This document shows positions 1-64,000 of a DNA stretch of 64,000 bases, one piece after another (the first letter of the stretch is position 1; each line of letters opens with the position of its first letter). The notes below the pieces were generated by a model. The model worked only from the letters and a program-made list of their open reading frames with translations. It ran no database searches and was not told where the DNA came from. This DNA is from a virus. Both the position numbers and the translations under genes were made by a program. The stretch covers positions 3,803 to 67,802 of IMG/VR virus record IMGVR_UViG_3300037882_002241; one strand, written 5' to 3'.

Positions 1-664
1 TTTCACCTATTGATTTGAATTTATGACCTCGCTCTTTTATTTCTTGATTGCGCCTAAAATAGTTCACAAGCCCCCCAGCTGTTGCTGCTATCATTAATGC
101 CCCGTTTTGTAATTCTGTTCTGTCTATATACGGATTGCGACCGCTACGCCCTATGTTTCTTATGATTTGCTCACAACCTTCGTCATACCAAAAACCCTCA
201 TATATACGCTTGAAAACGTGTGAATATGCCATTTCAGAATGGCTGAAAGGCTTACCAGTATCGGAATTTATAACATTGTTGTCGATATATTCATGAATAT
301 CAGTTAACTTGTGAATTGCCGCTTGTTTAGCTAACATTACGTTTTCTTGTGCGCCACGATTGCCACCGCCATCAACTTTAACGCTTGCATAATCCATGCC
401 TTTACGCCCGTCTTTTTCTAATGGCGCTGATATTAATTCATATGCTTTTAGTGCATCATATTGCTCTTGTGTAAAGCTACCTTTGGAAAAAAACTTGTTT
501 TTATTAACATCTAGGTAATCACTCACCGCCGCAAGTGGGTTAGTTACACCAACAATTTTACCAAATTCAGTCTTTACAACCATATGGCTCATTACATAAT
601 CAGCTTGCGTTCTGATTTTAGCAACTGATATAGACTTAATAGGCTCAAATTTATGTTCAGGCAT
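1..664 (-). CDS. Partial ORF (runs off window start); possible late-gene transcription regulator
   Basis: Not in ORF track. Manually translated open frame from ATG 664 (MPEHKFEPIK...DYASVKVDGGGNRG...) to position 1 with no stop. Position at the end of the early operon suggests a regulator (inference). Confidence 0.55.
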   Translation of the reverse strand, partial: MPEHKFEPIKSISVAKIRTQADYVMSHMVVKTEFGKIVGVTNPLAAVSDYLDVNKNKFFSKGSFTQEQYDALKAYELISAPLEKDGRKGMDYASVKVDGGGNRGAQENVMLAKQAAIHKLTDIHEYIDNNVINSDTGKPFSHSEMAYSHVFKRIYEGFWYDEGCEQIIRNIGRSGRNPYIDRTELQNGALMIAATAGGLVNYFRRNQEIKERGHKFKSIGE

Positions 665-728
665 AGTATCTCTTTAAGGCTAGTTTTAACACTACTAACC
701 TTAAAGTTTATTAAACGCAAGTTATTTC

Positions 729-914
729 TTAACCGCCATTAAACCAATCGTTAAGCTCATCTTTGATTGTTTCATAGCTCTTGCCATCAATTACATCCTT
801 CTTTAGACCATCTAAAGCGTGAACCATATCTCTATAATCGGGGCTTCCTCTACCTCTAAAATGTTGTGCTATTTCAGTCGCTATTTCTATTACTTGTATT
901 TGGTTAATTTTCAT
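729..914 (-). CDS. Hypothetical protein
   Basis: 61 aa ORF overlapping neighbour in tightly packed operon. Confidence 0.6.
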   Translation of the reverse strand: MKINQIQVIEIATEIAQHFRGRGSPDYRDMVHALDGLKKDVIDGKSYETIKDELNDWFNGG

Positions 915-1200
915 TTTCTGTTTCCTTAAATTCTACAAATATAAACCCTATTGCACCGTCAATTTCATCTTGATAATCAGTGTTATTGATATAATATGAT
1001 AGTGATGCAATAGTATCAAAATCATTTAAATCAAAATTACCATCAATGTGCAAATTAACAGATTCCGTAACCATCTTATGCAAATCGTCAAGATTATCAA
1101 CTGCTGAAAAACAACCACGTAAATATAAAACATTCACACCATAGCATGAGTTTTCTTCTTTATGAATAGCAACCCAAAAACCAAATTTTATATCACTCAT
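904..1200 (-). CDS. HicB-like antitoxin domain protein (orphan)
   Basis: AIHKEENSCYGVNVLYLRGCFSAVDNLDDLHKMVTESVNLHI matches the HicB N-terminal pattern (YGV.fPDlpGCfs.GdtldeA); no HicA adjacent. Confidence 0.65.
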   Translation of the reverse strand: MSDIKFGFWVAIHKEENSCYGVNVLYLRGCFSAVDNLDDLHKMVTESVNLHIDGNFDLNDFDTIASLSYYINNTDYQDEIDGAIGFIFVEFKETENEN

Positions 1201-1625
1201 TTGTATTTATCTCCAAATAGTTTTTGTTCTAAATCATCACTTAATCCGCCATAAACATTAATCAATGCGTCAATTTCATAATTTGGCACATATGGATAAA
1301 TAGTATTGCCTATCTCATCTGAAATTGAATCTTCGGCGAATTGAACAAAAGGAAAAGGAATAAAATAATTATCATCCTGTTTTATATAACCAACTTCAAA
1401 TTTTGAAAAATAGTTATAATCATCACAATCATCTCTTGGCTGGCAATAGTGAGTGCGTGAGGCTTGGACACTCAATGAAACTCCCTTATTTAAGGTGATA
1501 CGCTCAAAAATACTAGGATTCAAGAAAACTTCACCTTTGTCATTATGATATTTCTTAAATAGGCTATTATCTTTCATTGCATTAAGTATTTCACCTATTT
1601 TAGGGTATTGTAAATTGTCTTTCAT
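1197..1625 (-). CDS. Conserved phage hypothetical protein
   Basis: LSVQASRTHYCQPR...FEVG...IYPYVP motif typical of a phage hypothetical family; coupled start/stop. Confidence 0.6.
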   Translation of the reverse strand: MKDNLQYPKIGEILNAMKDNSLFKKYHNDKGEVFLNPSIFERITLNKGVSLSVQASRTHYCQPRDDCDDYNYFSKFEVGYIKQDDNYFIPFPFVQFAEDSISDEIGNTIYPYVPNYEIDALINVYGGLSDDLEQKLFGDKYK

Positions 1626-1816
1626 TACTCATCATAACCCTTACATTCATCTGATCTATCAATTAAATATGGTGTTTTATTCGACAAAAAATCCTTAAAT
1701 AAAATACAAACAAAATCACCCGATTTAGTTAAATCCCTAAAATCACAATCAACACTGCAAAAATTACCACATTTTGATGTTCTTATTTTGTGTGTTATAA
1801 CAATCTCACGTTCCAT
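1625..1816 (-). CDS. Small Cys-rich (putative Zn-binding) protein, paralogue family member 1
   Basis: C-x3-C...C-x-L...R-x3-C pattern shared with 6877, 7117 and 11165 ORFs. Confidence 0.6.
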   Translation of the reverse strand: MEREIVITHKIRTSKCGNFCSVDCDFRDLTKSGDFVCILFKDFLSNKTPYLIDRSDECKGYDE

Positions 1817-1826
1817 TATGCCACTC

Positions 1827-2060
1827 CTAAAAAAAATACTTTACTGTTACAGTGAAACTCTCACTAGTGAACTTGAAATCATTAGCAAAAACAACACCAA
1901 AAACTAAGCATCCAAATACAAGACCATCATCATTAATTTGTGATAAATCAGTAAAAAAAGTTTTAGAGCGCTGTCTAATTATGTCAACTAAAAATATAAA
2001 TAGGTGCGATGACGCATAGAATAAAATTGTAATGAATATTGTATTTAATATAAGTTTCAT
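1827..2060 (-). CDS. Small membrane protein
   Basis: Two hydrophobic segments. Confidence 0.5.
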   Translation of the reverse strand: MKLILNTIFITILFYASSHLFIFLVDIIRQRSKTFFTDLSQINDDGLVFGCLVFGVVFANDFKFTSESFTVTVKYFF

Positions 2061-2311
2061 TATGCTACTCCTAGTTCTGCGAGCAATTCATCGTCTTCTT
2101 TTGTAAATACAATTTTACCAGATGGTTTTAATTTGCGTTTAACTACATAGCCTGAATTTTGTAACTGTGATTTAACTGAATACAAATGATTTGCTAAAAA
2201 TGAAGCGCAACCAAACTGCATAACCATTTCTACATACGCATTCATCCCATTTTCTGAAACAGGTTGAAATTTTACGAACAATCCATCTTTATAATACGTT
2301 AAATCAGTCAT
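2060..2311 (-). CDS. Hypothetical protein
   Basis: 83 aa ORF coupled to neighbours. Confidence 0.55.
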   Translation of the reverse strand: MTDLTYYKDGLFVKFQPVSENGMNAYVEMVMQFGCASFLANHLYSVKSQLQNSGYVVKRKLKPSGKIVFTKEDDELLAELGVA

Positions 2312-2853
2312 TTTTGTAACTCCCTTAATTTTATTAAGGTATCAACAATTAAAATCGCCTCCCGATTGTTAGCCCAATGATTAATGGCTTCTTCGACTGT
2401 AAAGTTTCTACACTCTGCTAATATCCTGCCACAGGATGACATGAAAAAACAATGCCCACGAGTGTCAACTAAATAATTTATTACGCCACTAACCCGTGCA
2501 CTGCCGCTAACCCGTGCAGTGCCGCTAACCCGTGCAGCACCGCTAACCCATGCAGTGCCGCTAACCCGTGCAGCACCGCTAACCCATGCAGTGCCGCTAA
2601 CCCATGCAGTGCCGCTAACCCGTGCACCGTCGAAAACCTGTGCAGTGCCGCTAACCCGTGCAGCACCGCTAACCCATGCAGTGCCGCTAACCCGTGCATC
2701 GTCGAAAACCCATGCATCGTCGAAATGTGATAAATTTATTTCACTCTGAACATACCCACCAACTTCACCTTTTTTTACGTCACCAAAATTAATGAGTGCC
2801 TTTACTCTAAAAAGCCCGTCAATGCCCGTTTTAATTAATTCATATTTTTTCAT
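2308..2853 (-). CDS. Hexapeptide-repeat (beta-helix) phage protein
   Basis: MKKYEL...GEVGGYVQSEINLSH N-terminus then G(T/A)A(R/W)VS repeats; own promoter and RBS upstream. Confidence 0.8.
   Translation of the reverse strand: MKKYELIKTGIDGLFRVKALINFGDVKKGEVGGYVQSEINLSHFDDAWVFDDARVSGTAWVSGAARVSGTAQVFDGARVSGTAWVSGTAWVSGAARVSGTAWVSGAARVSGTARVSGSARVSGVINYLVDTRGHCFFMSSCGRILAECRNFTVEEAINHWANNREAILIVDTLIKLRELQK
2487..2725. repeat. 18-bp coding tandem repeat (gccgctaaccc(g/a)tgcagt/ca)
   Basis: About 13 imperfect units visible directly. Confidence 0.9.
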
Positions 2854-2916
2854 TTATTCTATCCGTTGTTAGGTTCAATATAAACTAATTTATCAACCTG
2901 TCAATAGTTTTTTTCA

Positions 2917-3279
2917 CTAAAAATCAAAAATTAACAATCCATAATCAATATCTTTTAATGATATATTCTCGATAACAGCAACTTCGCACTCATCACTTAA
3001 ATCAATTCCATCACCAAATGATTGACTAACAAAATCAACTGCATTTATTGGTCTTTCAATTACGAAAATCGCTATTTTGCCTTCACTATTATCTTCACTG
3101 TCTCTTGGAAGTCGCGCAAAATATTCTGCAACTTCAACTTTAGTCGAAAATGATATATGTTTGTCGCCATATGGGGCAACTTTAATAAAACCTTCTTTTA
3201 TTATTTTTTCTGAATAGCAAGTCCCGTGATAAATAGGATTAATGAAATCATTAATTTGTTTTCCAAAACACTTAAACAT
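2917..3279 (-). CDS. Putative ADP-ribosyltransferase-fold protein
   Basis: YHGT...IIKEGF...ISFST...VAEYFA...ECEVAV resembles the ART H / S-x-S / E-x-E motif order. Confidence 0.5.
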   Translation of the reverse strand: MFKCFGKQINDFINPIYHGTCYSEKIIKEGFIKVAPYGDKHISFSTKVEVAEYFARLPRDSEDNSEGKIAIFVIERPINAVDFVSQSFGDGIDLSDECEVAVIENISLKDIDYGLLIFDF

Positions 3280-4448
3280 TACAAATAACTCCCTACCAAT
3301 GAATTTGTGTTATACCTTTTAAGTGTCAAAGAACTTTCATGTGTCAGTTTGCGACCACCTGCTACAGTATTGTTAGGTGGTATTAATTTTCTTATTTCAC
3401 CATCACAAACATAAGGTAACAACTCAATAACTTCATGCTCTTTTAGCCCAGTTACAACGCAAATCATATCTACACCATTGCCTACGTTATACAATTCACG
3501 AACCCGTGACTTATTTCTAAATATAATTTCATCGCGAGATAAATCTTCTATTTTTTGTGTTTTTTTTAATAAATTGTTATCTTTTACAAATTTTGATATG
3601 TTATTTCTACCAACATGCACTATGGATTCAATCTGCGCCATAGTCATTTGTTGATAAAACTCAGTTATAAAATCACTAACCTTATAATTTTCACCGTCAT
3701 ATGATATTATTTTATTCATATGATTTTTAAAAACAACACCCTTTTGATTGATTTTAATACGAGGTTTATAAGATGATATTACCCCTCTTTTTCTCTTAAC
3801 CCTACTTTGAATAAATCCTTTAGGTTTTTTTAAACCCATACTCATTCTTTTTTTGAAGACATTACTTTCAGAACACCCGATAATGGTTGCAAGGTGAACG
3901 TCATTTAATGTTTTGTAAAACAATTCAATCAATGATTGACGTGAATACGATTTGCCATCATAAACAACCTCTTTAATCCAGTCATAATCAATTTTAGGTT
4001 CATTTTTTTGCTTAAAACATTCAGTGGCTTTTCGCTCTTGTGGTGATAGACTTGATTTTAAATACCTTAATCTTTCAAGCTTTCCTTTTACAGCAGTCTC
4101 AGGCAAATCAACCATTACCGATAGTTTAGCATTACTATGGGTTTTCCAATATTTATCAAGAATATTTAAACGTGACAATTTAATGCCATCACATTCAAGT
4201 AGGTATTCCCAATTATAATGTCCACGCTCGTTTAAATGTGTATTGTTTTTTTCAATGTAATTCTTATTTTGCACCTTAACTAAATCAAGCTTTTTCATAC
4301 CACGTGAAACGGCACTTTCAGATATTCCTAAAATATTACCCATTTCACGAATAAGTATTTTCTTGTAATTTTTTTGCAAAAACTCACTTGCAGTTAATTG
4401 TAAACCATTATGAGTGATTACCTTTGACCAGTCCATGTTATTTGACAT
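3279..4448 (-). CDS. Multi-HTH repeat DNA-binding protein
   Basis: Four to five repeated HTH-like modules (e.g. EMGNILGISESAVSR, HLATIIGCSESNVFKK); very basic. Confidence 0.55.
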   Translation of the reverse strand: MSNNMDWSKVITHNGLQLTASEFLQKNYKKILIREMGNILGISESAVSRGMKKLDLVKVQNKNYIEKNNTHLNERGHYNWEYLLECDGIKLSRLNILDKYWKTHSNAKLSVMVDLPETAVKGKLERLRYLKSSLSPQERKATECFKQKNEPKIDYDWIKEVVYDGKSYSRQSLIELFYKTLNDVHLATIIGCSESNVFKKRMSMGLKKPKGFIQSRVKRKRGVISSYKPRIKINQKGVVFKNHMNKIISYDGENYKVSDFITEFYQQMTMAQIESIVHVGRNNISKFVKDNNLLKKTQKIEDLSRDEIIFRNKSRVRELYNVGNGVDMICVVTGLKEHEVIELLPYVCDGEIRKLIPPNNTVAGGRKLTHESSLTLKRYNTNSLVGSYL

Positions 4449-4449
4449 T

Positions 4450-4788
4450 TTAAATTTCCGTATCTGGAATAATTATAAATTTATTTTTGAAATTTTCATG
4501 CTCTACCAATGTATTGTCTTTAATCAATAAAAAACCTTTATAATTAGTAACCTCACCTAAATAAAAATCTTTATAACGCCATAAATATACCATCACAAAG
4601 TCACCTTTCTTTAAATTACCCCAGTCATCACGCCATTTTAAAGGTTGGGGGTTAGCGGCGATTATATGAGGTGCGGCAGCTTGTAAGGATTCATCCAATA
4701 AATAGCTAGATGGCAACCACTCATCGCTCCTAACGTAGCAATCTTGAACTGCTCCTATAGCATCATCACTTATTACAAATTCATTCAT
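4450..4788 (-). CDS. Hypothetical protein
   Basis: ORF 4450-4815; the likelier start MNEFVIS follows a GGAG RBS. Confidence 0.55.
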   Translation of the reverse strand: MNEFVISDDAIGAVQDCYVRSDEWLPSSYLLDESLQAAAPHIIAANPQPLKWRDDWGNLKKGDFVMVYLWRYKDFYLGEVTNYKGFLLIKDNTLVEHENFKNKFIIIPDTEI

Positions 4789-4807
4789 TTTCTTAACTCC
4801 CCGATTA

Positions 4808-5065
4808 TTAGGCAATATCTGTATCTGTTTTATTTCGATTGAAATACATAGCCTCAGCGATTAGAGGCGTAATATTTAGATATTTAGAAATGCGCTCAAT
4901 CTTATCTGTATCATTTAAAAATGGCTCAATCAGTGGGTTAGCCTTTTGAAGAAATGGGAATACGTCGTTTAACATATCATCTAAAGTCCCCGTAAGCTGA
5001 CAAGCATTGTTAAAATACTTGTCGATAGCAAGTAATGCGGATTGCGGTATGGTGATTTTAGCCAT
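4808..5065 (-). CDS. Hypothetical protein
   Basis: 85 aa ORF in operon. Confidence 0.55.
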   Translation of the reverse strand: MAKITIPQSALLAIDKYFNNACQLTGTLDDMLNDVFPFLQKANPLIEPFLNDTDKIERISKYLNITPLIAEAMYFNRNKTDTDIA

Positions 5066-5069
5066 TTTC

Positions 5070-5309
5070 TTAACTCCCAGACTTCAAAGCTTTTTTAAAA
5101 GCACCTAGATTAAATCTTAAATCATAGCCCATCAGTTTACGTTCACTTTCAGTTAAAGTAACTAATTGGTCTTTCATTTCATCTATGCAATCTTGAAACC
5201 AATGTTTCTGCGTTTCGGTTAGCTTGATATTCATTGTTCCAGTTACAAAGTCATAATGTCTTAGCAAGAGCTGCCCCATAGCTTGGCGTTTTTCCATATC
5301 TATTTGCAT
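5070..5309 (-). CDS. Hypothetical protein
   Basis: 79 aa ORF with AGGA RBS. Confidence 0.55.
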   Translation of the reverse strand: MQIDMEKRQAMGQLLLRHYDFVTGTMNIKLTETQKHWFQDCIDEMKDQLVTLTESERKLMGYDLRFNLGAFKKALKSGS

Positions 5310-5443
5310 GATTTATCCTAACACAACTACACATAAAATAGGGAATACGATTGTGCATACAAATATTGCAGTTAAAGTTGCTAAGATTTTAGCACCGTCA
5401 ATTACCATTTCTGTAATTAATTTAATATTGTTTTTCATTTTAA

Positions 5444-5671
5444 TTACTCCTCAATAATTTCAGAATTAAAATCTAATTCGTTTAGAGTAAAAGTAAATGG
5501 GGTCTTGTCAATCATATATAACGAACCAATTTCGTTATTAAATTGGTTATCACTTGCTTTTTCTTCAATTTTTTCATAAAGAGCATCAAAATTAAAATTT
5601 TTAATTACCATGCCATCTAACATAGCTTTAATTTCAGATTTTGTTTCTTTTGTTAATATTAAGTGTTTCAT
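5444..5671 (-). CDS. Hypothetical protein
   Basis: Directly behind a copy of the early promoter/RBS motif. Confidence 0.6.
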   Translation of the reverse strand: MKHLILTKETKSEIKAMLDGMVIKNFNFDALYEKIEEKASDNQFNNEIGSLYMIDKTPFTFTLNELDFNSEIIEE

Positions 5672-5746
5672 TTATTTTCTCCGTTGTTATGCTATTTATA
5701 ACACAATCCTTCAACGTGTCAATAGTTATTTATGGAAAAACACAAT

Positions 5747-5965
5747 TTAATTTTCTTCTAAAAATGACAGTGGTAATGCTCTATTCCATACCCTGCCCAA
5801 AGGTTCAAATAAATGGTTGTGGAAAAAATCATCATTCCATTCAAGCACTTCAAAATACACGCCATCACCTAAACAAGCATTAATCTCAACTAAATATCTA
5901 ACGCCATTAATTAGCTTTTCTTGTTCTGTTACCCACGGGATTTTATTTTCTATCATCTCTGCCAA
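5747..5965 (-). CDS. Hypothetical protein
   Basis: 72 aa ORF overlapping upstream gene. Confidence 0.5.
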   Translation of the reverse strand: MAEMIENKIPWVTEQEKLINGVRYLVEINACLGDGVYFEVLEWNDDFFHNHLFEPLGRVWNRALPLSFLEEN

Positions 5966-6656
5966 TTCCCCTTGTATGAGTTGCGTGTAGCATCATTAAA
6001 TTTGATAGTGCGTGACTTAAATGACTTACACCACTTTCTTTGTCTAATTCTTCACCACCCCACCATTTAAACAAGTGACGCAATATAGCGGCATATAAAC
6101 GCCCGTAATCAAAACCTTTTTCCCAGTTCCTATCACTGTATTTTTTAGCACCGTATGCAAAGCCATCACCTGCGCCTAGTAATGGTTCTATAGGTAATAA
6201 ATCCATTCTTGGCTTGCCGTCATCATTTTTGATTGCGGCTTTAATATCAGTTGAATGTAGCCTTTTATTTTCTGGTAAAAAATCATCAACTAAGTTTCTT
6301 AATTTTAAATAATTATTAACAAGATTAAAAAGATTAGGGTGTTCTTTGAGTAGTTTATCACTATTCCAAAGGTGATACATATCACCATTAATATGAACGC
6401 TTAATCCAACGATGGTAAAAAAATCTTTCTCAACTAAAACTTTCGTTTTATAGAAAAAAGAATTAACAGGGTCAAAACCAGTATCTGAAAATAACAATTT
6501 ACCACGTATAATATAATCATTAAAAAAATCATAATCTACAGCTAATTTTATGATTAGGTTTTTACATTGAGAATCATTGTTTATGTCTTTTAATATTGCA
6601 TCAAACTTTTTAAAAAACTCTGTTCTTTCATGAGCTGTTTTTATCATGATTGCCAC
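5943..6656 (-). CDS. dATP/dGTP diphosphohydrolase-domain protein (DUF5664-like) with N-terminal extension
   Basis: KNDDGKPRMDLLP...YGAKKYSDRNWEKG...RHLFKWWGGEELDKESGVSHLSHALSNLMML. Confidence 0.8.
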   Translation of the reverse strand: MAIMIKTAHERTEFFKKFDAILKDINNDSQCKNLIIKLAVDYDFFNDYIIRGKLLFSDTGFDPVNSFFYKTKVLVEKDFFTIVGLSVHINGDMYHLWNSDKLLKEHPNLFNLVNNYLKLRNLVDDFLPENKRLHSTDIKAAIKNDDGKPRMDLLPIEPLLGAGDGFAYGAKKYSDRNWEKGFDYGRLYAAILRHLFKWWGGEELDKESGVSHLSHALSNLMMLHATHTRGIGRDDRK

Positions 6657-6880
6657 CCGTTTTTAATTACAATTAACGTAGGGACACTTGAAATTCCCAA
6701 TGTATTAGCTAAAACATAATGCTCGTCAAGGTCAATGTAATAAGACGTAGCGTTAAATCCTTCTAATGCTAGCTCTACAGTTGGTTTTAGTGTCTTACAA
6801 GGGCTACACCATGGCGCACCTGCAAATAGCAATACATTTCCTGTTTTTGGCAATTCTGTGCCTTCTTTATAATTTGTCAT
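6644..6880 (-). CDS. Thioredoxin-like protein (C-terminally short)
   Basis: APWCSPCK active site, SSVPTL cis-Pro motif; stops at KNGWQS. Confidence 0.8.
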   Translation of the reverse strand: MTNYKEGTELPKTGNVLLFAGAPWCSPCKTLKPTVELALEGFNATSYYIDLDEHYVLANTLGISSVPTLIVIKNGWQS

Positions 6881-7107
6881 CTGTTAAAACCCTGTCCGTC
6901 ATTATGTATTTCTGAAAAAATACATCTATCATCACGCAATACGCTTTCAACCCCCTTAAATTTTTTAGTAGCAAGTTCACCATATATTAAACATCTTTCA
7001 CTATCATCTTTATGTGATTTTAATATTTTATCAAAAAACTTACACGATTTATGACATTCACTACCACTAGAAACTATAATCTCTACTCTAATTTTTTTTG
7101 TTGTCAT
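6877..7107 (-). CDS. Small Cys-rich protein, paralogue family member 2
   Basis: ECHKSC...CLIY...RDDRC. Confidence 0.6.
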   Translation of the reverse strand: MTTKKIRVEIIVSSGSECHKSCKFFDKILKSHKDDSERCLIYGELATKKFKGVESVLRDDRCIFSEIHNDGQGFNR

Positions 7108-7116
7108 TGCTATCTC

Positions 7117-7320
7117 CTAAGCTGGTTCTTTGTTAATGCACTGTGGTAATCTTGACCATTTACGGCTAAATCTATCAAATTTCATGATTCTATCATAAAG
7201 CTCGCACCACTCAACATTTTCTGAGTTGAAGTGATCACATTCATATTTACAAAACTTACCACATTCGCTGTGCTTTACTTCGTGTGGTTCTTTTTTACGG
7301 GGTATTAATGTTGTTTTCAT
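7117..7320 (-). CDS. Small Cys-rich protein, paralogue family member 3
   Basis: CGKFCKYEC...CELY...RLPQC; behind early promoter copy. Confidence 0.6.
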   Translation of the reverse strand: MKTTLIPRKKEPHEVKHSECGKFCKYECDHFNSENVEWCELYDRIMKFDRFSRKWSRLPQCINKEPA

Positions 7321-7374
7321 TTATTATCTCCAATGTTAAATTTACAATAGCATAAACTAACGCACTGTCAATAG

Positions 7375-7896
7375 TTACTTTGCTTTGTCTGCTTTTAAAT
7401 TATCGGTTACGTTCTTAAACAATTCCGCAACCTTTAGCTTTTGTTCTTCATCAATAGGAACTGGTTCTATGCCGTCTAAAACCAATTTAATTAAATAAAT
7501 TTCAACTTTTATAGGTTGCTGCAATTCATTGCATTTATTGATAAATTCAGAAGTTTGCGGCTTATATCTTACATCACCATACTGCCCTGTAATGTAGTTG
7601 TGAATAACTTTTTTAATAAAACTTAACGGAATATGTTTAATATATTCAATCATGTGCTTGATTTGAATAATCAATCTATCATCTGAAAGATTACTAGCAT
7701 ATTCAGCGAAATAAGGCTCTAATACTAAAGTTAGCGTATTAAAATCAGCCAATGGCTTTGGTTTTTCAAGTGAGCTTAACCTATCAGTTAAAACTTGCCT
7801 TGTTTTTGCAGTTAATGGCTTTGATAATCTCAAGAAGTCCTTGCCATCTTTAAAGCAACGTTCGCTCTCGTCTATAATTTTCTTCACCAATATCAT
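7375..7896 (-). CDS. Replication-associated protein (helicase loader / lambda P-like position); start rebuilt at the IS junction
   Basis: Follows the initiator gene; PLSFIKKVIHNYITG...YKPQTSEF motif. The first ~28 codons of the 7375-7980 ORF are IS right-end sequence. Confidence 0.55.
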   Translation of the reverse strand: MILVKKIIDESERCFKDGKDFLRLSKPLTAKTRQVLTDRLSSLEKPKPLADFNTLTLVLEPYFAEYASNLSDDRLIIQIKHMIEYIKHIPLSFIKKVIHNYITGQYGDVRYKPQTSEFINKCNELQQPIKVEIYLIKLVLDGIEPVPIDEEQKLKVAELFKNVTDNLKADKAK

Positions 7897-8060
7897 TGAC
7901 ATCCTCTCCATCTCTAAAGATGGGGATTCCCTTTCAGAAGTTAGCACTTCGTAGATAGTTGCATTAGCTTGCATTAACAAACCTCTGTCTTACACCATCT
8001 CCATGCTCTAACACGGTATGTCCTACCGCTAGTATATTCTTTGCAGCGTTCAAATCTCGG
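7876..8060 (-). ncRNA. Predicted omegaRNA (reRNA) with guide TGATATTGGTGAAGAAAATT
   Basis: Established TnpB architecture: scaffold overlaps tnpB 3' end and right end; guide is the flank after TCAA. 5' boundary approximate. Confidence 0.7.
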
Positions 8061-9224
8061 CTCATTGTATTGTCACATGATACGCACTCATAGAACCTTT
8101 TTGAAAGATTCTTCATCTGCTTATTTACTGCACCACAACATGAGCAAAGTTGAGTTGAAGGGAAAAACCTATCAATCTTAACCATTACTTTACCATATCG
8201 TTTTGCTTTTTCTTCAATCATCGAGATTGTTGCACCTATTGCAGCATCTGATATTGAACGGGCTAAGTTGTGATTTTTAACCATGCCCCTTAAGTTTAAA
8301 TCCTCAACAGCGATAACGTCAAATCTCTTGATTATATCAGTTGTGAATTTATGTTGAAAATCCTTGCGTCTATTAGATACATTTAGCTCTAATTTAGCTA
8401 GCTTTTTACGAGCTAACTCACGACGTTTTGAACCTTGTTTCTTCTTTGCTAACCTCTTAGCTAAAAGCTTTCTTCTCTTATGCACATCTCTTGAAAGTTT
8501 TTGAGATACTATTTCCTCACCGTTAGATAAGCAAGCGAATGACTTTATACCAAAATCTATACCTATGCTTTGACCAGTTTTATTGAATGTATTAACATTC
8601 TTTTCGACTACAAAAGAAGCGAAATATTGCCCCGATGGATTACGTATAACCGTAACACTAGATGGTGCAGATGGCATCTTGCGGCTCATCTTAATTTTCA
8701 CTAGCCCTATTTTAGCAATAGAGAGCCTATTTCCATCTGTGAATTTAAAAGCATTATTTGTGTATCTAGCAGACTGATGTCCTGTTTTTTTCTTAAAATT
8801 AGGATACTTAGCACGTTTAGCAAAGAAGCTCTGAAAAGCAGTCTGCAAATCATCCAATGATTGCTGCAAAGCTACAGATGAAACTTCATTTAACCAAACG
8901 TATTCATGCTCTTTTTTTAAGAGAGTTAATGCCGCACTCATAGTGTTAAAATTCATACGAACATTATTGTCTTTAAATGCAGCCGTTCTTTTTGCTAAAG
9001 CATTATTGTAAACTACTCGAACGCAACCGAATGTTTTAGCAAGGTGTTCTTGCTGCGCATCATCAGGGTATATTCTGTAGTTATATCTTAGCTTCATGTG
9101 TTTATAACTATCACGCTTTATTTATAAGGTCAAGAGTTATTTTTATATTTTAGTTATTTAAGAGTTCGCTACGCTCTAAAGGTATCGATTATATCTCTCT
9201 ACCTAAAGACGGGCATTACGTGAT
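7896..9224 (-). mobile_element. IS200/IS605-family, TnpB-only (IS1341-like) element
   Basis: Right end GAATCCCCATCTTTAGAGATGGAGAGGATGTCAA ending at 7896; left end with subterminal imperfect hairpin ~9190-9220 preceded by TTAT (9228-9225); no tnpA. Confidence 0.85.
7964..9097 (-). CDS. tnpB: RNA-guided endonuclease TnpB
   Basis: YNYRIYP/FGCVRVVYN HTH, RuvC GIDFG, VEDL, RDLNAAKNI all intact; CSCC...CVSC zinc finger. Confidence 0.95.
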   Translation of the reverse strand: MKLRYNYRIYPDDAQQEHLAKTFGCVRVVYNNALAKRTAAFKDNNVRMNFNTMSAALTLLKKEHEYVWLNEVSSVALQQSLDDLQTAFQSFFAKRAKYPNFKKKTGHQSARYTNNAFKFTDGNRLSIAKIGLVKIKMSRKMPSAPSSVTVIRNPSGQYFASFVVEKNVNTFNKTGQSIGIDFGIKSFACLSNGEEIVSQKLSRDVHKRRKLLAKRLAKKKQGSKRRELARKKLAKLELNVSNRRKDFQHKFTTDIIKRFDVIAVEDLNLRGMVKNHNLARSISDAAIGATISMIEEKAKRYGKVMVKIDRFFPSTQLCSCCGAVNKQMKNLSKRFYECVSCDNTMSRDLNAAKNILAVGHTVLEHGDGVRQRFVNAS

Positions 9225-10207
9225 ATAAGGCAATCTGTAACATCTTTTAAATTCCCCATTGTTTCATTAAATTCAATATCTTCTTTTTCTTGGCGTAATT
9301 TTTCCATTACACCCCCGACCCCTACATGGACTTTCTTCTCTTCTCGCATAACTGATACTTTTTCATAAGTTAACTTCCAGTCCTCTTGATTAAGCCAAGT
9401 TGGCATCATTTTGATAAAGCGTCTTTCCTTACTAGAAGCCCTACAATGAGCCTCAAAAGCCACCGCCCCTGCTAGGATAGCCTCAAAGCTCTCCTTGCCC
9501 TGTAGCGCCCGTTTTAAAGCCGCTGTACACATTTTCTTGTTATGGCTAACGTCACGCTTTGGATACGCCTGCTTTAAAAGCTCATATTGTTCTTCAAGAA
9601 TAACTTCTTTAGGTTTTTTATATTCAGTGACGGATTGATTTTGAACTGTCAAATTTCCTTTTACAGTTGAATTATTTTCTAGTTTGTAAGCAACTACACT
9701 ACCATCTTCATTTTCTACAATTTTACCAATAGGTTTATCAAAAGCATATTTCTCAAACATAGGTATAGAGTTATAACCTTTGTTATTTATATATATATCT
9801 TTATCTTTATCTTTTATATTATCTTTTTCTTTTTCTTTTGGTGAACGTGGCGTTAACGTGACGTTTTCGTTACGTGACTTTTCTAACCTTGCTGCAGTAG
9901 CTGCTTGCGTTCTATTCTGTGACTTATTGTAAGATTCAACAGCATTATCATATGCCTGCTTAAATAAAGGCAAAAACCTACCTTTATCATCTGTAATAGA
10001 TTTTCTTAATAATCTTTTCTCATATTTTAACCATTCATCGTCGGTTAAACCTAGTGTAAATGCTATATCCTCATTGCTTGGTAAATAACCCTCATTACGC
10101 AATGAATGAATTTCTAGGTCACCAATAAAACCACGTTCAACGCGCGTATATGGCTCTAAAAACATCTGTCTTTCATCGATGTCTATTTGGAAATACTTTA
10201 ACTTCAT
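9203..10207 (-). CDS. Replication initiator (YdaU/DUF1376-like N-terminus, DnaT-like C-terminus)
   Basis: N-terminal FLEPYTRVERG..L domain, Lys/Asp-rich linker, C-terminal AYPKR...FIKMMPTWLNQEDW. Confidence 0.75.
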   Translation of the reverse strand: MKLKYFQIDIDERQMFLEPYTRVERGFIGDLEIHSLRNEGYLPSNEDIAFTLGLTDDEWLKYEKRLLRKSITDDKGRFLPLFKQAYDNAVESYNKSQNRTQAATAARLEKSRNENVTLTPRSPKEKEKDNIKDKDKDIYINNKGYNSIPMFEKYAFDKPIGKIVENEDGSVVAYKLENNSTVKGNLTVQNQSVTEYKKPKEVILEEQYELLKQAYPKRDVSHNKKMCTAALKRALQGKESFEAILAGAVAFEAHCRASSKERRFIKMMPTWLNQEDWKLTYEKVSVMREEKKVHVGVGGVMEKLRQEKEDIEFNETMGNLKDVTDCLISRNARL

Positions 10208-10743
10208 TGTGAAACCCAATCTTCTAATAGTTTAGCTCCTTTAGAGCGGTTACAGGTTATACAAGCAGTTGTTAGGTTTGTGAGACTATTATCTCCACCT
10301 CTTGAAACTGGGTGTATATGGTCGCACTCTAATTTCTTAGATTGTTCACCACAGTAAGTGCATGTAAAATTGTCTCTTTCAAAAACGAATTCCCTAATTA
10401 TATTCCAGTCACTAGGAACATACCTATCACCATTAAATGGAACACCACGGCATCTTGAAAGATAATTTTTTAAAGCTAAATCATAAGCATCTTTATAAAA
10501 TGAGAAAAACATACCATTTTCATCTTTTTTTACAAATCTTAAAATATTTTTAGAATATTTAAGCCATTCATCATCTGTTAACCCAACAAGAAAAGCTATA
10601 TCTTCTAATTTTGGTAAATACCCTTCATTCTCCATTGAGAAACACTCTAAATCAGTTAGAATGCCCCGCTCAAAACGACTGTATGGTCTTAGAAAAGACA
10701 TCCTAGCTGAATTACTAAATGTTATGTAATCAATTTTTTTCAT
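10204..10743 (-). CDS. HNH endonuclease fused to a copy of the initiator N-terminal domain
   Basis: RDNFTCTYCG...ECDHIHPVSRGG..NL..ACITCNRSKG; N-terminus shares NEGYLP..EDIAF..GLTDDEWLKY with downstream gene. Confidence 0.85.
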   Translation of the reverse strand: MKKIDYITFSNSARMSFLRPYSRFERGILTDLECFSMENEGYLPKLEDIAFLVGLTDDEWLKYSKNILRFVKKDENGMFFSFYKDAYDLALKNYLSRCRGVPFNGDRYVPSDWNIIREFVFERDNFTCTYCGEQSKKLECDHIHPVSRGGDNSLTNLTTACITCNRSKGAKLLEDWVSQ

Positions 10744-10865
10744 ACAAAAAGCCCTTTCAAAGAGTGGCTAAATTTAATTAAGTTAAGTGCGGAAAACCTA
10801 ATACAGAATTTTAACCACCCTATGAAAGGGCTTTATAATTTTATTCTGTAATAGGTATTCCGCTA
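10744..10865 (-). promoter_or_regulatory. Structured leader (a-b-a'-b' pseudoknot/terminator)
   Basis: GCGGAATACCTATTACAGAAT pairs ATTCTGTATTAGGTTTTCCGC; AAAGCCCTTTCATAGGGTGG pairs CCACTCTTTGAAAGGGCTTT, then U-run and ATG. Confidence 0.7.
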
Positions 10866-10894
10866 TTCCTTTTTATTACAGATTATGTTTAATG

Positions 10895-11149
10895 TCAATG
10901 ATTATTTAATAAAATTCTTTCTAAATTTAAATCCTGCATATCATGCAAGCTTACAACCCTAATATAATCTATAGGTGATTGTTCAAAGTCCCAAAATAAG
11001 CCCATCTTCCAAGTATATATATCTGGCTTTTTAGGTGGAATCTCTACTTCACCAGCTAAACCATTATAATATTCATTAAATGCAATTTTAATGTAAGCAC
11101 CAGTGTCTAAACAATAATAAACATCATTTTCTTTAAATTTATATTTCAA
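10895..11149 (-). CDS. Hypothetical protein
   Basis: TTG start after AGGAG. Confidence 0.55.
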   Translation of the reverse strand: MKYKFKENDVYYCLDTGAYIKIAFNEYYNGLAGEVEIPPKKPDIYTWKMGLFWDFEQSPIDYIRVVSLHDMQDLNLERILLNNH

Positions 11150-11164
11150 TTTAATCTCCTTTAA

Positions 11165-11401
11165 TTATGGCTTAATGTTTAAACATAATTCATTTCTTTT
11201 AAAAGCCCAATCAAAGCGCGAATATTCAAGTTTATTGCCTGTGAGATGGCACTCGATATGCGGAAAATAACCAGTGTTATCAGTGTTATACATAAACTTG
11301 CAATCACCACACTCACTCTTTATCTCATAATGAACGTCTATACTATCTATTATTTTATTAATAGCAGTTACTTGTTTTTCTGTGAAATCACTACTTGTCA
11401 T
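11165..11401 (-). CDS. Small Cys-rich protein, paralogue family member 4
   Basis: ECGDC...CHLTG...RNELC. Confidence 0.55.
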   Translation of the reverse strand: MTSSDFTEKQVTAINKIIDSIDVHYEIKSECGDCKFMYNTDNTGYFPHIECHLTGNKLEYSRFDWAFKRNELCLNIKP

Positions 11402-11688
11402 TTTAACACTCCAATCGTATCATCTAACCCTATTTTATCACGGCTAATTTTAATAATAGCTAATTGTGTTTTTAAACTAGCATTAAGTGGACGGAAAAAC
11501 CTACATTTACGTTGCCGTGAAGCTGGGTCTGTATCCTTGTTGTTGTTAAGATAGTCTTGTGACGCTTTTTCATATTTTAACGTCACAAAATCTTTCATTA
11601 AATCAAGGGCAAGTAATTGTATATCACGTGCATCTTGAATGCCAAACTTTAACTCTATGGCTTTAATTAGTGCTTGCTCGTATTTCAC
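11398..11688 (-). CDS. Hypothetical protein
   Basis: Coupled ORF. Confidence 0.5.
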   Translation of the reverse strand: MKYEQALIKAIELKFGIQDARDIQLLALDLMKDFVTLKYEKASQDYLNNNKDTDPASRQRKCRFFRPLNASLKTQLAIIKISRDKIGLDDTIGVLK

Positions 11689-11951
11689 TTCGTTAAACCT
11701 TCAAATATATCAAGTGGAATAGCAAATTTAAATACGTCTAATTCATCATCAAAAAAATTACCATTATGAGTGTGAAAAAACTTATCTGAACCTGCAAAAT
11801 AACAGAACTCACCTAACCGCCAGTCATTGCCGCCATAATTAAATAGATATTTAACGCCTTCACGCGCGTTTTTAATATTATAGCTATCTTCGTCATAATA
11901 TTCTATTGTGACAAGGTCTTTCGTTAGGAATTTGTGTAAAAGTTTAATCAT
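11685..11951 (-). CDS. Hypothetical protein
   Basis: Coupled ORF. Confidence 0.55.
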   Translation of the reverse strand: MIKLLHKFLTKDLVTIEYYDEDSYNIKNAREGVKYLFNYGGNDWRLGEFCYFAGSDKFFHTHNGNFFDDELDVFKFAIPLDIFEGLTK

Positions 11952-12193
11952 AGCTTTAAGTCACTTTTTAAAAAATCTTTATTTAAATTATAAGTATGAT
12001 TATTAAACAACCACTCTTGCATAGTTTTTTTATCAACTACTTTTCCAGCAGTATTTTCACTACCAACAGATGAAATAACATAATAGTTATCACCTTGTTT
12101 TTGTATATTTAAAATCGTGTGGTAAGGAATATAACTAGTGTCCGTTACAATAGGTAAATTGTATTGGTTATTCATATTTAAAATCCTTTTCAA
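11948..12193 (-). CDS. Hypothetical protein
   Basis: IPYHTI..I motif resembles IPYHSIQSI in 25080-25325. Confidence 0.5.
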   Translation of the reverse strand: MKRILNMNNQYNLPIVTDTSYIPYHTILNIQKQGDNYYVISSVGSENTAGKVVDKKTMQEWLFNNHTYNLNKDFLKSDLKL

Positions 12194-12536
12194 CGTTTAA
12201 AAGTTCTTGTGCGATTACATCTAAATCATTCATAAACTTCTTAAAACCACAATCAAATGTTCTTGTCACGCTAATACTGAATGAAGGTGACACTTGAGAT
12301 AAATTTGGACTAACTTTAATTCCTAAAACAGTAAAGTCAGATGTGTCTATATATCTGTTAATTGATAAGAATGAACCTATATTGCTATGATAACTAGTTA
12401 AAATTTTACCAGCTAATTTATAGCTTATATTAAGCTGCAAGTTACTATCTTTAATAACTTGCTCATAGTTACCATTTTCATAATATGCCATTAAATCACG
12501 CATTTTATGAAATATTTTTAAGTATTTTTCAATCAT
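12168..12536 (-). CDS. Hypothetical protein
   Basis: 122 aa ORF with RBS. Confidence 0.55.
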   Translation of the reverse strand: MIEKYLKIFHKMRDLMAYYENGNYEQVIKDSNLQLNISYKLAGKILTSYHSNIGSFLSINRYIDTSDFTVLGIKVSPNLSQVSPSFSISVTRTFDCGFKKFMNDLDVIAQELLNVEKDFKYE

Positions 12537-12547
12537 TTTTTACCCCC

Positions 12548-12724
12548 TTAATTGCTAATGCCAAGGTAACGGTTAGCTTCCATGTTAAATTTAAAGTCTT
12601 CACATTGCTTTAAATGTTCAATCTCTTCAATGCGCTCATTTTCTGTCAAAGTGGTTAATGATAATCTAGCGCGTGATACGTTTATGAGGCTGTTGATTTC
12701 AGTTAGTGCTTGTTTATAGGTCAT
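12548..12724 (-). CDS. Small hypothetical protein (58 aa, MTYKQALTEI...)
   Basis: Below ORF-track cut-off; directly behind promoter/GGAG RBS copy. Confidence 0.6.
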   Translation of the reverse strand: MTYKQALTEINSLINVSRARLSLTTLTENERIEEIEHLKQCEDFKFNMEANRYLGISN

Positions 12725-12725
12725 T

Positions 12726-12784
12726 TTTTTCTCCGTTGTTAAGCTAGATATATCATTTTATTTCAAGCTGTCAATAGTTATTTT
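12726..12784 (-). promoter_or_regulatory. Early promoter/RBS module, copy 1 of a 59-bp direct repeat
   Basis: AACTATTGACAG...TATATCTAGCTTAACAACGGAG; one mismatch to 13471-13529. Confidence 0.85.
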
Positions 12785-12993
12785 TAACACGCATAATTAA
12801 TTAAATAGTAAATTAACACAAAAAAAACGATTAAATATCCAATAGATAATGTGCAATACAACGCTGAAAATGAATCATGCATATCATTATATCTATCAAA
12901 GCCTAGCGCGATAAGCCTTAATCCAATACCAATAATAACTAACATATCAGTTACTAGCATTGTGTTTAAAAATAACGTCATTTTTTTCTCCAA
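12784..12993 (-). CDS. Small two-TM membrane protein
   Basis: Two hydrophobic helices. Confidence 0.5.
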   Translation of the reverse strand: MEKKMTLFLNTMLVTDMLVIIGIGLRLIALGFDRYNDMHDSFSALYCTLSIGYLIVFFVLIYYLINYAC

Positions 12994-13468
12994 ATTTAAT
13001 TTTTATCATTTCAATCCACATCTTATATATTTTGCCATGAATGTTGTCACCGTGTGTGACACCAACTGATTTGGTGAACTCTTGTAAGCCCCCCCAAAAG
13101 CAACCTGACCTAATAAATATTCCATTTTCGGTGTGCCAAGCTTGCGACGTTGAATTTCTTGAACCAGCGTATCCTAATAAAAATGGTGAGCCATAAAAAA
13201 CAATACCTTGAATTTTACACCGCTCACCAAAGACGCACCGCTCACCAAAGCTACACCCCTCACCAAAGACGCACCGCTCACCAAAGACGCACCGCTCACC
13301 AAAGCTACACCCCTGACCAAAGTTGCACCGCTCACCAAAGACGCACCGCTCACCAAAGCTACACCGCCCACCAAAGCTTTTTATTTTTCTGTAATCACCA
13401 GTAGGGCATATGCGCCGTCCGCCTATAATCTCGAAATCATCAAATTCGCACTGTTCATATTTTTTCAT
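12947..13468 (-). CDS. Hexapeptide-repeat protein (FGERC(V/S) repeats)
   Basis: ICPTGDY N-terminus, about 9 FG(E/Q)xC repeats, C-terminal IRSGCFWG..EF domain. Confidence 0.75.
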   Translation of the reverse strand: MKKYEQCEFDDFEIIGGRRICPTGDYRKIKSFGGRCSFGERCVFGERCNFGQGCSFGERCVFGERCVFGEGCSFGERCVFGERCKIQGIVFYGSPFLLGYAGSRNSTSQAWHTENGIFIRSGCFWGGLQEFTKSVGVTHGDNIHGKIYKMWIEMIKIKFGEKNDVIFKHNASN

Positions 13469-13470
13469 TG

Positions 13471-13529
13471 TTTTTCTCAGTTGTTAAGCTAGATATATCA
13501 TTTTATTTCAAGCTGTCAATAGTTATTTT
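13471..13529 (-). promoter_or_regulatory. Early promoter/RBS module, copy 2 of 59-bp direct repeat
   Basis: Near-identical to 12726-12784. Confidence 0.85.
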
Positions 13530-14029
13530 GCCTAATTTACAGTTTATTTCAAATGTGCCTATTTTATTATGTCATTTAATTTGAAAGTGTTTTGCATTTT
13601 TGTTGATAATCAATCATTAACTTTAAGCCTATGATTATTATATATATTTACACATTATCAAAATTTATTTGAAAGTGTTTTTACTTTTCGTGCATAATAA
13701 AAGTGAAAAAATGTGTTATGTTTGTTTTGCCTGACTAGCCAGCCCGAACGTCCGAGAAACTAACGAGGTTTATTACCGAAAAGTTTTGAAAACATGGGAG
13801 GTTAGTCAACAAGTAATGTTTATATATATATCTTGTTGACTAGCCTTTTCCCTCTCATCCTCAAAATCTTCAAGGTTTATTACTGCTTAAGATTAGGTAT
13901 ATACTAGAAGAATTAGAGTTAAGATAACTAAGTACTTCTCTAAAAAAAACTCCCAAAAAACAAAATAATCATTGACAGATTTAAAAAAATGCCGTAAACA
14001 TAATTGAGCGTTTAACGCTTTCTGTTGTT

Positions 14030-14080
14030 GAGCCTCACGAAGCTAGTCAGTCAGTTTTATTCGTGAGGCTCTTCTTTTTC
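14030..14080 (+). terminator. Hairpin plus pyrimidine tail upstream of 14091 ORF
   Basis: GAGCCTCACGAA / TTCGTGAGGCTC 12-bp stem then TTCTTTTT. Confidence 0.65.
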
Positions 14081-14090
14081 AAGGCTAACC

Positions 14091-14327
14091 ATGTCAAACA
14101 TCAAAAACAAGATTCACCCACAAAGGCTTGATTTTCAAAGTAACTGGCTTGATTTAAGGTTTGGTGATAATGTTTTGTTTGTGCTTAAAAACACATATGT
14201 TAATGGTGAAATCACTGAAAATAAATATGGCAAATTGCAGGTACACGTTGGCAACCAATTTTGGGCGTTGAGCTTACTTGAAAACTTTGGCTGCAAATTT
14301 GTGCTGTTGCCGAAATTAAATAGTTGA
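14091..14327 (+). CDS. Hypothetical protein
   Basis: 78 aa ORF upstream of antirepressor. Confidence 0.5.
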   Translation: MSNIKNKIHPQRLDFQSNWLDLRFGDNVLFVLKNTYVNGEITENKYGKLQVHVGNQFWALSLLENFGCKFVLLPKLNS

Positions 14328-14356
14328 AAGTTTTTTAAAAATGCGATATGTTTTTC

Positions 14357-14448
14357 TTGCCTAGGATTAAAACATTTTGCAAAATTTTAGTCTTTAAGTG
14401 AGCAGGTTCCTAGGCAAAATGTGCCTGCTCTCTTAAGGACTTTTTTTT
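14357..14448 (+). promoter_or_regulatory. Structured leader (a-b-a'-b' pseudoknot/terminator)
   Basis: TTGCCTAGGA/TCCTAGGCAA and AGTCTTTAAGTGAGCAGG/CCTGCTCTCTTAAGGACT, then T-run. Confidence 0.75.
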
Positions 14449-14458
14449 GGAAAAAACC

Positions 14459-15289
14459 ATGAACGAATTAATTGAAAATAACAAAACACACCCGAATGAT
14501 TTCAAAGTTACGTTTGATAAAATTATTGAAAAAATGTTTAATGGTAACCCGATTAGAACTGCTTTTATAGGTGGTGCTTATTGGTTTGTTGCGTTAGATG
14601 TTTGTAAAATTTTAGAAATTATTAATGCGCGTCATGCCGTTTCAAGATTAGATGATGACGAAAAGGGGGTAGTTTTAAACTACACCCTTGGAGGCTCTCA
14701 AGATATGACAATTATTAATGAGAGTGGTCTTTATAATCTTGTGCTATCTTCAAGAAAAACTGTTGCTAAGGAATTTAAGCAATTTGTGACGAAAGAGCTT
14801 ATCCCCGCTTTGCGAAAAGGTGAATTAGAAGCTAAACAACCCGTCCAACAATTTGAAATTCCACAAACATTAGGAGACGCACTCTTATTGGCTGGTAAAC
14901 TAGCAAAAGAGAATGAAGCGCAAGCCCTTATTATCAAAGAGCAAGCCCCAAAGGTCGAATATGCTAACGCTGTTTTAAACTGCAAGCAATCAATCCAGTT
15001 GGGTGCTTTTTGCAAGCAAGTTGGATTAGGCAGAAACAAGTTAATGCAATTAATGCGAGACGACAAAATTCTTATTGCTGGCGGAGTGCTTTACAATACA
15101 CCATATCAACAATTTATCGACGCTGGCTATTTTGAAGTCGAAAAATCAGTGTCTAGGAATATGCTACACCAAGGTTTAACAACATACATTACAGGCAAGG
15201 GTGAAATGTGGCTATGCAAGCGGTTAGGTTTAAAAAATAAAAATGACGCTATTGATGGTCAAGAACGTGAAATTTTAAAAATCGCATAA
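14459..15289 (+). CDS. Phage antirepressor (Bro-N + KilA-C/ANT)
   Basis: WFVALDVCKIL...TLGGSQ...INESGLYNLV; PQTLGDALLLA...APKVEY; PYQQFIDAGYF...ITGKG. Confidence 0.9.
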   Translation: MNELIENNKTHPNDFKVTFDKIIEKMFNGNPIRTAFIGGAYWFVALDVCKILEIINARHAVSRLDDDEKGVVLNYTLGGSQDMTIINESGLYNLVLSSRKTVAKEFKQFVTKELIPALRKGELEAKQPVQQFEIPQTLGDALLLAGKLAKENEAQALIIKEQAPKVEYANAVLNCKQSIQLGAFCKQVGLGRNKLMQLMRDDKILIAGGVLYNTPYQQFIDAGYFEVEKSVSRNMLHQGLTTYITGKGEMWLCKRLGLKNKNDAIDGQEREILKIA

Positions 15290-15503
15290 TAGTTATTGAC
15301 AGATTGTTATAATCCTGCTATTCAACAATAGAGATTAACGAGTGCCTTTTTCTTGTGGTCTTGACTTGTTTAATTAAAGTAAACATGTGGAAAAACTCCT
15401 ATAATTACACAAAACACACTCTCATGAAGTAAATTAGGCGCAAGAGAAGTGGGTTTTGTTTTAAACTTAAAATAGCAATAGAAGATTTAAGGGAGTTGAT
15501 AAA

Positions 15504-15710
15504 ATGTTAAACATACAAAACTTCTTATTTTTAACTGTTATTTTTGTTTTATTATTTATTGGTTTTTTAGGTTTTATATTAGAACCAACTGTTAATGATG
15601 AAAACACCAAGCGTGATAAGTATAGACAGGAATTTAAAGAAGCTTGCTTAAAAGTTGGTGGTCATCCAGTTTTAGGCTATTACAATCAACATAGTGTGTG
15701 TATTAAGTAA
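15504..15710 (+). CDS. Small membrane-anchored protein
   Basis: N-terminal TM, C-terminal C..VGG.....C. Confidence 0.55.
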   Translation: MLNIQNFLFLTVIFVLLFIGFLGFILEPTVNDENTKRDKYRQEFKEACLKVGGHPVLGYYNQHSVCIK

Positions 15711-15763
15711 GGATTGATGAAATGTTATATTCTTAATTTGTGACGTATTTTTCAGAATATGCG

Positions 15764-16264
15764 TCACAGCTTATTTAATAGCTTATTTTTCTTTTTATCT
15801 TTTAATTCTGTAGTTATTAAATCAAAAACGAAAAAATCAGTTGTTACAATAACTTGAACGAATTGTTCATCACTTCTGCTAACGTAAAATTCACGCTGCA
15901 AGTTGTCATTTTTAATAATACACGCCGTTTGCATTAAATCAAATAACGGTTTTATTAAATTATCACCATCAGCTAGAACGTATAGTTTAGGCAATATAAA
16001 AACAGTATAAAACTCACTTGTAATAGCTATATTTTCGGGAGTGTAAACATTAATACGGTAATGGTTTTCTCTTATCCACGCACCATATTTACCAGTCTTG
16101 GCACGTCCTTTGAAAGGCACGTTATAAGTAGAAGAATTAACACTAGGAGGTTTTGTGCAAAAAAATGTTAAAGCTTTACCGTTGTAAATTTTAGTTAGCG
16201 ATTTACTTAATGCTGTCAAAATTACAATTCTTTTCCGACACAAAGAATGCCAACAGCTAAACAA
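15764..16264 (-). CDS. rusA: RusA-like Holliday junction resolvase
   Basis: PPSVNS and DGDNLIKPLFDLM...IIKND motifs; true start probably downstream of 16264. Confidence 0.75.
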   Translation of the reverse strand: MFSCWHSLCRKRIVILTALSKSLTKIYNGKALTFFCTKPPSVNSSTYNVPFKGRAKTGKYGAWIRENHYRINVYTPENIAITSEFYTVFILPKLYVLADGDNLIKPLFDLMQTACIIKNDNLQREFYVSRSDEQFVQVIVTTDFFVFDLITTELKDKKKNKLLNKL

Positions 16265-16355
16265 AAACCAGAACTTCCTGAACCTAAGATACTAGGTATT
16301 CCATTAAATTCAATAATAAAACCTAAAATTGACGATAATAAACACAAAATACCGA

Positions 16356-16550
16356 TTAACATTTTATTACTCCTGTAACTGGAATTTCAATAGCTAATTC
16401 ACCATCGCGGACTTGCTCTAGTGTTTTTAAAATTGCATTAAGTTTTTTGATAAACTCCAAATGTTCTTTACACATAAAGCTAAGTCTTGCAACTTGATTT
16501 GCATCTTTAATTAATTCTTTGACAAGCTCTATTTGCTCGTTTATTGTCAT
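16356..16550 (-). CDS. Hypothetical protein
   Basis: 64 aa ORF with GGGAG RBS. Confidence 0.55.
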   Translation of the reverse strand: MTINEQIELVKELIKDANQVARLSFMCKEHLEFIKKLNAILKTLEQVRDGELAIEIPVTGVIKC

Positions 16551-16569
16551 TGTTGCTCTCCCATTTTTT

Positions 16570-16644
16570 TGGCATAGGTTAACAGATTTGAACTGTTACT
16601 TTAGGTTTTGGAGACCCACGTGCTACCATTAACACCAAACCCAC
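16570..16644 (-). tRNA. tRNA-Trp (CCA)
   Basis: GTGGGTT...GGT-CTCCAAA-ACC...GTTCAAATC...AACCTATGCCA cloverleaf with encoded CCA. Confidence 0.8.
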
Positions 16645-16869
16645 TAATTTAACCACGTGGCAAGCTTAACATTCATCTTGCATTTTCACACCCTTTGCTT
16701 TGATTTTGCCTGCAACGGTTACTTTTAAAGTGAGGTTTTGTTTAAACTACACGTGAATTACAATTTACTATGGCGTTAAGCGTCAACTCATAAACCATAG
16801 TAAAGCCTTGTTAGTTAATCCAACAAGGCAAACTGATAGGGGAGTGAACCCCAAGCTCTATACGCAATA

Positions 16870-17100
16870 CTAGATAGAGATATTCTTTTTTACACTGCAC
16901 CAATAGTCATACTGGTCACGATAAGTAACAAGCCCGTTAGTTGCAAGTTCTATTTTTTCCATGTTATCATCATTAGGCATACGTATTTTTTTAGTATCTG
17001 TTGCACACCAACGCCAAATGCACGAAAAATCAACCCCAATATCTCTTGAGAGTGCGCTTTGGTTCGGTTTGTGTGTTTCAATATATTCTTTTAAATTCAT
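16870..17100 (-). CDS. Cro-like HTH regulator
   Basis: MNLKEYI...QSALSRDIGV...IWRW...P...KIELATNGLVT..D pattern of Cro/YdaS-like proteins; divergent promoters 17100-17230. Confidence 0.75.
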   Translation of the reverse strand: MNLKEYIETHKPNQSALSRDIGVDFSCIWRWCATDTKKIRMPNDDNMEKIELATNGLVTYRDQYDYWCSVKKNISI

Positions 17101-17194
17101 GCTTATGATATAGTGCGTATTATAACCATTGTCAATAGATATTTATTGACTCAATGAAGTTTTTTTAAATTATTTTTTTTGTAAAACACAAAAT

Positions 17195-17245
17195 AACTAT
17201 TGACAGATTGACAATTTAGTCTATATTAAATTTAACAACGGAGAG
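17195..17245 (+). promoter_or_regulatory. Rightward early promoter/RBS module
   Basis: AACTATTGACAG-N-TATATT...AACAACGGAG. Confidence 0.75.
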
Positions 17246-17251
17246 AATACA

Positions 17252-17593
17252 ATGAACGAGCAAGCTTTAATAGAAAAATGTCTAAAAAACGCAATTTCAA
17301 ATATCACCTGTGATACAGGGCGTTATTACGACCCATCACTTAATCTTGCGACAAATGCAATGAGGCTGGTAAAAGACATTAAGCGGCTTTTTGAAAACCA
17401 GCTACATTCACTTCTTTTTGCACAAAATGTTGTTGTCCCGAACAATTTTCAGCCTACTTTGTCACAACTTTTAAAGGCTGCATGGGCTGCAATTAAGAAA
17501 ATTTCATCTTGGAAAATCAATCATAGTGAAAAACGTCAATCTTATGTAAATTGGTTGAATGAGCGAAATATTACAGCTAATGGAGGTTTATAA
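17252..17593 (+). CDS. Hypothetical protein
   Basis: First ORF of rightward operon. Confidence 0.6.
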   Translation: MNEQALIEKCLKNAISNITCDTGRYYDPSLNLATNAMRLVKDIKRLFENQLHSLLFAQNVVVPNNFQPTLSQLLKAAWAAIKKISSWKINHSEKRQSYVNWLNERNITANGGL

Positions 17594-17767
17594 TGTTTTA
17601 TAAAAATGAGCAAGAATTAAAAGCTGAAATTGAAAGGCTTCAAGGTTGCTATTACAGTGACTATGATGAGTGGCGTTATTGGCTGGATAATCAGATAAAA
17701 ATGAAGATTATTATTCCTGAAAATGGCGGTTACAGATTTAACAATGATTTTGTATTAGGAGAATAAA

Positions 17768-18388
17768 ATGACGAATGATAAAGTAACTAAAGAATCACAA
17801 ATTACGCTATTGGACGAAATTCGTGAGATAATACTTTCACAGCCAGGTTCATTTGATATGGAGCAATGGCATTCAGAATGTGGAACGTCACATTGTCTTG
17901 CTGGGTGGGTTCAAACTTTACGCGGCGGTTATGAAGCAGAATTATCTGGGGCAGCTCATTTGCCAGATTTTACTGATTTTTTCTATTTTACAACAGATAG
18001 AGTTAGGGAGTGGCTCGATAAGCGAGCTTACGCCCTTGATGATAAATGTTTCGTAAATAGCCTGTTTGGATTTATGTCAAACAGGCTAAACACTTATTCC
18101 ACTTTAGAAGAAGTGGAAAGATTAGACGGTGGTAATATTGATTGCTATAATTGTCATGATTGTCATGATTGCACTAATTGCCGTGATTGCACTAATTGCC
18201 GTGATTGCACTAATTGCCGTGATTGCACTAATTGCACTAATTGCCGTAATTGTCATGATTGCACTAATTGTCATGATTGCACTAATTGCCGTGATTGCAC
18301 TAATTGCCGTGATTGCCGTAATTGCACTAATTGCACTAATTGCTATGATTGTCATGATTGCTATGATTGTCATGATTGTACTAATTAA
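17768..18388 (+). CDS. Protein with FDMEQWH.CGTSHCLAGW domain and 27 tandem C-x-x repeats
   Basis: Translation; 9-bp DNA repeat 18139-18384. Confidence 0.75.
   Translation: MTNDKVTKESQITLLDEIREIILSQPGSFDMEQWHSECGTSHCLAGWVQTLRGGYEAELSGAAHLPDFTDFFYFTTDRVREWLDKRAYALDDKCFVNSLFGFMSNRLNTYSTLEEVERLDGGNIDCYNCHDCHDCTNCRDCTNCRDCTNCRDCTNCTNCRNCHDCTNCHDCTNCRDCTNCRDCRNCTNCTNCYDCHDCYDCHDCTN
18139..18386. repeat. 9-bp coding tandem repeat (tgcactaat / tgccgtgat / tgtcatgat)
   Basis: Directly visible. Confidence 0.9.
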
Positions 18389-18406
18389 AAAAACAAAAGA
18401 TTTAAT

Positions 18407-18919
18407 TTGAAGTTTAAGAGGTTGAAAACAAAAATGAAAATGAACATAAATGAGGTTAGGCAACAAATAATTGCCATTAAAGCATTGGTGACAGATGGTG
18501 ATGATGTTCTATTGCATGATATGATTGAAGGTGAGACAAGTTTAGAAGATTTATTATTATATCTTTTAAAGCAACTTTCAGAATATGAGGCTGCTATAAT
18601 TGGGCGAAAAGCTTTAATCAAAGATTGGCAAAATTTAAATGCAACTAAGGAATTACAGATTGAAAAAACACGTGAATTAGCATTGCAATTATTGCAAGAT
18701 AGCGGGTTGCCATCATACAGAACGCCACTAGGCAACATATCAATAGCAAAGGGGCGTGATGGTGTATTTATTGACGAAAACCTTCATTATGACGATAGAT
18801 TTTACAAAACAGTTAAAACTTTAGATAAAACTGCAATCAAAGAAGCCATTGCAAATGGTGAAACAATTCAAGGCGTGGTTAAAACCAACGCTAAGCCCCA
18901 CATAATTATTAGAAAGTAA
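18407..18919 (+). CDS. Siphovirus Gp157-family protein
   Basis: LHDMIEGET...LDKTAIKEAIANGETIQGV; adjacent to ERF. Confidence 0.8.
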   Translation: MKFKRLKTKMKMNINEVRQQIIAIKALVTDGDDVLLHDMIEGETSLEDLLLYLLKQLSEYEAAIIGRKALIKDWQNLNATKELQIEKTRELALQLLQDSGLPSYRTPLGNISIAKGRDGVFIDENLHYDDRFYKTVKTLDKTAIKEAIANGETIQGVVKTNAKPHIIIRK

Positions 18920-18924
18920 ATAAA

Positions 18925-19680
18925 ATGGAAGATACAAACTCACAAGTTAATAAGATTTACCCTGCTTTTATTAAAGCACAGGCGGAATTTGAATCTGTTC
19001 AAAAAGATGGCACTGTAAAGGCTGAAAGTAAAACTGGTGCTATAACTCGCAATTATAGCTATGCGACAATATCATCTGTCATTAGCATGATTAAACCAGT
19101 TTTAGCTAAGTATAATTTGGCAGTCATTCAGTTAATTAAAAACTCTAATTTTGAAAAGCACATAACCATTGAAACAAGATTAATTCATGATAGTGGTCAA
19201 GAGATTGTTACTGAATATTCAATGCCTGTTAAAGAGGTGGAGAAAAAAAACTGGGTAAATGGTCAAAACGTAACGGAATATAGATATATTGACTCACAGG
19301 CTCTTGGTTCTGCTATTACATATGCGCGGCGTTACGCTTTAACGTCATTTTTTGGGTTATCAACAGAAGATGATGATGGGCAACTTGCTAGTAAGAAAGA
19401 TGAACAAGTTAAAGATTTTAAGCAAGATGAAAAGCCACCTAAGTTTGTTGATAAACCAAAGCAAGAAGTGAAACCAGTTGAACCTGTACTACATGACGAA
19501 CAATCAAAGCACTTCAACGGCATGGTGGAAGCCTTAAATTCTTGTAAAACATTGCAAGAATTAAATGACAAGCTCGCCAGTGATAAATTCACAATAGCAC
19601 ATGAAAAGCTAACAAAACACGCGATTGGAAGCTTTCAGCTTAACATTGATGCACGCCGCAATCAATTAAAGGAGGTGTAA
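18925..19680 (+). CDS. erf: ERF-family single-strand annealing protein
   Basis: YSYATI...QALGSAITYARRYALTSFFGLSTEDDDG signature. Confidence 0.9.
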   Translation: MEDTNSQVNKIYPAFIKAQAEFESVQKDGTVKAESKTGAITRNYSYATISSVISMIKPVLAKYNLAVIQLIKNSNFEKHITIETRLIHDSGQEIVTEYSMPVKEVEKKNWVNGQNVTEYRYIDSQALGSAITYARRYALTSFFGLSTEDDDGQLASKKDEQVKDFKQDEKPPKFVDKPKQEVKPVEPVLHDEQSKHFNGMVEALNSCKTLQELNDKLASDKFTIAHEKLTKHAIGSFQLNIDARRNQLKEV

Positions 19681-19681
19681 G

Positions 19682-20188
19682 ATGATATTATCAGCACAAT
19701 CAATAATTAGAAGGCAAGGGCTATCAGTTTTTAATGGTGAATATATGATACGGCCATTTTATGAGACAAAGCAGTTGTTTGATGGCATGTCTTATGGGCT
19801 ATCAAGTGCAGGCTATGACTTTAGACTGTCATTGAACGGTGTTAAAGGCACTGTAAATGATGAATTTATTTTAAAGCCTAAAGAAAACATTCTTGCTTCT
19901 CTCATGGAATATATAAACGTTCCTGATGATATTTTAATCACGTTTGAAAACAAATCAAGCTTGATTAGAAGGCTTATAACTGTTCACAACACAGTATTTG
20001 AACCAAATTGGCAAGGTTATGCAACAGTTGAAATATCAAATTTAAGCAATGAGCCATTCATTTTGAAACATGGTATGCCTATTGGTCAAGGATTATTTCA
20101 TCGTCTAGACGAACCAACTGTAAACCCGTATAATGGAAAATATCAAAATCAACCAAATATACCAGTTAAATTTAAGTTAGAGGTGTAA
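19682..20188 (+). CDS. dcd: dCTP deaminase / dUTPase family
   Basis: SYGLSSAGYDFRL, KSSLIR, EPNWQG, YNGKYQNQ. Confidence 0.9.
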   Translation: MILSAQSIIRRQGLSVFNGEYMIRPFYETKQLFDGMSYGLSSAGYDFRLSLNGVKGTVNDEFILKPKENILASLMEYINVPDDILITFENKSSLIRRLITVHNTVFEPNWQGYATVEISNLSNEPFILKHGMPIGQGLFHRLDEPTVNPYNGKYQNQPNIPVKFKLEV

Positions 20189-20190
20189 TC

Positions 20191-20445
20191 ATGGAATGGA
20201 AACCAATAATAGAATTAAATGATGATTGTTGCACCATTGAAATAGGATGGGTTGATGATGATTGGGATAGGATTAACCCGTTTGAAACTAGCACTTTTTT
20301 AATTGACGGTGGATTAGCCATTGATAAATCTGAATTTAAACCAGAATATAATTTAAGTGATGCGTTAACAATAGAGCAACTGAAAAAAGAATATGAAGAA
20401 CATTATTTCTTCATTCACCCCGAATTTAAAGGAAAAACACATTGA
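20191..20445 (+). CDS. Hypothetical protein
   Basis: MEWKPI start typical of small phage proteins. Confidence 0.55.
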   Translation: MEWKPIIELNDDCCTIEIGWVDDDWDRINPFETSTFLIDGGLAIDKSEFKPEYNLSDALTIEQLKKEYEEHYFFIHPEFKGKTH

Positions 20446-20467
20446 CTTACTTTGACAGTGAAAAATA

Positions 20468-20947
20468 ATGTCTAATGACACAACTATAACCATGAAGCTA
20501 GTCAACGATGTCTTTGTATATGACAAAACAGACTGGCTTAATGAACGATTAATAAGTGAAATGAAGCAAGGTGTAACATACCACGCTTCGTTTGACAGAC
20601 CACGTTCAAAGAAGCACCATAGATGGTTTTTCGCATTAATGGGGTTAGTTCAAAAGGCATATCCTGATAAGTTTAGCAGTTTAGACGTTTTATTGTATGC
20701 TTTAAAAGATGTAACTAACTTAACAGAATTAGCAATGAACCCTATAACAGGTAAAATGATGGCTAAAGTTGGTTCAATATCTTTTGAGAAAATGAACCAA
20801 GATGATTTTTTTGACTGGTCAGCAAGGGCAATATTGGCACTTAATGAATTTATAGGTGATGATGTTGTTACAATTTTTATGCCTGATAATGTTAAAGAAA
20901 AACCAAAGTTAATAACTGCAATGAATAAACACCGTGAGGAAAAATAA
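20468..20947 (+). CDS. DUF1367/NinB-like recombination protein
   Basis: PRSKKHHRWFFAL...SISFEKMNQDDF. Confidence 0.65.
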   Translation: MSNDTTITMKLVNDVFVYDKTDWLNERLISEMKQGVTYHASFDRPRSKKHHRWFFALMGLVQKAYPDKFSSLDVLLYALKDVTNLTELAMNPITGKMMAKVGSISFEKMNQDDFFDWSARAILALNEFIGDDVVTIFMPDNVKEKPKLITAMNKHREEK

Positions 20948-21161
20948 ATGCTAGACTCAAAAACACTAAGAGATTTAAGAATAAGACTAACTAATAAAGA
21001 ATTCGTCGATTTAATTATTAATAAAAAATTACCTAACATATACGAATGCATATATGATTTAAACAAGAAAATTAATGAACTTGAAGCCTATATTTTTTTA
21101 TTAGAAGATAAAATTAAAAATAAAGCTTGATTAATTGTTTTAAGTAAGCTATAAGAAAATA

Positions 21162-21254
21162 GCAGTTGCCTTAAATATCTTTGCAAAATTTTCCCTTAGA
21201 TGGATACAGGTGGCGACTGCAAAGATTGCCTGTATCTTTCTAAGGGTTTTTTTT
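21162..21254 (+). promoter_or_regulatory. Structured leader (a-b-a'-b' pseudoknot/terminator)
   Basis: GCAGTTGCC/GGCGACTGC and CCCTTAGATGGATACAGG/CCTGTATCTTTCTAAGGG, then T8. Confidence 0.75.
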
Positions 21255-21264
21255 GGAAAAAACT

Positions 21265-22251
21265 ATGAATGAATTAATTAAAGTAGAAGAAACTATAAAC
21301 AATTCACCAATATCAAAATCATTGATTTTTAATCATTTATTAGGTGAAGGGGGGGCATTTTCTGACAATGATGTTAACTGGCATAGATTGGATGTTTTAT
21401 TAAGCGCCTTTTCTGTTGATTTTTTTAATATCTATGAATATCTCGAAAAAAGCCATCTTATAGAAAGATTTAAAAAAAATGTTATAAGCGCAAACTATCT
21501 TGATGATAGTGGTATTATTTTTTATATAAATGAAAGTGGCATTAAATTAATTGAACCATTACTTTTAAGAAAAAAAGAATTTAGTAATTTTCTTGCATTA
21601 ATAAATTCACATAAATTTATATTAAATGACAATGTTTCTTTTAATGATGACTTGGGGTTCGTGTATGCTTATCATATTAATATCAATGGTGATGATTTTT
21701 ATAAAATAGGCAAATCTAAAAGCAGCGTTGATTCACGTGGTAAGGTTATATCTAGCGGGTTGCCATTTAAGGGGCTAGAATTATTAAAATGCACAAAAGT
21801 AGCTAATTATAGTGCCGCTGAATTGCATTTACATAATAAATTCAAAGATTATAGAACGAATGGTGAGTGGTTTAAGTTAGATAAAGTAAATTCTGATTTA
21901 TTAACATATCATATGAATAAATTATCTTTAATTGAAAGTAAAATAACAGTTGCACCACAAAGCATGAGTAGCAACTTTTATTTAGGGGATACAGTTGAAA
22001 ACCTAAAAACAAATTATGAGTATAATCACTTAACAGATAAAATGTGTGAAGAATCACAGTGGTTCTTTGATGGATTAATGGAAGTCAGTGACGAAACACA
22101 AATTTTTTTAACTGAAAAGAAAATAAATAGAAATGCACATTTTAAGAAAGATTCTAGTGATGAATCCATAAATAAAAGTGTAAGTGAAATAATAAATTAC
22201 AACCTCATGAATAAATTTATGGGCTGTCATTTAATTTTAGATGAATGGTAA
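21265..22251 (+). CDS. GIY-YIG (T5orf172-like) domain protein
   Basis: GFVYAY...YKIGKS...R...AELHLHNKFKDYRTNGEWF. Confidence 0.8.
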   Translation: MNELIKVEETINNSPISKSLIFNHLLGEGGAFSDNDVNWHRLDVLLSAFSVDFFNIYEYLEKSHLIERFKKNVISANYLDDSGIIFYINESGIKLIEPLLLRKKEFSNFLALINSHKFILNDNVSFNDDLGFVYAYHININGDDFYKIGKSKSSVDSRGKVISSGLPFKGLELLKCTKVANYSAAELHLHNKFKDYRTNGEWFKLDKVNSDLLTYHMNKLSLIESKITVAPQSMSSNFYLGDTVENLKTNYEYNHLTDKMCEESQWFFDGLMEVSDETQIFLTEKKINRNAHFKKDSSDESINKSVSEIINYNLMNKFMGCHLILDEW

Positions 22252-22345
22252 AAATCTAAAATTAGCAGAAATTGTCAATTTTAACACAGATAGCTATTGA
22301 CATTATGGCAAATTAATATAAATTAAATACAAATAGGAATTGAAA

Positions 22346-22750
22346 ATGAGTAGCATTAACAAAGTAATTTTAGTTGGTAATTTAACCAAAGACCCTGAAA
22401 CTAGGCGCATGACAGATGGTTCACCCGTTGTTTCATTAACACTAGCTACGTCTGAAAAATGGAAAGACAAGAACAGTGGTGAATTTAAGGAAGTGTCGGA
22501 ATTTCACAATATTGTGATTTTTAACGATAACCTTGCCAAAATTGCCGAACAATATTTAAGAAAAGGCGCTAAGGTTTATCTTGAAGGTCAGCTTAAAACC
22601 CGTAAATGGGAAAAAGACGGCGTTATGCGTTATACAACTGAAATTGTATTGCAAAAATACAAAGGTGAATTGGCTATGGTAGGCGGGAAGTCAAGTGAAG
22701 TTACAGAAACAAATAACGCACGTGATTTGGATGACGATATTCCTTTTTAG
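22346..22750 (+). CDS. ssb: Single-stranded DNA-binding protein
   Basis: SINKVILVGNL.KDPE...KGAKVYLEGQLKTRKW...DLDDDIPF. Confidence 0.97.
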   Translation: MSSINKVILVGNLTKDPETRRMTDGSPVVSLTLATSEKWKDKNSGEFKEVSEFHNIVIFNDNLAKIAEQYLRKGAKVYLEGQLKTRKWEKDGVMRYTTEIVLQKYKGELAMVGGKSSEVTETNNARDLDDDIPF

Positions 22751-22987
22751 GAAAGTAATCCTACTTAATAACTAAGGAGTATCTAGTTTTGACCTTTGAC
22801 CATTTAAATTATATACATGGATTGCTTGATAAGGTAAATTCAAGCGAGTTACCAGTTGTAACTTATTCTAAAAGACCAATTGGTAAGTCAATCCTAAAAA
22901 ATAAACTTGTTAAAGGTAATAACAAAATTAGAGGGTTGGACGCTATGTGCGTTGGAATAGATGATATGATTCGATGGGAATATAAAA

Positions 22988-23353
22988 ATGAGCAGAAAAC
23001 GACTATCTAGCACCCGCGTAATAGACATTTTTGAAGCGTATGACAAAAAGTGTTATGTGTGCAAAGAACAATTAGGCGGTCGTGATAGCTGGCATTTAGA
23101 CCACGTTGTAGCACGTTGCATAGGTGGTAAAGATGAAATTGAAAACCTAGCCCCTATTTGTTTAACGTGTCACGGCATTAAAACAGATAAGGGTGTATTC
23201 AGTGATAAGTCACGGGGTGCTAAAGTTAAACGGGTTAGATTAGAACAAACAGGATATAAGCCTATAAAAAAGCATAAAATACCGTCAAGGGGATTTAAAC
23301 AAGGCACATCACCACGGGTTAAAGATATTAATGACGATTTAATGGAGTGTTAA
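22988..23353 (+). CDS. HNH endonuclease
   Basis: CYVC...DHVVARCIGG.D...NL.PICLTCHGIKT. Confidence 0.85.
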   Translation: MSRKRLSSTRVIDIFEAYDKKCYVCKEQLGGRDSWHLDHVVARCIGGKDEIENLAPICLTCHGIKTDKGVFSDKSRGAKVKRVRLEQTGYKPIKKHKIPSRGFKQGTSPRVKDINDDLMEC

Positions 23354-23577
23354 TGGTGAGCAAGAACAATTATCTAAGAAAATACAGTGACTTTGATTTG
23401 CATGAGATTGCAACAACTAAGCAATGTCCTGAATGGGTAAAAGATAAAACAGCGGAAGAAGCATATGAATGTGGTTATTTTCATGCTTTAACCGCCGTCA
23501 AAGATGATACGTTAATTGTAGAGGTATTAGAAGATGAGTGTTGACATTGGCTAATTTTTCAGATAAATAATTAATAC

Positions 23578-23649
23578 AGACAAGTTAGTTTATTGGTAAA
23601 ACACGGCAACGTCAGTTGAGAATTAGGTTTGGTTCATGAACGTCCGCCA
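23578..23649 (+). pseudogene. Degenerate tRNA-like sequence (possibly Asp, GTC)
   Basis: D-arm GTTT-ATTGGTA-AAAC, CAAC-GTCA-GTTG hairpin, 3' GCCA; T-arm eroded. Confidence 0.4.
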
Positions 23650-23653
23650 TAAA

Positions 23654-23728
23654 TGCGCTGTAGCTCAGTGGTAGAGCGGAAGATTGAAAATCTTCGCGTC
23701 GCTTGTTCAATCCAAGCCAGTGCAACCA
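23654..23728 (+). tRNA. tRNA-Phe (GAA)
   Basis: TAGCTCAGTGGTAGAGC, GAAGA-TTGAAAA-TCTTC, TTCAA T-loop, ACCA. Confidence 0.9.
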
Positions 23729-23733
23729 AATAT

Positions 23734-23809
23734 CTCGCAATAGCAAAACGGTTAATGCGCACGCCTGCAAAGCAGTAAGGTGACAGTTCGAATCTGTCTT
23801 GCGAGTCCA
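23734..23809 (+). tRNA. tRNA-Cys (GCA)
   Basis: CTGCAAA loop, GTTCGAATC, U73 discriminator (Cys identity) then CCA. Confidence 0.85.
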
Positions 23810-23813
23810 ATAT

Positions 23814-23889
23814 TCGGGGGAAGTTTAACTGGTTGAACGTCTCTCTTTGACAGAGAAGGTATTAGGTTCGATACCTAAGCCCCGAGCCA
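23814..23889 (+). tRNA. tRNA-Gln (TTG)
   Basis: TCTCT-CTTTGAC-AGAGA, GGTTCGATACC, U1-A72, GCCA. Confidence 0.85.
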
Positions 23890-23890
23890 T

Positions 23891-23965
23891 CGCACGTTAG
23901 CATTAAGGCAATGCCATTTGCTCATAACAAATACTAACTAGGTTCGATTCCTAGACGTGTGACCA
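23891..23965 (+). tRNA. tRNA-Met/Ile2 (CAT)
   Basis: ATTTG-CTCATAA-CAAAT, GGTTCGATTCC, ACCA. Confidence 0.85.
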
Positions 23966-24014
23966 TTTTTTTATTGACATTATTAAGTAAATTATGTATA
24001 TTGATTTTGACAGT

Positions 24015-24111
24015 AACTACTAAGGCTATGATTTATTATCCTCAAAGTAGTAGTTCATATGATAACACCTCAAGGCTATGGTAGCGTGTTATCCTCAAAG
24101 TGAGGGGTTAT
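24015..24111 (+). ncRNA. Candidate twin-hairpin sRNA
   Basis: Two stems of different sequence each enclosing AAGGCTATG...TTATCCTCAAAGT; TTGACA/TATATT promoter at 23975-24002. Confidence 0.6.
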
Positions 24112-24131
24112 TCTTTTTAACACTTGTAAAC

Positions 24132-24288
24132 AAAAAAATAGGACACCCGAAGATGTCCCACTTAAATGTTAATAGATTTTTTGAAACTTTGGCATAGTTT
24201 TTTTAAAAAATACTTTTAAGTCTTACGGGGAAGGTTTTAAAAATTAACCATGACGAAAAAAGTTAAAACCAACGCTCCCATAAGCACA
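24132..24288 (-). ncRNA. Candidate sRNA with UUCG intrinsic terminator
   Basis: TTGACA (24324-24319) and -10 box, long 5' hairpin, GGGACATC-TTCG-GGTGTCCT-ATTTTTTT terminator. Confidence 0.55.
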
Positions 24289-24320
24289 TATGTATTATAT
24301 AGCTATCAATCTTTAAAATG

Positions 24321-24497
24321 TCAAGCACTTAATCTACGATTATATTCATTTTGCCCCATTAAATATAGCTCATAGTAAATAGAGCCTTTCTTTAATTTGA
24401 CGGGTTCATCTTCAATCAAACAACATTCATAAAAATCATGGGCTAGGTTCATGTATGTGTCATAACCTGCAATATGGGCAATGTCTTTAGCTGTCAT
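24321..24497 (-). CDS. Small hypothetical protein (58 aa)
   Basis: Manual translation MTAKDIAHIAG...; AAGGA RBS; upstream TTGACA. Confidence 0.55.
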   Translation of the reverse strand: MTAKDIAHIAGYDTYMNLAHDFYECCLIEDEPVKLKKGSIYYELYLMGQNEYNRRLSA

Positions 24498-24620
24498 TGG
24501 TTTATTCCTTGTGTTGTGTTTATCTTATGTTATTTTGTTGATTGTGTCAAGATTGCTATTGACATAACGATTGTTGTGGTATATCTATATAATATAAGAG
24601 CATGAAAATGATAATATGGG

Positions 24621-24753
24621 TAGCCATTGTGGGTGTAATAGGAGCGAAGTAGATTACTCCCCAGAGAATTAAAAAGACTGGTTACCCCTCTCAGTGATAA
24701 GGCGTAATTAACCTTTAGAGATGATGCAGGTGCAAGTCCTGTATGGCTAACCA
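24621..24753 (+). ncRNA. Oversized tRNA-like RNA
   Basis: 7-bp acceptor TAGCCAT/ATGGCTA + A + CCA; T-arm GCAGG-TGCAAGT-CCTGT; ~100-nt interior without canonical anticodon arm. Confidence 0.65.
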
Positions 24754-24802
24754 TATTATTATTTGTAAATGTTGATTTATTAAAATAATAGAGGAGAATA
24801 AA

Positions 24803-25114
24803 ATGTTAAAAACTTACGTTAGAAAACCGCTAGAAGTTCAAGCTATTGAATTGACTAGAGATAATTTGCAAGATGTAGCAAATTGGTTGAATAAACTTGA
24901 TTTGCCTAAAGTATTTTTTGAAAGAAATATATCACACTTTGATGTTAAGAATAATTTCTGGCTTGGGGGTTTTAGTGATGACGGCATTTTAAGGGTGGAG
25001 ATATCAGTTGGTGAATATATAACATATGATAAATTTCATGGGTTCAACCATCGCGAACATATATTGAGTTGTTTGTGTAATGGTGATTTTGAAGTTAAAG
25101 AGGAAGGAGAATAA
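24803..25114 (+). CDS. Conserved phage hypothetical protein
   Basis: YVRKPLEVQAIE...VGEYI pattern; GAGGAG RBS. Confidence 0.65.
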   Translation: MLKTYVRKPLEVQAIELTRDNLQDVANWLNKLDLPKVFFERNISHFDVKNNFWLGGFSDDGILRVEISVGEYITYDKFHGFNHREHILSCLCNGDFEVKEEGE

Positions 25115-25342
25115 AATGATAATACCACCATTAGCGCTAGAAAAACACTTTATACCTTATCACTCAATACAAAGCATTGATTTTTCCTATGAAGGATGTG
25201 TTTGTATTACTTATGAATATCAAAAAATGCAATCTTTTGACAAGGGAAGTGAAGATTATAAAAAAGTTAGAAGTTACGCTGATTTTGTTAGTAAAATTAC
25301 AATGTTGTCATTTGGAATGAATTAAACAACTACAATGACCAT

Positions 25343-26068
25343 CTATAAACAAAACTTAGCGTCACGGGCATTGTAACCCTTTAAGAAATACTCTTGGCGT
25401 TGTTTACCACTGCCATGAGTATATTCACTAGGTTTTGTTGTGTTTCCGCTTATAATATCATCACCAATAGCATTAGCAAGGTGTAATGCACCGTCTTTAA
25501 TCTTTGCAGCTAACTTATGTGATTTAAACGACTTACCCATATAATAGCCTGTTAAGCAATCAGATTGCAATTCAACCTTAACCCCGCCTAAACCTAGTAA
25601 GCCATTCGTGTATTGTATATGATGCGCTAATTCATGAGCTAAAACATAAATATAAGCTATCTCTTTTGAAACGCCATCTTTGCAGCCTTTAAAGCGGACG
25701 CATAACCCATCTTGTGATTTTTGGTTAATATAAATGCCTTTATCGCTAGGGCAGTAAAATAAGCCGCCATATAGGCTTTCTAATCCACAAGCGGTGTTAT
25801 CACCATCTTTAATAAGATTGATTTTAACGCCCGTTTTTAGCAACCCTGTAGGATTGTAAACAGTCTGAAAATCTTTTACAATTAGTGTTGTTAAATCTTT
25901 AAAATCAATCGCAGCGTTTTTGTTGTTTTCCGTCGCCACATATAATCCAGCGCTTGCGAATATTGCCCCCGCTAAAGGGACACCTAAAGAAAAGGCTATT
26001 TTCTTAGTGCGTGTATCAACTATTTTAACAATGGCGGGTTTAGCCTTAGTTTTTAACCATTTAAACAT
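25343..26068 (-). CDS. Neutral zinc metallopeptidase (YpfJ-like), membrane anchored
   Basis: TACG...FYCPSD, YVLAHELAHHIQ (HExxH), ELQSDCLTG, IGDD, THGS..QR. Confidence 0.9.
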   Translation of the reverse strand: MFKWLKTKAKPAIVKIVDTRTKKIAFSLGVPLAGAIFASAGLYVATENNKNAAIDFKDLTTLIVKDFQTVYNPTGLLKTGVKINLIKDGDNTACGLESLYGGLFYCPSDKGIYINQKSQDGLCVRFKGCKDGVSKEIAYIYVLAHELAHHIQYTNGLLGLGGVKVELQSDCLTGYYMGKSFKSHKLAAKIKDGALHLANAIGDDIISGNTTKPSEYTHGSGKQRQEYFLKGYNARDAKFCL

Positions 26069-26191
26069 TACTAATTCCCTGCTTTAATGCAGATTTTCTC
26101 TGATTGATAGCACGTTGTTTTAACTTGTGGCTTATGTGTAACTTGTGTTTCTCCGCATTTTTTAGCATTCCAAAACATATCTTAATCTGTC

Positions 26192-26611
26192 TTAGTTTTC
26201 TCTTGTGGTTGGTTGTTTTTGTGTTAGCAAGTTAATCTTGCTAGAAAGAACATTTTGAACACCGTCAATTCGTTCTATACGTTGATTAAATTCAACTTTT
26301 TGCTGTTCTTGTGTTTTTTTTATTTCAGAAATTTCATTTTTGTTGTCTTGATAACCATTCGTTAATTTTTCAATTGTATCAGAAAGTCTATCCATTTTTT
26401 CATGTGTTTTCCTAGTTTCTAATATACTAGCAGTTTGCAGCTCTTGGTTTCTTATATTAACCTCAAAATATTTTTCAGCAGCCTTGTTATTTAATGACAC
26501 CCAGATAACAAGTGCAATACCAATTAAAACTAGCACAATATTTATGTATTTTTTATCTGCTTTGTTAATTACGTTATTCGCTGTCTCTGAAGCGGCATCT
26601 ATAGGGTTCAT
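26192..26611 (-). CDS. Membrane-anchored coiled-coil protein in lysis region
   Basis: One TM then heptad coiled coil. Confidence 0.6.
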   Translation of the reverse strand: MNPIDAASETANNVINKADKKYINIVLVLIGIALVIWVSLNNKAAEKYFEVNIRNQELQTASILETRKTHEKMDRLSDTIEKLTNGYQDNKNEISEIKKTQEQQKVEFNQRIERIDGVQNVLSSKINLLTQKQPTTREN

Positions 26612-26928
26612 TTAAGATTGTCTTTCTCTAATTTCGCTTTTTCTTCTTGGCATTTACGCGCTTTTTCACGCATATTTGCATAATCTTCAAACGCATTAAG
26701 CATAGCAGTAGCAGGTTTATCGCCACGTGCGCTTAATTCTTCATATTCGGTTAGTAATTCATTCTGCTCTGCTTTTGGTATTTCACGTAAATCAATGCAG
26801 ATTAAATAAGGTTTTTGAACAGTAACAACTTTTTCAGAATTCGCCGTTACGCAACCTGTCACGGTAATCATTATGGCGAGGAGGTTCAACTTCATTAATA
26901 ATTGTTTCAATCTCTTTAACCTTAACAT
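26608..26928 (-). CDS. o-spanin (Rz1-like lipoprotein)
   Basis: Lipobox VTGC, overlaps the 3' end of the upstream i-spanin. Confidence 0.7.
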   Translation of the reverse strand: MLRLKRLKQLLMKLNLLAIMITVTGCVTANSEKVVTVQKPYLICIDLREIPKAEQNELLTEYEELSARGDKPATAMLNAFEDYANMREKARKCQEEKAKLEKDNLK

Positions 26929-27088
26929 TCGTTTTTTGTGATTCTATAACTTCGTCAATCTTGGCTTTATTGTAACCGTCAATCCTAGCTTTATCTAGCT
27001 TTGATTGCTCTTGATATTGACGGATTTGCTCTATTACCCTAGAAAAAAAGGGTAATAGATTGTTAATAAACGTAAAAAACGCTATCAT
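26834..27088 (-). CDS. i-spanin (Rz-like)
   Basis: Hydrophobic N-terminus, helical periplasmic part, between holin and lipoprotein. Confidence 0.6.
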   Translation of the reverse strand: MIAFFTFINNLLPFFSRVIEQIRQYQEQSKLDKARIDGYNKAKIDEVIESQKTNVKVKEIETIINEVEPPRHNDYRDRLRNGEF

Positions 27089-27089
27089 T

Positions 27090-27305
27090 TTAAGAACTTA
27101 AACCTAATGATGTTTTAGCAGTAAATCGACCATATAAGGCTAAAGCACCACCTACAAAAGCAGCTATCGTGTCATATGACTCGTTTAATACAGCAATCTT
27201 TGAAGCATCTAAATCATATCCAAAGAACCCTAATAGAGTTGGTAAAAACATAATAATAACACCCCAAACGGTTTTTGAGGCTAACGGATTTTTTACTTCG
27301 CTCAT
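27090..27305 (-). CDS. Holin
   Basis: SKTVWGVII...GGALALYGRFTAK two-TM pattern. Confidence 0.75.
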   Translation of the reverse strand: MSEVKNPLASKTVWGVIIMFLPTLLGFFGYDLDASKIAVLNESYDTIAAFVGGALALYGRFTAKTSLGLSS

Positions 27306-27568
27306 AGTTAAATTCCTTTGATTTTTTGTGTGGTATAAATAACGCCTTTTTCAACACATTGAACAGTGCCAATAGTTGCTTTATTTACATAACCACCGAA
27401 CGCGTTAACTTTTTTATCTGCAATATTGCCAGCAGAAAGAGCAATAATTAAAATGGCTAAAAATTCCATAATTTACCTCATATTTACCCACTAAGCAGGG
27501 TTTTTGCTATTGACACGATATGTGTAATCTGTTAGATTGTTAATAACATTAAACGGGAGAAAACACAA

Positions 27569-27670
27569 ATGGATTATTTATACATTGGTTTAAGTATTGT
27601 TATCACTGCATTTTTAATAAGCGGCTATTATGCCTTTAAAGATGGTCACAATTATTACAACATGGATTAA
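27569..27670 (+). CDS. 33-aa single-TM peptide on the opposite strand within the lysis cassette
   Basis: MDYLYIGLSIVITAFLISGYYAFKDGHNYYNMD; own TTGACA promoter and GGGAG RBS. Confidence 0.55.
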   Translation: MDYLYIGLSIVITAFLISGYYAFKDGHNYYNMD

Positions 27671-28059
27671 AGCTCAATTTGAATGTGAGGTTTATCCCAT
27701 GCGTTTTTCCAATCACCACCCCACGTGATTTTATGATTTAATTCTTTTGCAGATTCTTTAAAGCAATCAGCTATATGGTAAAAATCTTTAATAGCAAGCC
27801 AATCAGGTAATCCTTCTTTATTCAACGGGCAAAAATCAACCGCATGAGAAAAACCATCTAATTGTTTTAAATGCATGCTTTTTTTCGTTTGAGTAAATCC
27901 TGCGTTGTAAAGCCTTACTTGTTCTGCATATGCACGAACGCCACATGTAATGATAAATTTTACATCTGATTTTTGAGCTGCAAGTTCTGTAATTTTTACT
28001 AAAGACGGGTGAACGCCTTTAAGTTTTAACAGTGAATTTTTATTTAATATAATAGCCAT
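27667..28059 (-). CDS. Endolysin, peptidase M15 (L-Ala-D-Glu peptidase type)
   Basis: LKGVHP, ITCGVR...Q, SMHL...HAVDF, ITWGGDW..WDKPHIQI. Confidence 0.9.
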   Translation of the reverse strand: MAIILNKNSLLKLKGVHPSLVKITELAAQKSDVKFIITCGVRAYAEQVRLYNAGFTQTKKSMHLKQLDGFSHAVDFCPLNKEGLPDWLAIKDFYHIADCFKESAKELNHKITWGGDWKNAWDKPHIQIEL

Positions 28060-28520
28060 TATCTTGTCCATGCTTGAAGTGATAGGTTTATGCCATATGA
28101 GCAATTAGCTGACCATAAGCCATCACCTATCCAGTTATAAGAAAAGTCAAACTCACCATTCTCTAAGGGACACCATGTAGCAATGTTTGAACGCTGCCCG
28201 CCACCTATATGGGATTCAATAGATTGCCCCATATAGTTCGCGTGGTGCATAGTTGATGATGGTGACTTAAAAGAACAAGTAACTTGCCCCTCTTGTGGGT
28301 TCGTGCCATGAGTAATGACTAATAAGCCACAAAGAAAGGCGGATTTTGCATCAGCACTAACACCCAAAGGTTTTAAATCAATCCTATGCCACTGGTTTTG
28401 ACCACCGATATTCGGAGGAATAAAATTAGCGGCGTTCATGCTGTTCATGAATATGGCAATCGGGTGCTTGCTAGACCTCTTATCAGTGTAAATCTCAGTT
28501 GATTTTTGCCAAAAACTCAT
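28059..28520 (-). CDS. Hypothetical (tail-fibre associated) protein
   Basis: Beta-rich 153 aa ORF after fibre genes. Confidence 0.55.
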   Translation of the reverse strand: MSFWQKSTEIYTDKRSSKHPIAIFMNSMNAANFIPPNIGGQNQWHRIDLKPLGVSADAKSAFLCGLLVITHGTNPQEGQVTCSFKSPSSTMHHANYMGQSIESHIGGGQRSNIATWCPLENGEFDFSYNWIGDGLWSANCSYGINLSLQAWTR

Positions 28521-28659
28521 TGTGCTTTTAAATCTTCTTTTGTAAATGAATATACAACCGCGTCAATAACATAATACATACCCGCCATGCAAGCTGTCAC
28601 AGTTATTAATTCACCTGTAATAGGTGATACGATTTTAATTTGTTTAGGATTTACCATAA

Positions 28660-29673
28660 TTAAACCTCGTTCATTGTTAATTTAGCGCTTGTGGTAGCAT
28701 TAAATGTACCTGTTAAATATGTATTAGGTGCATTTACAGCTAAATAGCCACGAATATTTATAACGTCACCAACTGCAAAATCAGCAATATACTCGATTGT
28801 CACAAAATCTACTTGAGAAGCATTAGTTTGGTTAAGCAAAGTTGTTGGGGTAAATTTTAAACCCTGCTCTTTATAAACACCATTAACAAAAACTGTAGTT
28901 GTTGCTGAACCCAAAGAAGCTATTGCACCGCTATCATATGTATGAGTAGTATGGATTTGTGAAAACAAACGATAACGACCTGCTTTTGTGATCGTGATAT
29001 TACCTGCCGTTGGAATAGTAAATATATCATTAGCAACAGTTGTATCATATTTAACTGTTGTGAATGTGCCAGCAACTACGCCCGTTTGGTTAGCGGACAT
29101 CGAAGCACGTGCATAAAGAGGTTTGCGGTTTGTGTCTTGCTTCCAAGTTGCGCCATCATATGTAGCCCATGAAGTTCCTTCAACACCCGAAACAATGCCA
29201 GTTGTTGTGTTATACCATCTATCACCTGCTACAGCTGGCGACGGTGGTGTAGCACTAGCTGTTGATTTTGCAATACCTGTCAATGAAGCCGCATTGCCGA
29301 CAGCTTGCTGTAAAGCATTAGGAGTCCCAGCCCCACTTGCGTTAAGAGCTGAAGCTAACCCAGCAGGTGTAATGGCGCGTGTCGCATCTGTTCCAGCTCC
29401 TGTTTCAGTGGTATCGGCTAATTCAACAATGCCGATTGCAGTCGTTGACGCATTAACGACTGAATCAATATCCCATGTAGTGCCGTTGAATATTTTAAAC
29501 ACTGGGGGCGTTGCACCTGTATCATACCACACTTGACCTAATACAGCAGATAAAGGTGCAGTAGCACTCGATACCGTTGCTGGTGCAACACGAGCTGGAT
29601 TTAGTGTTACTTTGTTACTTGCAATAGTAAAATCAGTTGTTTTTAAATCACTAGGAAATAGTGCAGTAGTCAT
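28660..29673 (-). CDS. Tail fibre protein
   Basis: GQVWYDT...FNGTTW and ASTTAIGIVELA..ET..G.D..RAITPA fibre repeats; C1q/TNF-like C-terminus. Confidence 0.8.
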   Translation of the reverse strand: MTTALFPSDLKTTDFTIASNKVTLNPARVAPATVSSATAPLSAVLGQVWYDTGATPPVFKIFNGTTWDIDSVVNASTTAIGIVELADTTETGAGTDATRAITPAGLASALNASGAGTPNALQQAVGNAASLTGIAKSTASATPPSPAVAGDRWYNTTTGIVSGVEGTSWATYDGATWKQDTNRKPLYARASMSANQTGVVAGTFTTVKYDTTVANDIFTIPTAGNITITKAGRYRLFSQIHTTHTYDSGAIASLGSATTTVFVNGVYKEQGLKFTPTTLLNQTNASQVDFVTIEYIADFAVGDVINIRGYLAVNAPNTYLTGTFNATTSAKLTMNEV

Positions 29674-29693
29674 TGTTTATATCCTTAAAGTTT

Positions 29694-31955
29694 TTAGAAT
29701 GAAGCCCAAACAGAAGCACCATCATTACCCGCAGTATAGCACCGCCAGCCTTCAGTTGTTAATGTAGGTGTGGAGTTTAGAAATACGTCACCAACGGAAG
29801 CCGCTAGTGTAGGAGAAGCCGTTGCAAAACCTCTCATATTCATAGCTGCATTGGTTGTGCCTATAGCAGCACCTGCAATTAAAATAGATCGTTTAGTTGC
29901 TGATGGATAAAGCTCATTTTTATGAATTGCAAAATTAGCACCATCAACACGAATAGATTCTGAAGTTGAAGATGATATTTTTGAGTTTTTAACTGTGCCA
30001 TTACCATTTAAACGCAAGCCATAATTACTTGTGCCAATTCCTGTAGATGAAATTTCAAGACCATCAATCATAGTGTTGGTATAAGCCGCGTTTACATAAA
30101 CGGCGGGGCGTGAATTTGTAGCACTTGCAGCTTTGTAATTGCCCCCAATAAGTTTTAACCCGTCACCAGTCGAAGATGAAAGTGCGAATAAAGCATAATC
30201 AGTTGCATCAATTTGTGCATTGCTAATCAAAACGTCATCAATAACACCGCCAATAGTAACCCCACGTGTTGCACCTCTTAGAATAGGGTTATACATTTTA
30301 ACCCGTCTAATCGTGTCATCACTTGAACCCGATCCGACTAAATACATACTCGACAAGAATGCACCTTCACTTGTAAAGTTGATAAATTCAACGTCCGTCC
30401 ACGCTTGGATTAAAGCGCCGTATGATAAAGTCGAAGGCGAAGCACCAGTCCACCTTGACTTGAAATTTACAATCTTCATGCCGCGACCTGTATTAGCAAC
30501 AGTTGGCGCAGGTGACGTCATAAGAACCGTTAATCCACTTGCACCCTCTTTATCAATATCTACATTTATATTAGTGACGATAAAATTTTCATAAGCATTT
30601 AAAACTGTTGCAGGTTGATTGTTGCGTTTAAATTCTATGCCACCGCCACAACCTCTTATTGTCACATTAGAGATTATAACATCTTGTGCAACCGCTGCAA
30701 AGCAATCAAACCCGTTTTGTTGCTGTGCCGTATCAGGATTTAAAACTCCGCAATCTTCAATAAGCACGTTATTGATAAAGCCCCGCCTTAAAGCAATTCC
30801 ACCTTGTGTTGATGAAAGTTTAACACCTTCATTAATGCCACAACCTCTTGTTCTTAGATTGTTAACCATAAATCCTTCATGCCCACCATTGGCGTTATTC
30901 AATGAGAAACCCCACTGAAATGGCTTGTAAATGTCTAAGTTATTTACGTTTAAATCTTTTGATTGACTGACCCAGCAAGCCTGTTGACCACCTTCTATTC
31001 TTACACGCCCGATATTAACGCCCTCAATAATTCCAGTGGTTTTACCAATGTTTAAGCAACGAACGGGAGTGATATTAACAGCACTTGCAGTAAATGATGA
31101 GGCGTAATCTGCATAAATAACACCTTTGATTGTCACATCTAAAACTGTTGCATAATCGTCAATGACATTTAAAATTGTGTTAGCATTAGTTAAATCTGTA
31201 GTATCAAAATTAGCCAAAACTGAAGATTGACCAACACCTTGCAAGAATACATATTTCTTTAAATTTACTGCTTTAACTTTGTATGTTTTGCCACTTAAAA
31301 GAACAAAGCCACCGCCCTTATTGTTAATATAATCTATTGCAGACTGCAAGGCTAGGCTATCATTCGTTGAATTATCACCAACCGCGCCGAATTGTTCGGG
31401 TCTAACTTCATTCTCATATAATCCCCACCATCTTAAATCAGCACTTTGAACATGCCATGTTTCAATTGGTGAAGGTGCAGCCGTTAAACTTTTATAAGTT
31501 GCGCCGCCTAATTTGTTTAATGCACTATAATCTCGTGTTGTAACGTATTTTACAGAATTTGGTATTGTAGCACCTTGCAAAGCCACATAAGATTCAACTG
31601 TGTAAACCTCATTACGTGTTTCTTGAAATTCTACGTAATTTGAACCATCATAACGGTATTGAATATTTGCGTCTTTTGCAACGTATATAACACCAACGCG
31701 CCCAGTTGCGGGGAAAGAAACAAAATCATTATATTCTTCATATTCGTCAAGAGTTGGTAAAGCAGATTCGATTAACGTAATTCTATTATTTAAACCAGTG
31801 TCAGCATTCGTTCTTGCTAAAATCTCATTATCGAGTGCAGCTTGGCTTGCACCTCCTGTTGCATTTGATATTATTAACGGGTTAATTTTTAGCTTACCAT
31901 TATCTATAACAAAGTTATCAGAATCTAAGTCATTCTCGAATATGGCTTTTAACAT
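29694..31955 (-). CDS. Tail spike / beta-helix depolymerase
   Basis: PEQFGAVGDNSTNDSLALQSAID pectate-lyase-3-like start of a right-handed beta helix. Confidence 0.85.
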   Translation of the reverse strand: MLKAIFENDLDSDNFVIDNGKLKINPLIISNATGGASQAALDNEILARTNADTGLNNRITLIESALPTLDEYEEYNDFVSFPATGRVGVIYVAKDANIQYRYDGSNYVEFQETRNEVYTVESYVALQGATIPNSVKYVTTRDYSALNKLGGATYKSLTAAPSPIETWHVQSADLRWWGLYENEVRPEQFGAVGDNSTNDSLALQSAIDYINNKGGGFVLLSGKTYKVKAVNLKKYVFLQGVGQSSVLANFDTTDLTNANTILNVIDDYATVLDVTIKGVIYADYASSFTASAVNITPVRCLNIGKTTGIIEGVNIGRVRIEGGQQACWVSQSKDLNVNNLDIYKPFQWGFSLNNANGGHEGFMVNNLRTRGCGINEGVKLSSTQGGIALRRGFINNVLIEDCGVLNPDTAQQQNGFDCFAAVAQDVIISNVTIRGCGGGIEFKRNNQPATVLNAYENFIVTNINVDIDKEGASGLTVLMTSPAPTVANTGRGMKIVNFKSRWTGASPSTLSYGALIQAWTDVEFINFTSEGAFLSSMYLVGSGSSDDTIRRVKMYNPILRGATRGVTIGGVIDDVLISNAQIDATDYALFALSSSTGDGLKLIGGNYKAASATNSRPAVYVNAAYTNTMIDGLEISSTGIGTSNYGLRLNGNGTVKNSKISSSTSESIRVDGANFAIHKNELYPSATKRSILIAGAAIGTTNAAMNMRGFATASPTLAASVGDVFLNSTPTLTTEGWRCYTAGNDGASVWASF

Positions 31956-31964
31956 GGAACTTCC

Positions 31965-32462
31965 TTAAAACTTTGTTAATAATTTGAGTTGTGTTGTTCT
32001 TGTGACGTTTATTTTTGTTTTCATGTCACTATCATCTTTAAACGGGCGATTATCAACAATCTTTTGAGCTGTTTTTAAACCCCAATCGGGGAGCATATCT
32101 AATTGTTCAACAGTTGCCGTGTTTATGTTGACCAATAATGAAGGCTCAACGATAACCTTTGAGTTTAATTCAGTTATTTTATCTTTTAGCCTATTTATCT
32201 CATTTTGAACATTAACTATAATCTGTGAAAAATCGTTAACCTTAATCTTTAACGCATCAAATTCTTTTTGATTAACAGTATTTTGGATAGGTATATTTAC
32301 ATTTTGGCTATCAATCAAATTAGAGATATAACCAGCATCTAAACATTCGTTATATGTCAAAGCACGATTGTTCGTCTTAAATATATGGCGTGTTGAAGTT
32401 ATATCATGATTAGATATTTGATAAGATTTACCATCAACAGTTAATTTAAAATTCTTACGCAT
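31965..32462 (-). CDS. Coiled-coil plus ComEA-type helix-hairpin-helix protein
   Basis: VNINTATVEQLDMLPDWGLKTAQKIVDNRPF. Confidence 0.8.
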   Translation of the reverse strand: MRKNFKLTVDGKSYQISNHDITSTRHIFKTNNRALTYNECLDAGYISNLIDSQNVNIPIQNTVNQKEFDALKIKVNDFSQIIVNVQNEINRLKDKITELNSKVIVEPSLLVNINTATVEQLDMLPDWGLKTAQKIVDNRPFKDDSDMKTKINVTRTTQLKLLTKF

Positions 32463-33346
32463 TATAATGGTGTCAATTCTGTGATTGAATAAATCTCGTT
32501 AAATCCGCTTAGTGTATTAAAATTAATAGCAAGACCCAGTGAATAAACTATTGGAGTGCCTATTAATAAACCTGATAAAAACCCACTGTGTGAAGTTGAA
32601 GTCCCAGCAACAGGATTTCCTTGGCTATCTGTCGATGCTGACGTTGATTCCCCCAACGCAGTTACACCATAGCCTGATAATTCTACATAATTGTAAGTAG
32701 TCCCGCTAGGTGGTGTTGTGTTGTCTGACCCTTTAATCATTATTTCAAATAAATTATTTAGAAACATACCTTTTGTAACGTCAGCGATGGCTGCAAACGG
32801 TGCATACGATCCATTGCCTTTTTGCACACCTAACGTTTTAGTTGGCTGACCCAGTGGATAAGCACGACCTTTTATGTTATAAGCAATGCCATTTTTTAAA
32901 CCGTGTATAATGCCATCAACAATAGTTACACCATCGGGCAATGGGTTTGTGTTTGTGTTTGTGTCACCAGCAACTAATTCACCATTGGCATTGCGTGTAA
33001 TGGTTACGTTATCAATCAATGTATTCGCCGCAATAACTCTAGGTAAATCAGCTTGTGTCATAGCAACCCATGCACCAGCTTTATAGACTTTATATTCACC
33101 AGCTACATTAGTGCTTTCACCTTGATTAGTGCCGTTTAAATCTTCCCAAATTTTAGTTAAATCAGTTGGTGCAGAATAGCTGGCAATGTAAAACAGGTTA
33201 GCGTCTTCTAATGACTTTGCAATCATATCACGTAAAGGGTATGAACGGCGTTTTTTAAGTATCGGTGCAACGTTAGCAGATATGCTAGGTTCATATTCTG
33301 AAATGGTTGTTCTTTGCGCTTTAATATTAAGTGTATTGATAGTCAT
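32462..33346 (-). CDS. Putative tail/baseplate-attached structural protein
   Basis: DNVTIT/DGVTI fibre-like motifs; position. Confidence 0.5.
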   Translation of the reverse strand: MTINTLNIKAQRTTISEYEPSISANVAPILKKRRSYPLRDMIAKSLEDANLFYIASYSAPTDLTKIWEDLNGTNQGESTNVAGEYKVYKAGAWVAMTQADLPRVIAANTLIDNVTITRNANGELVAGDTNTNTNPLPDGVTIVDGIIHGLKNGIAYNIKGRAYPLGQPTKTLGVQKGNGSYAPFAAIADVTKGMFLNNLFEIMIKGSDNTTPPSGTTYNYVELSGYGVTALGESTSASTDSQGNPVAGTSTSHSGFLSGLLIGTPIVYSLGLAINFNTLSGFNEIYSITELTPL

Positions 33347-33356
33347 TTTTTATTCC

Positions 33357-34073
33357 TTAAGGTGCAGCGTAAAATGTTAATGATGGTGTAACGCTCAAAT
33401 CAGTAACTTGAACAGTTGCCCATGAATTAGGCGTTAATGAAACGTAACCTCTTACGTTTCCTGCTAAGTCAAGCAATGCTTCTGTTGCATTAATATTTGA
33501 GTTTTGCCACATATGGTAGTGTGTATTATTTGATAAATCAGTAACTTCAATCAACGGCATTAGGTTATATTGTGCCATCGCCATTGCATTAAGATTAGTT
33601 GAAAGAACGGTGCAAGGTGCGCCAGCAGTTGCACCTTTACGGATTATTAGAATAGCGTCATCTGCTAAAGGTAAAGAAGCCGCGCCACCATTAGCAGTAG
33701 GGCATCCGATTTTAGCAATCTCATTCGCTAATTCATCTTTTGAGAAAACTTGGCTTGTTAGATAATCTAAATAACTACCCAAAACGTTATCAGCTAAACC
33801 ATCATTACATGAAGGAATAACCTCTTTAGTTCCAGTAATTTTATTCTTGAAACGTGCTAATGAAGCTATTCCCGAAAATATATTAGATAACAAACTTTGA
33901 ATTTGTGGAATAGTCCACTTAACATCACGATTGCAATCATTGGGCGGATATTGTGGTGGACAGCCCCATTCAACTTTAGTAGCATCTTCAGCTAATGGAT
34001 TATACAAGCCACCTTGAATATTAGCACTTCCTACATTGCCTTGAGTTCCATCTTGTTGACCGAAAAATGACAT
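33357..34073 (-). CDS. Putative tail fibre attachment protein
   Basis: Position after baseplate wedge genes. Confidence 0.45.
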   Translation of the reverse strand: MSFFGQQDGTQGNVGSANIQGGLYNPLAEDATKVEWGCPPQYPPNDCNRDVKWTIPQIQSLLSNIFSGIASLARFKNKITGTKEVIPSCNDGLADNVLGSYLDYLTSQVFSKDELANEIAKIGCPTANGGAASLPLADDAILIIRKGATAGAPCTVLSTNLNAMAMAQYNLMPLIEVTDLSNNTHYHMWQNSNINATEALLDLAGNVRGYVSLTPNSWATVQVTDLSVTPSLTFYAAP

Positions 34074-35023
34074 TATCTTAACTCCATAGGCTGTGAAACA
34101 AGCCAGTATTTTTTAATTAAACAAACAGCTAATGTTTTTAGAGGGTCATAAATATCATTATCACCACAACCTTTTATAACAGCCGTTACTTTTATTTTAG
34201 GCGTATGACCTACTGGCGCACACATTAACAACCCACCATCTTTATTGCACGGGTCTATTGAACATAAGCCAATAGGTGCGGGCATTAATAAATCTGTGTT
34301 TCTTACTAGCTTTAATCTTAAAACCTCTATAGGAGGGCAAGTGCTTTCTGAATATGTATAACCGTCTTGAACAGTCATACATGGTTCAATAAACTTTTTA
34401 GCGGAAACATTATCATTATGCTCATATGTGTAACCAATTCTAGGGTTATCGCACGGAATTTCATTATCAATCATTAATGATAAGCCTAAAAACTGTAATG
34501 CGTTATTCCATTGCACTAGGTTTTGAGCAAAATCATTGCGGGTTATTCTTAAATAAAAACGCAATAGGTTATAATCAGCAGCACGCTGTGATTCATCACT
34601 TAAAAAGCAATTTGTTGTTTCACAAAAACCACAATCTTTAGGCTCGCATTCTATAGCAGATCCGCAAGCTTTATCAATGCCATATTTTTTAAGCCAAAAT
34701 GAAGGTGTTTTGCTTGTTAATGGGTTCATATCCTGCAATGTATTTAATGTTTTTGATAAAACCTCTTGAACATGACGGGTTCTAAATTTAAACCATCTTT
34801 CAAAAAAGCTAGGCTTGCATGGTTCACAATCCGTTATAGGTTCACATATTGCTAGAGGTGCAGCAATAGGCTTTTGTTTATTAATTACCCAAGCCATACC
34901 ATAAGGCAAAAGCTTTTCTAATGAGCAATCTAAACCACACCAATCACACAAATCTCTTGGCTTGCATAATTCTATAGTATCACTTTTACAAACCACTAAA
35001 GCGCCTGTGAAATCAACAGTCAT
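34073..35023 (-). CDS. Baseplate protein (Mu gp48/YmfQ-like position), Cys-rich
   Basis: LLPYGMAW...W..KYG motif; 21 Cys by manual count. Confidence 0.6.
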   Translation of the reverse strand: MTVDFTGALVVCKSDTIELCKPRDLCDWCGLDCSLEKLLPYGMAWVINKQKPIAAPLAICEPITDCEPCKPSFFERWFKFRTRHVQEVLSKTLNTLQDMNPLTSKTPSFWLKKYGIDKACGSAIECEPKDCGFCETTNCFLSDESQRAADYNLLRFYLRITRNDFAQNLVQWNNALQFLGLSLMIDNEIPCDNPRIGYTYEHNDNVSAKKFIEPCMTVQDGYTYSESTCPPIEVLRLKLVRNTDLLMPAPIGLCSIDPCNKDGGLLMCAPVGHTPKIKVTAVIKGCGDNDIYDPLKTLAVCLIKKYWLVSQPMELR

Positions 35024-36119
35024 ACTGTATTTCGCCTAAATATGGCATAACGTCACATTGTGCGGATATATAGCCTTCGTTTTCTTCATAATCAGCAGAA
35101 TTGAATGAATAGGCAACTAACCCGACGCACCCACCGACTGATTTTATAATCGAGGTTATATCAGATTTGCAATAAGTTCCACCAACACATAAAGATGCTA
35201 AATACTCTCTAATCTCAGTAGCAACCATATTGCGTGAAGATGAATTTAAAGAACCCGCACCTTTAACAAAAATGTTAATTGGTGATAATTTAGCAGCCTT
35301 AACTGTTATTTTAGCGCCGAATAATTTTGAGCCATATTGTGTTGAGCCATAATCAATATCAAAAACTTTATTTTGAACATTAGTTAAAAATCTGTCATCG
35401 GGAATATTATTTAAAAACCCTGCTGCAAATACATAAACGTCTAGTTCACCAACGCAACACTGGCATGATGAAACGCAAGCATTAGTTACACTCGGATAAC
35501 GCAAAGCACGCAAAGCATACCACGGCGCAGAACCAACAGGGGAATCTAAACTTTCACCATATAACACACGATTTAAATATTCAGTCTTGCAATCCTCTTC
35601 ATTTACACCACCGTTAGCATAAACTGTTTGGATTAAACTTTGTATATTCTGAATATTAGTATCAAGGTAACCTTGACCATTAACATTGCCACCAGCACCA
35701 GCCTCACTTGCGATAATTGAAACTCGTTCACTGCCTGTTATACCAATTTGTGTAGGGTTATAATCGCCATCAACGTCTATTACAAACGTCTTACCATTTA
35801 CATTTAATGACAAATTTGAAGGAATAGATGTGCCGTTAATTCCGTTAACAATAGCAATGCCTCTTGATTTACCAGCAGCGCGTCTAGGAATACCTAATAA
35901 TGCACCCCTTGCCTCGATTGCCTCACAAGATTCACCTTGACCATCTATTAAACGGCGTGCCATTGCTTCGACTTCGCCTTCTAGCAAGCCTCTTTCCATA
36001 GCTTGCATTCTTGCAAGCTCTAATGTTATAGGGTCATGAGGCGCACCATTTAAAACCATAGCTTTAAAATTAGCTTCACTCTCGCTGATATAAGATTTTA
36101 CGTCACGTGAAAAAAGCAT
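35013..36119 (-). CDS. Baseplate J / Mu gp47-like
   Basis: GIPRRAA..SRG...GTSIP...AGAGGN...GGVNEE...Y. Confidence 0.85.
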   Translation of the reverse strand: MLFSRDVKSYISESEANFKAMVLNGAPHDPITLELARMQAMERGLLEGEVEAMARRLIDGQGESCEAIEARGALLGIPRRAAGKSRGIAIVNGINGTSIPSNLSLNVNGKTFVIDVDGDYNPTQIGITGSERVSIIASEAGAGGNVNGQGYLDTNIQNIQSLIQTVYANGGVNEEDCKTEYLNRVLYGESLDSPVGSAPWYALRALRYPSVTNACVSSCQCCVGELDVYVFAAGFLNNIPDDRFLTNVQNKVFDIDYGSTQYGSKLFGAKITVKAAKLSPINIFVKGAGSLNSSSRNMVATEIREYLASLCVGGTYCKSDITSIIKSVGGCVGLVAYSFNSADYEENEGYISAQCDVMPYLGEIQYDC

Positions 36120-36640
36120 TATTTCGCCCAGTTATAATAAGTGTTGCGTGTATCGCGAGTTAGATTATAGGATTCATCATTTATCATTATGTTTAAATCA
36201 TAATTATAAGCACCAGTCATTTTATATGAGACACTAACATTCAAATCTAAACCTAATGATTTTAACTTTTCTTTTAAATCAGTAGTCAAGGTTGCTATGT
36301 AATCTTTAATTACTTCACGGCTTAACCCTATTTTTTTGTTATTCCACAATGAATTGCCATGCTTTAAAGAAACAAATCCATCACTTGGTGCACCTCTTCT
36401 TACACCATAACCGCAACTTTTATCTTGTGAATCCGAGTTTATTATAGCATAAACAACGTGACGCATCCAGTTTTTCTTAACAAAACCACCATTTACACTA
36501 TCTATACAAGCATCTAATGGATTGCATTTTATTAATTCACCACATTCATTGTAAAACTCACCACACTCTATAGGTTGGAATGAAAACAATACATTTTGTT
36601 GTGGAATATTAGCTATTTGCGGGCAATTATCAATTATCAT
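36119..36640 (-). CDS. Baseplate protein (Mu gp46-like position)
   Basis: RRG..DGF...GNSLW; synteny. Confidence 0.55.
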   Translation of the reverse strand: MIIDNCPQIANIPQQNVLFSFQPIECGEFYNECGELIKCNPLDACIDSVNGGFVKKNWMRHVVYAIINSDSQDKSCGYGVRRGAPSDGFVSLKHGNSLWNNKKIGLSREVIKDYIATLTTDLKEKLKSLGLDLNVSVSYKMTGAYNYDLNIMINDESYNLTRDTRNTYYNWAK

Positions 36641-36649
36641 TTTTTGCCC

Positions 36650-37189
36650 TTATGGTATGTTAGGAGCTGTAACAAGCCCACTAGAAGTCAATGTGCCATT
36701 TAAGGTTAAGTTACCTTCAAAAGACCAGTCACCACTTATCTTTTTATCTTTTAAATTTATAATAACACCATTACCTTTAATTTCACCTGTTTTAGGGTCA
36801 AAGGTAAAGTCATCACTTAATTTTATTGGTAAATTATCAGTGTTAACCTGCAAGCCATCCTCATTCAATTCTATTGATTGATTAGGATTTAAAGGGTTAG
36901 GTAAATACCCACCTTCTTTTTTAGGTATAAACTGATTTTTCCTTAAACTTTCGTTATTACTTAAGAACGGCTTTGAATCATCACCATAGCTATAGTTTAA
37001 TTCAGCATAACCCGATTTTATATAAGCATTAGTAGGCGTAAATGGAACTTGTTTAAGCTTTAACCCAGTGATTAGGGTAACGTCAGCTACCATACCACCG
37101 TCATTACCCTTGCGTAAATTTTCATACTTTACACGCCCGTTTAAACGAGTGCGAGCATCAGCATCAAAGACATCACCAAACCAACTCAA
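36650..37189 (-). CDS. Baseplate spike (Mu gp45/gpV-like)
   Basis: C-terminal beta-helix FEGNLTLNGTL; synteny. Confidence 0.6.
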   Translation of the reverse strand: MSWFGDVFDADARTRLNGRVKYENLRKGNDGGMVADVTLITGLKLKQVPFTPTNAYIKSGYAELNYSYGDDSKPFLSNNESLRKNQFIPKKEGGYLPNPLNPNQSIELNEDGLQVNTDNLPIKLSDDFTFDPKTGEIKGNGVIINLKDKKISGDWSFEGNLTLNGTLTSSGLVTAPNIP

Positions 37190-38256
37190 TAGACTATCTC
37201 ATTTACTTTTGATTTACTTGCAACCTTGCCTTTGTTTTCCTTATTAGAAAAACCTGTAACTGGTGCAAACTTTAAGGTTGCCTCATACGTTTCTTTAGCC
37301 CCGTGTAAATCAACGGTTTTAATAACTAATTCATCATCTAAACCATGAGGAGGTGAAACAATCCTATGCTTATTCATAGCTAACCATACCTCACCAGAAG
37401 GCGCTAACAAAGAGGGAATTGTAATAGTCACTTCATTGTCAGCTGTAGCACGTCTATTTGCCTCATAAATTGCACGGCTTTTTAACGATTTTGGCGTTTG
37501 GTCACCACTTGCAAATATATACAACAAACCATCATTATTAAGTTTAGATTTTTTCTCTTGATTAGGAGAGAATGAAGCCTCAAAATCCGTTTCAGCACTT
37601 AAATTACGACCACCGAATGCTATATTTTTATTAGACGATTTTTCATCTGAAAACTTGCTTATTATCTTATGAAAATGAACACCATGAACTAAATCACAAC
37701 CCGTTTCATTATAACCTTTTTGTGAAGCTACAATTTCGCCTTCGGCATTTTCATAAATATGAATGCCACGGTCACGAGTTAAAAGATGTAATTCCCTATC
37801 AGTTTTTGTCAAGCCTGTAGTTGTAAATCGCGTTACAGTGTCATCTTCTATTTCGTCAATTTTAATTTTTACGCCAGCGTTTTTTCCTAATTCCTTAAGA
37901 ATGTCACTAGTTTTGGCATTTAGCATATCACCAGTTTTAACAATAGCAGTTGATTTTGTCTTAGCACTATTAGATTTTACACTTAAGCTAATCGAAACGT
38001 CTTCTAAATCTGTTTTTCTTTCAGGTAACTCTAATTCACCAGTTAACATAAGCTTTTCGCCCATATAAACTTTTGCCTTTAAACCCTTTACTAAATCAGG
38101 TCTAAGCATTGTTTTAGCGTCATAATTATGAATAGGTAATTCAAAAGTAGCAGTATTTCGATTAATATCTTGTGCATCCAAATGAATTTTGAAGCTAGAG
38201 AAATTACACTCTATACTTCCTTCTAATTCAAGCCTAACGGGCTGCCGCATAAACAT
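37186..38256 (-). CDS. Baseplate hub (Mu gp44/P-like)
   Basis: LMLTG...RAIYEANRRA...GEVW..N; synteny. Confidence 0.7.
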   Translation of the reverse strand: MFMRQPVRLELEGSIECNFSSFKIHLDAQDINRNTATFELPIHNYDAKTMLRPDLVKGLKAKVYMGEKLMLTGELELPERKTDLEDVSISLSVKSNSAKTKSTAIVKTGDMLNAKTSDILKELGKNAGVKIKIDEIEDDTVTRFTTTGLTKTDRELHLLTRDRGIHIYENAEGEIVASQKGYNETGCDLVHGVHFHKIISKFSDEKSSNKNIAFGGRNLSAETDFEASFSPNQEKKSKLNNDGLLYIFASGDQTPKSLKSRAIYEANRRATADNEVTITIPSLLAPSGEVWLAMNKHRIVSPPHGLDDELVIKTVDLHGAKETYEATLKFAPVTGFSNKENKGKVASKSKVNEIVY

Positions 38257-39358
38257 TACCTATCATGAACAATGGCGTTAAATGAGGATTAAGCGATTCA
38301 ATCTCTTTAAATCTTGAACCATCACCATAAAACTCATGCGCTAAACTTATAGAATTACTATAAACGTTTACATAATGAGTTACAATAGGGGCTAGGCTTT
38401 TAGTTCTCATTAAATAATCAGCTAAATATGTTTTTTCTAATTCATACATAGCTTTTATCAGTTCATGAGAACCCACATTAGAGGCTGCATTAATTTCAGA
38501 ACGCAAAGCCCCTATAATTAATTCCCTATCCTTATACGCCTCATTAGAGGTTAAATAAACCTTATCTTTTAGACTATCAATAAGCTTGGCAATAGCAGCT
38601 AATCTTGTGCATTGAATAATAGCATCTTGGCAATTTGAAGCGGGACTTATAGCAACTGGAATTTTTAAATCATGAATTAACTTTTTTAAGCCAACTGATA
38701 ATTCTTCACTTGGTGTTAACTCATTAATTCTATTAATTGTATTGTTGTAAGCATCATTAGGTCTATAAGCCCAATTATCACCATCCGTTGATATTGAACC
38801 ACTCACATAACTTAAGTTTTTGTTAATTAAGTTTTCAATGTTTGTTGCAACAGATTGAATTTGAGGATAACGCCACGAAGGGACTGCATTAAACGAATAG
38901 CGGCTATTAAAACTTAATGCAATGGCTAAAAATAATGAATTTAAAGCTATGCCTAAAGCATTAAAGCCGCAGGTTATATCTTCACCCCATTCATTGCCTG
39001 TGATTGTTACAGTTGTAACACCTAATGAGGATTTATAATCAGTGTTAAATTCAACAGAATGAACATTAGCAAGCATTAATCCAAATGACGGGTGTATAAG
39101 AGCGTGAGGCATAGGAGCTTGTGCAGCTAGTCGTAAAGCATTTTCTTGTAATTGTATTCCTTCACCGTATAGCATACAAGTGAATGAAAACGATTCCGCC
39201 TTATTGCCTGTATCTGTTGTTACTGGTGAATTACGCCCGTAAATATCAGATTGTGCAGCGCCCTTATTTACAGTTAATTGGCTATTGTGTAGCCATAAAG
39301 GAAATCCTTGATAGCTAAACTCTAAATAATCGGGTGAAGGGCAAGTATTATCAAACAT
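38234..39358 (-). CDS. Mu gp43 DNA circularisation N-terminal domain protein
   Basis: FSYQGFP...DTG.KA..F...LIHPSFG; C-terminal LAHEFYGD..R..EI..LNP..PLF. Confidence 0.8.
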   Translation of the reverse strand: MFDNTCPSPDYLEFSYQGFPLWLHNSQLTVNKGAAQSDIYGRNSPVTTDTGNKAESFSFTCMLYGEGIQLQENALRLAAQAPMPHALIHPSFGLMLANVHSVEFNTDYKSSLGVTTVTITGNEWGEDITCGFNALGIALNSLFLAIALSFNSRYSFNAVPSWRYPQIQSVATNIENLINKNLSYVSGSISTDGDNWAYRPNDAYNNTINRINELTPSEELSVGLKKLIHDLKIPVAISPASNCQDAIIQCTRLAAIAKLIDSLKDKVYLTSNEAYKDRELIIGALRSEINAASNVGSHELIKAMYELEKTYLADYLMRTKSLAPIVTHYVNVYSNSISLAHEFYGDGSRFKEIESLNPHLTPLFMIGNVYAAAR

Positions 39359-39370
39359 TTATTCTTGACC

Positions 39371-41599
39371 TTAAATAGGAAAATTGTAAGCAGGTGCAGA
39401 AATAGTAGGGGGTTTAATAATAGCAGTTTCAATGATTGCCTTCATTCTTTGACCCATAATATCACCCGCTTGGCTAGCACTATCAATCATTTTTTTGCCC
39501 ATTGAATCGCCACCTGTCACTAGACTAGTAGTTAGGATTCCACCTACATTTTCATAGGATTGTGTCATTTTAGCACTAGCGGATTCAACTGATTTATTTA
39601 ATTCAGCTGTTATCTTTTGTGGCGTTATATATGTTGCATTATCATAATCAGCGGATTCAGGCTGCCTGTTTTTTACATTGCGACCAGCACTTTCGCCATT
39701 CACCATGTCATCCATTATTCTATTGTATTCATTGCCAAAAGTTACAATCTTTTCTTTCTCATTTTCAATGGCATCTTTAATCATTCTGTCTTTTTTATGA
39801 GCTAGATTGCCAGCCTTAGTGAATTTTCTTTCAGCATGAGCTTTTTTAATCTCTTTATCTATTTCTTTAACAGGTTCACTTTCAATAGCTTGTTTTATGC
39901 CTTCTTTTGCAGCTTGAACTTCAGGCAAAGCGTCTGTTTTTTTACCTAGGTGAATTAATCCTTCAACCGCGAAAGCAACAGCACCAGCAGCACCCGCAAA
40001 TTTAACGGCAGTTCTTGCTATACCCGACAATGAACCACCTATACCACCAATGCCAGTGTTAAATGCTATTTTACCTAACAGTCCATTAGCGACGATTAAT
40101 TTATTATTAACCCCCTCATTACCATCCTTAAAAACTTTTGAAACTGCCAACGTTGGAAGTGCAATCATGCCCTTAACAGTATTAGGTGTTTCTTCACTGT
40201 TAGCAAGCGAATTTAACCCACCAGCTAAACCACCCATTATAGAGCTATAAATAGGCTGCAATGTCTTCGTTTGTGCATCAACAGCGTTTTTGAATTGTGA
40301 AGCAACAGCAGCGTTAGTTGATTGAATATCAGTGCCAACTAAAGCCTTAACTGATTTTTCAGATATATCAATTTTACGGGTTCGGTCAAGGTTACTTTTT
40401 ATTTCATCACGTTTATCAATATTGAATTTTACAAATTCACTAGAGCCTTTTTGAAACCCTAGTTTAGTTATGGCTTCACCAACCGCGCCAGCATCTGTTA
40501 AATCAACACCCATTTTTTCAAGAATAGGAACTACTTTTTTCTCAACCCATTCAAAAGGATTAGCTTGTAATAATTTATAATCAGCCGCGCCAGTTTCCGT
40601 TCTTAAGCCATAACTTTTCAGAGTTTCTTTGTTTTTAACTGCAAGATTAGAGCGCGTCAAATCATCAGCAAACATTCTTAATGATTCACCACCCGATTTA
40701 CCACCGTATTCATCTGCCATTTGACCGATGGTTATAATAGCGTCAGAATTTAAACCACGCTTTGCACCTTTAGCGCTTTTCATGTATTCTTTAACTTGGT
40801 CTGCTTTTAAATCTTTACCGCCCGATAATAAAACCTTAGTTAAGGCTTCCATAGCAATGTTAAATTCTTTGGCATTATCAGCCATGCCCATTAAATCAGC
40901 CGTTTTGGTTAGTTTACCAGCCGAATCAGCACCTAGCCTTGCATCTCCACCATTGTTTAACGTTACGGCTTGAGCAACCTTACCAATTACCCTAGCAATG
41001 TCACCCATTTGGCGTTTATCTTGCAATGAAGAATCGGCAGTTCTTAATGCCTCTTGAATAGCACCTGCAGTTTGCGTTCTATATTCATTAGATATTTCAG
41101 TCCCTAATTTTTCTATTGTCGCTTTAGTTTCAGGGCTTTCAGCATAAATCAACTTATTTAAGCTTCTATTACGTGAACCTTCTGTTATGCCTTGCCCACC
41201 AGCAGAAGCACCAACACCAACTTTATTAAAACTGCCATAAGTAGCATGAGCGCCAGCACGCCACTTCATACGGTCTATTGTGCTAGATTCTGCCCATGTC
41301 TTACCACGTTTCATATTAGATTGCTGAACATTAGCACTTCTAATACCAATAGAGTTTAAGTGCTGCAATGCTTTTGCTTGGCGGTTATAAGCATCCGTTA
41401 CTTTATCAATGCCGTTTACATTCACATTGACTTTTCTTAATGACATAGGCTCTAATGGCATAGCCATTTTAGAAGCACCACTTTTCATCATAGCTTGCGT
41501 TTTTGCTAATTTTGCATAAGCCGCGTTAAGCTTAAGAACCACCTTGCTTGCATGGTCAACCGCCGTCAATTTTGCTTCGACTTTATAAGAAGTGGTCAT
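39371..41599 (-). CDS. Tape measure protein
   Basis: AKLTAVDHAS N-terminus, Ala/Gly/Lys-rich helical, after chaperone. Confidence 0.85.
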   Translation of the reverse strand: MTTSYKVEAKLTAVDHASKVVLKLNAAYAKLAKTQAMMKSGASKMAMPLEPMSLRKVNVNVNGIDKVTDAYNRQAKALQHLNSIGIRSANVQQSNMKRGKTWAESSTIDRMKWRAGAHATYGSFNKVGVGASAGGQGITEGSRNRSLNKLIYAESPETKATIEKLGTEISNEYRTQTAGAIQEALRTADSSLQDKRQMGDIARVIGKVAQAVTLNNGGDARLGADSAGKLTKTADLMGMADNAKEFNIAMEALTKVLLSGGKDLKADQVKEYMKSAKGAKRGLNSDAIITIGQMADEYGGKSGGESLRMFADDLTRSNLAVKNKETLKSYGLRTETGAADYKLLQANPFEWVEKKVVPILEKMGVDLTDAGAVGEAITKLGFQKGSSEFVKFNIDKRDEIKSNLDRTRKIDISEKSVKALVGTDIQSTNAAVASQFKNAVDAQTKTLQPIYSSIMGGLAGGLNSLANSEETPNTVKGMIALPTLAVSKVFKDGNEGVNNKLIVANGLLGKIAFNTGIGGIGGSLSGIARTAVKFAGAAGAVAFAVEGLIHLGKKTDALPEVQAAKEGIKQAIESEPVKEIDKEIKKAHAERKFTKAGNLAHKKDRMIKDAIENEKEKIVTFGNEYNRIMDDMVNGESAGRNVKNRQPESADYDNATYITPQKITAELNKSVESASAKMTQSYENVGGILTTSLVTGGDSMGKKMIDSASQAGDIMGQRMKAIIETAIIKPPTISAPAYNFPI

Positions 41600-41778
41600 T
41601 TTTTCTTAGATATTCCGTGTAAGGTTAAAAAGTCGTCAAAATTATTGCCGTAAAAGTCGTTAATATCACTCATTACACGGGTTATTGGCATTGTATCATA
41701 ACTAGTAGGATTTAAACGCTGTAAATGCCTTACTCTTCGACAAGTTCTAACAAATCCAAGTCCGCTACTATAAAAGGG
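41596..41778 (-). other. Programmed -1 frameshift site (C CCT TTT) and extension frame of tail assembly chaperone
   Basis: Slippery heptamer 41778-41772; -1 frame open to TGA at 41598-41596 overlapping tape measure ATG. Confidence 0.8.
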
Positions 41779-42473
41779 GAGTATAACAGAGCTTCAATTC
41801 TATAGAAGTCCTTAATGGTCAAATTATCAACGTATGAATCACTAATCTGAAACGTATTAGGTAACAAATCTTCATTTTCATGATTGTAAGGTTCTAAGTA
41901 ATTCTTAATAAATGAACGGACAATCATTAAGCTACTAGCATTAGACTTAGTAATCTCGCCTTCTAAATCACCATATGAACGGTTTTTAATGCAAACTAAT
42001 GATATTTGCTCTTTAGAGCCGTTTACCTCAACTTCAATAGGCGAAGTTAACTTAATTACAGATTGTTCAAGCAAAGGATTAGCAACTAATCTTTCGCCCT
42101 TATCTAAAAAGTAATAACTTTCATTATCAAATTCAGCGGCATTTTGATATAATTCAATCAATTCTAAATCAGTTGATTTTTTAATAAAGTCTTTAGAAAC
42201 AATATTAACCATTCTTGAATCATTATGAACCCGCATCACAATAGTATGCAATGCAAGCCCATTATATTTTAAATAATCACTTTCAGTAAGCTTAAAAGCC
42301 CCATCATTAACGGTTAAAAGTGTAAATATGTAAGCTTGTGCTTTTTTGTTTTCAATGCCGCCTAACTTGGCGATTTGAAGCATATCTTTAACTTTTAACA
42401 CATTATCTGCTAAAGATAAGGTTGTCGCCTCACCATTAGCAAACTTAAACGGGGTTTTTAATCTTAATTTCAT
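41730..42473 (-). CDS. Tail assembly chaperone
   Basis: Between tube and tape measure; two related halves; frameshift site. Confidence 0.75.
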   Translation of the reverse strand: MKLRLKTPFKFANGEATTLSLADNVLKVKDMLQIAKLGGIENKKAQAYIFTLLTVNDGAFKLTESDYLKYNGLALHTIVMRVHNDSRMVNIVSKDFIKKSTDLELIELYQNAAEFDNESYYFLDKGERLVANPLLEQSVIKLTSPIEVEVNGSKEQISLVCIKNRSYGDLEGEITKSNASSLMIVRSFIKNYLEPYNHENEDLLPNTFQISDSYVDNLTIKDFYRIEALLYSPFIVADLDLLELVEE

Positions 42474-42889
42474 TAAGTGATTTTCTGATAAGTAAAGCCA
42501 ACTTGGCGACGATTTTCATCAATCCTAACGAATTTTGAAATAATAGTCAAGGTAACAGTGCTATTTTCAGCATTAAAAGTTGAATCCAAAACTTCCCATT
42601 GTGAAGTCACATAAGCGAAACCACCGAATGTAAAGATTAGAGGCTTATTGAAAGAACACCCGCGCTCATAAGTATGTGCGCCGAAGTTTTCATCTACTAG
42701 AATTTCAAGTTCTCTAATGCCAGCAGATTCATCATGCTGAATTGACGTTTTGCCTAATCCTTGGTCATTTGTCGTGCCATGGTGATACTTAAAAGTAAAG
42801 CTTTGGCTTTTAATAATGTGTTGCTTCCCACCAATATTTAAAGTGGGAAACGCGTTTGAAGTTGGGCATGAATTTTCGTTAATAGACAT
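42473..42889 (-). CDS. Tail tube protein
   Basis: Size and position after sheath. Confidence 0.65.
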   Translation of the reverse strand: MSINENSCPTSNAFPTLNIGGKQHIIKSQSFTFKYHHGTTNDQGLGKTSIQHDESAGIRELEILVDENFGAHTYERGCSFNKPLIFTFGGFAYVTSQWEVLDSTFNAENSTVTLTIISKFVRIDENRRQVGFTYQKIT

Positions 42890-42900
42890 TCAATTATTCC

Positions 42901-44472
42901 TTAGCAAGATGAAGTTGTTAATGAAACGCTAGAACGAACACTCGAAATAGCACGAACACGAGAAAGGTTTTCACCAATAAGAACAAGTGCTGTAGGGTCA
43001 CCTGCACAAGCAGCGCGTAATTGGTCATCTAAGAACGATTGCAATTTAGCATCGAAGTCTTGCTCATCGAAAATAATACCAACCAATTGTTGGTGAAAGT
43101 TTTTCCAAAGGGCTTTTACTTCGACCATATTATAGCCGCCTCGTGTTCTCATTGATTCAGGCAATAACTTGCTAAATGCAGCTCCGCGTTGGACTGGTGT
43201 ATTTTCTTTGAATACATAATTTGAACCAAAGTTTTGTAACACCCACTCGTCAAGTAATTGAACATACTTAGCCATAACGCGGAAATCAGCAGGGCTTGAA
43301 ATCGTTGTGATTGCTTTGTTATTAGCGTCAACACGGTAAGAGAAACGCTCACGTGCGATTGATTGATAACCATTAGTTACAGTTACTGGAGTAATACCAG
43401 CTTCCCACATTGCTTTAAAATCAGCACTTGAAACAGAAGAATAGCAATCTTGATTTTCAGGTAAGCAAGCCATAATTGACTGTGCATTTAAAATCGGGTT
43501 CGCAGGGTCATCACAACCCAAACAACATGAAATAACAGCGCGCGCAACAGCAGTCATATAAGGTGCATTTTGATATTCAGCCAATAAACCTAACGTAGTT
43601 GCTTTAAAGTTCCAACGTGCGCCAGCATCACCCGTTTCACCAAATACAGTGTTTTCAGTAGGTGTGCCTTTAATAGCCATCCAAAGATTGCCAAAGCAGT
43701 TAGTTCCAAAACATACATTGTTTTTTGAGTTGTAAGCAGTGAAAACTTCACGCATAGTCGTTGCATCACTAGAAGCCAAAGCAGAACAAGCAAAGCAGCA
43801 GTTGCCTAAACCAGCTACTAAACCAGTAGTATTTAAACCACCAGCACCAGCAGTCGTTTCAGTTAATGCGCCTAATGGTGAATCAATAACTTGCGGGGCG
43901 CGACGGCTGTCAATGTAAACCATATTGAGGTTATCATATTCACCCGCATCTTTTGCAGTGATTGTTACAACGTTTGTAGCTGCAACAATAGTATAAGCAA
44001 AAGAAGGTTCAGGGCTAAATGCAACTTGAATTGCAGCCGCAGCCGCAGCATCAGTCATACCAGCCGTAAACAAAACAGACTTAGTAACTGAACCAATCTT
44101 AATGGTTTTCGTATGTGTTGTTGTAATAGCGGTTGTGGTAAATTCTTTAACAGCAGCAACCGCAGTCGCTAATACTGGCAAGAAAATAGCATGAATTGCA
44201 GTGCGACCTGTTGGGCATGAGCAAAAAGCCTTATCTAATGCAGTATAAGCAACATTTTTAGTGCCAATAAGTGAAGCTACAACACTTAAGCTTGAAAAGC
44301 TAAATACCTTGTTGGCAACAATATTGCTATTCGCTGGCAATGAAGCTGGCATAGGAAGCATAAGCAATGTAGAGCAATCAACCCGTGAAGGTAAAATCTC
44401 TGTAATGCAAACACCGTTAAAATCTTGCGTAAAATTAGCATTATTTAAATAATTTGTAATTACATTACTCAT
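42901..44472 (-). CDS. Contractile tail sheath protein (Mu gpL-like)
   Basis: VVTITAKDAGEYDN, DDPANP, AGITPV..., 523 aa. Confidence 0.8.
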   Translation of the reverse strand: MSNVITNYLNNANFTQDFNGVCITEILPSRVDCSTLLMLPMPASLPANSNIVANKVFSFSSLSVVASLIGTKNVAYTALDKAFCSCPTGRTAIHAIFLPVLATAVAAVKEFTTTAITTTHTKTIKIGSVTKSVLFTAGMTDAAAAAAIQVAFSPEPSFAYTIVAATNVVTITAKDAGEYDNLNMVYIDSRRAPQVIDSPLGALTETTAGAGGLNTTGLVAGLGNCCFACSALASSDATTMREVFTAYNSKNNVCFGTNCFGNLWMAIKGTPTENTVFGETGDAGARWNFKATTLGLLAEYQNAPYMTAVARAVISCCLGCDDPANPILNAQSIMACLPENQDCYSSVSSADFKAMWEAGITPVTVTNGYQSIARERFSYRVDANNKAITTISSPADFRVMAKYVQLLDEWVLQNFGSNYVFKENTPVQRGAAFSKLLPESMRTRGGYNMVEVKALWKNFHQQLVGIIFDEQDFDAKLQSFLDDQLRAACAGDPTALVLIGENLSRVRAISSVRSSVSLTTSSC

Positions 44473-44475
44473 CTT

Positions 44476-44730
44476 TTAAATCCGTTTCTTAGGTTGGTTA
44501 AATTGTGGTTTTTCTTCAATCACTTTAGTTATTGGTTGTTTGCCTAAAGCCTCGAAATCTTGATTGCTTGGTGTTCTTTCACTTGAGAAAACACCATCAC
44601 GCTTTGCACGTTGATATTCATCACCTGCCATAATTAGATATTCACCAGCCGCTGCTAGCCGAATATTGCCGTCCGTAAACCGCAGAAAAGCCGATTTTTT
44701 ATCAGCAACTGTAACTATTTTATAACTCAT
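44476..44730 (-). CDS. Small protein preceding sheath (Mu gp38-like position)
   Basis: EYQRAKRDG motif; synteny. Confidence 0.5.
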   Translation of the reverse strand: MSYKIVTVADKKSAFLRFTDGNIRLAAAGEYLIMAGDEYQRAKRDGVFSSERTPSNQDFEALGKQPITKVIEEKPQFNQPKKRI

Positions 44731-45302
44731 TTAAAGTTTTCCTTGATATGAACACCATCTAACAAAACCCCGTTTCGTTGTGATTGATTGTCTCTTATAA
44801 CTTGGTAGTTATAATTAGTTTTATAGGTTAATGTGCCTTGAACAGCGTATAGCAATTCAGACTTTGTGCCATTACCTGCTAACTGTGGTAAAATGTAAAT
44901 ATTAGTAATATCGCAATAAGCATCATTGCCTAATAATCTAATTTTTCTTGCTTGAAGTGTTCTAACTATGCTTGAAATTGTTCTGTCAATGAGCAAAATG
45001 TTGTTTTTAATCTTGTCATTTACTTCATCAATCAATTCAAAGTCTAAAGTTACGTTTGAATCAAACCTAATTAGTATTTCAAATTCAGCAACAAAAACCT
45101 TGCTAGTTACTGGATAGCCCATAGGATTATCACCAACACTTTTAACGTCAATTTCAAGGCTTGAAACAATAGCTTGAGGATAACCTAAAAACTTTTGAGG
45201 AAAACTAACGCCTTTGCCGTCACTTAATGCAGGTGCAGCGCGTTTTTCTAATTCTCCACATTCATCTATTAATATTTGAGCAATATTTATAACATGAAAC
45301 AT
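44727..45302 (-). CDS. Putative tail terminator/completion protein
   Basis: Synteny. Confidence 0.5.
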   Translation of the reverse strand: MFHVINIAQILIDECGELEKRAAPALSDGKGVSFPQKFLGYPQAIVSSLEIDVKSVGDNPMGYPVTSKVFVAEFEILIRFDSNVTLDFELIDEVNDKIKNNILLIDRTISSIVRTLQARKIRLLGNDAYCDITNIYILPQLAGNGTKSELLYAVQGTLTYKTNYNYQVIRDNQSQRNGVLLDGVHIKENFK

Positions 45303-45697
45303 TATTTATACCGTATGAACCCGTCTAATGAATGATTTTCTTGCTTTAATGCAGCGTTCAATGCTTCTCTATACATTTTACGAGCAGCCATCTTAATTGT
45401 GCCTTTAGTTAAATAAACTGCATAATGTGTATTTGTCCCTAATACAGCTTCGTCACTATTAGAATTAACTTTTGTTGTTCTTAAAAGTAAACCCGTGTCT
45501 TTTGCGGGGAAATCACCAGCAGCAGAAGCCCTATGAACACGCCCACGTTTTCTATAAATACGACCGCGACCCTTTTTGCTATGTTCTGCAACAAAGTATG
45601 ACTTAGCGTCTTTAATCGTGTTTTTTAAGTAATCTCTAACAATAGCTTTATCATAGATTAGCTTTGGTTGCTTAGGTAACTGCTCAACTTTAATCAT
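45302..45697 (-). CDS. Neck/tail completion protein (HK97 gp10-like)
   Basis: HRASAAGDFPAKDTGLL...YAVYLTKGTIKMAAR. Confidence 0.8.
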   Translation of the reverse strand: MIKVEQLPKQPKLIYDKAIVRDYLKNTIKDAKSYFVAEHSKKGRGRIYRKRGRVHRASAAGDFPAKDTGLLLRTTKVNSNSDEAVLGTNTHYAVYLTKGTIKMAARKMYREALNAALKQENHSLDGFIRYK

Positions 45698-46140
45698 GAG
45701 AATGGTATGTAAAGCTTAGTTGGTTTATCTAATCGAACAAGTTTAACGTCTTTGATTATATCTGTTCTGCATACAAAGTAATACAAACCCTTTGATATAA
45801 ATTCTTGACCTATTTTGTTAATTTTATAAATGTAATCTATTTTTTGACCATATCGTCTATAAGGTCTATAAATATTATGGTTAATCTGTGGTAAGTAATC
45901 GTTATCTATACGAACCCAAATGCCAGTGTCATTTTCATTAGATGGTGTATTATTTTCATAGTTTTTAGGGGATATAGGCTGTTGATTGTAAATAGCAGCA
46001 GAATACCACTTAGCTTGGATATTTTTTAGATATTGCTCATCTGCATATTGTGCAGGTTCAATCACCTGTTCGGTTATTAATATGCGTTCGTTAAATTCAC
46101 CAGTTGCAGGGGGGCGGCGTGATAATTTATCAGATAGCAT
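45694..46140 (-). CDS. Head closure (stopper) protein
   Basis: GEFNERILI N-terminus; synteny. Confidence 0.6.
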   Translation of the reverse strand: MLSDKLSRRPPATGEFNERILITEQVIEPAQYADEQYLKNIQAKWYSAAIYNQQPISPKNYENNTPSNENDTGIWVRIDNDYLPQINHNIYRPYRRYGQKIDYIYKINKIGQEFISKGLYYFVCRTDIIKDVKLVRLDKPTKLYIPFS

Positions 46141-46651
46141 AGCGGCGGTATGCCCCTAATAATGCTAATGCACCACTATCCTTAATAGGGTCATTAATAT
46201 TTTCAACAGAACGTGTTGAACCGCTAATAGAAGCTCTATTTATAGCACTACCATCATGTGTATATAAATGTGAGGCTAAGTGATAAACTGCTTCCATCAT
46301 ATCTGCTGGCATTTGTTCAATACTTTCAATTCCACTAACCCACTCGCAATAAAGTGAACGATTGAAATAAGCTGGAATTCTAATCTCACCATTTGAATCT
46401 GTTCTGTGTAAATGCCCTTCAATGTAGACATCACCTTTATTCGGTATTGGTCTTAAAGTTGCTTGACCTGCATTAAAATCAATAGCAGTTTCAATTTTCA
46501 ATAACTTAATGGCGCGACCTGTGTAATTTTCAACTTGCAAAATAGCAGCGCTTAAAACGCCTTTAATCTTACCGTCAAAATGATTGGGCAGGTCTTCATA
46601 TCCTAGACGATTAACTTTAAAATCTTTAAATAATTCGTCAAAGATAGCCAT
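46130..46651 (-). CDS. Head-tail connector (gp6-like)
   Basis: AAILQVENYTGR...PADMMEAVYHLASHLY...LLGAYR. Confidence 0.8.
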   Translation of the reverse strand: MAIFDELFKDFKVNRLGYEDLPNHFDGKIKGVLSAAILQVENYTGRAIKLLKIETAIDFNAGQATLRPIPNKGDVYIEGHLHRTDSNGEIRIPAYFNRSLYCEWVSGIESIEQMPADMMEAVYHLASHLYTHDGSAINRASISGSTRSVENINDPIKDSGALALLGAYRRYAI

Positions 46652-46654
46652 TTT

Positions 46655-47161
46655 TTAGCACTTTACAATTTGAGCCATAGCACAATCAGGAATCTCAACA
46701 ATTAAGCCCTCATCACATTGCGACTTTAGTTTAACTTTATATTCAAATTTATAGATTGAACCAGCAACAGCCAATGAATTAGTGTTGTGGCGGATTCTAA
46801 TGCCTCTAGGCTTATCTGTAGAGAAAATCTTAATTTGCTCTAACGTAAAGTTATTTACACCAGCAACTAATGGCGTAGCACTTGTAATGCTATCTAATGC
46901 ACTTAGTTGCGCTGGCGTTAATTCAGCTAATAAAACATTGTTCATGTCTGAAATCTTAAAATAGATTAATGAGACAAAGTTATATTTAATGCCGTTTTCT
47001 AAAGGGCGTAAAAAGTTCTCAAAAGAAAAAAACGAGCTATTCAACTCATTTTGACGTAGGAAAATATTACCCCCACCGCAGCAACAATCAACAGGAACGC
47101 CACAACCATTTTCAATAGTGTTGTGTGTATGACCACGTAATGGGAAGTAAGCATTTAGCAT
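46655..47161 (-). CDS. Cys-rich virion-region protein
   Basis: GCGVPVDCCCGG; ends in C. Confidence 0.55.
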   Translation of the reverse strand: MLNAYFPLRGHTHNTIENGCGVPVDCCCGGGNIFLRQNELNSSFFSFENFLRPLENGIKYNFVSLIYFKISDMNNVLLAELTPAQLSALDSITSATPLVAGVNNFTLEQIKIFSTDKPRGIRIRHNTNSLAVAGSIYKFEYKVKLKSQCDEGLIVEIPDCAMAQIVKC

Positions 47162-47189
47162 GATTTTTTTCTTTTCAAAACTTTAGGAG

Positions 47190-47216
47190 AAAGAACGGGG
47201 GCTGTTACACCCCCGC
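47190..47216 (-). terminator. Intrinsic terminator after capsid block
   Basis: GCGGGG-TGTAACAG-CCCCCGTTCTTT. Confidence 0.65.
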
Positions 47217-47222
47217 TTTATT

Positions 47223-47354
47223 TTAGCAAGGCTTCGTGCCGACGCAAGGCGCAGCAGGAATAACAAGCACAAGAGCTGGCGCAGGGCAAGCTACAGGAGT
47301 GCGGACTTCAGCAGCATGGCAGCCGTTTGAAGCAGTAGTGATATAATTAGGCAT
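47223..47354 (-). CDS. 43-aa Cys/Pro-rich peptide
   Basis: MPNYITTASNGCHAAEVRTPVACPAPALVLVIPAAPCVGTKPC; AAGGA RBS; not in ORF track. Confidence 0.6.
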   Translation of the reverse strand: MPNYITTASNGCHAAEVRTPVACPAPALVLVIPAAPCVGTKPC

Positions 47355-47356
47355 AA

Positions 47357-47626
47357 TTATTTATCCTTATATGATTTGTATGGTTTTGTTTCTTTAATAG
47401 GCTCATCATTTTTGACAGGTCTATCAATATTTTCTAAGTATCCGTAGTGCATCATAGATTCTAGATAAGGAAGGCTTTCACCTGCCTCATCAAGATTATA
47501 AACTGCGCCATTTTGAAAGAACAGCTCACTTTTAGCAGCACCATAATAGAACCCTGTTAAAACTGAACCATCTTCTAAAATCTTTGTGTCACTACCAATA
47601 GATTTGATTTTGACAAATTTACTCAT
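47357..47626 (-). CDS. Hypothetical protein after capsid genes
   Basis: Coupled ORF. Confidence 0.55.
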   Translation of the reverse strand: MSKFVKIKSIGSDTKILEDGSVLTGFYYGAAKSELFFQNGAVYNLDEAGESLPYLESMMHYGYLENIDRPVKNDEPIKETKPYKSYKDK

Positions 47627-48027
47627 TAGATATACTCTAAAGTTACAGATACACCAGCAGCAGCACCAATAGGCTCTACTTTAATCCACTTAGTGTTAAC
47701 TTTGTTGCGAAGCTCATAAATAACTTGTGAACCAGCTTTAACACCAATTTGAGTTGCAGTTGCTACCGCGCCGTTAGCAGTGAATGTCGCCAAGAAGTCT
47801 ACATTAGCTGGCAAAGTGCCAGGGCAGTAGCATTCATCAGCCTTACGCTTTACCCAGTTAGTATCAGGTAAACATCCAGTTACGTCACTACCAGCAGTTC
47901 CCCAAATTTCAAATTGAGTTGTTGCAGCATTAGCAGAATCAAAGTGAAATACGAGTTGTGCGCGACCTTGTGGGGCTTCTACGGGGGTTACTACACCCCC
48001 AGCGAATACGATTTTATGTGTTTTCAT
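47626..48027 (-). CDS. Putative capsid decoration protein
   Basis: Beta-rich 133 aa directly after major capsid. Confidence 0.55.
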   Translation of the reverse strand: MKTHKIVFAGGVVTPVEAPQGRAQLVFHFDSANAATTQFEIWGTAGSDVTGCLPDTNWVKRKADECYCPGTLPANVDFLATFTANGAVATATQIGVKAGSQVIYELRNKVNTKWIKVEPIGAAAGVSVTLEYI

Positions 48028-48039
48028 AGTTTTAAATCC

Positions 48040-49506
48040 TTATGGAGAAATTAATTTGATTGCAGCATTAGGGCAATTCATTACGAAGTCCCATTCAGCA
48101 TGACCAACAAAAACGTCACAGAACGAGCCATTTGAACCAGTATAACGGGTTACAGTTGGTGAAGTGTGCATAATCAATGTAGCAACTTGTTTTAAGTCAC
48201 CAACGATATAATTAGCCTTCATTGGCTGCAATCCACCGACTGAATTGCCGTAGCCCGATGTATGGAATGAACGATTAGTTGTTCTAACAGGAATACCTTG
48301 AACCTCTAATTGACCATTAACGAATTGAACTGCACGACTTGGGTTAGTCGAAGTATCAGCCATTGCAGATAGTTGCGTTCTGCCTAAACGTGTCGTGTAA
48401 ATTTTTACATTAGATTTGTTTTGGATTGTTAACGCGTCATATGCAGCGACAAGAGCTTGCCATGTGATAAATGCAGGAGCAGGAACAGCGCCAGTTGTTA
48501 ATTGCGTTTTCTCGATTTTATCAAGCCAATTATCAACATTAGCACCATTACCAAACATAATATGTGCGTTCATGCCATTAATCATTTGTTGCGAAATACC
48601 ACGACGAACACGACCAGCAATATCAAGCGTTGAATCTTCAATCTGATGACGGTGCATACAGAATTTAGAACCCATAAGCTTAACGCGGCGGGTTACTTCA
48701 GGTGCTAATACAAGGTTATTACCGTTTGGCATTTCACAAGTATCATCGTTTACGAAAACAGCCTCTTGATATTCAAGAAAATCAGGTGCATATTTGTAAT
48801 CACGTTTACGAACGGAGCGGAAAGCAAACTCACCCAATAGGTTATCAGGTTCATCTAAGCAGGTTTTGAAATCACGAAGAATTTCAGGGTCATAATACGA
48901 ACCACCACCAACTAATGAGAAGTTCATAGCAGGGCTATTCATAATCTTACGAGCATATTCTAAATCATTGCCCTTAAGCACATCAGAAGCGGCAGAGAAA
49001 AGGCTAGAATTAGAAAACTTAGACTTAAATGCAGTAGCAGCTTTATTGTAAGAATCTGATTTTGTGTTGTAAAGTGAGGAAGTATGCTCATGATAAGCCT
49101 CTAATTCTTCTTTACGAGCTGTAAATTCTTTAGCAAGTTCAATTTCATCTTCGACATGAGCAGAAAGAATATCAAAGCCTAATTCTTTGCTAAAAGAACC
49201 ACGTGATTGCTCACCATTCAATGATTTTTCTTTTAATCCACGTGATTCAGCCGCTTGCATAATTGCATCTAAATTAGTATACTTTTCTTTCAAATCTGAA
49301 ATAGAAGCATCTTTGTCATTTAGTTGCTTTTGAAATTCATTGGTTGCTTCAAGGATTGCTTTGTTGATTGATTCATCATTAGAAGACTTGAATTTAGCCT
49401 CAAATTTCGTTTCAAGAGCTTGAAAATGTTTCGCTGTCTCATCTGTAGCGACAAGGGCAATTTTTGCAAAAACATCTTCCTTTGTTGTAATATTTTCGGT
49501 TGTCAT
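48040..49506 (-). CDS. Major capsid protein (HK97 fold with N-terminal scaffold domain)
   Basis: Coiled-coil N-terminus, GGGSYY, IEDS..DI, IMFGNG, GIPV, IVGDLK. Confidence 0.85.
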   Translation of the reverse strand: MTTENITTKEDVFAKIALVATDETAKHFQALETKFEAKFKSSNDESINKAILEATNEFQKQLNDKDASISDLKEKYTNLDAIMQAAESRGLKEKSLNGEQSRGSFSKELGFDILSAHVEDEIELAKEFTARKEELEAYHEHTSSLYNTKSDSYNKAATAFKSKFSNSSLFSAASDVLKGNDLEYARKIMNSPAMNFSLVGGGSYYDPEILRDFKTCLDEPDNLLGEFAFRSVRKRDYKYAPDFLEYQEAVFVNDDTCEMPNGNNLVLAPEVTRRVKLMGSKFCMHRHQIEDSTLDIAGRVRRGISQQMINGMNAHIMFGNGANVDNWLDKIEKTQLTTGAVPAPAFITWQALVAAYDALTIQNKSNVKIYTTRLGRTQLSAMADTSTNPSRAVQFVNGQLEVQGIPVRTTNRSFHTSGYGNSVGGLQPMKANYIVGDLKQVATLIMHTSPTVTRYTGSNGSFCDVFVGHAEWDFVMNCPNAAIKLISP

Positions 49507-49531
49507 GTGACTATCCTATATTGGGTTATGA

Positions 49532-50278
49532 TTATTTGAGAATGTCTAAAAGAACATCGTCAACTGTTTTGAAAACCAAATCACTTGGCTTTGTGAAAAG
49601 CGAACCATCAATCTTTTTTAAATCAGATATGAAAATTTGCGCTTGTTTTTGGCTCAAACCGAACACTTCCCGTGTTAAATCTTCGCACACTCTAACATCC
49701 ATTGAAAATTTATCCTTATTGGTAAGCATAAAATCCTTAAAGGCTGTTATAGAATCTTTTTTTACTTCCTCTTGCTCTAAACCAAAGGTTTTTAAAGCTT
49801 GGGAAAATGTTACTTGTGAACCCGCAATAGCAGGGTTAACACATAATGAAATCTCGTCTAAAAATGTTTCTGTAATATCAATCTTTGTGCCGTCACTTGA
49901 CTTTTTAGTTTTAGTACGGTCAACTTCAATGCCAACACTTGCACCTAATGGCTTACCACCGTTTTCAGCATTAAAATTAATATATGACGCGGCATCTTTG
50001 CCATATTGATTATCAAGATTTAACTTTGATTTTGCATATAGATATTCATCATCTTGATATAATTCAGTAATAACGCCAATTGGCATTGAATATGTATCAT
50101 GTGACCATAGCAAAGCAGGTTTTAAACCACTTTCAATATACTTTGAAAAGCAACCTTTTTTAAATTCAAAGATTTTATGCCCTGTGACGTTGAAAGCGCA
50201 AGCCTTCATTGTAAACTCACCATTTTCTAATACTTTAGTTTTACCTTGATTAGAAATGTCATTTTGAAAAAATCTCAT
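49532..50278 (-). CDS. HK97-family prohead protease
   Basis: KKGCF...LLWSHD...PIG...L...G.SVG...EISLCVNPA. Confidence 0.9.
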   Translation of the reverse strand: MRFFQNDISNQGKTKVLENGEFTMKACAFNVTGHKIFEFKKGCFSKYIESGLKPALLWSHDTYSMPIGVITELYQDDEYLYAKSKLNLDNQYGKDAASYINFNAENGGKPLGASVGIEVDRTKTKKSSDGTKIDITETFLDEISLCVNPAIAGSQVTFSQALKTFGLEQEEVKKDSITAFKDFMLTNKDKFSMDVRVCEDLTREVFGLSQKQAQIFISDLKKIDGSLFTKPSDLVFKTVDDVLLDILK

Positions 50279-51453
50279 TGTTTTTCAACCTTATTTTGTT
50301 TGTCTTCGATTTGAAGCTTTGTTTTATCAATTTTAATAAATTTTTCAGTAGGGAGTAACGCCCCGCATATCGTGTTTAGTAATGGTTCAGCATATTCCGC
50401 ATAAACAGTCATTTCTAAAAAGTGTAATCGTGATTGCATCATGTTTTCATACGTGCCTTGACCAACGCCAATTAAATCAGATGGAACGCCCATGGCTATT
50501 GCAATATCTTTTTCAACCTGTTGCATTAAATCAACTTTGAAAAGGTCACTTGTAATCTGTGATAAACTGTTAACATTTACATCACCGAAGGCTAACATAT
50601 GCTTACCTTCATCTTTAGCGCCTTTTAAACGGGCGACTAAAGATTTGCTCATCTCTTCAATAGCATTAGAAGCCATTTCCGCAGGGGGAATAACTGAAAT
50701 AATGCTAGGTAATATAGGGTTTTTCTCTAGGGTTACAGAAGCTCTATGATATTGCATCGTTTGCAATTTAGCTGCTTGAACGGCTGCAATTAACGGAATA
50801 AACGGGGTTTTACTATCAAAAGCGCTAGGTGTATATTTAACAGCGAACCCATTAGGCGCATCAATTATAGCCCAATCTGTGTAATTTAAGATAAAAGGTA
50901 TAACATCGGATTCATCACCCTTGCTTTTATGACGAATACCAACCTCTTTTTCTGAATTTTCACGGTCTTTGACAACGATATAATCTGCATAAGGGCAAAT
51001 CTCAATATAAAGACGTTGTGAGCTTTCAGTAAATGCTAATTTTAAAAAGCAACCACCTTTTAGCATCTGTTGCCAAAAAATTAACTGTAGCATTTCATTC
51101 TTTGACGAATACAACAAAGGATTAATCAAAGCGTCATATACGTATTCAGGCTTAATAGCCTTAGCTCTTTTTACGCCTTTAATATCTTTAACAGGATTGC
51201 CGCTATTCGATTTTAAAGCCTCAAATTGAACATTAGAAGCCTCAGAACGTATCAACTGGACACAACGTGCTAAAGTAGGGTTGCGTGTAACATAGGCTAT
51301 TAATTCCCTATCTGTTACATGAGATAAAAGAAAAGGGTTGTTGCTATCGTCTTCTATTTTAAACGGATTGAATTTTTCAGGTTCACATGGGGTTACAGGC
51401 TGTGAAGACATAGTAACAGTCTCTTTATTGCCAAACAACCCGAATAAATTCAT
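50275..51453 (-). CDS. Portal protein
   Basis: ARCVQLI...NP...IAIAMGVPSDLIG..TYEN. Confidence 0.85.
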   Translation of the reverse strand: MNLFGLFGNKETVTMSSQPVTPCEPEKFNPFKIEDDSNNPFLLSHVTDRELIAYVTRNPTLARCVQLIRSEASNVQFEALKSNSGNPVKDIKGVKRAKAIKPEYVYDALINPLLYSSKNEMLQLIFWQQMLKGGCFLKLAFTESSQRLYIEICPYADYIVVKDRENSEKEVGIRHKSKGDESDVIPFILNYTDWAIIDAPNGFAVKYTPSAFDSKTPFIPLIAAVQAAKLQTMQYHRASVTLEKNPILPSIISVIPPAEMASNAIEEMSKSLVARLKGAKDEGKHMLAFGDVNVNSLSQITSDLFKVDLMQQVEKDIAIAMGVPSDLIGVGQGTYENMMQSRLHFLEMTVYAEYAEPLLNTICGALLPTEKFIKIDKTKLQIEDKQNKVEKQ

Positions 51454-51455
51454 TA

Positions 51456-51650
51456 TTAGCGTTCAATCGTCTTTTTAGTGTTGTCTATTGGTGCAACAGA
51501 TTGTGCATTAGCACTTAATCCACTTAATGTAGGGGCAGGAGCAGATACTAAACCAGCAGAAGCTACACTTGAAACACCACCGCGCCAATTGTAATTAGCT
51601 ATTTGCTGTTGGACTGGGGTCATTCCACCACATGAAGAACATCCACTCAT
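51456..51650 (-). CDS. Small protein, MSGCSSCGG N-terminus
   Basis: Coupled ORF before portal. Confidence 0.55.
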   Translation of the reverse strand: MSGCSSCGGMTPVQQQIANYNWRGGVSSVASAGLVSAPAPTLSGLSANAQSVAPIDNTKKTIER

Positions 51651-51964
51651 TGATTTAACTCCGCTTTTTTCTTAGCTTGTCTTATTTCAAATAAAATATA
51701 TGTTAGAGCTAATGGATACGTTAAAAGCACCCAATTGCTTAAGAAGCATAAACCAACTGTTAATAACGTATTAATAACACCAGCAAGAATAAACCTAACC
51801 GCTATGCAGCCTGTGCATCCTTCAGGATTATTTTCTGTTATTGTTGCTTTCCAGTTTCTCTCTGCCCAAAACAAAAACGCATTACCTGTCTTTGTCATGT
51901 AAACCCAAGGATAAAAATAGTTATCCTGTAAATACTTAACCATTAATAACGCCCGATAATTCAC
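51647..51964 (-). CDS. Membrane protein with CxxC (GCTGC)
   Basis: CxxC followed by two TM segments. Confidence 0.55.
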   Translation of the reverse strand: MNYRALLMVKYLQDNYFYPWVYMTKTGNAFLFWAERNWKATITENNPEGCTGCIAVRFILAGVINTLLTVGLCFLSNWVLLTYPLALTYILFEIRQAKKKAELNQ

Positions 51965-52274
51965 CCTCTAGCGATAGATTAATTGCTTGCCATAATGCAT
52001 CTGGTTTATCACAAAGCCAATTAGTGTTTAATGTAATGCCAGCACCATCAATGACAGAATAAATCTGTGACATCATGCCGTTCAGAAAAGGCTTCGTAAT
52101 TAAAGCAGCATCTTTGCCACATTTATCAGTAAACTTCTCAAAGTATGGCATCACATTAACGTTTTGAACACTAGGGCGATAAGCACATTCTACTTTAGGA
52201 TTAGGCAAAAACGTCGTTACATTGCCAACAATTGAATATGTGCCAGCAACTCCCGAATTAGGTATAATAGCCAT
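51936..52274 (-). CDS. Hypothetical structural-region protein
   Basis: C-terminus resembles the L..AI fibre-anchor motif. Confidence 0.5.
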   Translation of the reverse strand: MAIIPNSGVAGTYSIVGNVTTFLPNPKVECAYRPSVQNVNVMPYFEKFTDKCGKDAALITKPFLNGMMSQIYSVIDGAGITLNTNWLCDKPDALWQAINLSLEGELSGVING

Positions 52275-52429
52275 TGTTAATCTTTCTTAACTTTTGCTTT
52301 TATGGGCTTATCATCTGAAATAAAGTTACCCTTATCATCATATGCCATAACTTTAGGCATAGGCATTTCGTTCTTTGCCTCTGGCATTTTAGGTAATTCG
52401 TGTTTAACTTCTTCAATCATTGTAATCTC

Positions 52430-55372
52430 CTAAGCGCAAGGTAAGCGGATGTTATTGAGTGACACCCATAGCAAACCTCCAGCAGGGGAAGCAGCACCGT
52501 TAACGCCCAAAGTGAAATAAGGATTAACTGCTGTGTTGAATGAATCAGCATAAGCGCGAACAAACACTCCGTTTTGACCACCGACCACGCCATTAACAAA
52601 TCTAACTTGCCCGTTAACCATCTTTGCGTCACCGACTGTGCTTGCTGCTATAGGCACTGAAATAATAGGTTCACCTAGAACATTTGCGCCTGATATAAAC
52701 GCAATGTTTGGTGAGCCAGTAATGCTTGCACTAAGCTGTATTATGCCCACAATCTCAACAGCACCACGTGGGTCATCATCGAGTGTTAGGTTGCGGTATT
52801 GGCAGGTATAAGGTGCACTATAATTGGCAACAACACCAGCAACGGCAGGTAATGCCGCTGTCGCTGCTGGAGGTGTGCTACCCGCAACAGTTACGTTACG
52901 CCATTCGCCCGTATTGTGAGATTGGTCATATAGAGCTGAAAGTGCTAAAGATGGGGGGCTACCGTAACCTGCTTGGATATAAGTGCCGTCCGCAAATCTA
53001 ACGCGATTTTTTCCAATACTAATACCAGTAGCACTCGAAACCGCGCCTTCATACTTAGCAACCATGATTGCGCCAGTTGGAATTAATGAATTACCGCCGT
53101 AATAAGCAATAACAAAATCACTATCAAACGAACCACCGCCGCCCGAATATGCAGGTGGAATATAATAAAGTGCTTCCCAAACTCCGAGAGGCACAAAACG
53201 GCGACCGCCTATTGTTTGAATTTGACGAGTTACGTTTGAACCTACGTTAACGACTGGAATTTGAAAGTTAGCGGCTGGCACATTAATGTAATTATAGCCG
53301 TTGCCCCATGAAGCATAGCCGTCTGAAATACCATAAATTAACGTATTGTCATCCCATGAAACAGCAATACCTGTTGCTGAACCAAGTATCCCATTAACTG
53401 TAGTGCCACTAAAGAATGTCGAAGTTAACCAACGACCATGTTTTAAACCCTTGTGGGTAATGCCTTTGTTACGGTGTAAAGCATCTGTTTCATGGTCAGC
53501 AGGGGTTGTCATGAAGTGAGCGTCACCAGCTCTTAAAGCTTTCTGAACGCCACCGACTAGAATTTGGATTGTCGAGTTTGCACCCGTAGTTTGACGTGAA
53601 GCAATAGGCATCCAATGACATGGAACTGTAACAGCCCCAGAGTAACCGCTAATTACGAATTGTGGTGTAACCGTAGGGTTATCAATGTTCGGAACTAAGA
53701 AAAGTGTTTCATTGTCATTTAAATCAACAACAGTTGTCGAAGTTGGCACGATAGGGTGAACACCACGTAAAGCGCCACCAAACCATGCAGGCTTTTCAGC
53801 AGCTGTCATTAGACGCCATGAGCGTGCAGCCGCACCGTTAACGACGCCGACCGCCGCGCCTACTGCTCTATTAGCACTTGTTGAATCGAAATAACCTGAC
53901 GAGTTTACGTTAGGTGTTGAACCCGAATCAATCCAACGAATAGCCCCAGTAAAGCCAAATACCACTGGAATTGCGCTGTTTCCGCCTGGACAAAAGAAGT
54001 AACCCTCACCCATTGCACGTTGCTTCATAGCAGACCAAGCGTCAGATGTAATCCTACCACCGCGCCCCGTTTGAGAACATAAGCCGACAACGTCACCTGT
54101 GCCTAATGTAAAGACTGAGGCATCATCACGTTTAGCAACCATAATATAATCATTAGAATTTAAGAAAATATCTAGCGCGTTTGTATTTACAGTGTAAGGA
54201 ACGATTAAGAAGTTAGCAGGAACTGAGGTTGGTGCAGAACCCGAGACGTGTTTATAATAAAGTGTATCCCATGCGTTAAGCGGTATGCCGCCTGTAGCAA
54301 TAGAGCTACCAGCTGTAGCCGCAACAACAGCGCGAGTGCCACCGCCTGCAACTGGAACAGCGAAGCCATCAGCTGGCATGTCTATTCTAAAGTAACCGCT
54401 AGGCTCTACAGAATTAGTGCCAGTTGTCATGATATGGTAAAAGCCAACCCAACGAATCTCCCCATTAAGAGAAATCTTAGTAGCAGCCTGTGAAGAAAAT
54501 CTGTCTTGTAAATTGCGTTGCTTTTGAACTATCTGTGTCCATGAACCCCATGTAGTAGCTGAAGTTGACATACGATAATATTTGCGACCATCGTCAAGAT
54601 AAGCCTCTTGGCGGATTTGACCGCCACTCATATCACTAGCTTGACCATACTTACGAAACGTATTAACACCTACATAAGGGCTAGGCGCAGGTATGACGCC
54701 AGCAGCAACAGTCATACCAACAACAGCGGCATCTTTAAAATCAAAGTATGAACCAGCGTTTGTAAAGTCTTGTGGTAAATCGTTGGCGTTACGAGTATCA
54801 GCAGAGCCAACGGCATTAGGTATAACCACCTTGCCTGTAGGGTCAACGCCGATTGCCATCGTATTAAGAACAGAAGTTGGCGTAGTATTCGGATTTAATT
54901 TACGTAATGCAAAGCCCGAATCATTAACAACTAGGCTGTCTACTTCTAAAGTTGTAGTAGGGTCAACATTTAAACCCACGTTACCATTGCGGCGAATGTT
55001 TTCTGTAATGTCTGTTGTGCCATCAGGTGAAGTTGTCGCACCAGCAGCAGAACGCCAAAAATCAGCAGCAGCACTTGACGCCGCCTGTGATTGCCACGTA
55101 TTACCTAAAGTCTCAAATTCGCCAAATTGATTAATGCCGATTACAGTGCCATACATTGTGAATGGAACAGTGCCACTATTCTGAACGCGAACAAAAGTGC
55201 CATCAGCTTGAACCGTTGGCAAAGGTAACGTAATCGTTTGATTAGCAGTAGTTTGATTAATTTTAAAAGCAGCCGCCTTATCAACTGTATTAACAGCAGT
55301 GCCGATAACACCCCCAGCAGGTAAGTTGGCGATTAAAAGCGGGTCGACTATAAGCCTATTTGAAATATTCAT
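52430..55372 (-). CDS. Large fibre/adhesin-like virion protein with three internal repeats
   Basis: GNVGLNVDPTTTLEV and IRQEAY....YYR....TWGSW fibre motifs; three ~170-aa related domains. Confidence 0.7.
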   Translation of the reverse strand: MNISNRLIVDPLLIANLPAGGVIGTAVNTVDKAAAFKINQTTANQTITLPLPTVQADGTFVRVQNSGTVPFTMYGTVIGINQFGEFETLGNTWQSQAASSAAADFWRSAAGATTSPDGTTDITENIRRNGNVGLNVDPTTTLEVDSLVVNDSGFALRKLNPNTTPTSVLNTMAIGVDPTGKVVIPNAVGSADTRNANDLPQDFTNAGSYFDFKDAAVVGMTVAAGVIPAPSPYVGVNTFRKYGQASDMSGGQIRQEAYLDDGRKYYRMSTSATTWGSWTQIVQKQRNLQDRFSSQAATKISLNGEIRWVGFYHIMTTGTNSVEPSGYFRIDMPADGFAVPVAGGGTRAVVAATAGSSIATGGIPLNAWDTLYYKHVSGSAPTSVPANFLIVPYTVNTNALDIFLNSNDYIMVAKRDDASVFTLGTGDVVGLCSQTGRGGRITSDAWSAMKQRAMGEGYFFCPGGNSAIPVVFGFTGAIRWIDSGSTPNVNSSGYFDSTSANRAVGAAVGVVNGAAARSWRLMTAAEKPAWFGGALRGVHPIVPTSTTVVDLNDNETLFLVPNIDNPTVTPQFVISGYSGAVTVPCHWMPIASRQTTGANSTIQILVGGVQKALRAGDAHFMTTPADHETDALHRNKGITHKGLKHGRWLTSTFFSGTTVNGILGSATGIAVSWDDNTLIYGISDGYASWGNGYNYINVPAANFQIPVVNVGSNVTRQIQTIGGRRFVPLGVWEALYYIPPAYSGGGGSFDSDFVIAYYGGNSLIPTGAIMVAKYEGAVSSATGISIGKNRVRFADGTYIQAGYGSPPSLALSALYDQSHNTGEWRNVTVAGSTPPAATAALPAVAGVVANYSAPYTCQYRNLTLDDDPRGAVEIVGIIQLSASITGSPNIAFISGANVLGEPIISVPIAASTVGDAKMVNGQVRFVNGVVGGQNGVFVRAYADSFNTAVNPYFTLGVNGAASPAGGLLWVSLNNIRLPCA

Positions 55373-55755
55373 TATACGTCAATCCGTATTAAAGCGTTAG
55401 GAATAGGGTTTACAACAGAAATTGTAATAGCATTAGGGTTTTCAGCAATTAAACCATGGTCAACACGTAACATAGGAGTAAATCGAGTATCCCAAACGGT
55501 AATCTCAACAGGAGAACTACCTCTGTTATGTGTTATGATATTATTACCAGCGGTTAAGCTTTGTGAAATAGGTATAACATCGGGCGTTGCAGCAACAGAA
55601 CATTCACCAAACGTAAACCCACCTTGTGGAACATTTTGTAAATTAAAGTTTTCATCCGCATAAGTGCCACTAATAATGCCACCATCAGGACGGCGAACGA
55701 AATTCGCTTTATAAGAGCGCCCGTTAACGCAAATCCATTCTTCACAGCATGACAT
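55372..55755 (-). CDS. Structural-region protein (MSCCEEWIC; ITHNRG motif)
   Basis: Translation; RBS AAGGA. Confidence 0.6.
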   Translation of the reverse strand: MSCCEEWICVNGRSYKANFVRRPDGGIISGTYADENFNLQNVPQGGFTFGECSVAATPDVIPISQSLTAGNNIITHNRGSSPVEITVWDTRFTPMLRVDHGLIAENPNAITISVVNPIPNALIRIDV

Positions 55756-55775
55756 AGTTAAATCCTTAAATTAGA

Positions 55776-55869
55776 AGGAGCGACCCATCACTAGGCGGCT
55801 CGTTTAGGTATGCCAGACCCATTTCTAGGCGTGGCATTGGAGTAGGAGCGACCCATCACTAGGCGGCTC
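55776..55869 (-). repeat. Three tandem GNRA hairpins (core CGCCTAG(T/A)(G/A)ATGGGTC)
   Basis: Units 55776-55801 and 55844-55869 identical; middle unit keeps the core with a compensatory outer stem. Confidence 0.85.
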
Positions 55870-55878
55870 ATTGATTAG

Positions 55879-56682
55879 TTAAACTTGACGTAATCGAATT
55901 TTACGACCACGGTCATTGTATATCGGTTTTCCGTATTTAATCAAAACACGGGGATAAATTTCAGCTTTAATCGTTTGGCTTGGATTACCTAGAATAATCT
56001 GCCTTTCATTATCAGGGTCATTACACCCTATAGCAAAAGCAAAATATTGAACTTGATTGCCAATGGTTCTTGTGCTGTCACAAAACATAGGTCGGTCATT
56101 ATTTACACCTGCAAATGTTCTATTTCCACCTTGACCATTCTTACCAAGAGCTGAATGCTCTTGACCGAAAGTCACGCCGTTTAGGTTGCCATTACCGCCA
56201 CCCCAGTTTGAATTAATATCGGCAATGCGAACGATAGGGAAATTATATGCTTTGTTATTCGTATCTAAAAACCAATTTTGCAAGTCAAAAATCTGATATT
56301 GATTATTAGATATCAATTCTCGCTCTGTGATACGTTCAGGAGGTTGCGACCCGCTTCTTGTGTTATGACGACCATTGCGAACCCTTGATATATCATTAGA
56401 GCCATCCCAACTTGCAGGGTGTACCCAGCCACGCTTATTGTCGTAACGATAACGGACACCATTGCCTAAAGCACGAGAAACACCCGCAGAATAACCGCTC
56501 TTATAACGTAACAAAGCAGCAAATGGCTTTAAATCTTTCAATCTTTCCCATTCAGCTTTTGTTAATCCACCAACAGAAACAGTATCATGCTGCCCCGATT
56601 GAACACCATTAGGGTTCAAGAAAAGCCTTGCTTGTGGCAGGATTAAACCACCACCAATACTTAATGAACCACCGCTTGACAT
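55879..56682 (-). CDS. Hypothetical protein (basic, Gly/Asn/Arg-rich)
   Basis: 267 aa coupled ORF. Confidence 0.6.
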   Translation of the reverse strand: MSSGGSLSIGGGLILPQARLFLNPNGVQSGQHDTVSVGGLTKAEWERLKDLKPFAALLRYKSGYSAGVSRALGNGVRYRYDNKRGWVHPASWDGSNDISRVRNGRHNTRSGSQPPERITERELISNNQYQIFDLQNWFLDTNNKAYNFPIVRIADINSNWGGGNGNLNGVTFGQEHSALGKNGQGGNRTFAGVNNDRPMFCDSTRTIGNQVQYFAFAIGCNDPDNERQIILGNPSQTIKAEIYPRVLIKYGKPIYNDRGRKIRLRQV

Positions 56683-57476
56683 TATGCAAAAGTCCCGTGA
56701 ATGTTAGCATAAGCGTTGCCTATTGCTCTAATTTTATATTCACGGCGCAAAGTTTGCTCTTGACCACGTGATAAATTAAATTCCTTTGTTTCACCATTTA
56801 GTAAATAAGCGATTGTGCCATCGGGCATATCAACTTCAATTCGGTTAGGTGACGATTGACCGTTTGTTACGCCAGCCGCTGTGACTGTAACAGATAATAA
56901 ATCACCCGCAATTAAACCTGTATCAACAGTATCAGGCTGTCCCGCAAAATTAGGATTAGAAGCAGATAAACCAGCTCCCGCAATTTGTGGTAATGCAGAA
57001 CCAGTAACATTTACGTTATTCGAAATAACACAAGCGCCCTTTAAAATACCAGCAGGCTTAACCAAAGAAGCAACACCTGTATCATCATTTTGCCAGTAAA
57101 CTACACCATTAGGAATACCGTTTTTCTTTACAACTAATTGTGAGTAATTAACGCCATTTAAGCACCATGCAACAGGGTCACTCTCGAAATCATTATCAGG
57201 GCAATTAACTAAAGTGTTAATACTTGCAACAGGAAAAGCCGCACCAGTTGATAAATTCAAAGCGGTTGTATTTTCAGGAATGCCCGTCGTATTAGTGTCT
57301 AGCCATTGATGAACAATTCTAATTCTATCACCCGCATCAGTGCAACGATAAATAACCTCACTGTCATATTTTGGCAATGGCAACGGGTTAGGTTGTGGCG
57401 GTGGCAAATCAGGAAGCGTAACATTAGGCGCGGGGCAAGCCACGCCGTTAACTACTTGAAACATTACTTGGGTCAT
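56682..57476 (-). CDS. Putative structural protein
   Basis: Pro-rich N-terminus, paired Cys modules, beta-rich C-terminus. Confidence 0.55.
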   Translation of the reverse strand: MTQVMFQVVNGVACPAPNVTLPDLPPPQPNPLPLPKYDSEVIYRCTDAGDRIRIVHQWLDTNTTGIPENTTALNLSTGAAFPVASINTLVNCPDNDFESDPVAWCLNGVNYSQLVVKKNGIPNGVVYWQNDDTGVASLVKPAGILKGACVISNNVNVTGSALPQIAGAGLSASNPNFAGQPDTVDTGLIAGDLLSVTVTAAGVTNGQSSPNRIEVDMPDGTIAYLLNGETKEFNLSRGQEQTLRREYKIRAIGNAYANIHGTFA

Positions 57477-57479
57477 TGT

Positions 57480-58817
57480 TTAAATCTCTTGGAACATCAT
57501 ACTAGGTGATATTGTGTGTTTACTTGACGGCATTAATTCCGTCATTGCCCAAACTAGGGCATCTAATCTATCAGGTGAACCTTTGCCTTTAAACCCCATA
57601 TTGCTCATTTCAAGCATCTGTGATTCTAATGCACCAAGTCCTTTTATATGTTTAACCTTGCCCTGCTCATATAATGTAGCAACAGGTTCAGCACGAATAT
57701 GCTTGCCACGTGAAGCTGTAACAGCAGTATATGACACTCTAGCATCAACGTTACGTATGACACTTTTAACCATATCACCGCCAAAATTACTTTCAGCAAC
57801 AATCCTGTCCGCACTATATTTATAATAAGCTTGTACCGCTTGATTAGCCCATCCTTCAGGCGTTAATGAGCAAGTAACGTCGTCAATAACGTAATATAAG
57901 CCATCTTCACCAAGTCCGCAAATTACAATGCCTTGATAGTCACCAGCCTCATTGCCTTTGCCACTAGGGTCTACACCAACAATAACGCGTTTCATAACTG
58001 GCAATTCATCACCAACTGTCATATGACAATCGTCAATCATTTTACCAGTCCACAACGCGCCTTCAATATCCTCTAATATCTCACCCTCTAATTCTTGGCG
58101 ACCGATACGAGTCCCCTCATAATCTTTTTGCAAATCTTCGTAAAAGTTTTCTGAAAGGTTAGCTTTATTATCAATTGTGCGACCACGGATAATCTTAGCA
58201 TCCGCTCGCTTTATAATCTCTTTAATGGCAGGTAATGGGCGGGGAGTAGTCGAAAAGTAAATTCTAGCCTTTAGGTTTTCGCCACCGATTTTAGAACGCA
58301 TTGCAAATCGTAAATTATACAATACTGAATCTATATTTTTACCGTAAGCTGCAAATTCTTCTAAACCAGCCCAGCTAATGTTTAAGCCACGAATCCTATC
58401 AGGCTCTGTTGCATACATTAAGTAAATCATTGAGCCGTTAGCAAGGTATAGCTCACCATCACTAATTCTTAAAGCATCTTTCCAAGAACCGCCACGCAAG
58501 CATTGTGTTGGTATAATGGTTTTTAAACCACTTTCGCCATCTAGTGTGATTTTCTTTAAGTCACCATGTGTTGGTGCTATTATAACGCCCTTAGTATTAG
58601 CGTGCAGTGCAGCCTTTAAAAAGCAATTACTATTTAACGCCCATGTCTTACCAAAACCTCGACCGCATAGCCATCCATGCCATTTAAAGTCTTCAGTCTC
58701 ATCTACAATTTGATTGGGGCGGGCTTTTGTGTAAAATTCACTAGCGAAAGCAGCAACAGCCGCTTGATATGGTGATAAATTCATAAACCTTAAACGCCGT
58801 AGCTTATTAATTAGCAC
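57480..58817 (-). CDS. terL: Terminase large subunit
   Basis: CGRGFGKT Walker A, IRG...LEEFA, TTPRP, GRQELEGE, VGVDPS, AESNFGG, SPDRLDALVWA. Confidence 0.95.
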   Translation of the reverse strand: MLINKLRRLRFMNLSPYQAAVAAFASEFYTKARPNQIVDETEDFKWHGWLCGRGFGKTWALNSNCFLKAALHANTKGVIIAPTHGDLKKITLDGESGLKTIIPTQCLRGGSWKDALRISDGELYLANGSMIYLMYATEPDRIRGLNISWAGLEEFAAYGKNIDSVLYNLRFAMRSKIGGENLKARIYFSTTPRPLPAIKEIIKRADAKIIRGRTIDNKANLSENFYEDLQKDYEGTRIGRQELEGEILEDIEGALWTGKMIDDCHMTVGDELPVMKRVIVGVDPSGKGNEAGDYQGIVICGLGEDGLYYVIDDVTCSLTPEGWANQAVQAYYKYSADRIVAESNFGGDMVKSVIRNVDARVSYTAVTASRGKHIRAEPVATLYEQGKVKHIKGLGALESQMLEMSNMGFKGKGSPDRLDALVWAMTELMPSSKHTISPSMMFQEI

Positions 58818-59044
58818 CGTTTAATTTATAAATCAATAGCTAAAAGTAGCTAGTTTACAAGCCAATTAACATCATACATAGCAATACAATAAATCCCACT
58901 GCTAATATAAGCAACCTTTCGTCGTACTTGTCCATTGCTAATTTTTCTTTCATGAGTAGCTAGTTTAGGTTATTATCCTTAATAAATACATATACATCAA
59001 AACAAAAAACGCAATTAAAATTAATGTAATATTATCTTCGCTCA

Positions 59045-60467
59045 TCATAATCTCTCGTATAAAATGACTGAATAGTGCAATAGCATCAAACCTATTGCAG
59101 TTACAAAAATAATCCATTGCCAGCCGTGTTTATTTTCTTTTCTGAAAAATAAATCTTCTATGCCTTCGGTAATTAATAAAACTCCGATTAAAGCTGAAAT
59201 AATACATGGTATCCAAATCCAGTTTATCATTATAATCTCTCCCATATGATAGTAGCACAATAAAACATTAAACAGGATGCAAATAAATTAACAGTCAATT
59301 CTATCAAGCTCTTACCCCTATTTTCATATAAAGCATATACAAAAACTCTCGCACCAATAACACAAGCACTTATAAATAATATCCAGTTTAACACTTTATT
59401 TCTCTCTCATAAATTCTATTATTTCTAAAAACGTATTATGGGTTATCATGTTACGCATAACTCTACAACCTAACTCCATATTTGTCTCATCATTATCACT
59501 AATAACATTGAACATAATTGTGGTTTCATAGTTATCGTCTTGAAACTTGATGTATTTATCCTTACCGCTGCAGATTTCGCGGCTAAGGTAAGTGTCATTA
59601 TCTATTGTAATCTTATTTTCAAAACGCCCACATAAAAAATCTATTGTTAACATTTTATTTTCCCCTTATTTACCTATCGTTGATACATCACAACTCAAAC
59701 CCTGATTTGCCAGCCACGCCTTAGCGATAGCCTCTTCGCCTATGGCAACAGCAGCTTTGACAACATCTCTTGCTTCTAAGGATTCGGCGACAAATACCCA
59801 CTCTTGGTGTCGTCTCTTAAATTCATCGAGCGTAATTTCAGGCAGCCCCGTGTTTAATGAGCGATGGTTGTGTGATTTTAAAACTGCTGCTTTTAAAGCA
59901 TCTTCCGTTGGTTCGTATTTCATTTTTTCCATTTTTTTCATTCTCCTTTATTATAAAAAAGTTTTATTATTATTGACGACAATAAAAACATCATAGATGC
60001 TACCATAAATTCATGCCAACCAACAACAATGCCAAAAAGCATAAGGAACAATATGATAAACATTGATACTAAACCAACAACAAAACTCCACGATAGTAAG
60101 TTTAGGATTACCCTATCAAGAAACCCTGCAAAATCTATGCCATCAATGCTTTTTAACCATTCATCATCATTCATTTTCATTCTCCCAAAAACAAAACGTG
60201 AGTTGGTGGGTTTATAATCGAGCAATGTATTCTTTGCCCGTGAAATGGGTTGAACCCCAAATCACCAGTGTGTCTCCTCCACTCTATGTAATAAACATGC
60301 GCGGGAGCAATAACATCAGACTCATAGAAAGTGTCACAATCATTTACCCTCTTGTGAATGCGGAAACTACCACCGTAACCTAAGTAGAAACCACTCTGGG
60401 TAATGTCACATGTAGGGATTACATCGAAATCAACTTTATTTCTTTTTTTCATCTTAATTCTCCTCAT
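59045..60467 (-). CDS. Cluster of five small hypothetical/membrane ORFs (59045, 59396, 59666, 59938, 60177)
   Basis: Co-oriented ORFs behind leftward promoter near 60500. Confidence 0.5.
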
Positions 60468-60489
60468 ACCAACATATTAAACAATCGCT

Positions 60490-60580
60490 CCCGTTATGTC
60501 AATAACTATTTTTGATAAATAATTTAAATTTGTGAAAAATAACTATTGACATATTGAATGGGTGTGATATTGTTAATCTA
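60490..60580. promoter_or_regulatory. Back-to-back early promoters
   Basis: TGTCAATAACTAT (minus TTGACA) and AACTATTGACA (plus). Confidence 0.7.
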
Positions 60581-60597
60581 ACAAAGGATATAATAAA

Positions 60598-62436
60598 ATG
60601 AAATTTAAACAAGGTGGCGTTTACGTAGATGATGAAACGGGGGCGGTTTATGAGTGTCAGCACACCCCAATTACAAACCAAGAAGGTGCGTCACGAACTG
60701 GTTACTTAAAATTGTTATCGGCGCATAATTCAGATACAGTGCCTGTCGGGTTTTGTTTTACAAGCGAAGACTGTGTGTCTTTAGGCTTAAGACATTGGCA
60801 AGTCTCAGATGAGCCCGAGTTTTACGACGTTGAAAGATGGGGTAATATTGAAATTGGCAAGGTTTATAGAAGTTTTTTAACAACCAAAATAGTTAATAGA
60901 TTTATCTATGTGGGACAATCTTTAGATGACCATTTCTTCTTTGCTTATTATGAGGGGGGAAAAGTTACAAATATGGGCGTTAGAAATAAAAAAGATATTC
61001 ATTTAGACATCACCCGCCCCGCTTTCCCCGATGAGATTGCAGGTCTTAAATTACCACAGTTACAAGGAGAAATAAAATGAAATACATTAAATACATCCTA
61101 ATTATATTAACATGTTCTTATATGTTAGCTTTGTTCATATTGGTGTTTTTAGGCATGGGTGGGGGTGTAGTAACCCCAAGCATGGCTCAATCGGCATTTG
61201 CAGGGTTCTTATCTTTATTTTCAGCGTGGTATGTTTATGTGATTGCTGAGTGGCTGGTTAATTCATAGCTCGCCTATCTAAAGTATATATAAAAACCACA
61301 TAGCAACTTAAAGAAATATGTAAACCCCTATTTTGGGACATTTTTTTAACAAGCTATGCAAAATTGTTATATCTAACACAAATTCGAATTACAGGGGTTA
61401 CAGATATGACCCTGTAGTTAACTAGGTGAGGTAGTTAGGCACATGGGAGACCAACCGCAAACCTATCTCACCATCTTTTTAAAGGATTAAATAAAGTGAA
61501 TAATGATTTAAAGCCCAGTGATTACTATAAAAATGTCGTTAATAGCATTAATAGAGCTATAGAGTTCTTAGAAAAAAAGAATGAACACATTTACCCATCG
61601 ATTTTATTGTCAACCCTTAAATTAACAATGTCATTAATTGATAAAATCAAACCTGATGTTTATATTACTAGTAAAAGCCTATTTCTTCATTCAAAAGATG
61701 GGTTGCGGTTTTTTCTAAGCTCAGTATCTTATTATAAGCGCATAAGCACAATAAAACATGTTGATGACATTGATAGCCATTGTGAGAATATAAGACGTGC
61801 TATAATAGAATTAAATATTTATGAAAAAATGATGAGGGTTGAGTAAATGAAGAAAATATTAATGGCAACATTATTAATCTTAGCACTTGCGTCCTGTAAT
61901 GAGAATTCGTCACATTGTAAGGATTGGAATAGTGATATAACTTGTTTACCGACAAAAGAAAACACGATTATCTATATAAGGTTGCAAGATGGCGCAGAGA
62001 CAACAGCAAGCGTGCATAGGTTGTGGAAAACCTATAAGGCTATATTTGTAACTGACAAAGGCGTTGTATCACCTATCATGTGGAGAAAACCGTAATGTTA
62101 ATCACCTATGATATAAGCGGCAATGAATTAAAGGGGCAAGAGCTACTTGATTTTCGTCAAAAGGTATTTAAAGCCATTAAGGACGTGAGAAAGTCGTATA
62201 ACCGCAAAGAGTTTATCAATGGTATGGCATGGCAAATTAACGGTCTGTATTTTGCAAATCTCTACAGATATAATCATTTAAAGATAGGCGTTACACATTA
62301 CTTTGATATAATCATTAATCCTAGCGATGATGATATTGCAAATAATGAGCTTGTCATTCAAGACTTTACTCATGATGATTTAGTGGTGAGATTACCAATC
62401 AGAAATATTTCTGTAGCTTTTAAAATAGTTTTATAA
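60598..62436 (+). CDS. Cluster of hypothetical ORFs (60598, 61077 membrane, 61496, 61847 lipoprotein LASC, 62080)
   Basis: Co-oriented ORFs with RBSs. Confidence 0.55.
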
Positions 62437-62525
62437 AACTGAAAATAGTTATTGACAGGGCGTAAAAACCCGTCTATATATATAAACACAACAGGGCAAC
62501 GCCCAACCAACAAGGGACTAAGAAA

Positions 62526-62945
62526 ATGGCTTATATCAATCAAGAAACTAAAGCTAAAATCGTTAATGAAACAAAAGTATTACTAAAAAAATACAACATG
62601 AAAGCTACTTGGTCGATTAAAGACCATGCTGTTTTAAAATTAAATGTAAAAACCTCTAATGTTGATTTTATTTCTGATAAAATTGCTTATTTAGAAACAA
62701 GACATGACGATATTTCAGAAAGCTATTTAAAGTATTTCAAAGATGGTGGTTACTTAAATTCTAACACCTCAATAAGAGGTAACTTGCTTTTCACTGGTAA
62801 ATCTGAAGAGTTTTTAACTGAATTAGCTAAAATAATTTACAGCGCAGAAAACAACCATGATAATTCAGATTCTCAAACAGATTATTTTGACGTTGGTTTT
62901 TATTTTTATGTTAATTTAAGTGAAGTGAAGTATATATCACAATGA
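62526..62945 (+). CDS. Conserved phage protein (DNSDSQTDYFDVGFY motif)
   Basis: Recognisable C-terminal motif; own promoter copy at 62447. Confidence 0.65.
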   Translation: MAYINQETKAKIVNETKVLLKKYNMKATWSIKDHAVLKLNVKTSNVDFISDKIAYLETRHDDISESYLKYFKDGGYLNSNTSIRGNLLFTGKSEEFLTELAKIIYSAENNHDNSDSQTDYFDVGFYFYVNLSEVKYISQ

Positions 62946-63181
62946 CACCAAACCAACTTAAACAAGCTAGATATGACCTCGCAATTAATGCGGGGTTAGG
63001 GCGGGGCTTTAAGGCATCTGAATTTGCCCGTTTAATGGGACTTACAGGCATTACAGGTGGTGAAACGGTAATAGACTATGAGCAAGGTAAGAAAGCCCCC
63101 AGCGGCGTTTATATCAAGCTTATAGAGGCTTATGTTAAACACGGATTGCCTAATGACTGGCGTGATAGTTTAGTGCTTTGA
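62942..63181 (+). CDS. XRE-type HTH protein
   Basis: MTPNQLKQAR...SEFARLMG...TVIDYEQGKKAP. Confidence 0.75.
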   Translation: MTPNQLKQARYDLAINAGLGRGFKASEFARLMGLTGITGGETVIDYEQGKKAPSGVYIKLIEAYVKHGLPNDWRDSLVL

Positions 63182-63344
63182 TACAATGCTTAATATTATG
63201 TAAAACTCATTAACTTCATGTTTTTTATTAGAGTTGAAAAAATAGTAGTTTTTACGACTTGACGGGAAATGCCTCCCTATTTCATTGCTTATATCATCAC
63301 ATAATTTACTTATGGCTAGTTTAAATTCATTTTCTGTCATGTGA

Positions 63345-63947
63345 TTAACCCTTTGACTTATGAGCACCAGCCATCTTTATTATATCTGCAAACATATCCT
63401 CATTCATGGTTGCTTTGCTTTCTTGTGGTGTTAATACAATGCCGTTAGCATCCTGCTCTCTTTGTTGTGCTAATATCAACGATTGCTGATTTACGGAGAA
63501 TATCTTACCAACTTCGCCAAGCTCTTTAGTGTTGATTGTCTTACTTGCTTTATATTCATCTTGCAACAATTTGACCTTAGCCTTTATAAGCTCTTGGATT
63601 GCAGAACCTATTTGCCTTCCTTCCCTTATTTCTCTTTGATGGTCTTTTACAATGTCTGTAAGTCGTGTTGATTCCTTATCAATGGCATCTGTTTTTTGTT
63701 CTTGTGTTAGCCCTGAAACCACCCCTGCAACTTTGGCTGCAACTTCTTTTGCAATAATTGCGCTAACGTCTTGTTTCCATTGGTTTTTTTCTATATTTCT
63801 GTCTATAGCTGGGCGGCTTACTTTGTATTTAATAGCTAAACTGTTTATGCTTGCACCTGCACAATAGTCTTTTCCTACATTCTCCCAAAATATAGCATCT
63901 TTGTGATATGGCTCTTTAGGTTTTTTTGTTTTAGGCTTTACTGCCAT
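63345..63947 (-). CDS. terS: Terminase small subunit (putative)
   Basis: W..V.KDY.AG.SINSLA.KY.VS..AI....K..W HTH N-terminus, helical body; 4.5 kb upstream of terL. Confidence 0.65.
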   Translation of the reverse strand: MAVKPKTKKPKEPYHKDAIFWENVGKDYCAGASINSLAIKYKVSRPAIDRNIEKNQWKQDVSAIIAKEVAAKVAGVVSGLTQEQKTDAIDKESTRLTDIVKDHQREIREGRQIGSAIQELIKAKVKLLQDEYKASKTINTKELGEVGKIFSVNQQSLILAQQREQDANGIVLTPQESKATMNEDMFADIIKMAGAHKSKG

Positions 63948-64000
63948 TGTATTATCTCTATGTTAGATTACATATTAACACATTGTTTCAATAATGGCAA

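What the first reader, a model, noticed from the sequence alone, without database searches (positions are those of the whole stretch)
33357..57476. Cysteine-enriched virion shell with a Cys-free tape measure: candidate disulfide-crosslinked phage particle
Seen (manual counts): baseplate protein 34073-35023 has 21 Cys in 316 aa, sheath 16 in 523, baseplate J 11 in 368. Many structural ORFs put Cys at their termini (sheath ...TTSSC, J ...QYDC, 46655 ...IVKC, 47223 ...KPC, MSCCEEWIC, MSGCSSCGG, MFDNTCP, MIIDNCP, MSINENSCP). The 742-aa tape measure, which must be ejected, has no Cys, and the capsid scaffold half has none while the mature half has 5. The genome also carries tRNA-Cys, a WCSPC thioredoxin and a CxxC membrane protein (51647-51964). 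Known: tailed-phage structural proteins are usually Cys-poor. Inference: exposed subunits may be stitched by inter-subunit disulfides or metal sites, possibly with phage-encoded redox help.
Basis: partly seen in the sequence, partly recalled or inferred. Interest (0 to 1): 0.75.

Follow-up and report, generated by a model that had tools for sequence, protein, structure and literature searches.

The report
Distant Milano-like phage with disulfide-stitched particle

Summary
The counts are correct. The window is 64 kb of a 67.8-kb IMG/VR phage record. Its virion genes are collinear with, and 21-27% identical to, those of Agrobacterium phage Milano. Cryo-EM and mass spectrometry showed a virion-wide disulfide network in Milano (PMC10811340, PMC10491603).

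- **Cysteine mapping:** 41 of 61 window cysteines in 12 structural proteins align to Milano cysteines: sheath 14/16, capsid 5/5, collar-like 7/7.
- **Pairs:** 14 of 15 published bond pairs are kept or lost together (P = 6.5e-4).
- **One clade:** cysteine-rich sheaths sit on one side of a single tree branch; their neighbours have 0-5 cysteines.
- **Missing bond:** the window lacks Cys47:Cys182, the sheath bond broken on contraction in Milano.
- **Not diagnostic:** the tape measure has no cysteine in 15 of 15 related loci, including 7 phages with cysteine-poor sheaths.
- **Thioredoxin:** absent from 4 of 4 Milano-like records.
- **tRNA-Cys:** only a non-canonical Rfam match.
- **Conserved pair:** the CxxC membrane protein and a small MxxCxxCG protein recur across the clade.

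This is a new deep-branching member of a known kind. The scan reached the same reading on other DNA (e1-5347714).

The parts
42901..44472 (-). Tail sheath, 523 aa, 16 Cys. C22:C254 and C225:C343 correspond to the Milano inter-subunit bonds 14:244 and 216:327. C489 and C523 correspond to 467 and 501. There is no Cys in residues 87-224, so the lock bond 47:182 is absent.
   Evidence: phrog_165 E 1.1e-24. The only PDB hits are the 7-7-1 and Milano sheaths, E 1.7e-20 and 4.5e-20. Cys columns.
42473..42889 (-). Tail tube by position, 138 aa, 2 Cys (C8, C78). Only C78 aligns to a Milano tube Cys (Cys82).
   Evidence: Position after the sheath. The HMM is not significant (E 1.8) and neither is hhalign (E 0.19). 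Cys columns.
41730..42473 (-). Tape-measure chaperone, 1 Cys
   Evidence: BLASTP to Milano gp22, E 0.003
39371..41599 (-). Tape measure protein, 742 aa, 0 Cys
   Evidence: BLASTP to Milano gp24, E 7e-8. 0 Cys in 15 of 15 related loci.
38234..39358 (-). Baseplate centrepiece (Mu N / DNA-circularisation type), 374 aa, 5 Cys. N-terminal C6 aligns to Milano Cys5.
   Evidence: PF07157 E 3e-10. BLASTP to gp25, E 4.6e-10..
37186..38256 (-). Baseplate hub, 356 aa, 2 Cys
   Evidence: BLASTP to gp26, E 3e-11
36650..37189 (-). Central-spike position protein, 179 aa, 0 Cys
   Evidence: Position only. It is the top hit of the gp27 HMM but not significant (E 0.17).
36119..36640 (-). Baseplate wedge 1, 173 aa, 6 Cys. 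5 align to Milano gp28 Cys3, 22, 29, 41 and 74.
   Evidence: HMM E 3.5e-8. BLASTP E 4.6e-4..
35013..36119 (-). Baseplate wedge 2 (Baseplate J), 368 aa, 11 Cys. 5 align to Milano gp29 Cys, including the C-terminal C368 to Cys395.
   Evidence: PF04865 E 1.2e-22. BLASTP E 1.7e-11..
34073..35023 (-). Baseplate wedge 3, 316 aa, 21 Cys (6.65%)
   Evidence: hhalign to the Milano gp30 family: 97.9%, E 5e-13. Its relatives have 12-24 Cys and share 8-16 of the 21 columns. Clade gp30 homologues have 19-24 Cys.
33357..34073 (-). Protein in the short-tail-fibre position, 238 aa, 5 Cys
   Evidence: Position after wedge 3 only. No significant similarity.
46655..47161 (-). Collar-like protein, 168 aa, 7 Cys in the pattern C-x5-CCC ... 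C-x10-C-x7-C(end). All 7 fall on the 7 invariant collar Cys columns. It is 62 aa shorter than Milano gp13.
   Evidence: Position upstream of neck 1. 7 of 7 columns matched, against at most 4 in 150 shuffles and 0-2 in 7 control proteins. However the HMM gives no hit and hhalign gives E 0.051.
47223..47354 (-). 43-aa ORF with 4 Cys, at the place of Milano linking protein 2 (gp128, 38 aa, 4 Cys)
   Evidence: Position and composition only
47626..48027 (-). Capsid decoration protein, 133 aa, 3 Cys. C52 and C66 align to Milano gp10 Cys60 and Cys74.
   Evidence: HMM E 9e-4. hhalign E 5.6e-5..
48040..49506 (-). Major capsid protein, 488 aa, 5 Cys, all aligned to Milano Cys186, 227, 252, 440 and 456
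   Evidence: PF05065. HMM E 3.6e-9..
46130..46651 (-). Neck 1 (head-tail connector), 173 aa, 1 Cys. It lacks the Milano Cys117/Cys120 loop.
   Evidence: HMM E 3.3e-5..
45302..45697 (-). Homologue of Milano gp17, 0 Cys
   Evidence: BLASTP 40% identity, E 4.7e-14
50275..51453 (-). Portal protein, 5 Cys
   Evidence: PF04860. BLASTP to gp7, E 8e-4.
49532..50278 (-). Prohead protease
   Evidence: PF04586 E 1.1e-9
51647..51964 (-). 105-aa membrane protein with CTGC directly before the hydrophobic stretch. It shares the motif N...CxxC-x3-R-x(0-3)-G plus a hydrophobic stretch with Milano gp4.
   Evidence: Alignment. Hydropathy. Regex scan. No family found.
51456..51650 (-). 64-aa protein starting MSGCSSCGG, the counterpart of Milano gp5 (MGCGCGKG; the GenBank annotation calls it virion-associated)
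23734..23806 (+). tRNA-like gene with anticodon loop CUGCAAA (Cys, GCA) and a bulged anticodon stem
   Evidence: Rfam RF00005, 50.6 bits. Not called by ARAGORN.
6644..6880 (-). 78-aa thioredoxin (WCSPC). Probably unrelated to the virion.
   Evidence: PF00085 E 1.8e-11. Absent from 4 of 4 Milano-like records.

Best explanation
The region is the virion module of an uncultured myophage (GC about 35%). The phage is a deep-branching relative of the Agrobacterium phages Milano, 7-7-1 and OLIVR4.

Inferred from homology, its particle is covalently stitched by disulfides in the same way:
- **Sheath:** subunits are linked along both 6-start helices (C22:C254 and C225:C343).
- **Collar:** a Cys-rich collar ring is tied to the top of the sheath.
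- **Capsid:** capsomers are linked MCP to MCP (C216:C478, C257:C463) and MCP to decoration protein (C283:C66).
- **Baseplate:** wedge proteins 1, 2 and 3 and the first sheath ring are joined through N- and C-terminal cysteine arms.

The bonds would form once the particle meets oxidising conditions, and they would add mechanical and thermal robustness. That is shown for Milano and inferred here.

The window differs from Milano in five ways. It lacks the sheath bond Cys47:Cys182, the only sheath bond that has to break for contraction in Milano. It lacks half of the tube network, three capsid bonds and the neck-to-capsid bonds. Its collar lacks about 60 residues. Its sheath lattice may therefore contract without reduction, with any redox gate lying in the baseplate (inference).
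For: Homology and gene order. BLASTP to Milano gives E <= 1e-3 for 8 proteins in the same order: sheath 3e-22, gp17 5e-14, wedge 2 1.7e-11, hub 3e-11, centrepiece 5e-10, tape measure 7e-8, wedge 1 5e-4 and portal 8e-4. Clade HMMs add the capsid protein (3.6e-9), neck 1 (3.3e-5) and the decoration protein (9e-4). hhalign adds wedge 3 (97.9%, E 5e-13). The only solved structures matching the sheath are those of 7-7-1 and Milano.

Parallel Cys budgets, window against Milano: sheath 16/16, tape measure 0/0, wedge 1 6/6, wedge 3 21/14, wedge 2 11/17, collar 7/7.

Positions. 41 of 61 window Cys align to Milano Cys.

Pairs. 14 of 15 non-redundant published bond pairs are concordant: 8 kept, 6 lost, 1 half-kept (permutation P = 6.5e-4).

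Within the clade. Sheath columns 14, 244, 216 and 327 are Cys in 14 of 14 Cys-rich sheaths and in 0 of 9 outgroup sheaths. Window C229 and C316 are present together or absent together in 14 of 14. The same holds for C489 and C523, where one of the 14 (L010) has gaps at both columns because the locus ends there.

Tree. The 16 Cys-rich sheaths lie on one side of a single branch (100/100). The window with its two 55% relatives is sister (100/99) to the ten sheaths closest to Milano.

Published experiments. Cryo-EM and mass spectrometry show the bonds, and DTT is needed for contraction (passages and discussion of PMC10811340). DTT abolishes resistance to sonication and heat (passages of PMC10491603). 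The 7-7-1 capsid bonds come from passages of PMC12796354.
Against: - There are no particles and no chemistry for this phage. Everything rests on homology at 21-27% identity.
- 20 of 61 Cys do not align to Milano Cys: wedge 2 only 5 of 11, centrepiece 1 of 5, and hub, neck 1 and the terminator-position protein 0 of 5 together.
- Homology is not statistically shown for the collar-like protein (no HMM hit; hhalign E 0.051) or the tube (E 1.8 and 0.19). A single-sequence AlphaFold model of the collar was unusable (pLDDT 29.5).
- MAFFT favours Cys-Cys columns. I controlled for this by shuffling only for the collar.
- I coded the pair table by hand from the alignments. Coding tube C8 as the equivalent of Milano Cys3 would give 13 of 15.
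- The module as a whole is no richer in Cys than the rest of the genome (1.64% against 1.66%).
- Host and habitat are unknown, so an oxidising milieu is assumed.
- The CxxC clusters in wedge 3 could bind metal instead.
Confidence: 0.8

Rival explanations
1. Many of the cysteines, above all the CxxC-type clusters of wedge 3 (CDWCGLDC, CEPITDCEPC, CEPKDCGFCETTNC) and the collar CCC motif, bind zinc or iron rather than forming disulfides. The particle would then be braced by metal sites.
For: Closely spaced CxxC motifs in 34073-35023. The Milano central spike is said to hold an Fe site, through histidines (passage).
Against: In Milano the homologous wedge 3 and collar Cys are modelled as disulfides (Table 1 of PMC10811340; Table 2 of PMC10491603). 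Pairwise keeping and loss fits two-partner bonds better than four-ligand sites. Wedge 3 matches no metal-binding family.
Confidence: 0.08
2. The cysteines are an inherited lineage trait that no longer forms a network in this phage. For example the host may live where thiols stay reduced, so the particle is held together non-covalently like other myophages.
For: Several Milano bonds are already lost here: the sheath lock, 3 capsid bonds, the neck-capsid bonds and most of the tube bonds. The habitat is unknown.
Against: All 16 sheath Cys are invariant at 55% identity in the window's own lineage. 16 of 21 wedge 3 Cys are kept at 43% identity. Losses come as whole pairs, which implies continued selection on the remaining pairs.
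Confidence: 0.1
3. The pattern is chance or compositional bias in an AT-rich genome.
For: Window-wide Cys is already 1.66%, and the structural module is not higher overall.
Against: Binomial P = 2e-7 for 14 of 16 sheath Cys at 24.6% identity, and P = 5e-12 for 41 of 61. The collar pattern was reached in 0 of 150 shuffles. Outgroup sheaths of the same fold have 0-5 Cys.
Confidence: 0.01

Closest known systems
Agrobacterium phage Milano, with 7-7-1 and OLIVR4 (genus Schmittlotzvirus): myophages with a virion-wide disulfide network (PMC10811340, PMC10491603, PMC12796354)
   Same: Same order of virion genes from portal to wedge 3. Same Cys-rich proteins (sheath, collar, wedges 1-3, capsid and decoration protein) and same Cys-free proteins (tape measure, gp17, gp19). 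41 of 61 Cys are positionally shared, including the sheath bonds 14:244 and 216:327, all 7 collar Cys and the N- or C-terminal cysteine arms. The gp4-like and gp5-like gene pair is also shared.
   Different: Only 21-27% amino-acid identity, and GC about 35%. The large terminase is of another type (PF03237/PF17289; best match Roseobacter phage CRP-6 at 37%; no BLASTP hit to Milano gp6 at E<1). About 6 kb of genes lie between terminase and portal. There is no sheath lock 47:182. The tube has 2 Cys instead of 4. There are no MCP bonds 190:385 and 302:455, no MCP223:DP105 bond, and no neck 1 Cys117/Cys120 loop. The collar is 62 aa shorter. No gp16-type linking protein was found, and the receptor-binding proteins show no similarity. 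The window carries a thioredoxin that Milano lacks.
Uncultured Milano-like phages in IMG/VR (L004-L013) and a Bradyrhizobium lablabi genome locus (L023)
   Same: Sheaths with 10-21 Cys, most ending in ...NC. Wedge 3 with 19-24 Cys, collar with 8-12 Cys, tape measures with no Cys. One clade with the window in the sheath tree.
   Different: GC 48-67%. These are 27-54% identical to the Milano sheath, whereas the window lineage is 19-25% identical to all of them and sits on a branch of 2.07 changes per column.
Siphovirus tail tube protein gp39 with two cysteines per monomer forming inter-ring disulfides (Protein Sci 2026, PMC13576161; abstract read)
   Same: A tube protein with exactly two Cys, as in the window tube (C8, C78). 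The disulfide-bearing forms are one branch of a larger family.
   Different: A non-contractile tail and another protein family (PF08813). I tested no homology to the window tube.
HK97-type capsid chainmail (isopeptide cross-links); recalled, not from a call
   Same: Covalent cross-linking of an HK97-fold capsid after assembly, with a prohead protease and an N-terminal scaffold domain.
   Different: The chemistry is Lys-Asn isopeptide rather than disulfide. It is irreversible and confined to the capsid.

Membership tests
Milano-type disulfide-networked myophage virion | Collinear virion module homologous to Milano gp7-gp30 | tested here: met
   8 proteins at BLASTP E<=1e-3 in the same order. 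HMMs add MCP, neck 1, decoration protein and wedge 1. hhalign gives wedge 3 at E 5e-13.
Milano-type disulfide-networked myophage virion | Sheath cysteines of the inter-subunit bonds 14:244 and 216:327 | tested here: met
   Window C22, C254, C225 and C343. These columns are Cys in 14 of 14 Cys-rich sheaths and in 0 of 9 outgroup sheaths. HMMER pairs 244, 216 and 327 independently; window C22 lies outside its aligned range 67-493.
Milano-type disulfide-networked myophage virion | Sheath lock bond Cys47:Cys182 that must be reduced for contraction | tested here: not met
   The window has S58 and R191. In the 14-sequence alignment only Milano has Cys there, and OLIVR4 has both. The window sheath has no Cys in residues 87-224.
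Milano-type disulfide-networked myophage virion | Fully cross-linked tube (Cys3:19 and Cys43:82) | tested here: not met
   The window tube has 2 Cys and only C78 aligns (to Cys82). Homology of the tube itself is not significant.
Milano-type disulfide-networked myophage virion | Cys-rich collar linking sheath to neck (7 Cys: 19, 22, 23, 24, 211, 221, 229) | tested here: inconclusive
   7 of 7 columns matched, against at most 4 in 150 shuffles, and the gene is in the right position. However the HMM gives no hit, hhalign gives E 0.051, and the fold model failed.
Milano-type disulfide-networked myophage virion | Capsid MCP-MCP and MCP-decoration disulfide cysteines | tested here: met
   5 of 5 window MCP Cys align to Milano 186, 227, 252, 440 and 456. 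DP C66 aligns to Cys74. The pairs 190:385, 302:455 and MCP223:DP105 are lost as whole pairs.
Milano-type disulfide-networked myophage virion | Disulfide bonds physically present in particles; DTT-dependent stability and contraction | not testable with these tools
   No particles are available. The tools gave no coordinates from which to measure Cys-Cys distances.
Genus Schmittlotzvirus | Close genome-wide similarity to Milano, 7-7-1 and OLIVR4 (about 80% ANI among them, passage of PMC12796354) | tested here: not met
   Sheath 24.6% identical. Only 2 phage records match the sheath at all, at under 25% identity. Long separate branch in the tree.

The most novel reading that the evidence does not exclude
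The disulfide network is not an Agrobacterium-linked adaptation, as the Milano authors suggested. It would be the ancestral state of a wide, old clade of myophages, and this low-GC lineage is its most divergent sampled branch.

In that clade the sheath lattice bonds are compatible with contraction, and the reducible lock is a late addition in Schmittlotzvirus.

The clade would also carry its own undescribed two-gene module: a small membrane protein with CxxC at the membrane boundary, followed by a small MxxCxxCG protein that GenBank annotates as virion-associated in Milano. That module would take part in making or gating the network.
Probability: 0.15. Interest if true: 0.6.

Novelty: new member of a known kind. 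Interest (0 to 1): 0.4.

Why it matters
It extends a recently solved and so far genus-restricted phenomenon to a lineage that shares only about a quarter of its residues, and almost certainly has another host.

The cysteines survive that distance, and they are kept or lost as known bond pairs. That is natural covariation evidence that the bonds are functional.

It also separates a conserved core from lineage-specific additions. The core is the sheath bonds 14:244 and 216:327, the collar, two capsid pairs and the wedge arms. The additions are the contraction lock and the full tube network.

This helps anyone designing robust phage particles or protein nanotubes, and it bears on the open question of how such phages un-stitch themselves at infection. 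It does not reveal a new principle.

Tried and rejected
- **Close relatives with flanking genes.** The sheath alone in viral contigs found none. The 3-sequence sheath alignment in metagenome contigs found none. The search for homologous proteins gave only 2 sheath relatives at 55% and none for the collar-like protein. Cys conservation within the window's own lineage could therefore be tested only for the sheath and wedge 3.
- **Collar structure.** Single-sequence AlphaFold gave pLDDT 29.5 and was unusable, so I ran no fold search.
- **Sequence support for collar and tube.** hhalign and HMM searches were not significant.
- **Host.** Genome contigs gave only distant sheath relatives, in Bradyrhizobium, Rhodocyclaceae, Sphingomonas, Azospirillum, Ewingella and Eikenella. 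The large terminase is nearest Roseobacter phage CRP-6 at 37%. Neither names a host.
- **Thioredoxin as redox helper.** Rejected: present in 1 of 5 records searched, and that one is the window's own.
- **Cys-free tape measure as a sign of the network.** Rejected: 15 of 15 loci, including 7 of 7 outgroup loci.
- **gp4-like protein.** The ESM Atlas gave no score of 0.9 or more and no useful fold match. Pfam and PHROGs gave nothing.
- **Receptor-binding proteins.** No similarity to Milano gp124-127, gp1-3 or gp31.
- **Earlier notes on this genome.** None.
- **Complex prediction.** Not used. That tube or sheath subunits bind each other is not in question, and the tool's description promises scores rather than Cys-Cys distances.
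- **Supplementary files.** The supplements of the Milano papers (intrachain bonds, alignments with 7-7-1 and OLIVR4) were not seen. They may list further bonds that bear on the 20 unaligned Cys.

Full report
**1. What the window is**

The window is bases 3803-67802 of a 67,802-base IMG/VR virus record. The record is linear, and CheckV estimates it 79% complete. GC is 29-44%, mostly about 35%. All genes from 28.6 to 58.8 kb lie on the minus strand.

Pfam and PHROGs name these genes:

| Gene | Coordinates | Evidence |
|---|---|---|
| Large terminase | 57480-58817 | T4-type |
| Portal | 50275-51453 | PF04860 |
| Prohead protease | 49532-50278 | PF04586 |
| HK97-fold capsid protein | 48040-49506 | PF05065 |
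| Connector | 46130-46651 | weak Pfam match PF05135 (E 0.0032, below cut-off) |
| Sheath | 42901-44472 | phrog_165 |
| Mu-N-type centrepiece | 38234-39358 | PF07157 |
| Hub | 37186-38256 | weak Pfam matches PF21683/PF22255 (below cut-off) |
| Baseplate J | 35013-36119 | PF04865 |

**2. The observation**

The quoted terminal cysteines are all there. The capsid protein has no Cys in its first 215 residues and five afterwards. The WCSPC protein is a thioredoxin. 51647-51964 has CTGC just before a hydrophobic stretch.

There are two qualifications:
- **tRNA-Cys.** ARAGORN finds Trp, Phe, Gln and Met but no Cys. Rfam finds a fifth tRNA-like gene at 23734-23806, whose anticodon loop reads CUGCAAA (GCA, Cys). 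Its anticodon stem carries an inserted base and a mismatch.
- **Enrichment.** The virion module as a whole has 1.64% Cys against 1.66% for the window. The enrichment lies in particular proteins: wedge 3 6.65%, collar-like 4.2%, wedge 1 3.5%, sheath 3.1%, J 3.0%.

**3. What it is**

The sheath matches only two records among 50,697 phage records: Agrobacterium phages Milano and OLIVR4. It matches only two distinct PDB sequences, the sheaths of 7-7-1 and Milano.

The Milano annotation shows the same order of genes: portal, protease, capsid, decoration protein, small proteins, collar, neck 1, neck 2, gp17-19, sheath, tube, chaperone, tape measure, centrepiece, hub, spike, wedges 1-3 and a short fibre. 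Homology to Milano is supported as follows:

| Protein | Method | E-value |
|---|---|---|
| Sheath | BLASTP | 3e-22 |
| gp17 | BLASTP | 5e-14 |
| Wedge 2 | BLASTP | 1.7e-11 |
| Hub | BLASTP | 3e-11 |
| Centrepiece | BLASTP | 5e-10 |
| Tape measure | BLASTP | 7e-8 |
| Wedge 1 | BLASTP | 5e-4 |
| Portal | BLASTP | 8e-4 |
| Capsid protein | clade HMM | 3.6e-9 |
| Neck 1 | clade HMM | 3.3e-5 |
| Decoration protein | clade HMM | 9e-4 |
| Wedge 3 (the 21-Cys protein) | hhalign to the gp30 family | 5e-13 (97.9%) |

**4. Why that matters**

Cryo-EM and mass spectrometry showed that Milano is held together by a virion-wide network of inter-chain disulfides. I read the passages, Table 1 and the discussion of PMC10811340, and the passages and Table 2 of PMC10491603. 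The same is reported for the 7-7-1 capsid (passages of PMC12796354).

In Milano, DTT is needed for chemically induced contraction, and DTT abolishes the particle's resistance to sonication and heat. The per-protein Cys budgets of Milano parallel the window closely:

| Protein | Milano | Window |
|---|---|---|
| Sheath | 16/503 | 16/523 |
| Tape measure | 0/778 | 0/742 |
| Wedge 1 | 6/178 | 6/173 |
| Collar | 7/230 | 7/168 |
| Wedge 3 | 14/286 | 21/316 |
| Wedge 2 | 17/396 | 11/368 |

**5. Position-by-position test**

These counts come from MAFFT alignments that include IMG/VR relatives. They give the number of window Cys that align to a Milano Cys:

| Protein | Aligned / total |
|---|---|
| Sheath | 14/16 |
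| Capsid protein | 5/5 |
| Collar-like | 7/7 |
| Wedge 1 | 5/6 |
| Wedge 2 | 5/11 |
| Decoration protein | 2/3 |
| Tube | 1/2 |
| Centrepiece | 1/5 |
| Neck 2 | 1/1 |
| Neck 1 | 0/1 |
| Terminator-position protein | 0/2 |
| Hub | 0/2 |
| **Total** | **41/61** |

Overall identity in these alignments is 13-25%. The binomial P is 5e-12 for the total and 2e-7 for the sheath alone. The HMMER alignment to the PDB chains independently pairs 11 sheath Cys.

In the window's own lineage, all 16 sheath Cys are invariant at 55% identity. Of the 21 wedge 3 Cys, 16 are kept at 43% identity, and 4 are invariant across six relatives that themselves hold 12-24 Cys.

**6. Pairs behave as pairs**

I took 15 non-redundant bonds published for Milano or 7-7-1 and asked whether the window retains each partner.
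- **8 are kept whole:** sheath 14:244, 216:327 and 467:501; MCP 186:456 and 227:440; MCP252:DP74; collar 22:211 and 23:229.
- **6 are lost whole:** sheath 47:182; MCP 190:385 and 302:455; MCP223:DP105; centrepiece 318:wedge 2 Cys3; tube 3:19.
- **1 is half kept:** tube 43:82.

The permutation P is 6.5e-4. I coded the states by hand from the alignments, and with the alternative coding of tube C8 the count is 13 of 15. Over all 27 listed bonds, including those that share a Cys, 20 are concordant.

Across the clade, the two window-specific sheath Cys (C229, C316) occur together or not at all in 14 of 14 sheaths. The same holds for C489 and C523, where L010 shows gaps at both columns because its locus ends there. 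MCP 190:385 is concordant in 9 of 9 sequences and MCP 302:455 in 8 of 9.

**7. The clade and its controls**

A profile search of IMG/VR returned 19 loci. Ten have sheaths with 10-20 Cys, most ending in ...NC. Nine have 0-4 Cys.

Of nine loci from bacterial genomes, one (Bradyrhizobium lablabi) has a 21-Cys sheath and eight have 0-5.

In a maximum-likelihood tree of 31 sheaths, the 16 Cys-rich ones lie on one side of a single branch (100/100). The label needs only one change, which 0 of 500 shuffles matched. The window and its two relatives form a long branch (2.07 changes per column), sister at 100/99 support to the ten sheaths nearest Milano.

Clade members show the same budget as the window: wedge 3 with 19-24 Cys, wedge 2 with 14-24, collar with 8-12 and tube with 4. 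The 21 Cys of 34073-35023 are therefore typical of the clade rather than exceptional.

**8. What is different here**

- **No sheath lock.** Cys47:Cys182 is the bond that Milano breaks on contraction, and the paper reports it conserved in 7-7-1 and OLIVR4. Its columns hold S and R in the window and no Cys in the other 12 Cys-rich sheaths. OLIVR4 has both. The window sheath has no Cys at all between residues 87 and 224. The two inter-subunit bonds it keeps are the two that persist in contracted Milano sheath. By inference, this sheath lattice could contract without reduction, and any redox gate would lie in the baseplate.
- **Reduced tube network.** The tube has two Cys rather than four.
- **No neck-to-capsid link.** Neck 1 lacks the loop carrying Cys117 and Cys120, which ties neck to capsid in Milano.
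- **Shorter collar.** The collar-like protein is 62 residues shorter.
- **Different terminase and extra genes.** The terminase is of another type. Seven ORFs, including a 980-aa one at higher GC, lie between it and the portal.

**9.

- **Tape measure.** It has no Cys in 15 of 15 related loci, including 7 of 7 phages whose sheaths are Cys-poor, and none in Milano. A Cys-free tape measure is the norm and says nothing about the network.
- **Thioredoxin.** It is found only in the window's record among five searched: the window's own, the complete Milano genome, two CheckV 100% records and one 41% fragment. It lies next to a dATP/dGTP diphosphohydrolase-domain gene. A role in nucleotide metabolism is more likely (inference).
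- **CxxC membrane protein.** This is more interesting. 51647-51964 shares with Milano gp4 and its IMG/VR homologues the motif N...CxxC-x3-R-x(0-3)-G followed by a hydrophobic stretch. It is followed by a small protein starting MSGCSSCGG, like Milano gp5 (MGCGCGKG), which the GenBank annotation calls virion-associated. A regex scan found such a small ORF in the sense direction in 8 of 14 Cys-rich sources scanned. It also matched one antisense ORF inside a tape-measure gene, which I take to be spurious. It matched 2 of 20 outgroup sources, both probably spurious ORFs. Not every locus covers the relevant region, so these counts are lower bounds. The two Milano papers do not discuss their own gp4 or gp5 (word searches). 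The function is unknown, and no family or Atlas match helps.
- **Mini-protein.** The 43-aa, 4-Cys ORF 47223-47354 sits where Milano's 38-aa, 4-Cys linking protein 2 sits. This rests on position and composition only.

**10. Weak points**

- Homology of the collar-like protein and of the tube is not statistically supported.
- The collar assignment rests on gene position and on a Cys pattern that 0 of 150 shuffles and 0 of 7 control proteins reached. The reversed sequence reached 5 of 7.
- The fold model failed.
- No tool gave coordinates, so no Cys-Cys distance was measured.
- Host and habitat are unknown.
- I did not see the supplementary tables of the Milano papers.

**11. Verdict**

The phenomenon is published for Milano, 7-7-1 and OLIVR4, and this scan has already reported a Milano-like case on other DNA (e1-5347714).

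This case adds three things:
- a much more distant lineage;
- evidence that known bonds are kept or lost as pairs;
- the finding that the contraction lock is specific to the Agrobacterium phages, whereas the Milano authors tied the network to the Agrobacterium host (passage).

I file it as a new member of a known kind, of moderate interest.

Noticed in passing
window 51456-51964 (-); L001 3913-4287; L004 208-676; L011 202-643; L006 644-838; L013 22-186; L023 1591-1794: A conserved two-gene module in the Cys-rich clade: a small membrane protein with CxxC-x3-R-x(0-3)-G at the edge of its hydrophobic stretch (Milano gp4), followed by a 42-72-aa protein starting M-x(1,2)-C-x(1,2)-C-G (Milano gp5). 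It lies upstream of the terminase in Milano, L004, L011 and L013, but upstream of the portal in the window and L006. The Milano papers I searched do not discuss it.
   Followed up: partly
window 23734-23806 (+): A tRNA-like gene between tRNA-Phe and tRNA-Gln with a Cys (GCA) anticodon loop and a bulged anticodon stem. Rfam scores it 50.6 bits and ARAGORN misses it. In the 34 minus-strand ORFs from 28660 to 58817, TGC (74) outnumbers TGT (61) despite about 35% GC.
   Followed up: partly
window 17768-18388 (+): A 206-aa protein with 30 Cys (14.6%). Its C-terminal third is a tandem array of CxxC hexapeptides (..CRDCTNCRDCTN..). It lies beside the Gp157 and ERF recombination genes and has no Pfam match.
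   Followed up: no
window 52430-55372 (-): A 980-aa ORF with 5 Cys, in a stretch of 43-44% GC against about 35% around it. It lies between terminase and portal with six other ORFs that have no family. It may be a receptor-binding protein. It shows no similarity to the Milano fibre or garland proteins.
   Followed up: partly
window 7964-9097 (-): An IS605 OrfB/TnpB-type protein (PF01385, PF12323 and the Cas12f1-like TNB domain) inside the phage genome.
   Followed up: no
window 5943-6656 (-): A protein with the N-terminal domain of dATP/dGTP diphosphohydrolases (PF18909, E 4.7e-27), next to the thioredoxin. From recall, this domain is linked to modified-base (2-aminoadenine) pathways. I did not look for a PurZ-type gene.
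   Followed up: no
window 12947-13468 (-): A 173-aa protein with 12 Cys. It has weak CCCH zinc-finger and hexapeptide-repeat matches, all below the curated cut-offs.
   Followed up: no
window 57480-58817 (-): The large terminase is T4-type (PF03237 and PF17289). It is nearest Roseobacter phage CRP-6 at 37% identity and gives no BLASTP hit to Milano's terminase at E<1. The packaging gene therefore has a different origin from the virion module.
   Followed up: partly
L016 and L025: The sheath of an IMG/VR provirus record (L016) is identical to that of a locus in Sphingomonas aquatica LMG 28596 (L025). This names the host of that Cys-poor outgroup phage.
   Followed up: no

Follow-up and report, generated by a model that had tools for sequence, protein, structure and literature searches.

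A triplicated GNRA stem-loop conserved at a gene-module junction in the late operon of an uncultured freshwater phage

Several classes of RNA hairpins are known to act in cis within phage and bacterial transcripts. The boxB hairpin of the lambda nut site has a 5-bp stem and a GNRA-like pentaloop with a boxA nearby, is located near an early promoter, and is recognized by the arginine-rich N protein, whereas the put site of HK022, which follows a promoter directly, comprises two larger stem-loops that act on the RNA polymerase. Leaky intrinsic terminators sit in phage late operons after capsid or tail genes, as exemplified by T-phi of T7, and intercistronic sites of T7 are cut by RNase III-type processing. 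In bacterial operons such as malE-malF and puf, protective 3' structures as well as RNase E sites with the motif RN|WUU are described in the excerpts of PMC5927463 used here. According to these excerpts, the REP sequences of malE-malF and the stem-loops of puf and menBCE form a barrier to PNPase and RNase II that leads to unequal message levels, and papBA provides a model of 5'-end protection (PMC5927463). The element described in this study resembles those of malE-malF, puf, and menBCE, as far as the excerpts portray them, in consisting of conserved, sometimes consecutive, GC-rich stem-loops that are located between cistrons and lack a proper U-tract (PMC5927463). It differs from them in its occurrence in an uncultured phage, its triplicated unit, its invariant imperfect core, its GNRA loops, and its confinement to one place rather than dispersal, and its function is predicted.

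The stretch of DNA analyzed, hereafter the window, is 64,000 nt long and makes up most of a 67.8-kb IMG/VR record that is approximately 79% complete. Its minus-strand operon is composed, in order, of the large terminase gene, a 264-aa gene, a 267-aa gene, an intercistronic gap, a 127-aa gene, a 980-aa gene, and the portal, protease, capsid, sheath, and baseplate genes. The gap lies approximately 4 kb into this late operon and contains three tandem hairpins, hp1 to hp3 (Table 1). All coordinates of the hairpins refer to the whole window, and the hairpins are read 5' to 3' on the minus (coding) strand.

Table 1. Features of the hairpin junction in the window and in related contigs. Gap folds and hairpins of relatives are given in the sense orientation.
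Feature	Position	Strand	Description
Large terminase gene	57480-58817	minus	Late operon, upstream of the gap
264-aa gene and large terminase gene	56682-58817	minus	Upstream members of the late operon
267-aa gene	55879-56682	minus	Directly upstream of the gap; pI 9.96; no known family
Intercistronic gap, 123 nt	55756-55878	minus	49.6% GC
hp1	55869-55846	minus	GAGC-C-GCCUA-GUGA-UGGGU-C-GCUC; 9 pairs, C.C mismatch, GNRA loop
Spacer between hp1 and hp2, 8 nt	55845-55838	minus	CUACUCCA; single-stranded
hp2	55837-55810	minus	AUGCCA-C-GCCUA-GAAA-UGGGU-C-UGGCAU; core as in hp1, different 6-bp outer stem, GNRA loop
Spacer between hp2 and hp3, 8 nt	55809-55802	minus	ACCUAAAC; single-stranded
hp3	55801-55778	minus	Letter-identical to hp1; CCUAAAC on its 5' side, CUUCUAAUUUAAGGA on its 3' side
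Shine-Dalgarno AAGGA of the 127-aa gene	55767-55763	minus	
ATG of the 127-aa gene	55755-55753	minus	
127-aa gene	55372-55755	minus	Directly downstream of the gap
980-aa all-beta protein gene	52430-55372	minus	Conserved partner of the junction
L091 gap fold			-29.8 kcal/mol; z -3.84
L100 gap fold			-29.8 kcal/mol; z -3.81
L096 gap fold			-25.2 kcal/mol; z -3.25
L092 gap fold			-23.2 kcal/mol; z -4.91
L094 gap fold			-19.3 kcal/mol; z -3.61
L098 gap fold			-17.9 kcal/mol; z -2.43
L093 gap fold			-62.3 kcal/mol; z -7.27
L098 hairpin			CUGGGACUCA-GCAA-UGGGUCCCAG
L092 hairpin			GAGGGGCUUG-GCGA-CAGGCCCCUC
L094 hairpin			GCGCUCACUA-GCAA-UGGUGGGCGC

From the upstream stop codon, the gap was found to consist of 9 nt, hp1, 8 nt, hp2, 8 nt, hp3, 10 nt, the AAGGA, 7 nt, and the ATG, with a distance of 22 nt between the foot of hp3 and the ATG of the 127-aa gene. 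Hairpins and ribosome-binding site (RBS) hence fill the whole gap, and its 3' tail is A/U-rich and single-stranded. The GC content was 58.7% in the hairpins, compared with 49.6% in the gap and 35.5% in the genome. All three hairpins share the core CGCCUA-GNRA-UGGGUC, which includes a C.C mismatch and two G.U pairs. This 16-nt core, with its mismatch and wobble pairs, does not vary among the three copies, and the changes in the loop remain GNRA. The outer stems, of 4 bp in hp1 and hp3 and of 6 bp in hp2, are unrelated in sequence, and both are fully paired. In addition, hp1 and hp3 agree in every letter over 26 nt, compared with only about half of the letters in their flanks. The distance from core to core is exactly 34 nt, a period set by the two 8-nt spacers around hp2, and Tandem Repeats Finder reported a period of 34 with 2.9 copies and 64% matches. 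A search of the window with the core pattern returned three exact matches; with up to three mismatches allowed, five matches were found where 0.58 were expected, and none of 100 shuffles reached five.

The first-pass annotation of this locus had described three tandem hairpins with an invariant core, GNRA loops, and swapped but paired outer stems, located in a 123-nt gap between the stop of the gene at 55879-56682 and the start at 55755. Both the hairpins and the size of the gap were reproduced upon re-reading of the minus strand. The annotated span of 55776-55869 was accurate at its upper bound but 2 nt too generous at its lower bound, as hp3 ends at 55778, and the distance from hp3 to the AAGGA proved to be 10 nt rather than about 8 nt.

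The hairpins form as RNA in the sense (minus) strand of the polycistronic late mRNA. When folded singly, hp1, hp2, and hp3 reached -10.7, -14.1, and -10.7 kcal/mol on the minus strand versus -7.1, -10.2, and -7.1 kcal/mol on the plus strand, and hp2 folded alone had a z score of -3.98. The whole gap reached -40.5 kcal/mol on the minus strand (z -3.09, with one of 200 shuffles as good) versus -31.8 kcal/mol on the plus strand (z -0.30). The opposite strand pairs poorly because two of the five core pairs are G.U. Among all 32-nt windows of the minus strand, hp2 ranked within the most stable 0.1% and hp1 and hp3 within the top 0.7%. Strong hairpins are not ubiquitous in the operon: only three of the 10 gaps of at least 30 nt contained one of -15 kcal/mol or below, and one of the others follows the capsid module. 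The same asymmetry was observed beyond the window: in all four relatives for which the gap was folded both ways, the sense strand folded better than the antisense strand (-25.2 versus -13.1 kcal/mol in L096, -19.3 versus -9.7 in L094, -23.2 versus -17.9 in L092, and -17.9 versus -16.5, a small difference, in L098).

Nine related contigs (L091, L092, L093, L094, L095, L096, L098, L100, and L107) were retrieved through alignment of the 980-aa protein and subsequently of its small neighbors. Seven of them were syntenic with the window. Their junction comprises an upstream gene, a gap of 56-129 nt, and either an 82-aa counterpart of the 127-aa gene or, without one, the 980-aa homolog. The other two, L095 and L107, were left out as not syntenic: the former has a 597-aa domain relative behind a 14-nt gap, the latter has a member of the 127-aa family behind a 9-nt gap followed by a 401-aa gene, and both are without the hairpin. 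Absence of the structure at this locus in related phages had been named at the outset as an observation that would count against it; a stable stem-loop was instead present in the junction gap of all seven syntenic relatives (z -2.43 to -7.27; Table 1). It starts 0-18 nt after the upstream stop codon, and the distance from the foot of the structure to the next ATG is 17-23 nt in each of the eight loci (seven relatives and the window).

The relatives differed in the form of the stem-loop. A 24-nt hairpin of the geometry seen in the window, with 10 pairs and a GNRA loop, was found in L098, L092, and L094. Its flanks align with those of hp3, with UAAAC before the hairpin and yUUAGUUUUUAGGA or CUUCUAAUUUAAGGA after it, and the alignment of the hp3 flanks with the single-hairpin gaps of L098 and L092 was recovered in alignment A5. 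A longer stem of 14-18 bp was found in L091 and L100, which have identical gaps, and in L096, and a compensatory change from C-G to G-C was observed between L091 and L096. In L093, two tandem UGCU hairpins are nested in an outer stem of 13 positions. As judged from these sequences, a single hairpin is the common state; in the window it has been amplified to three copies, and in L093 a different hairpin has been doubled.

The conservation of the hairpin involves compensatory change. Among five distinct 24-mers, 48 of 50 pair cells were paired, a percentage inflated by the choice of segments, which were picked because they fold. Eight of the 10 pairs had changed on both sides, none of 500 shuffles reached the observed value, and at most 51% of positions were paired with a slid partner. 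Independent support comes from the positional homology of the hairpin flanks. A GNRA loop was present in all six hairpin copies from four phages (five distinct sequences), four of these five sequences have the apex A-GNRA-UGG, and the stems differ almost entirely between phages. Selection on RNA structure, which had been proposed from the window alone, is backed by this cross-phage covariation together with the strand asymmetry.

Comparison with intrinsic terminators gave a mixed outcome. The GC-rich stem-loops are there (-10.7, -14.1, and -10.7 kcal/mol; 58.7% GC), but an uninterrupted U-tract is not: hp1 is followed by CUACUCCA, hp2 by ACCUAAAC, and hp3 by CUUCUAAUUU, which is U-rich but interrupted, with five U in eight positions counted from the second base. 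The earlier statements that a U-tract is missing and that the hairpins are not terminators therefore stand for hp1 and hp2, whereas hp3 may be a weak terminator. A terminator scan of the window reported no site at hp1-hp3, in part because its stem rule disallows the C.C mismatch. Also bearing on weak termination, the homologous hairpin of L092 and L098 is followed by UUAGUUUUU. The leaky terminators of phage late operons are similar to this element in their position between structural-gene modules and in their stable tetraloop hairpin. The terminator-like hairpins of this phage, by comparison, have perfect stems of 9-12 bp, whereas the stems of hp1-hp3 contain a mismatch and wobble pairs.

A stable, conserved stem-loop on the sense strand between cistrons, present in all seven syntenic relatives, is what a protective hairpin internal to an operon would look like. 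A barrier to mRNA decay, or a leaky 3'-end signal, that is internal to the operon and triplicated in this phage is the reading favoured here, held with moderate confidence. The exonuclease barrier is preferred because the layout equals that of the protective 3' structures and RNase E sites of malE-malF, puf, menBCE, and papBA, as portrayed in the excerpts (PMC5927463). The analysis itself demonstrates the structure, the strand on which it forms, a conservation with compensatory changes, and a constant position; the nucleases, the direction of stabilisation, and any termination are inferred. The hairpins, a local triplication of the 24-nt hairpin that is kept before the Ig-like and 980-aa genes, would fold in the polycistronic late mRNA. 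Endonucleolytic cleavage in the A/U-rich single-stranded tail between hp3 and the RBS, or weak termination at hp3, would generate a 3' end, and exonucleases moving 3' to 5' would then be stopped by the hairpins. As a consequence, the message of the upstream genes (terminase, 264-aa, and 267-aa) would last longer than that of the downstream genes (127-aa and 980-aa), or be more abundant, and three copies would make the barrier redundant. Among the functions listed by the first-pass annotation (antitermination, translational control, or stabiliser), it is thus the stabiliser that is favoured; a boxB site is dismissed on its features, and a protein operator is considered improbable.

Three observations argue against this reading. 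The C.C mismatch and the two G.U pairs are kept in all three copies despite the diverged outer stems and spacers, and such an invariant imperfect core fits sequence-specific recognition better than a plain barrier. Whereas the upstream gene is exchanged between the 145-aa and the 267-aa type, the downstream cassette retains the hairpin with its flanks, which fits a role as the 5'-UTR of the downstream genes equally well. The third concerns an alternative fold: owing to the identity of hp1 and hp3, pairing is possible between the 5' arm of the former and the 3' arm of the latter, and results in a rod with hp2 at its tip. This nested fold is the predicted minimum (-40.5 versus -38.4 kcal/mol for three separate hairpins), its outer pairing of hp1 with hp3 has a probability of 0.80, and it is predicted to dominate at equilibrium.

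A long irregular rod of this kind could serve as an RNase III-type processing site, where a double-strand-specific nuclease would cut and separate two messages. L093 shows the same design, with its two tandem repeats inside the outer stem and the most stable gap fold of all relatives (Table 1), and the 14-18-bp stems of L091, L100, and L096 would likewise suit such processing. However, an RNase III-type nuclease usually needs about two helical turns, and the single 10-bp hairpin of three relatives is too short for it. Furthermore, the difference of 2 kcal/mol between the two folds is within model error, and hp1 and hp2 had already formed in prefix folds before hp3 was made, which suggests that co-transcriptional folding favours the local hairpins. 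Processing by an RNase III-type nuclease is therefore regarded as distinctly improbable.

The genes upstream of the junction vary among the relatives. In L092, L094, and L098, the upstream gene encodes a 145-aa protein that is unrelated to the 267-aa protein, and no relative of the latter was found there. The 145-aa protein shares 89-94% identity among four phages and 52-54% with L094; it belongs to no family, and a small beta-sandwich is the most that the Atlas suggests. Among the relatives, upstream genes resembling the 264- and 267-aa genes of the window were found only in L093. Upstream of these, L093 also encodes an 833-aa protein (45-2546) with four DUF11 repeats and CARDB domains. The cassette of the Ig-like and 980-aa genes is located between the terminase and portal genes of a sheath-bearing phage in the window (52430-57476), and in L091-L100 it follows a weak, sub-threshold SU10-portal-like gene, a 290-440-aa gene, and the 145-aa gene. 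The cassette has therefore been exchanged between different kinds of phage, and the hairpin gap forms the junction.

Since the gap coincides with the exact point where upstream modules of the 145-aa type and the 264/267-aa type are exchanged, and holds three direct repeats with a regular 34-bp spacing, an element acting as DNA was also considered, such as a recombination junction between modules, a set of protein-binding direct repeats, a packaging site, or a single-strand initiation signal. Such an element appears highly improbable. Two G.U pairs among the five of the core make for a poor opposite strand and a poor duplex palindrome, and duplex binding sites give no reason for flanks that are self-complementary and differ from copy to copy. 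The packaging site in particular was rejected, as the element of the relatives lies in another neighborhood, next to weak, sub-threshold SU10-portal-like genes.

The downstream cassette itself is conserved. The C-terminal 80 residues of the 127-aa protein correspond to the 82-aa family that follows the hairpin in the relatives, and this family has a weak Ig-like Pfam match below threshold. The 127-aa protein is additionally extended at its N-terminus by 45 residues, which start with a Cys-rich segment (MSCCEEWIC...) and are absent from the 82-aa relatives, and the 133-aa member of the family in L107 is likewise extended. For the 980-aa protein, 38 relatives were found among metagenome proteins, and its alignment against metagenome contigs gave no match. 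The homologs P0005-P0009 share 55-61% identity with it and are encoded on contigs of up to 54.8 kb. Its AlphaFold model (pLDDT 76) had no global match in the PDB, and its N-terminus showed only a local likeness, over 102 columns, to the N-terminus of a phage tailspike.

The main rival of the decay barrier is its mirror image, in which the hairpins act as a 5'-end stabiliser or translation insulator for the downstream cassette. Cleavage or initiation upstream of the hairpins would leave them at the 5' end of the message for the 127-aa and 980-aa genes, where they would hinder 5'-end-dependent attack by RNase E, as in the papBA model (PMC5927463, excerpts), and keep the RBS free of long-range pairing. 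The narrow range of distances between hairpin foot and ATG in all eight loci is consistent with this role, as is the position of the L093 hairpins, which directly precede the 980-aa homolog. Additionally, the flanks of hp3 can be aligned with the L098 and L092 gaps despite unrelated upstream genes, which suggests that the element travels with the downstream genes. This linkage is, however, partly a product of selection, as the loci were all retrieved through the downstream genes or the 145-aa gene, and the 127-aa family member of L107 is preceded by a gap of only 9 nt without a hairpin. No upstream promoter stood out, with promoter-like matches at chance level (68 found, 62.3 expected). A 5' role is on balance considered unlikely.

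The element was also compared with known families. A scan of 55300-56300 against Rfam at E values up to 10 returned only two chance snoRNA matches of 18.1 and 13.6 bits (E 3.2 and 4.8), compared with thresholds of 47 and 100, and no further copies beyond hp1-hp3 were found in the 67.8-kb record. A pattern of two tandem cores was absent from representative genomes of 185,579 species and from 2.9 million viral contigs. No known REP or Rfam family was thus matched. REP/BIME elements are similar in being imperfect palindromes clustered in tandem in an intercistronic gap, but they occur in tens to hundreds of copies per genome and this element in one gap only; membership was ruled out by the presence of only three copies in the record and the lack of tandem matches elsewhere. 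A mini-CRISPR array was rejected on account of spacers of only 8 nt, and an N4-type hairpin promoter because no giant virion RNA polymerase gene is present and the loops have 4 nt rather than 3. The target hairpin of a diversity-generating retroelement was considered as well and set aside.

Searches for more distant relatives gave similar results. With model R1, hp1 scored 31.9 bits, and only the model's own training sequences were found in the window and related loci. None of the neighboring genes was found at 55 loci with a related terminase (up to 41% identity), where the best R1 score of 21.3 bits (E 0.073) was not significant. Among GenBank phages, no match was obtained by megablast or blastn of 55300-56800 or by tblastn of the 980-aa protein, and literature searches gave general papers, with nothing on this element or phage group. 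Two freshwater DNA sequencing runs contain small shares of the phage, and their contigs leave 55742-56277 uncovered; no RNA sequencing run containing the phage was found. Single cores were matched 31 times in viral contigs; these matches resemble chance occurrences, and 30 of them had no outer stem. The exception, at 10672-10705 of the unrelated GC-rich viral contig L010, has the 16-nt core with GAGA as its loop and lies directly after an ORF; with its 7-bp outer stem and T6 tail, it is a classical terminator.

The invariant core also raised the possibility of a multivalent operator, in which the mismatch core and GNRA loop would be bound by a phage or host protein, with three copies for cooperativity, and binding would repress translation of the 127-aa gene or modify the RNA polymerase. 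The partner would be an unrecognized RNA-binding protein of this phage group, for example the downstream Ig-like protein or the basic 267-aa protein. This is judged improbable. It would account for a 16-nt core that is identical in all copies, and for loops that stay GNRA, amid wholly different outer stems and spacers, for the identity of hp1 and hp3 over 26 nt between flanks that are only half identical, and for the recurrence of GNRA loops and of the A-GNRA-UGG apex across four phages. The 267-aa protein is indeed basic, as stated in the first-pass annotation (Table 1). Nevertheless, the stems are almost wholly different between phages, GNRA loops are common in plain stable hairpins and terminators too, and the 16-nt core occurs in the L010 terminator. 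No RNA-binding domain was found in any neighboring protein, and none of these has a recognizable family. The site is also approximately 4 kb into the operon, whereas nut and put sites lie near a promoter.

Binding by the 267-aa protein, as suggested earlier, was not supported by the relatives: L092, L094, and L098 have the homologous hairpin behind the unrelated 145-aa gene and lack any relative of the 267-aa protein, which makes it an unlikely partner. Two homologs of this protein, P0002 and P0003, share 66-69% identity with it and end at the same position, and no relatives were found in viral contigs or metagenome contigs. Its structure model had a pLDDT of 27.5 and was unusable, a search of the Atlas gave no match, and a profile search gave 13 unnamed matches, where Pfam matches on the distant ones resembled low-complexity noise.

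The boxB/nut and put sites resemble this element in that they are phage RNA hairpins with GNRA-type loops and act in cis in the nascent transcript. A boxB/nut site was ruled out by the 10-bp stems, the tetraloop, the position approximately 4 kb inside the late operon, and the lack of a conserved boxA or an N-like partner. A boxA-like string was seen at a single place, overlapping the paired 3' arm of hp3; by eye it agrees at six of eight positions, and L092 and L098 lack it. With regard to put, whose presence in Rfam is uncertain, no Rfam similarity was found, and the element has a different architecture, with three hairpins of 24-28 nt here and one in the relatives.

Taken as a class, hp1-hp3 are a real and conserved cis-RNA element that has so far had no annotation and belongs to the known operon-internal stem-loops, unusual only in its triplication with an invariant imperfect core. 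A group of uncultured freshwater phages without a cultured or GenBank relative thereby gains a cis-RNA element backed by covariation, which has been amplified from one to three copies at a site of gene-module exchange. If the element is a decay barrier, it would represent another case of phages tuning gene dosage in a long late operon through RNA stability, which would be useful for annotation and not surprising. If instead a protein recognises the core, the 24-nt unit would amount to a compact RNA tag that is multimerised in nature and has a dedicated binding protein, and a new phage RNA-protein pair would control the expression of the 980-aa virion-protein cassette.

Other hairpins and repeats were also observed in the window. 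On the minus strand at 2494-2687, inside an ORF of 181 aa (2308-2853), at least three identical 32-nt units and a fourth variant copy occur with a mostly 36-nt period. These units form the most stable local hairpins of the whole window, at -19.2 kcal/mol each, and the repeat is probably a 12-residue protein repeat. The 464-nt gap that follows the capsid module (47162-47625, minus strand) contains a hairpin with a GNRA (GAAA) loop (47491-47464) and, at 47217-47194, one that resembles a terminator and has a T/C-rich tail. Hairpins with perfect stems were located at 24166-24135 (minus strand), 18005-18089 (both strands), 27028-27060, and 16829-16798, some of them with T-rich tails and one with a UUCG loop. 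By their appearance, these look like the ordinary terminators of the phage, in a style that contrasts with the imperfect hp1-hp3.
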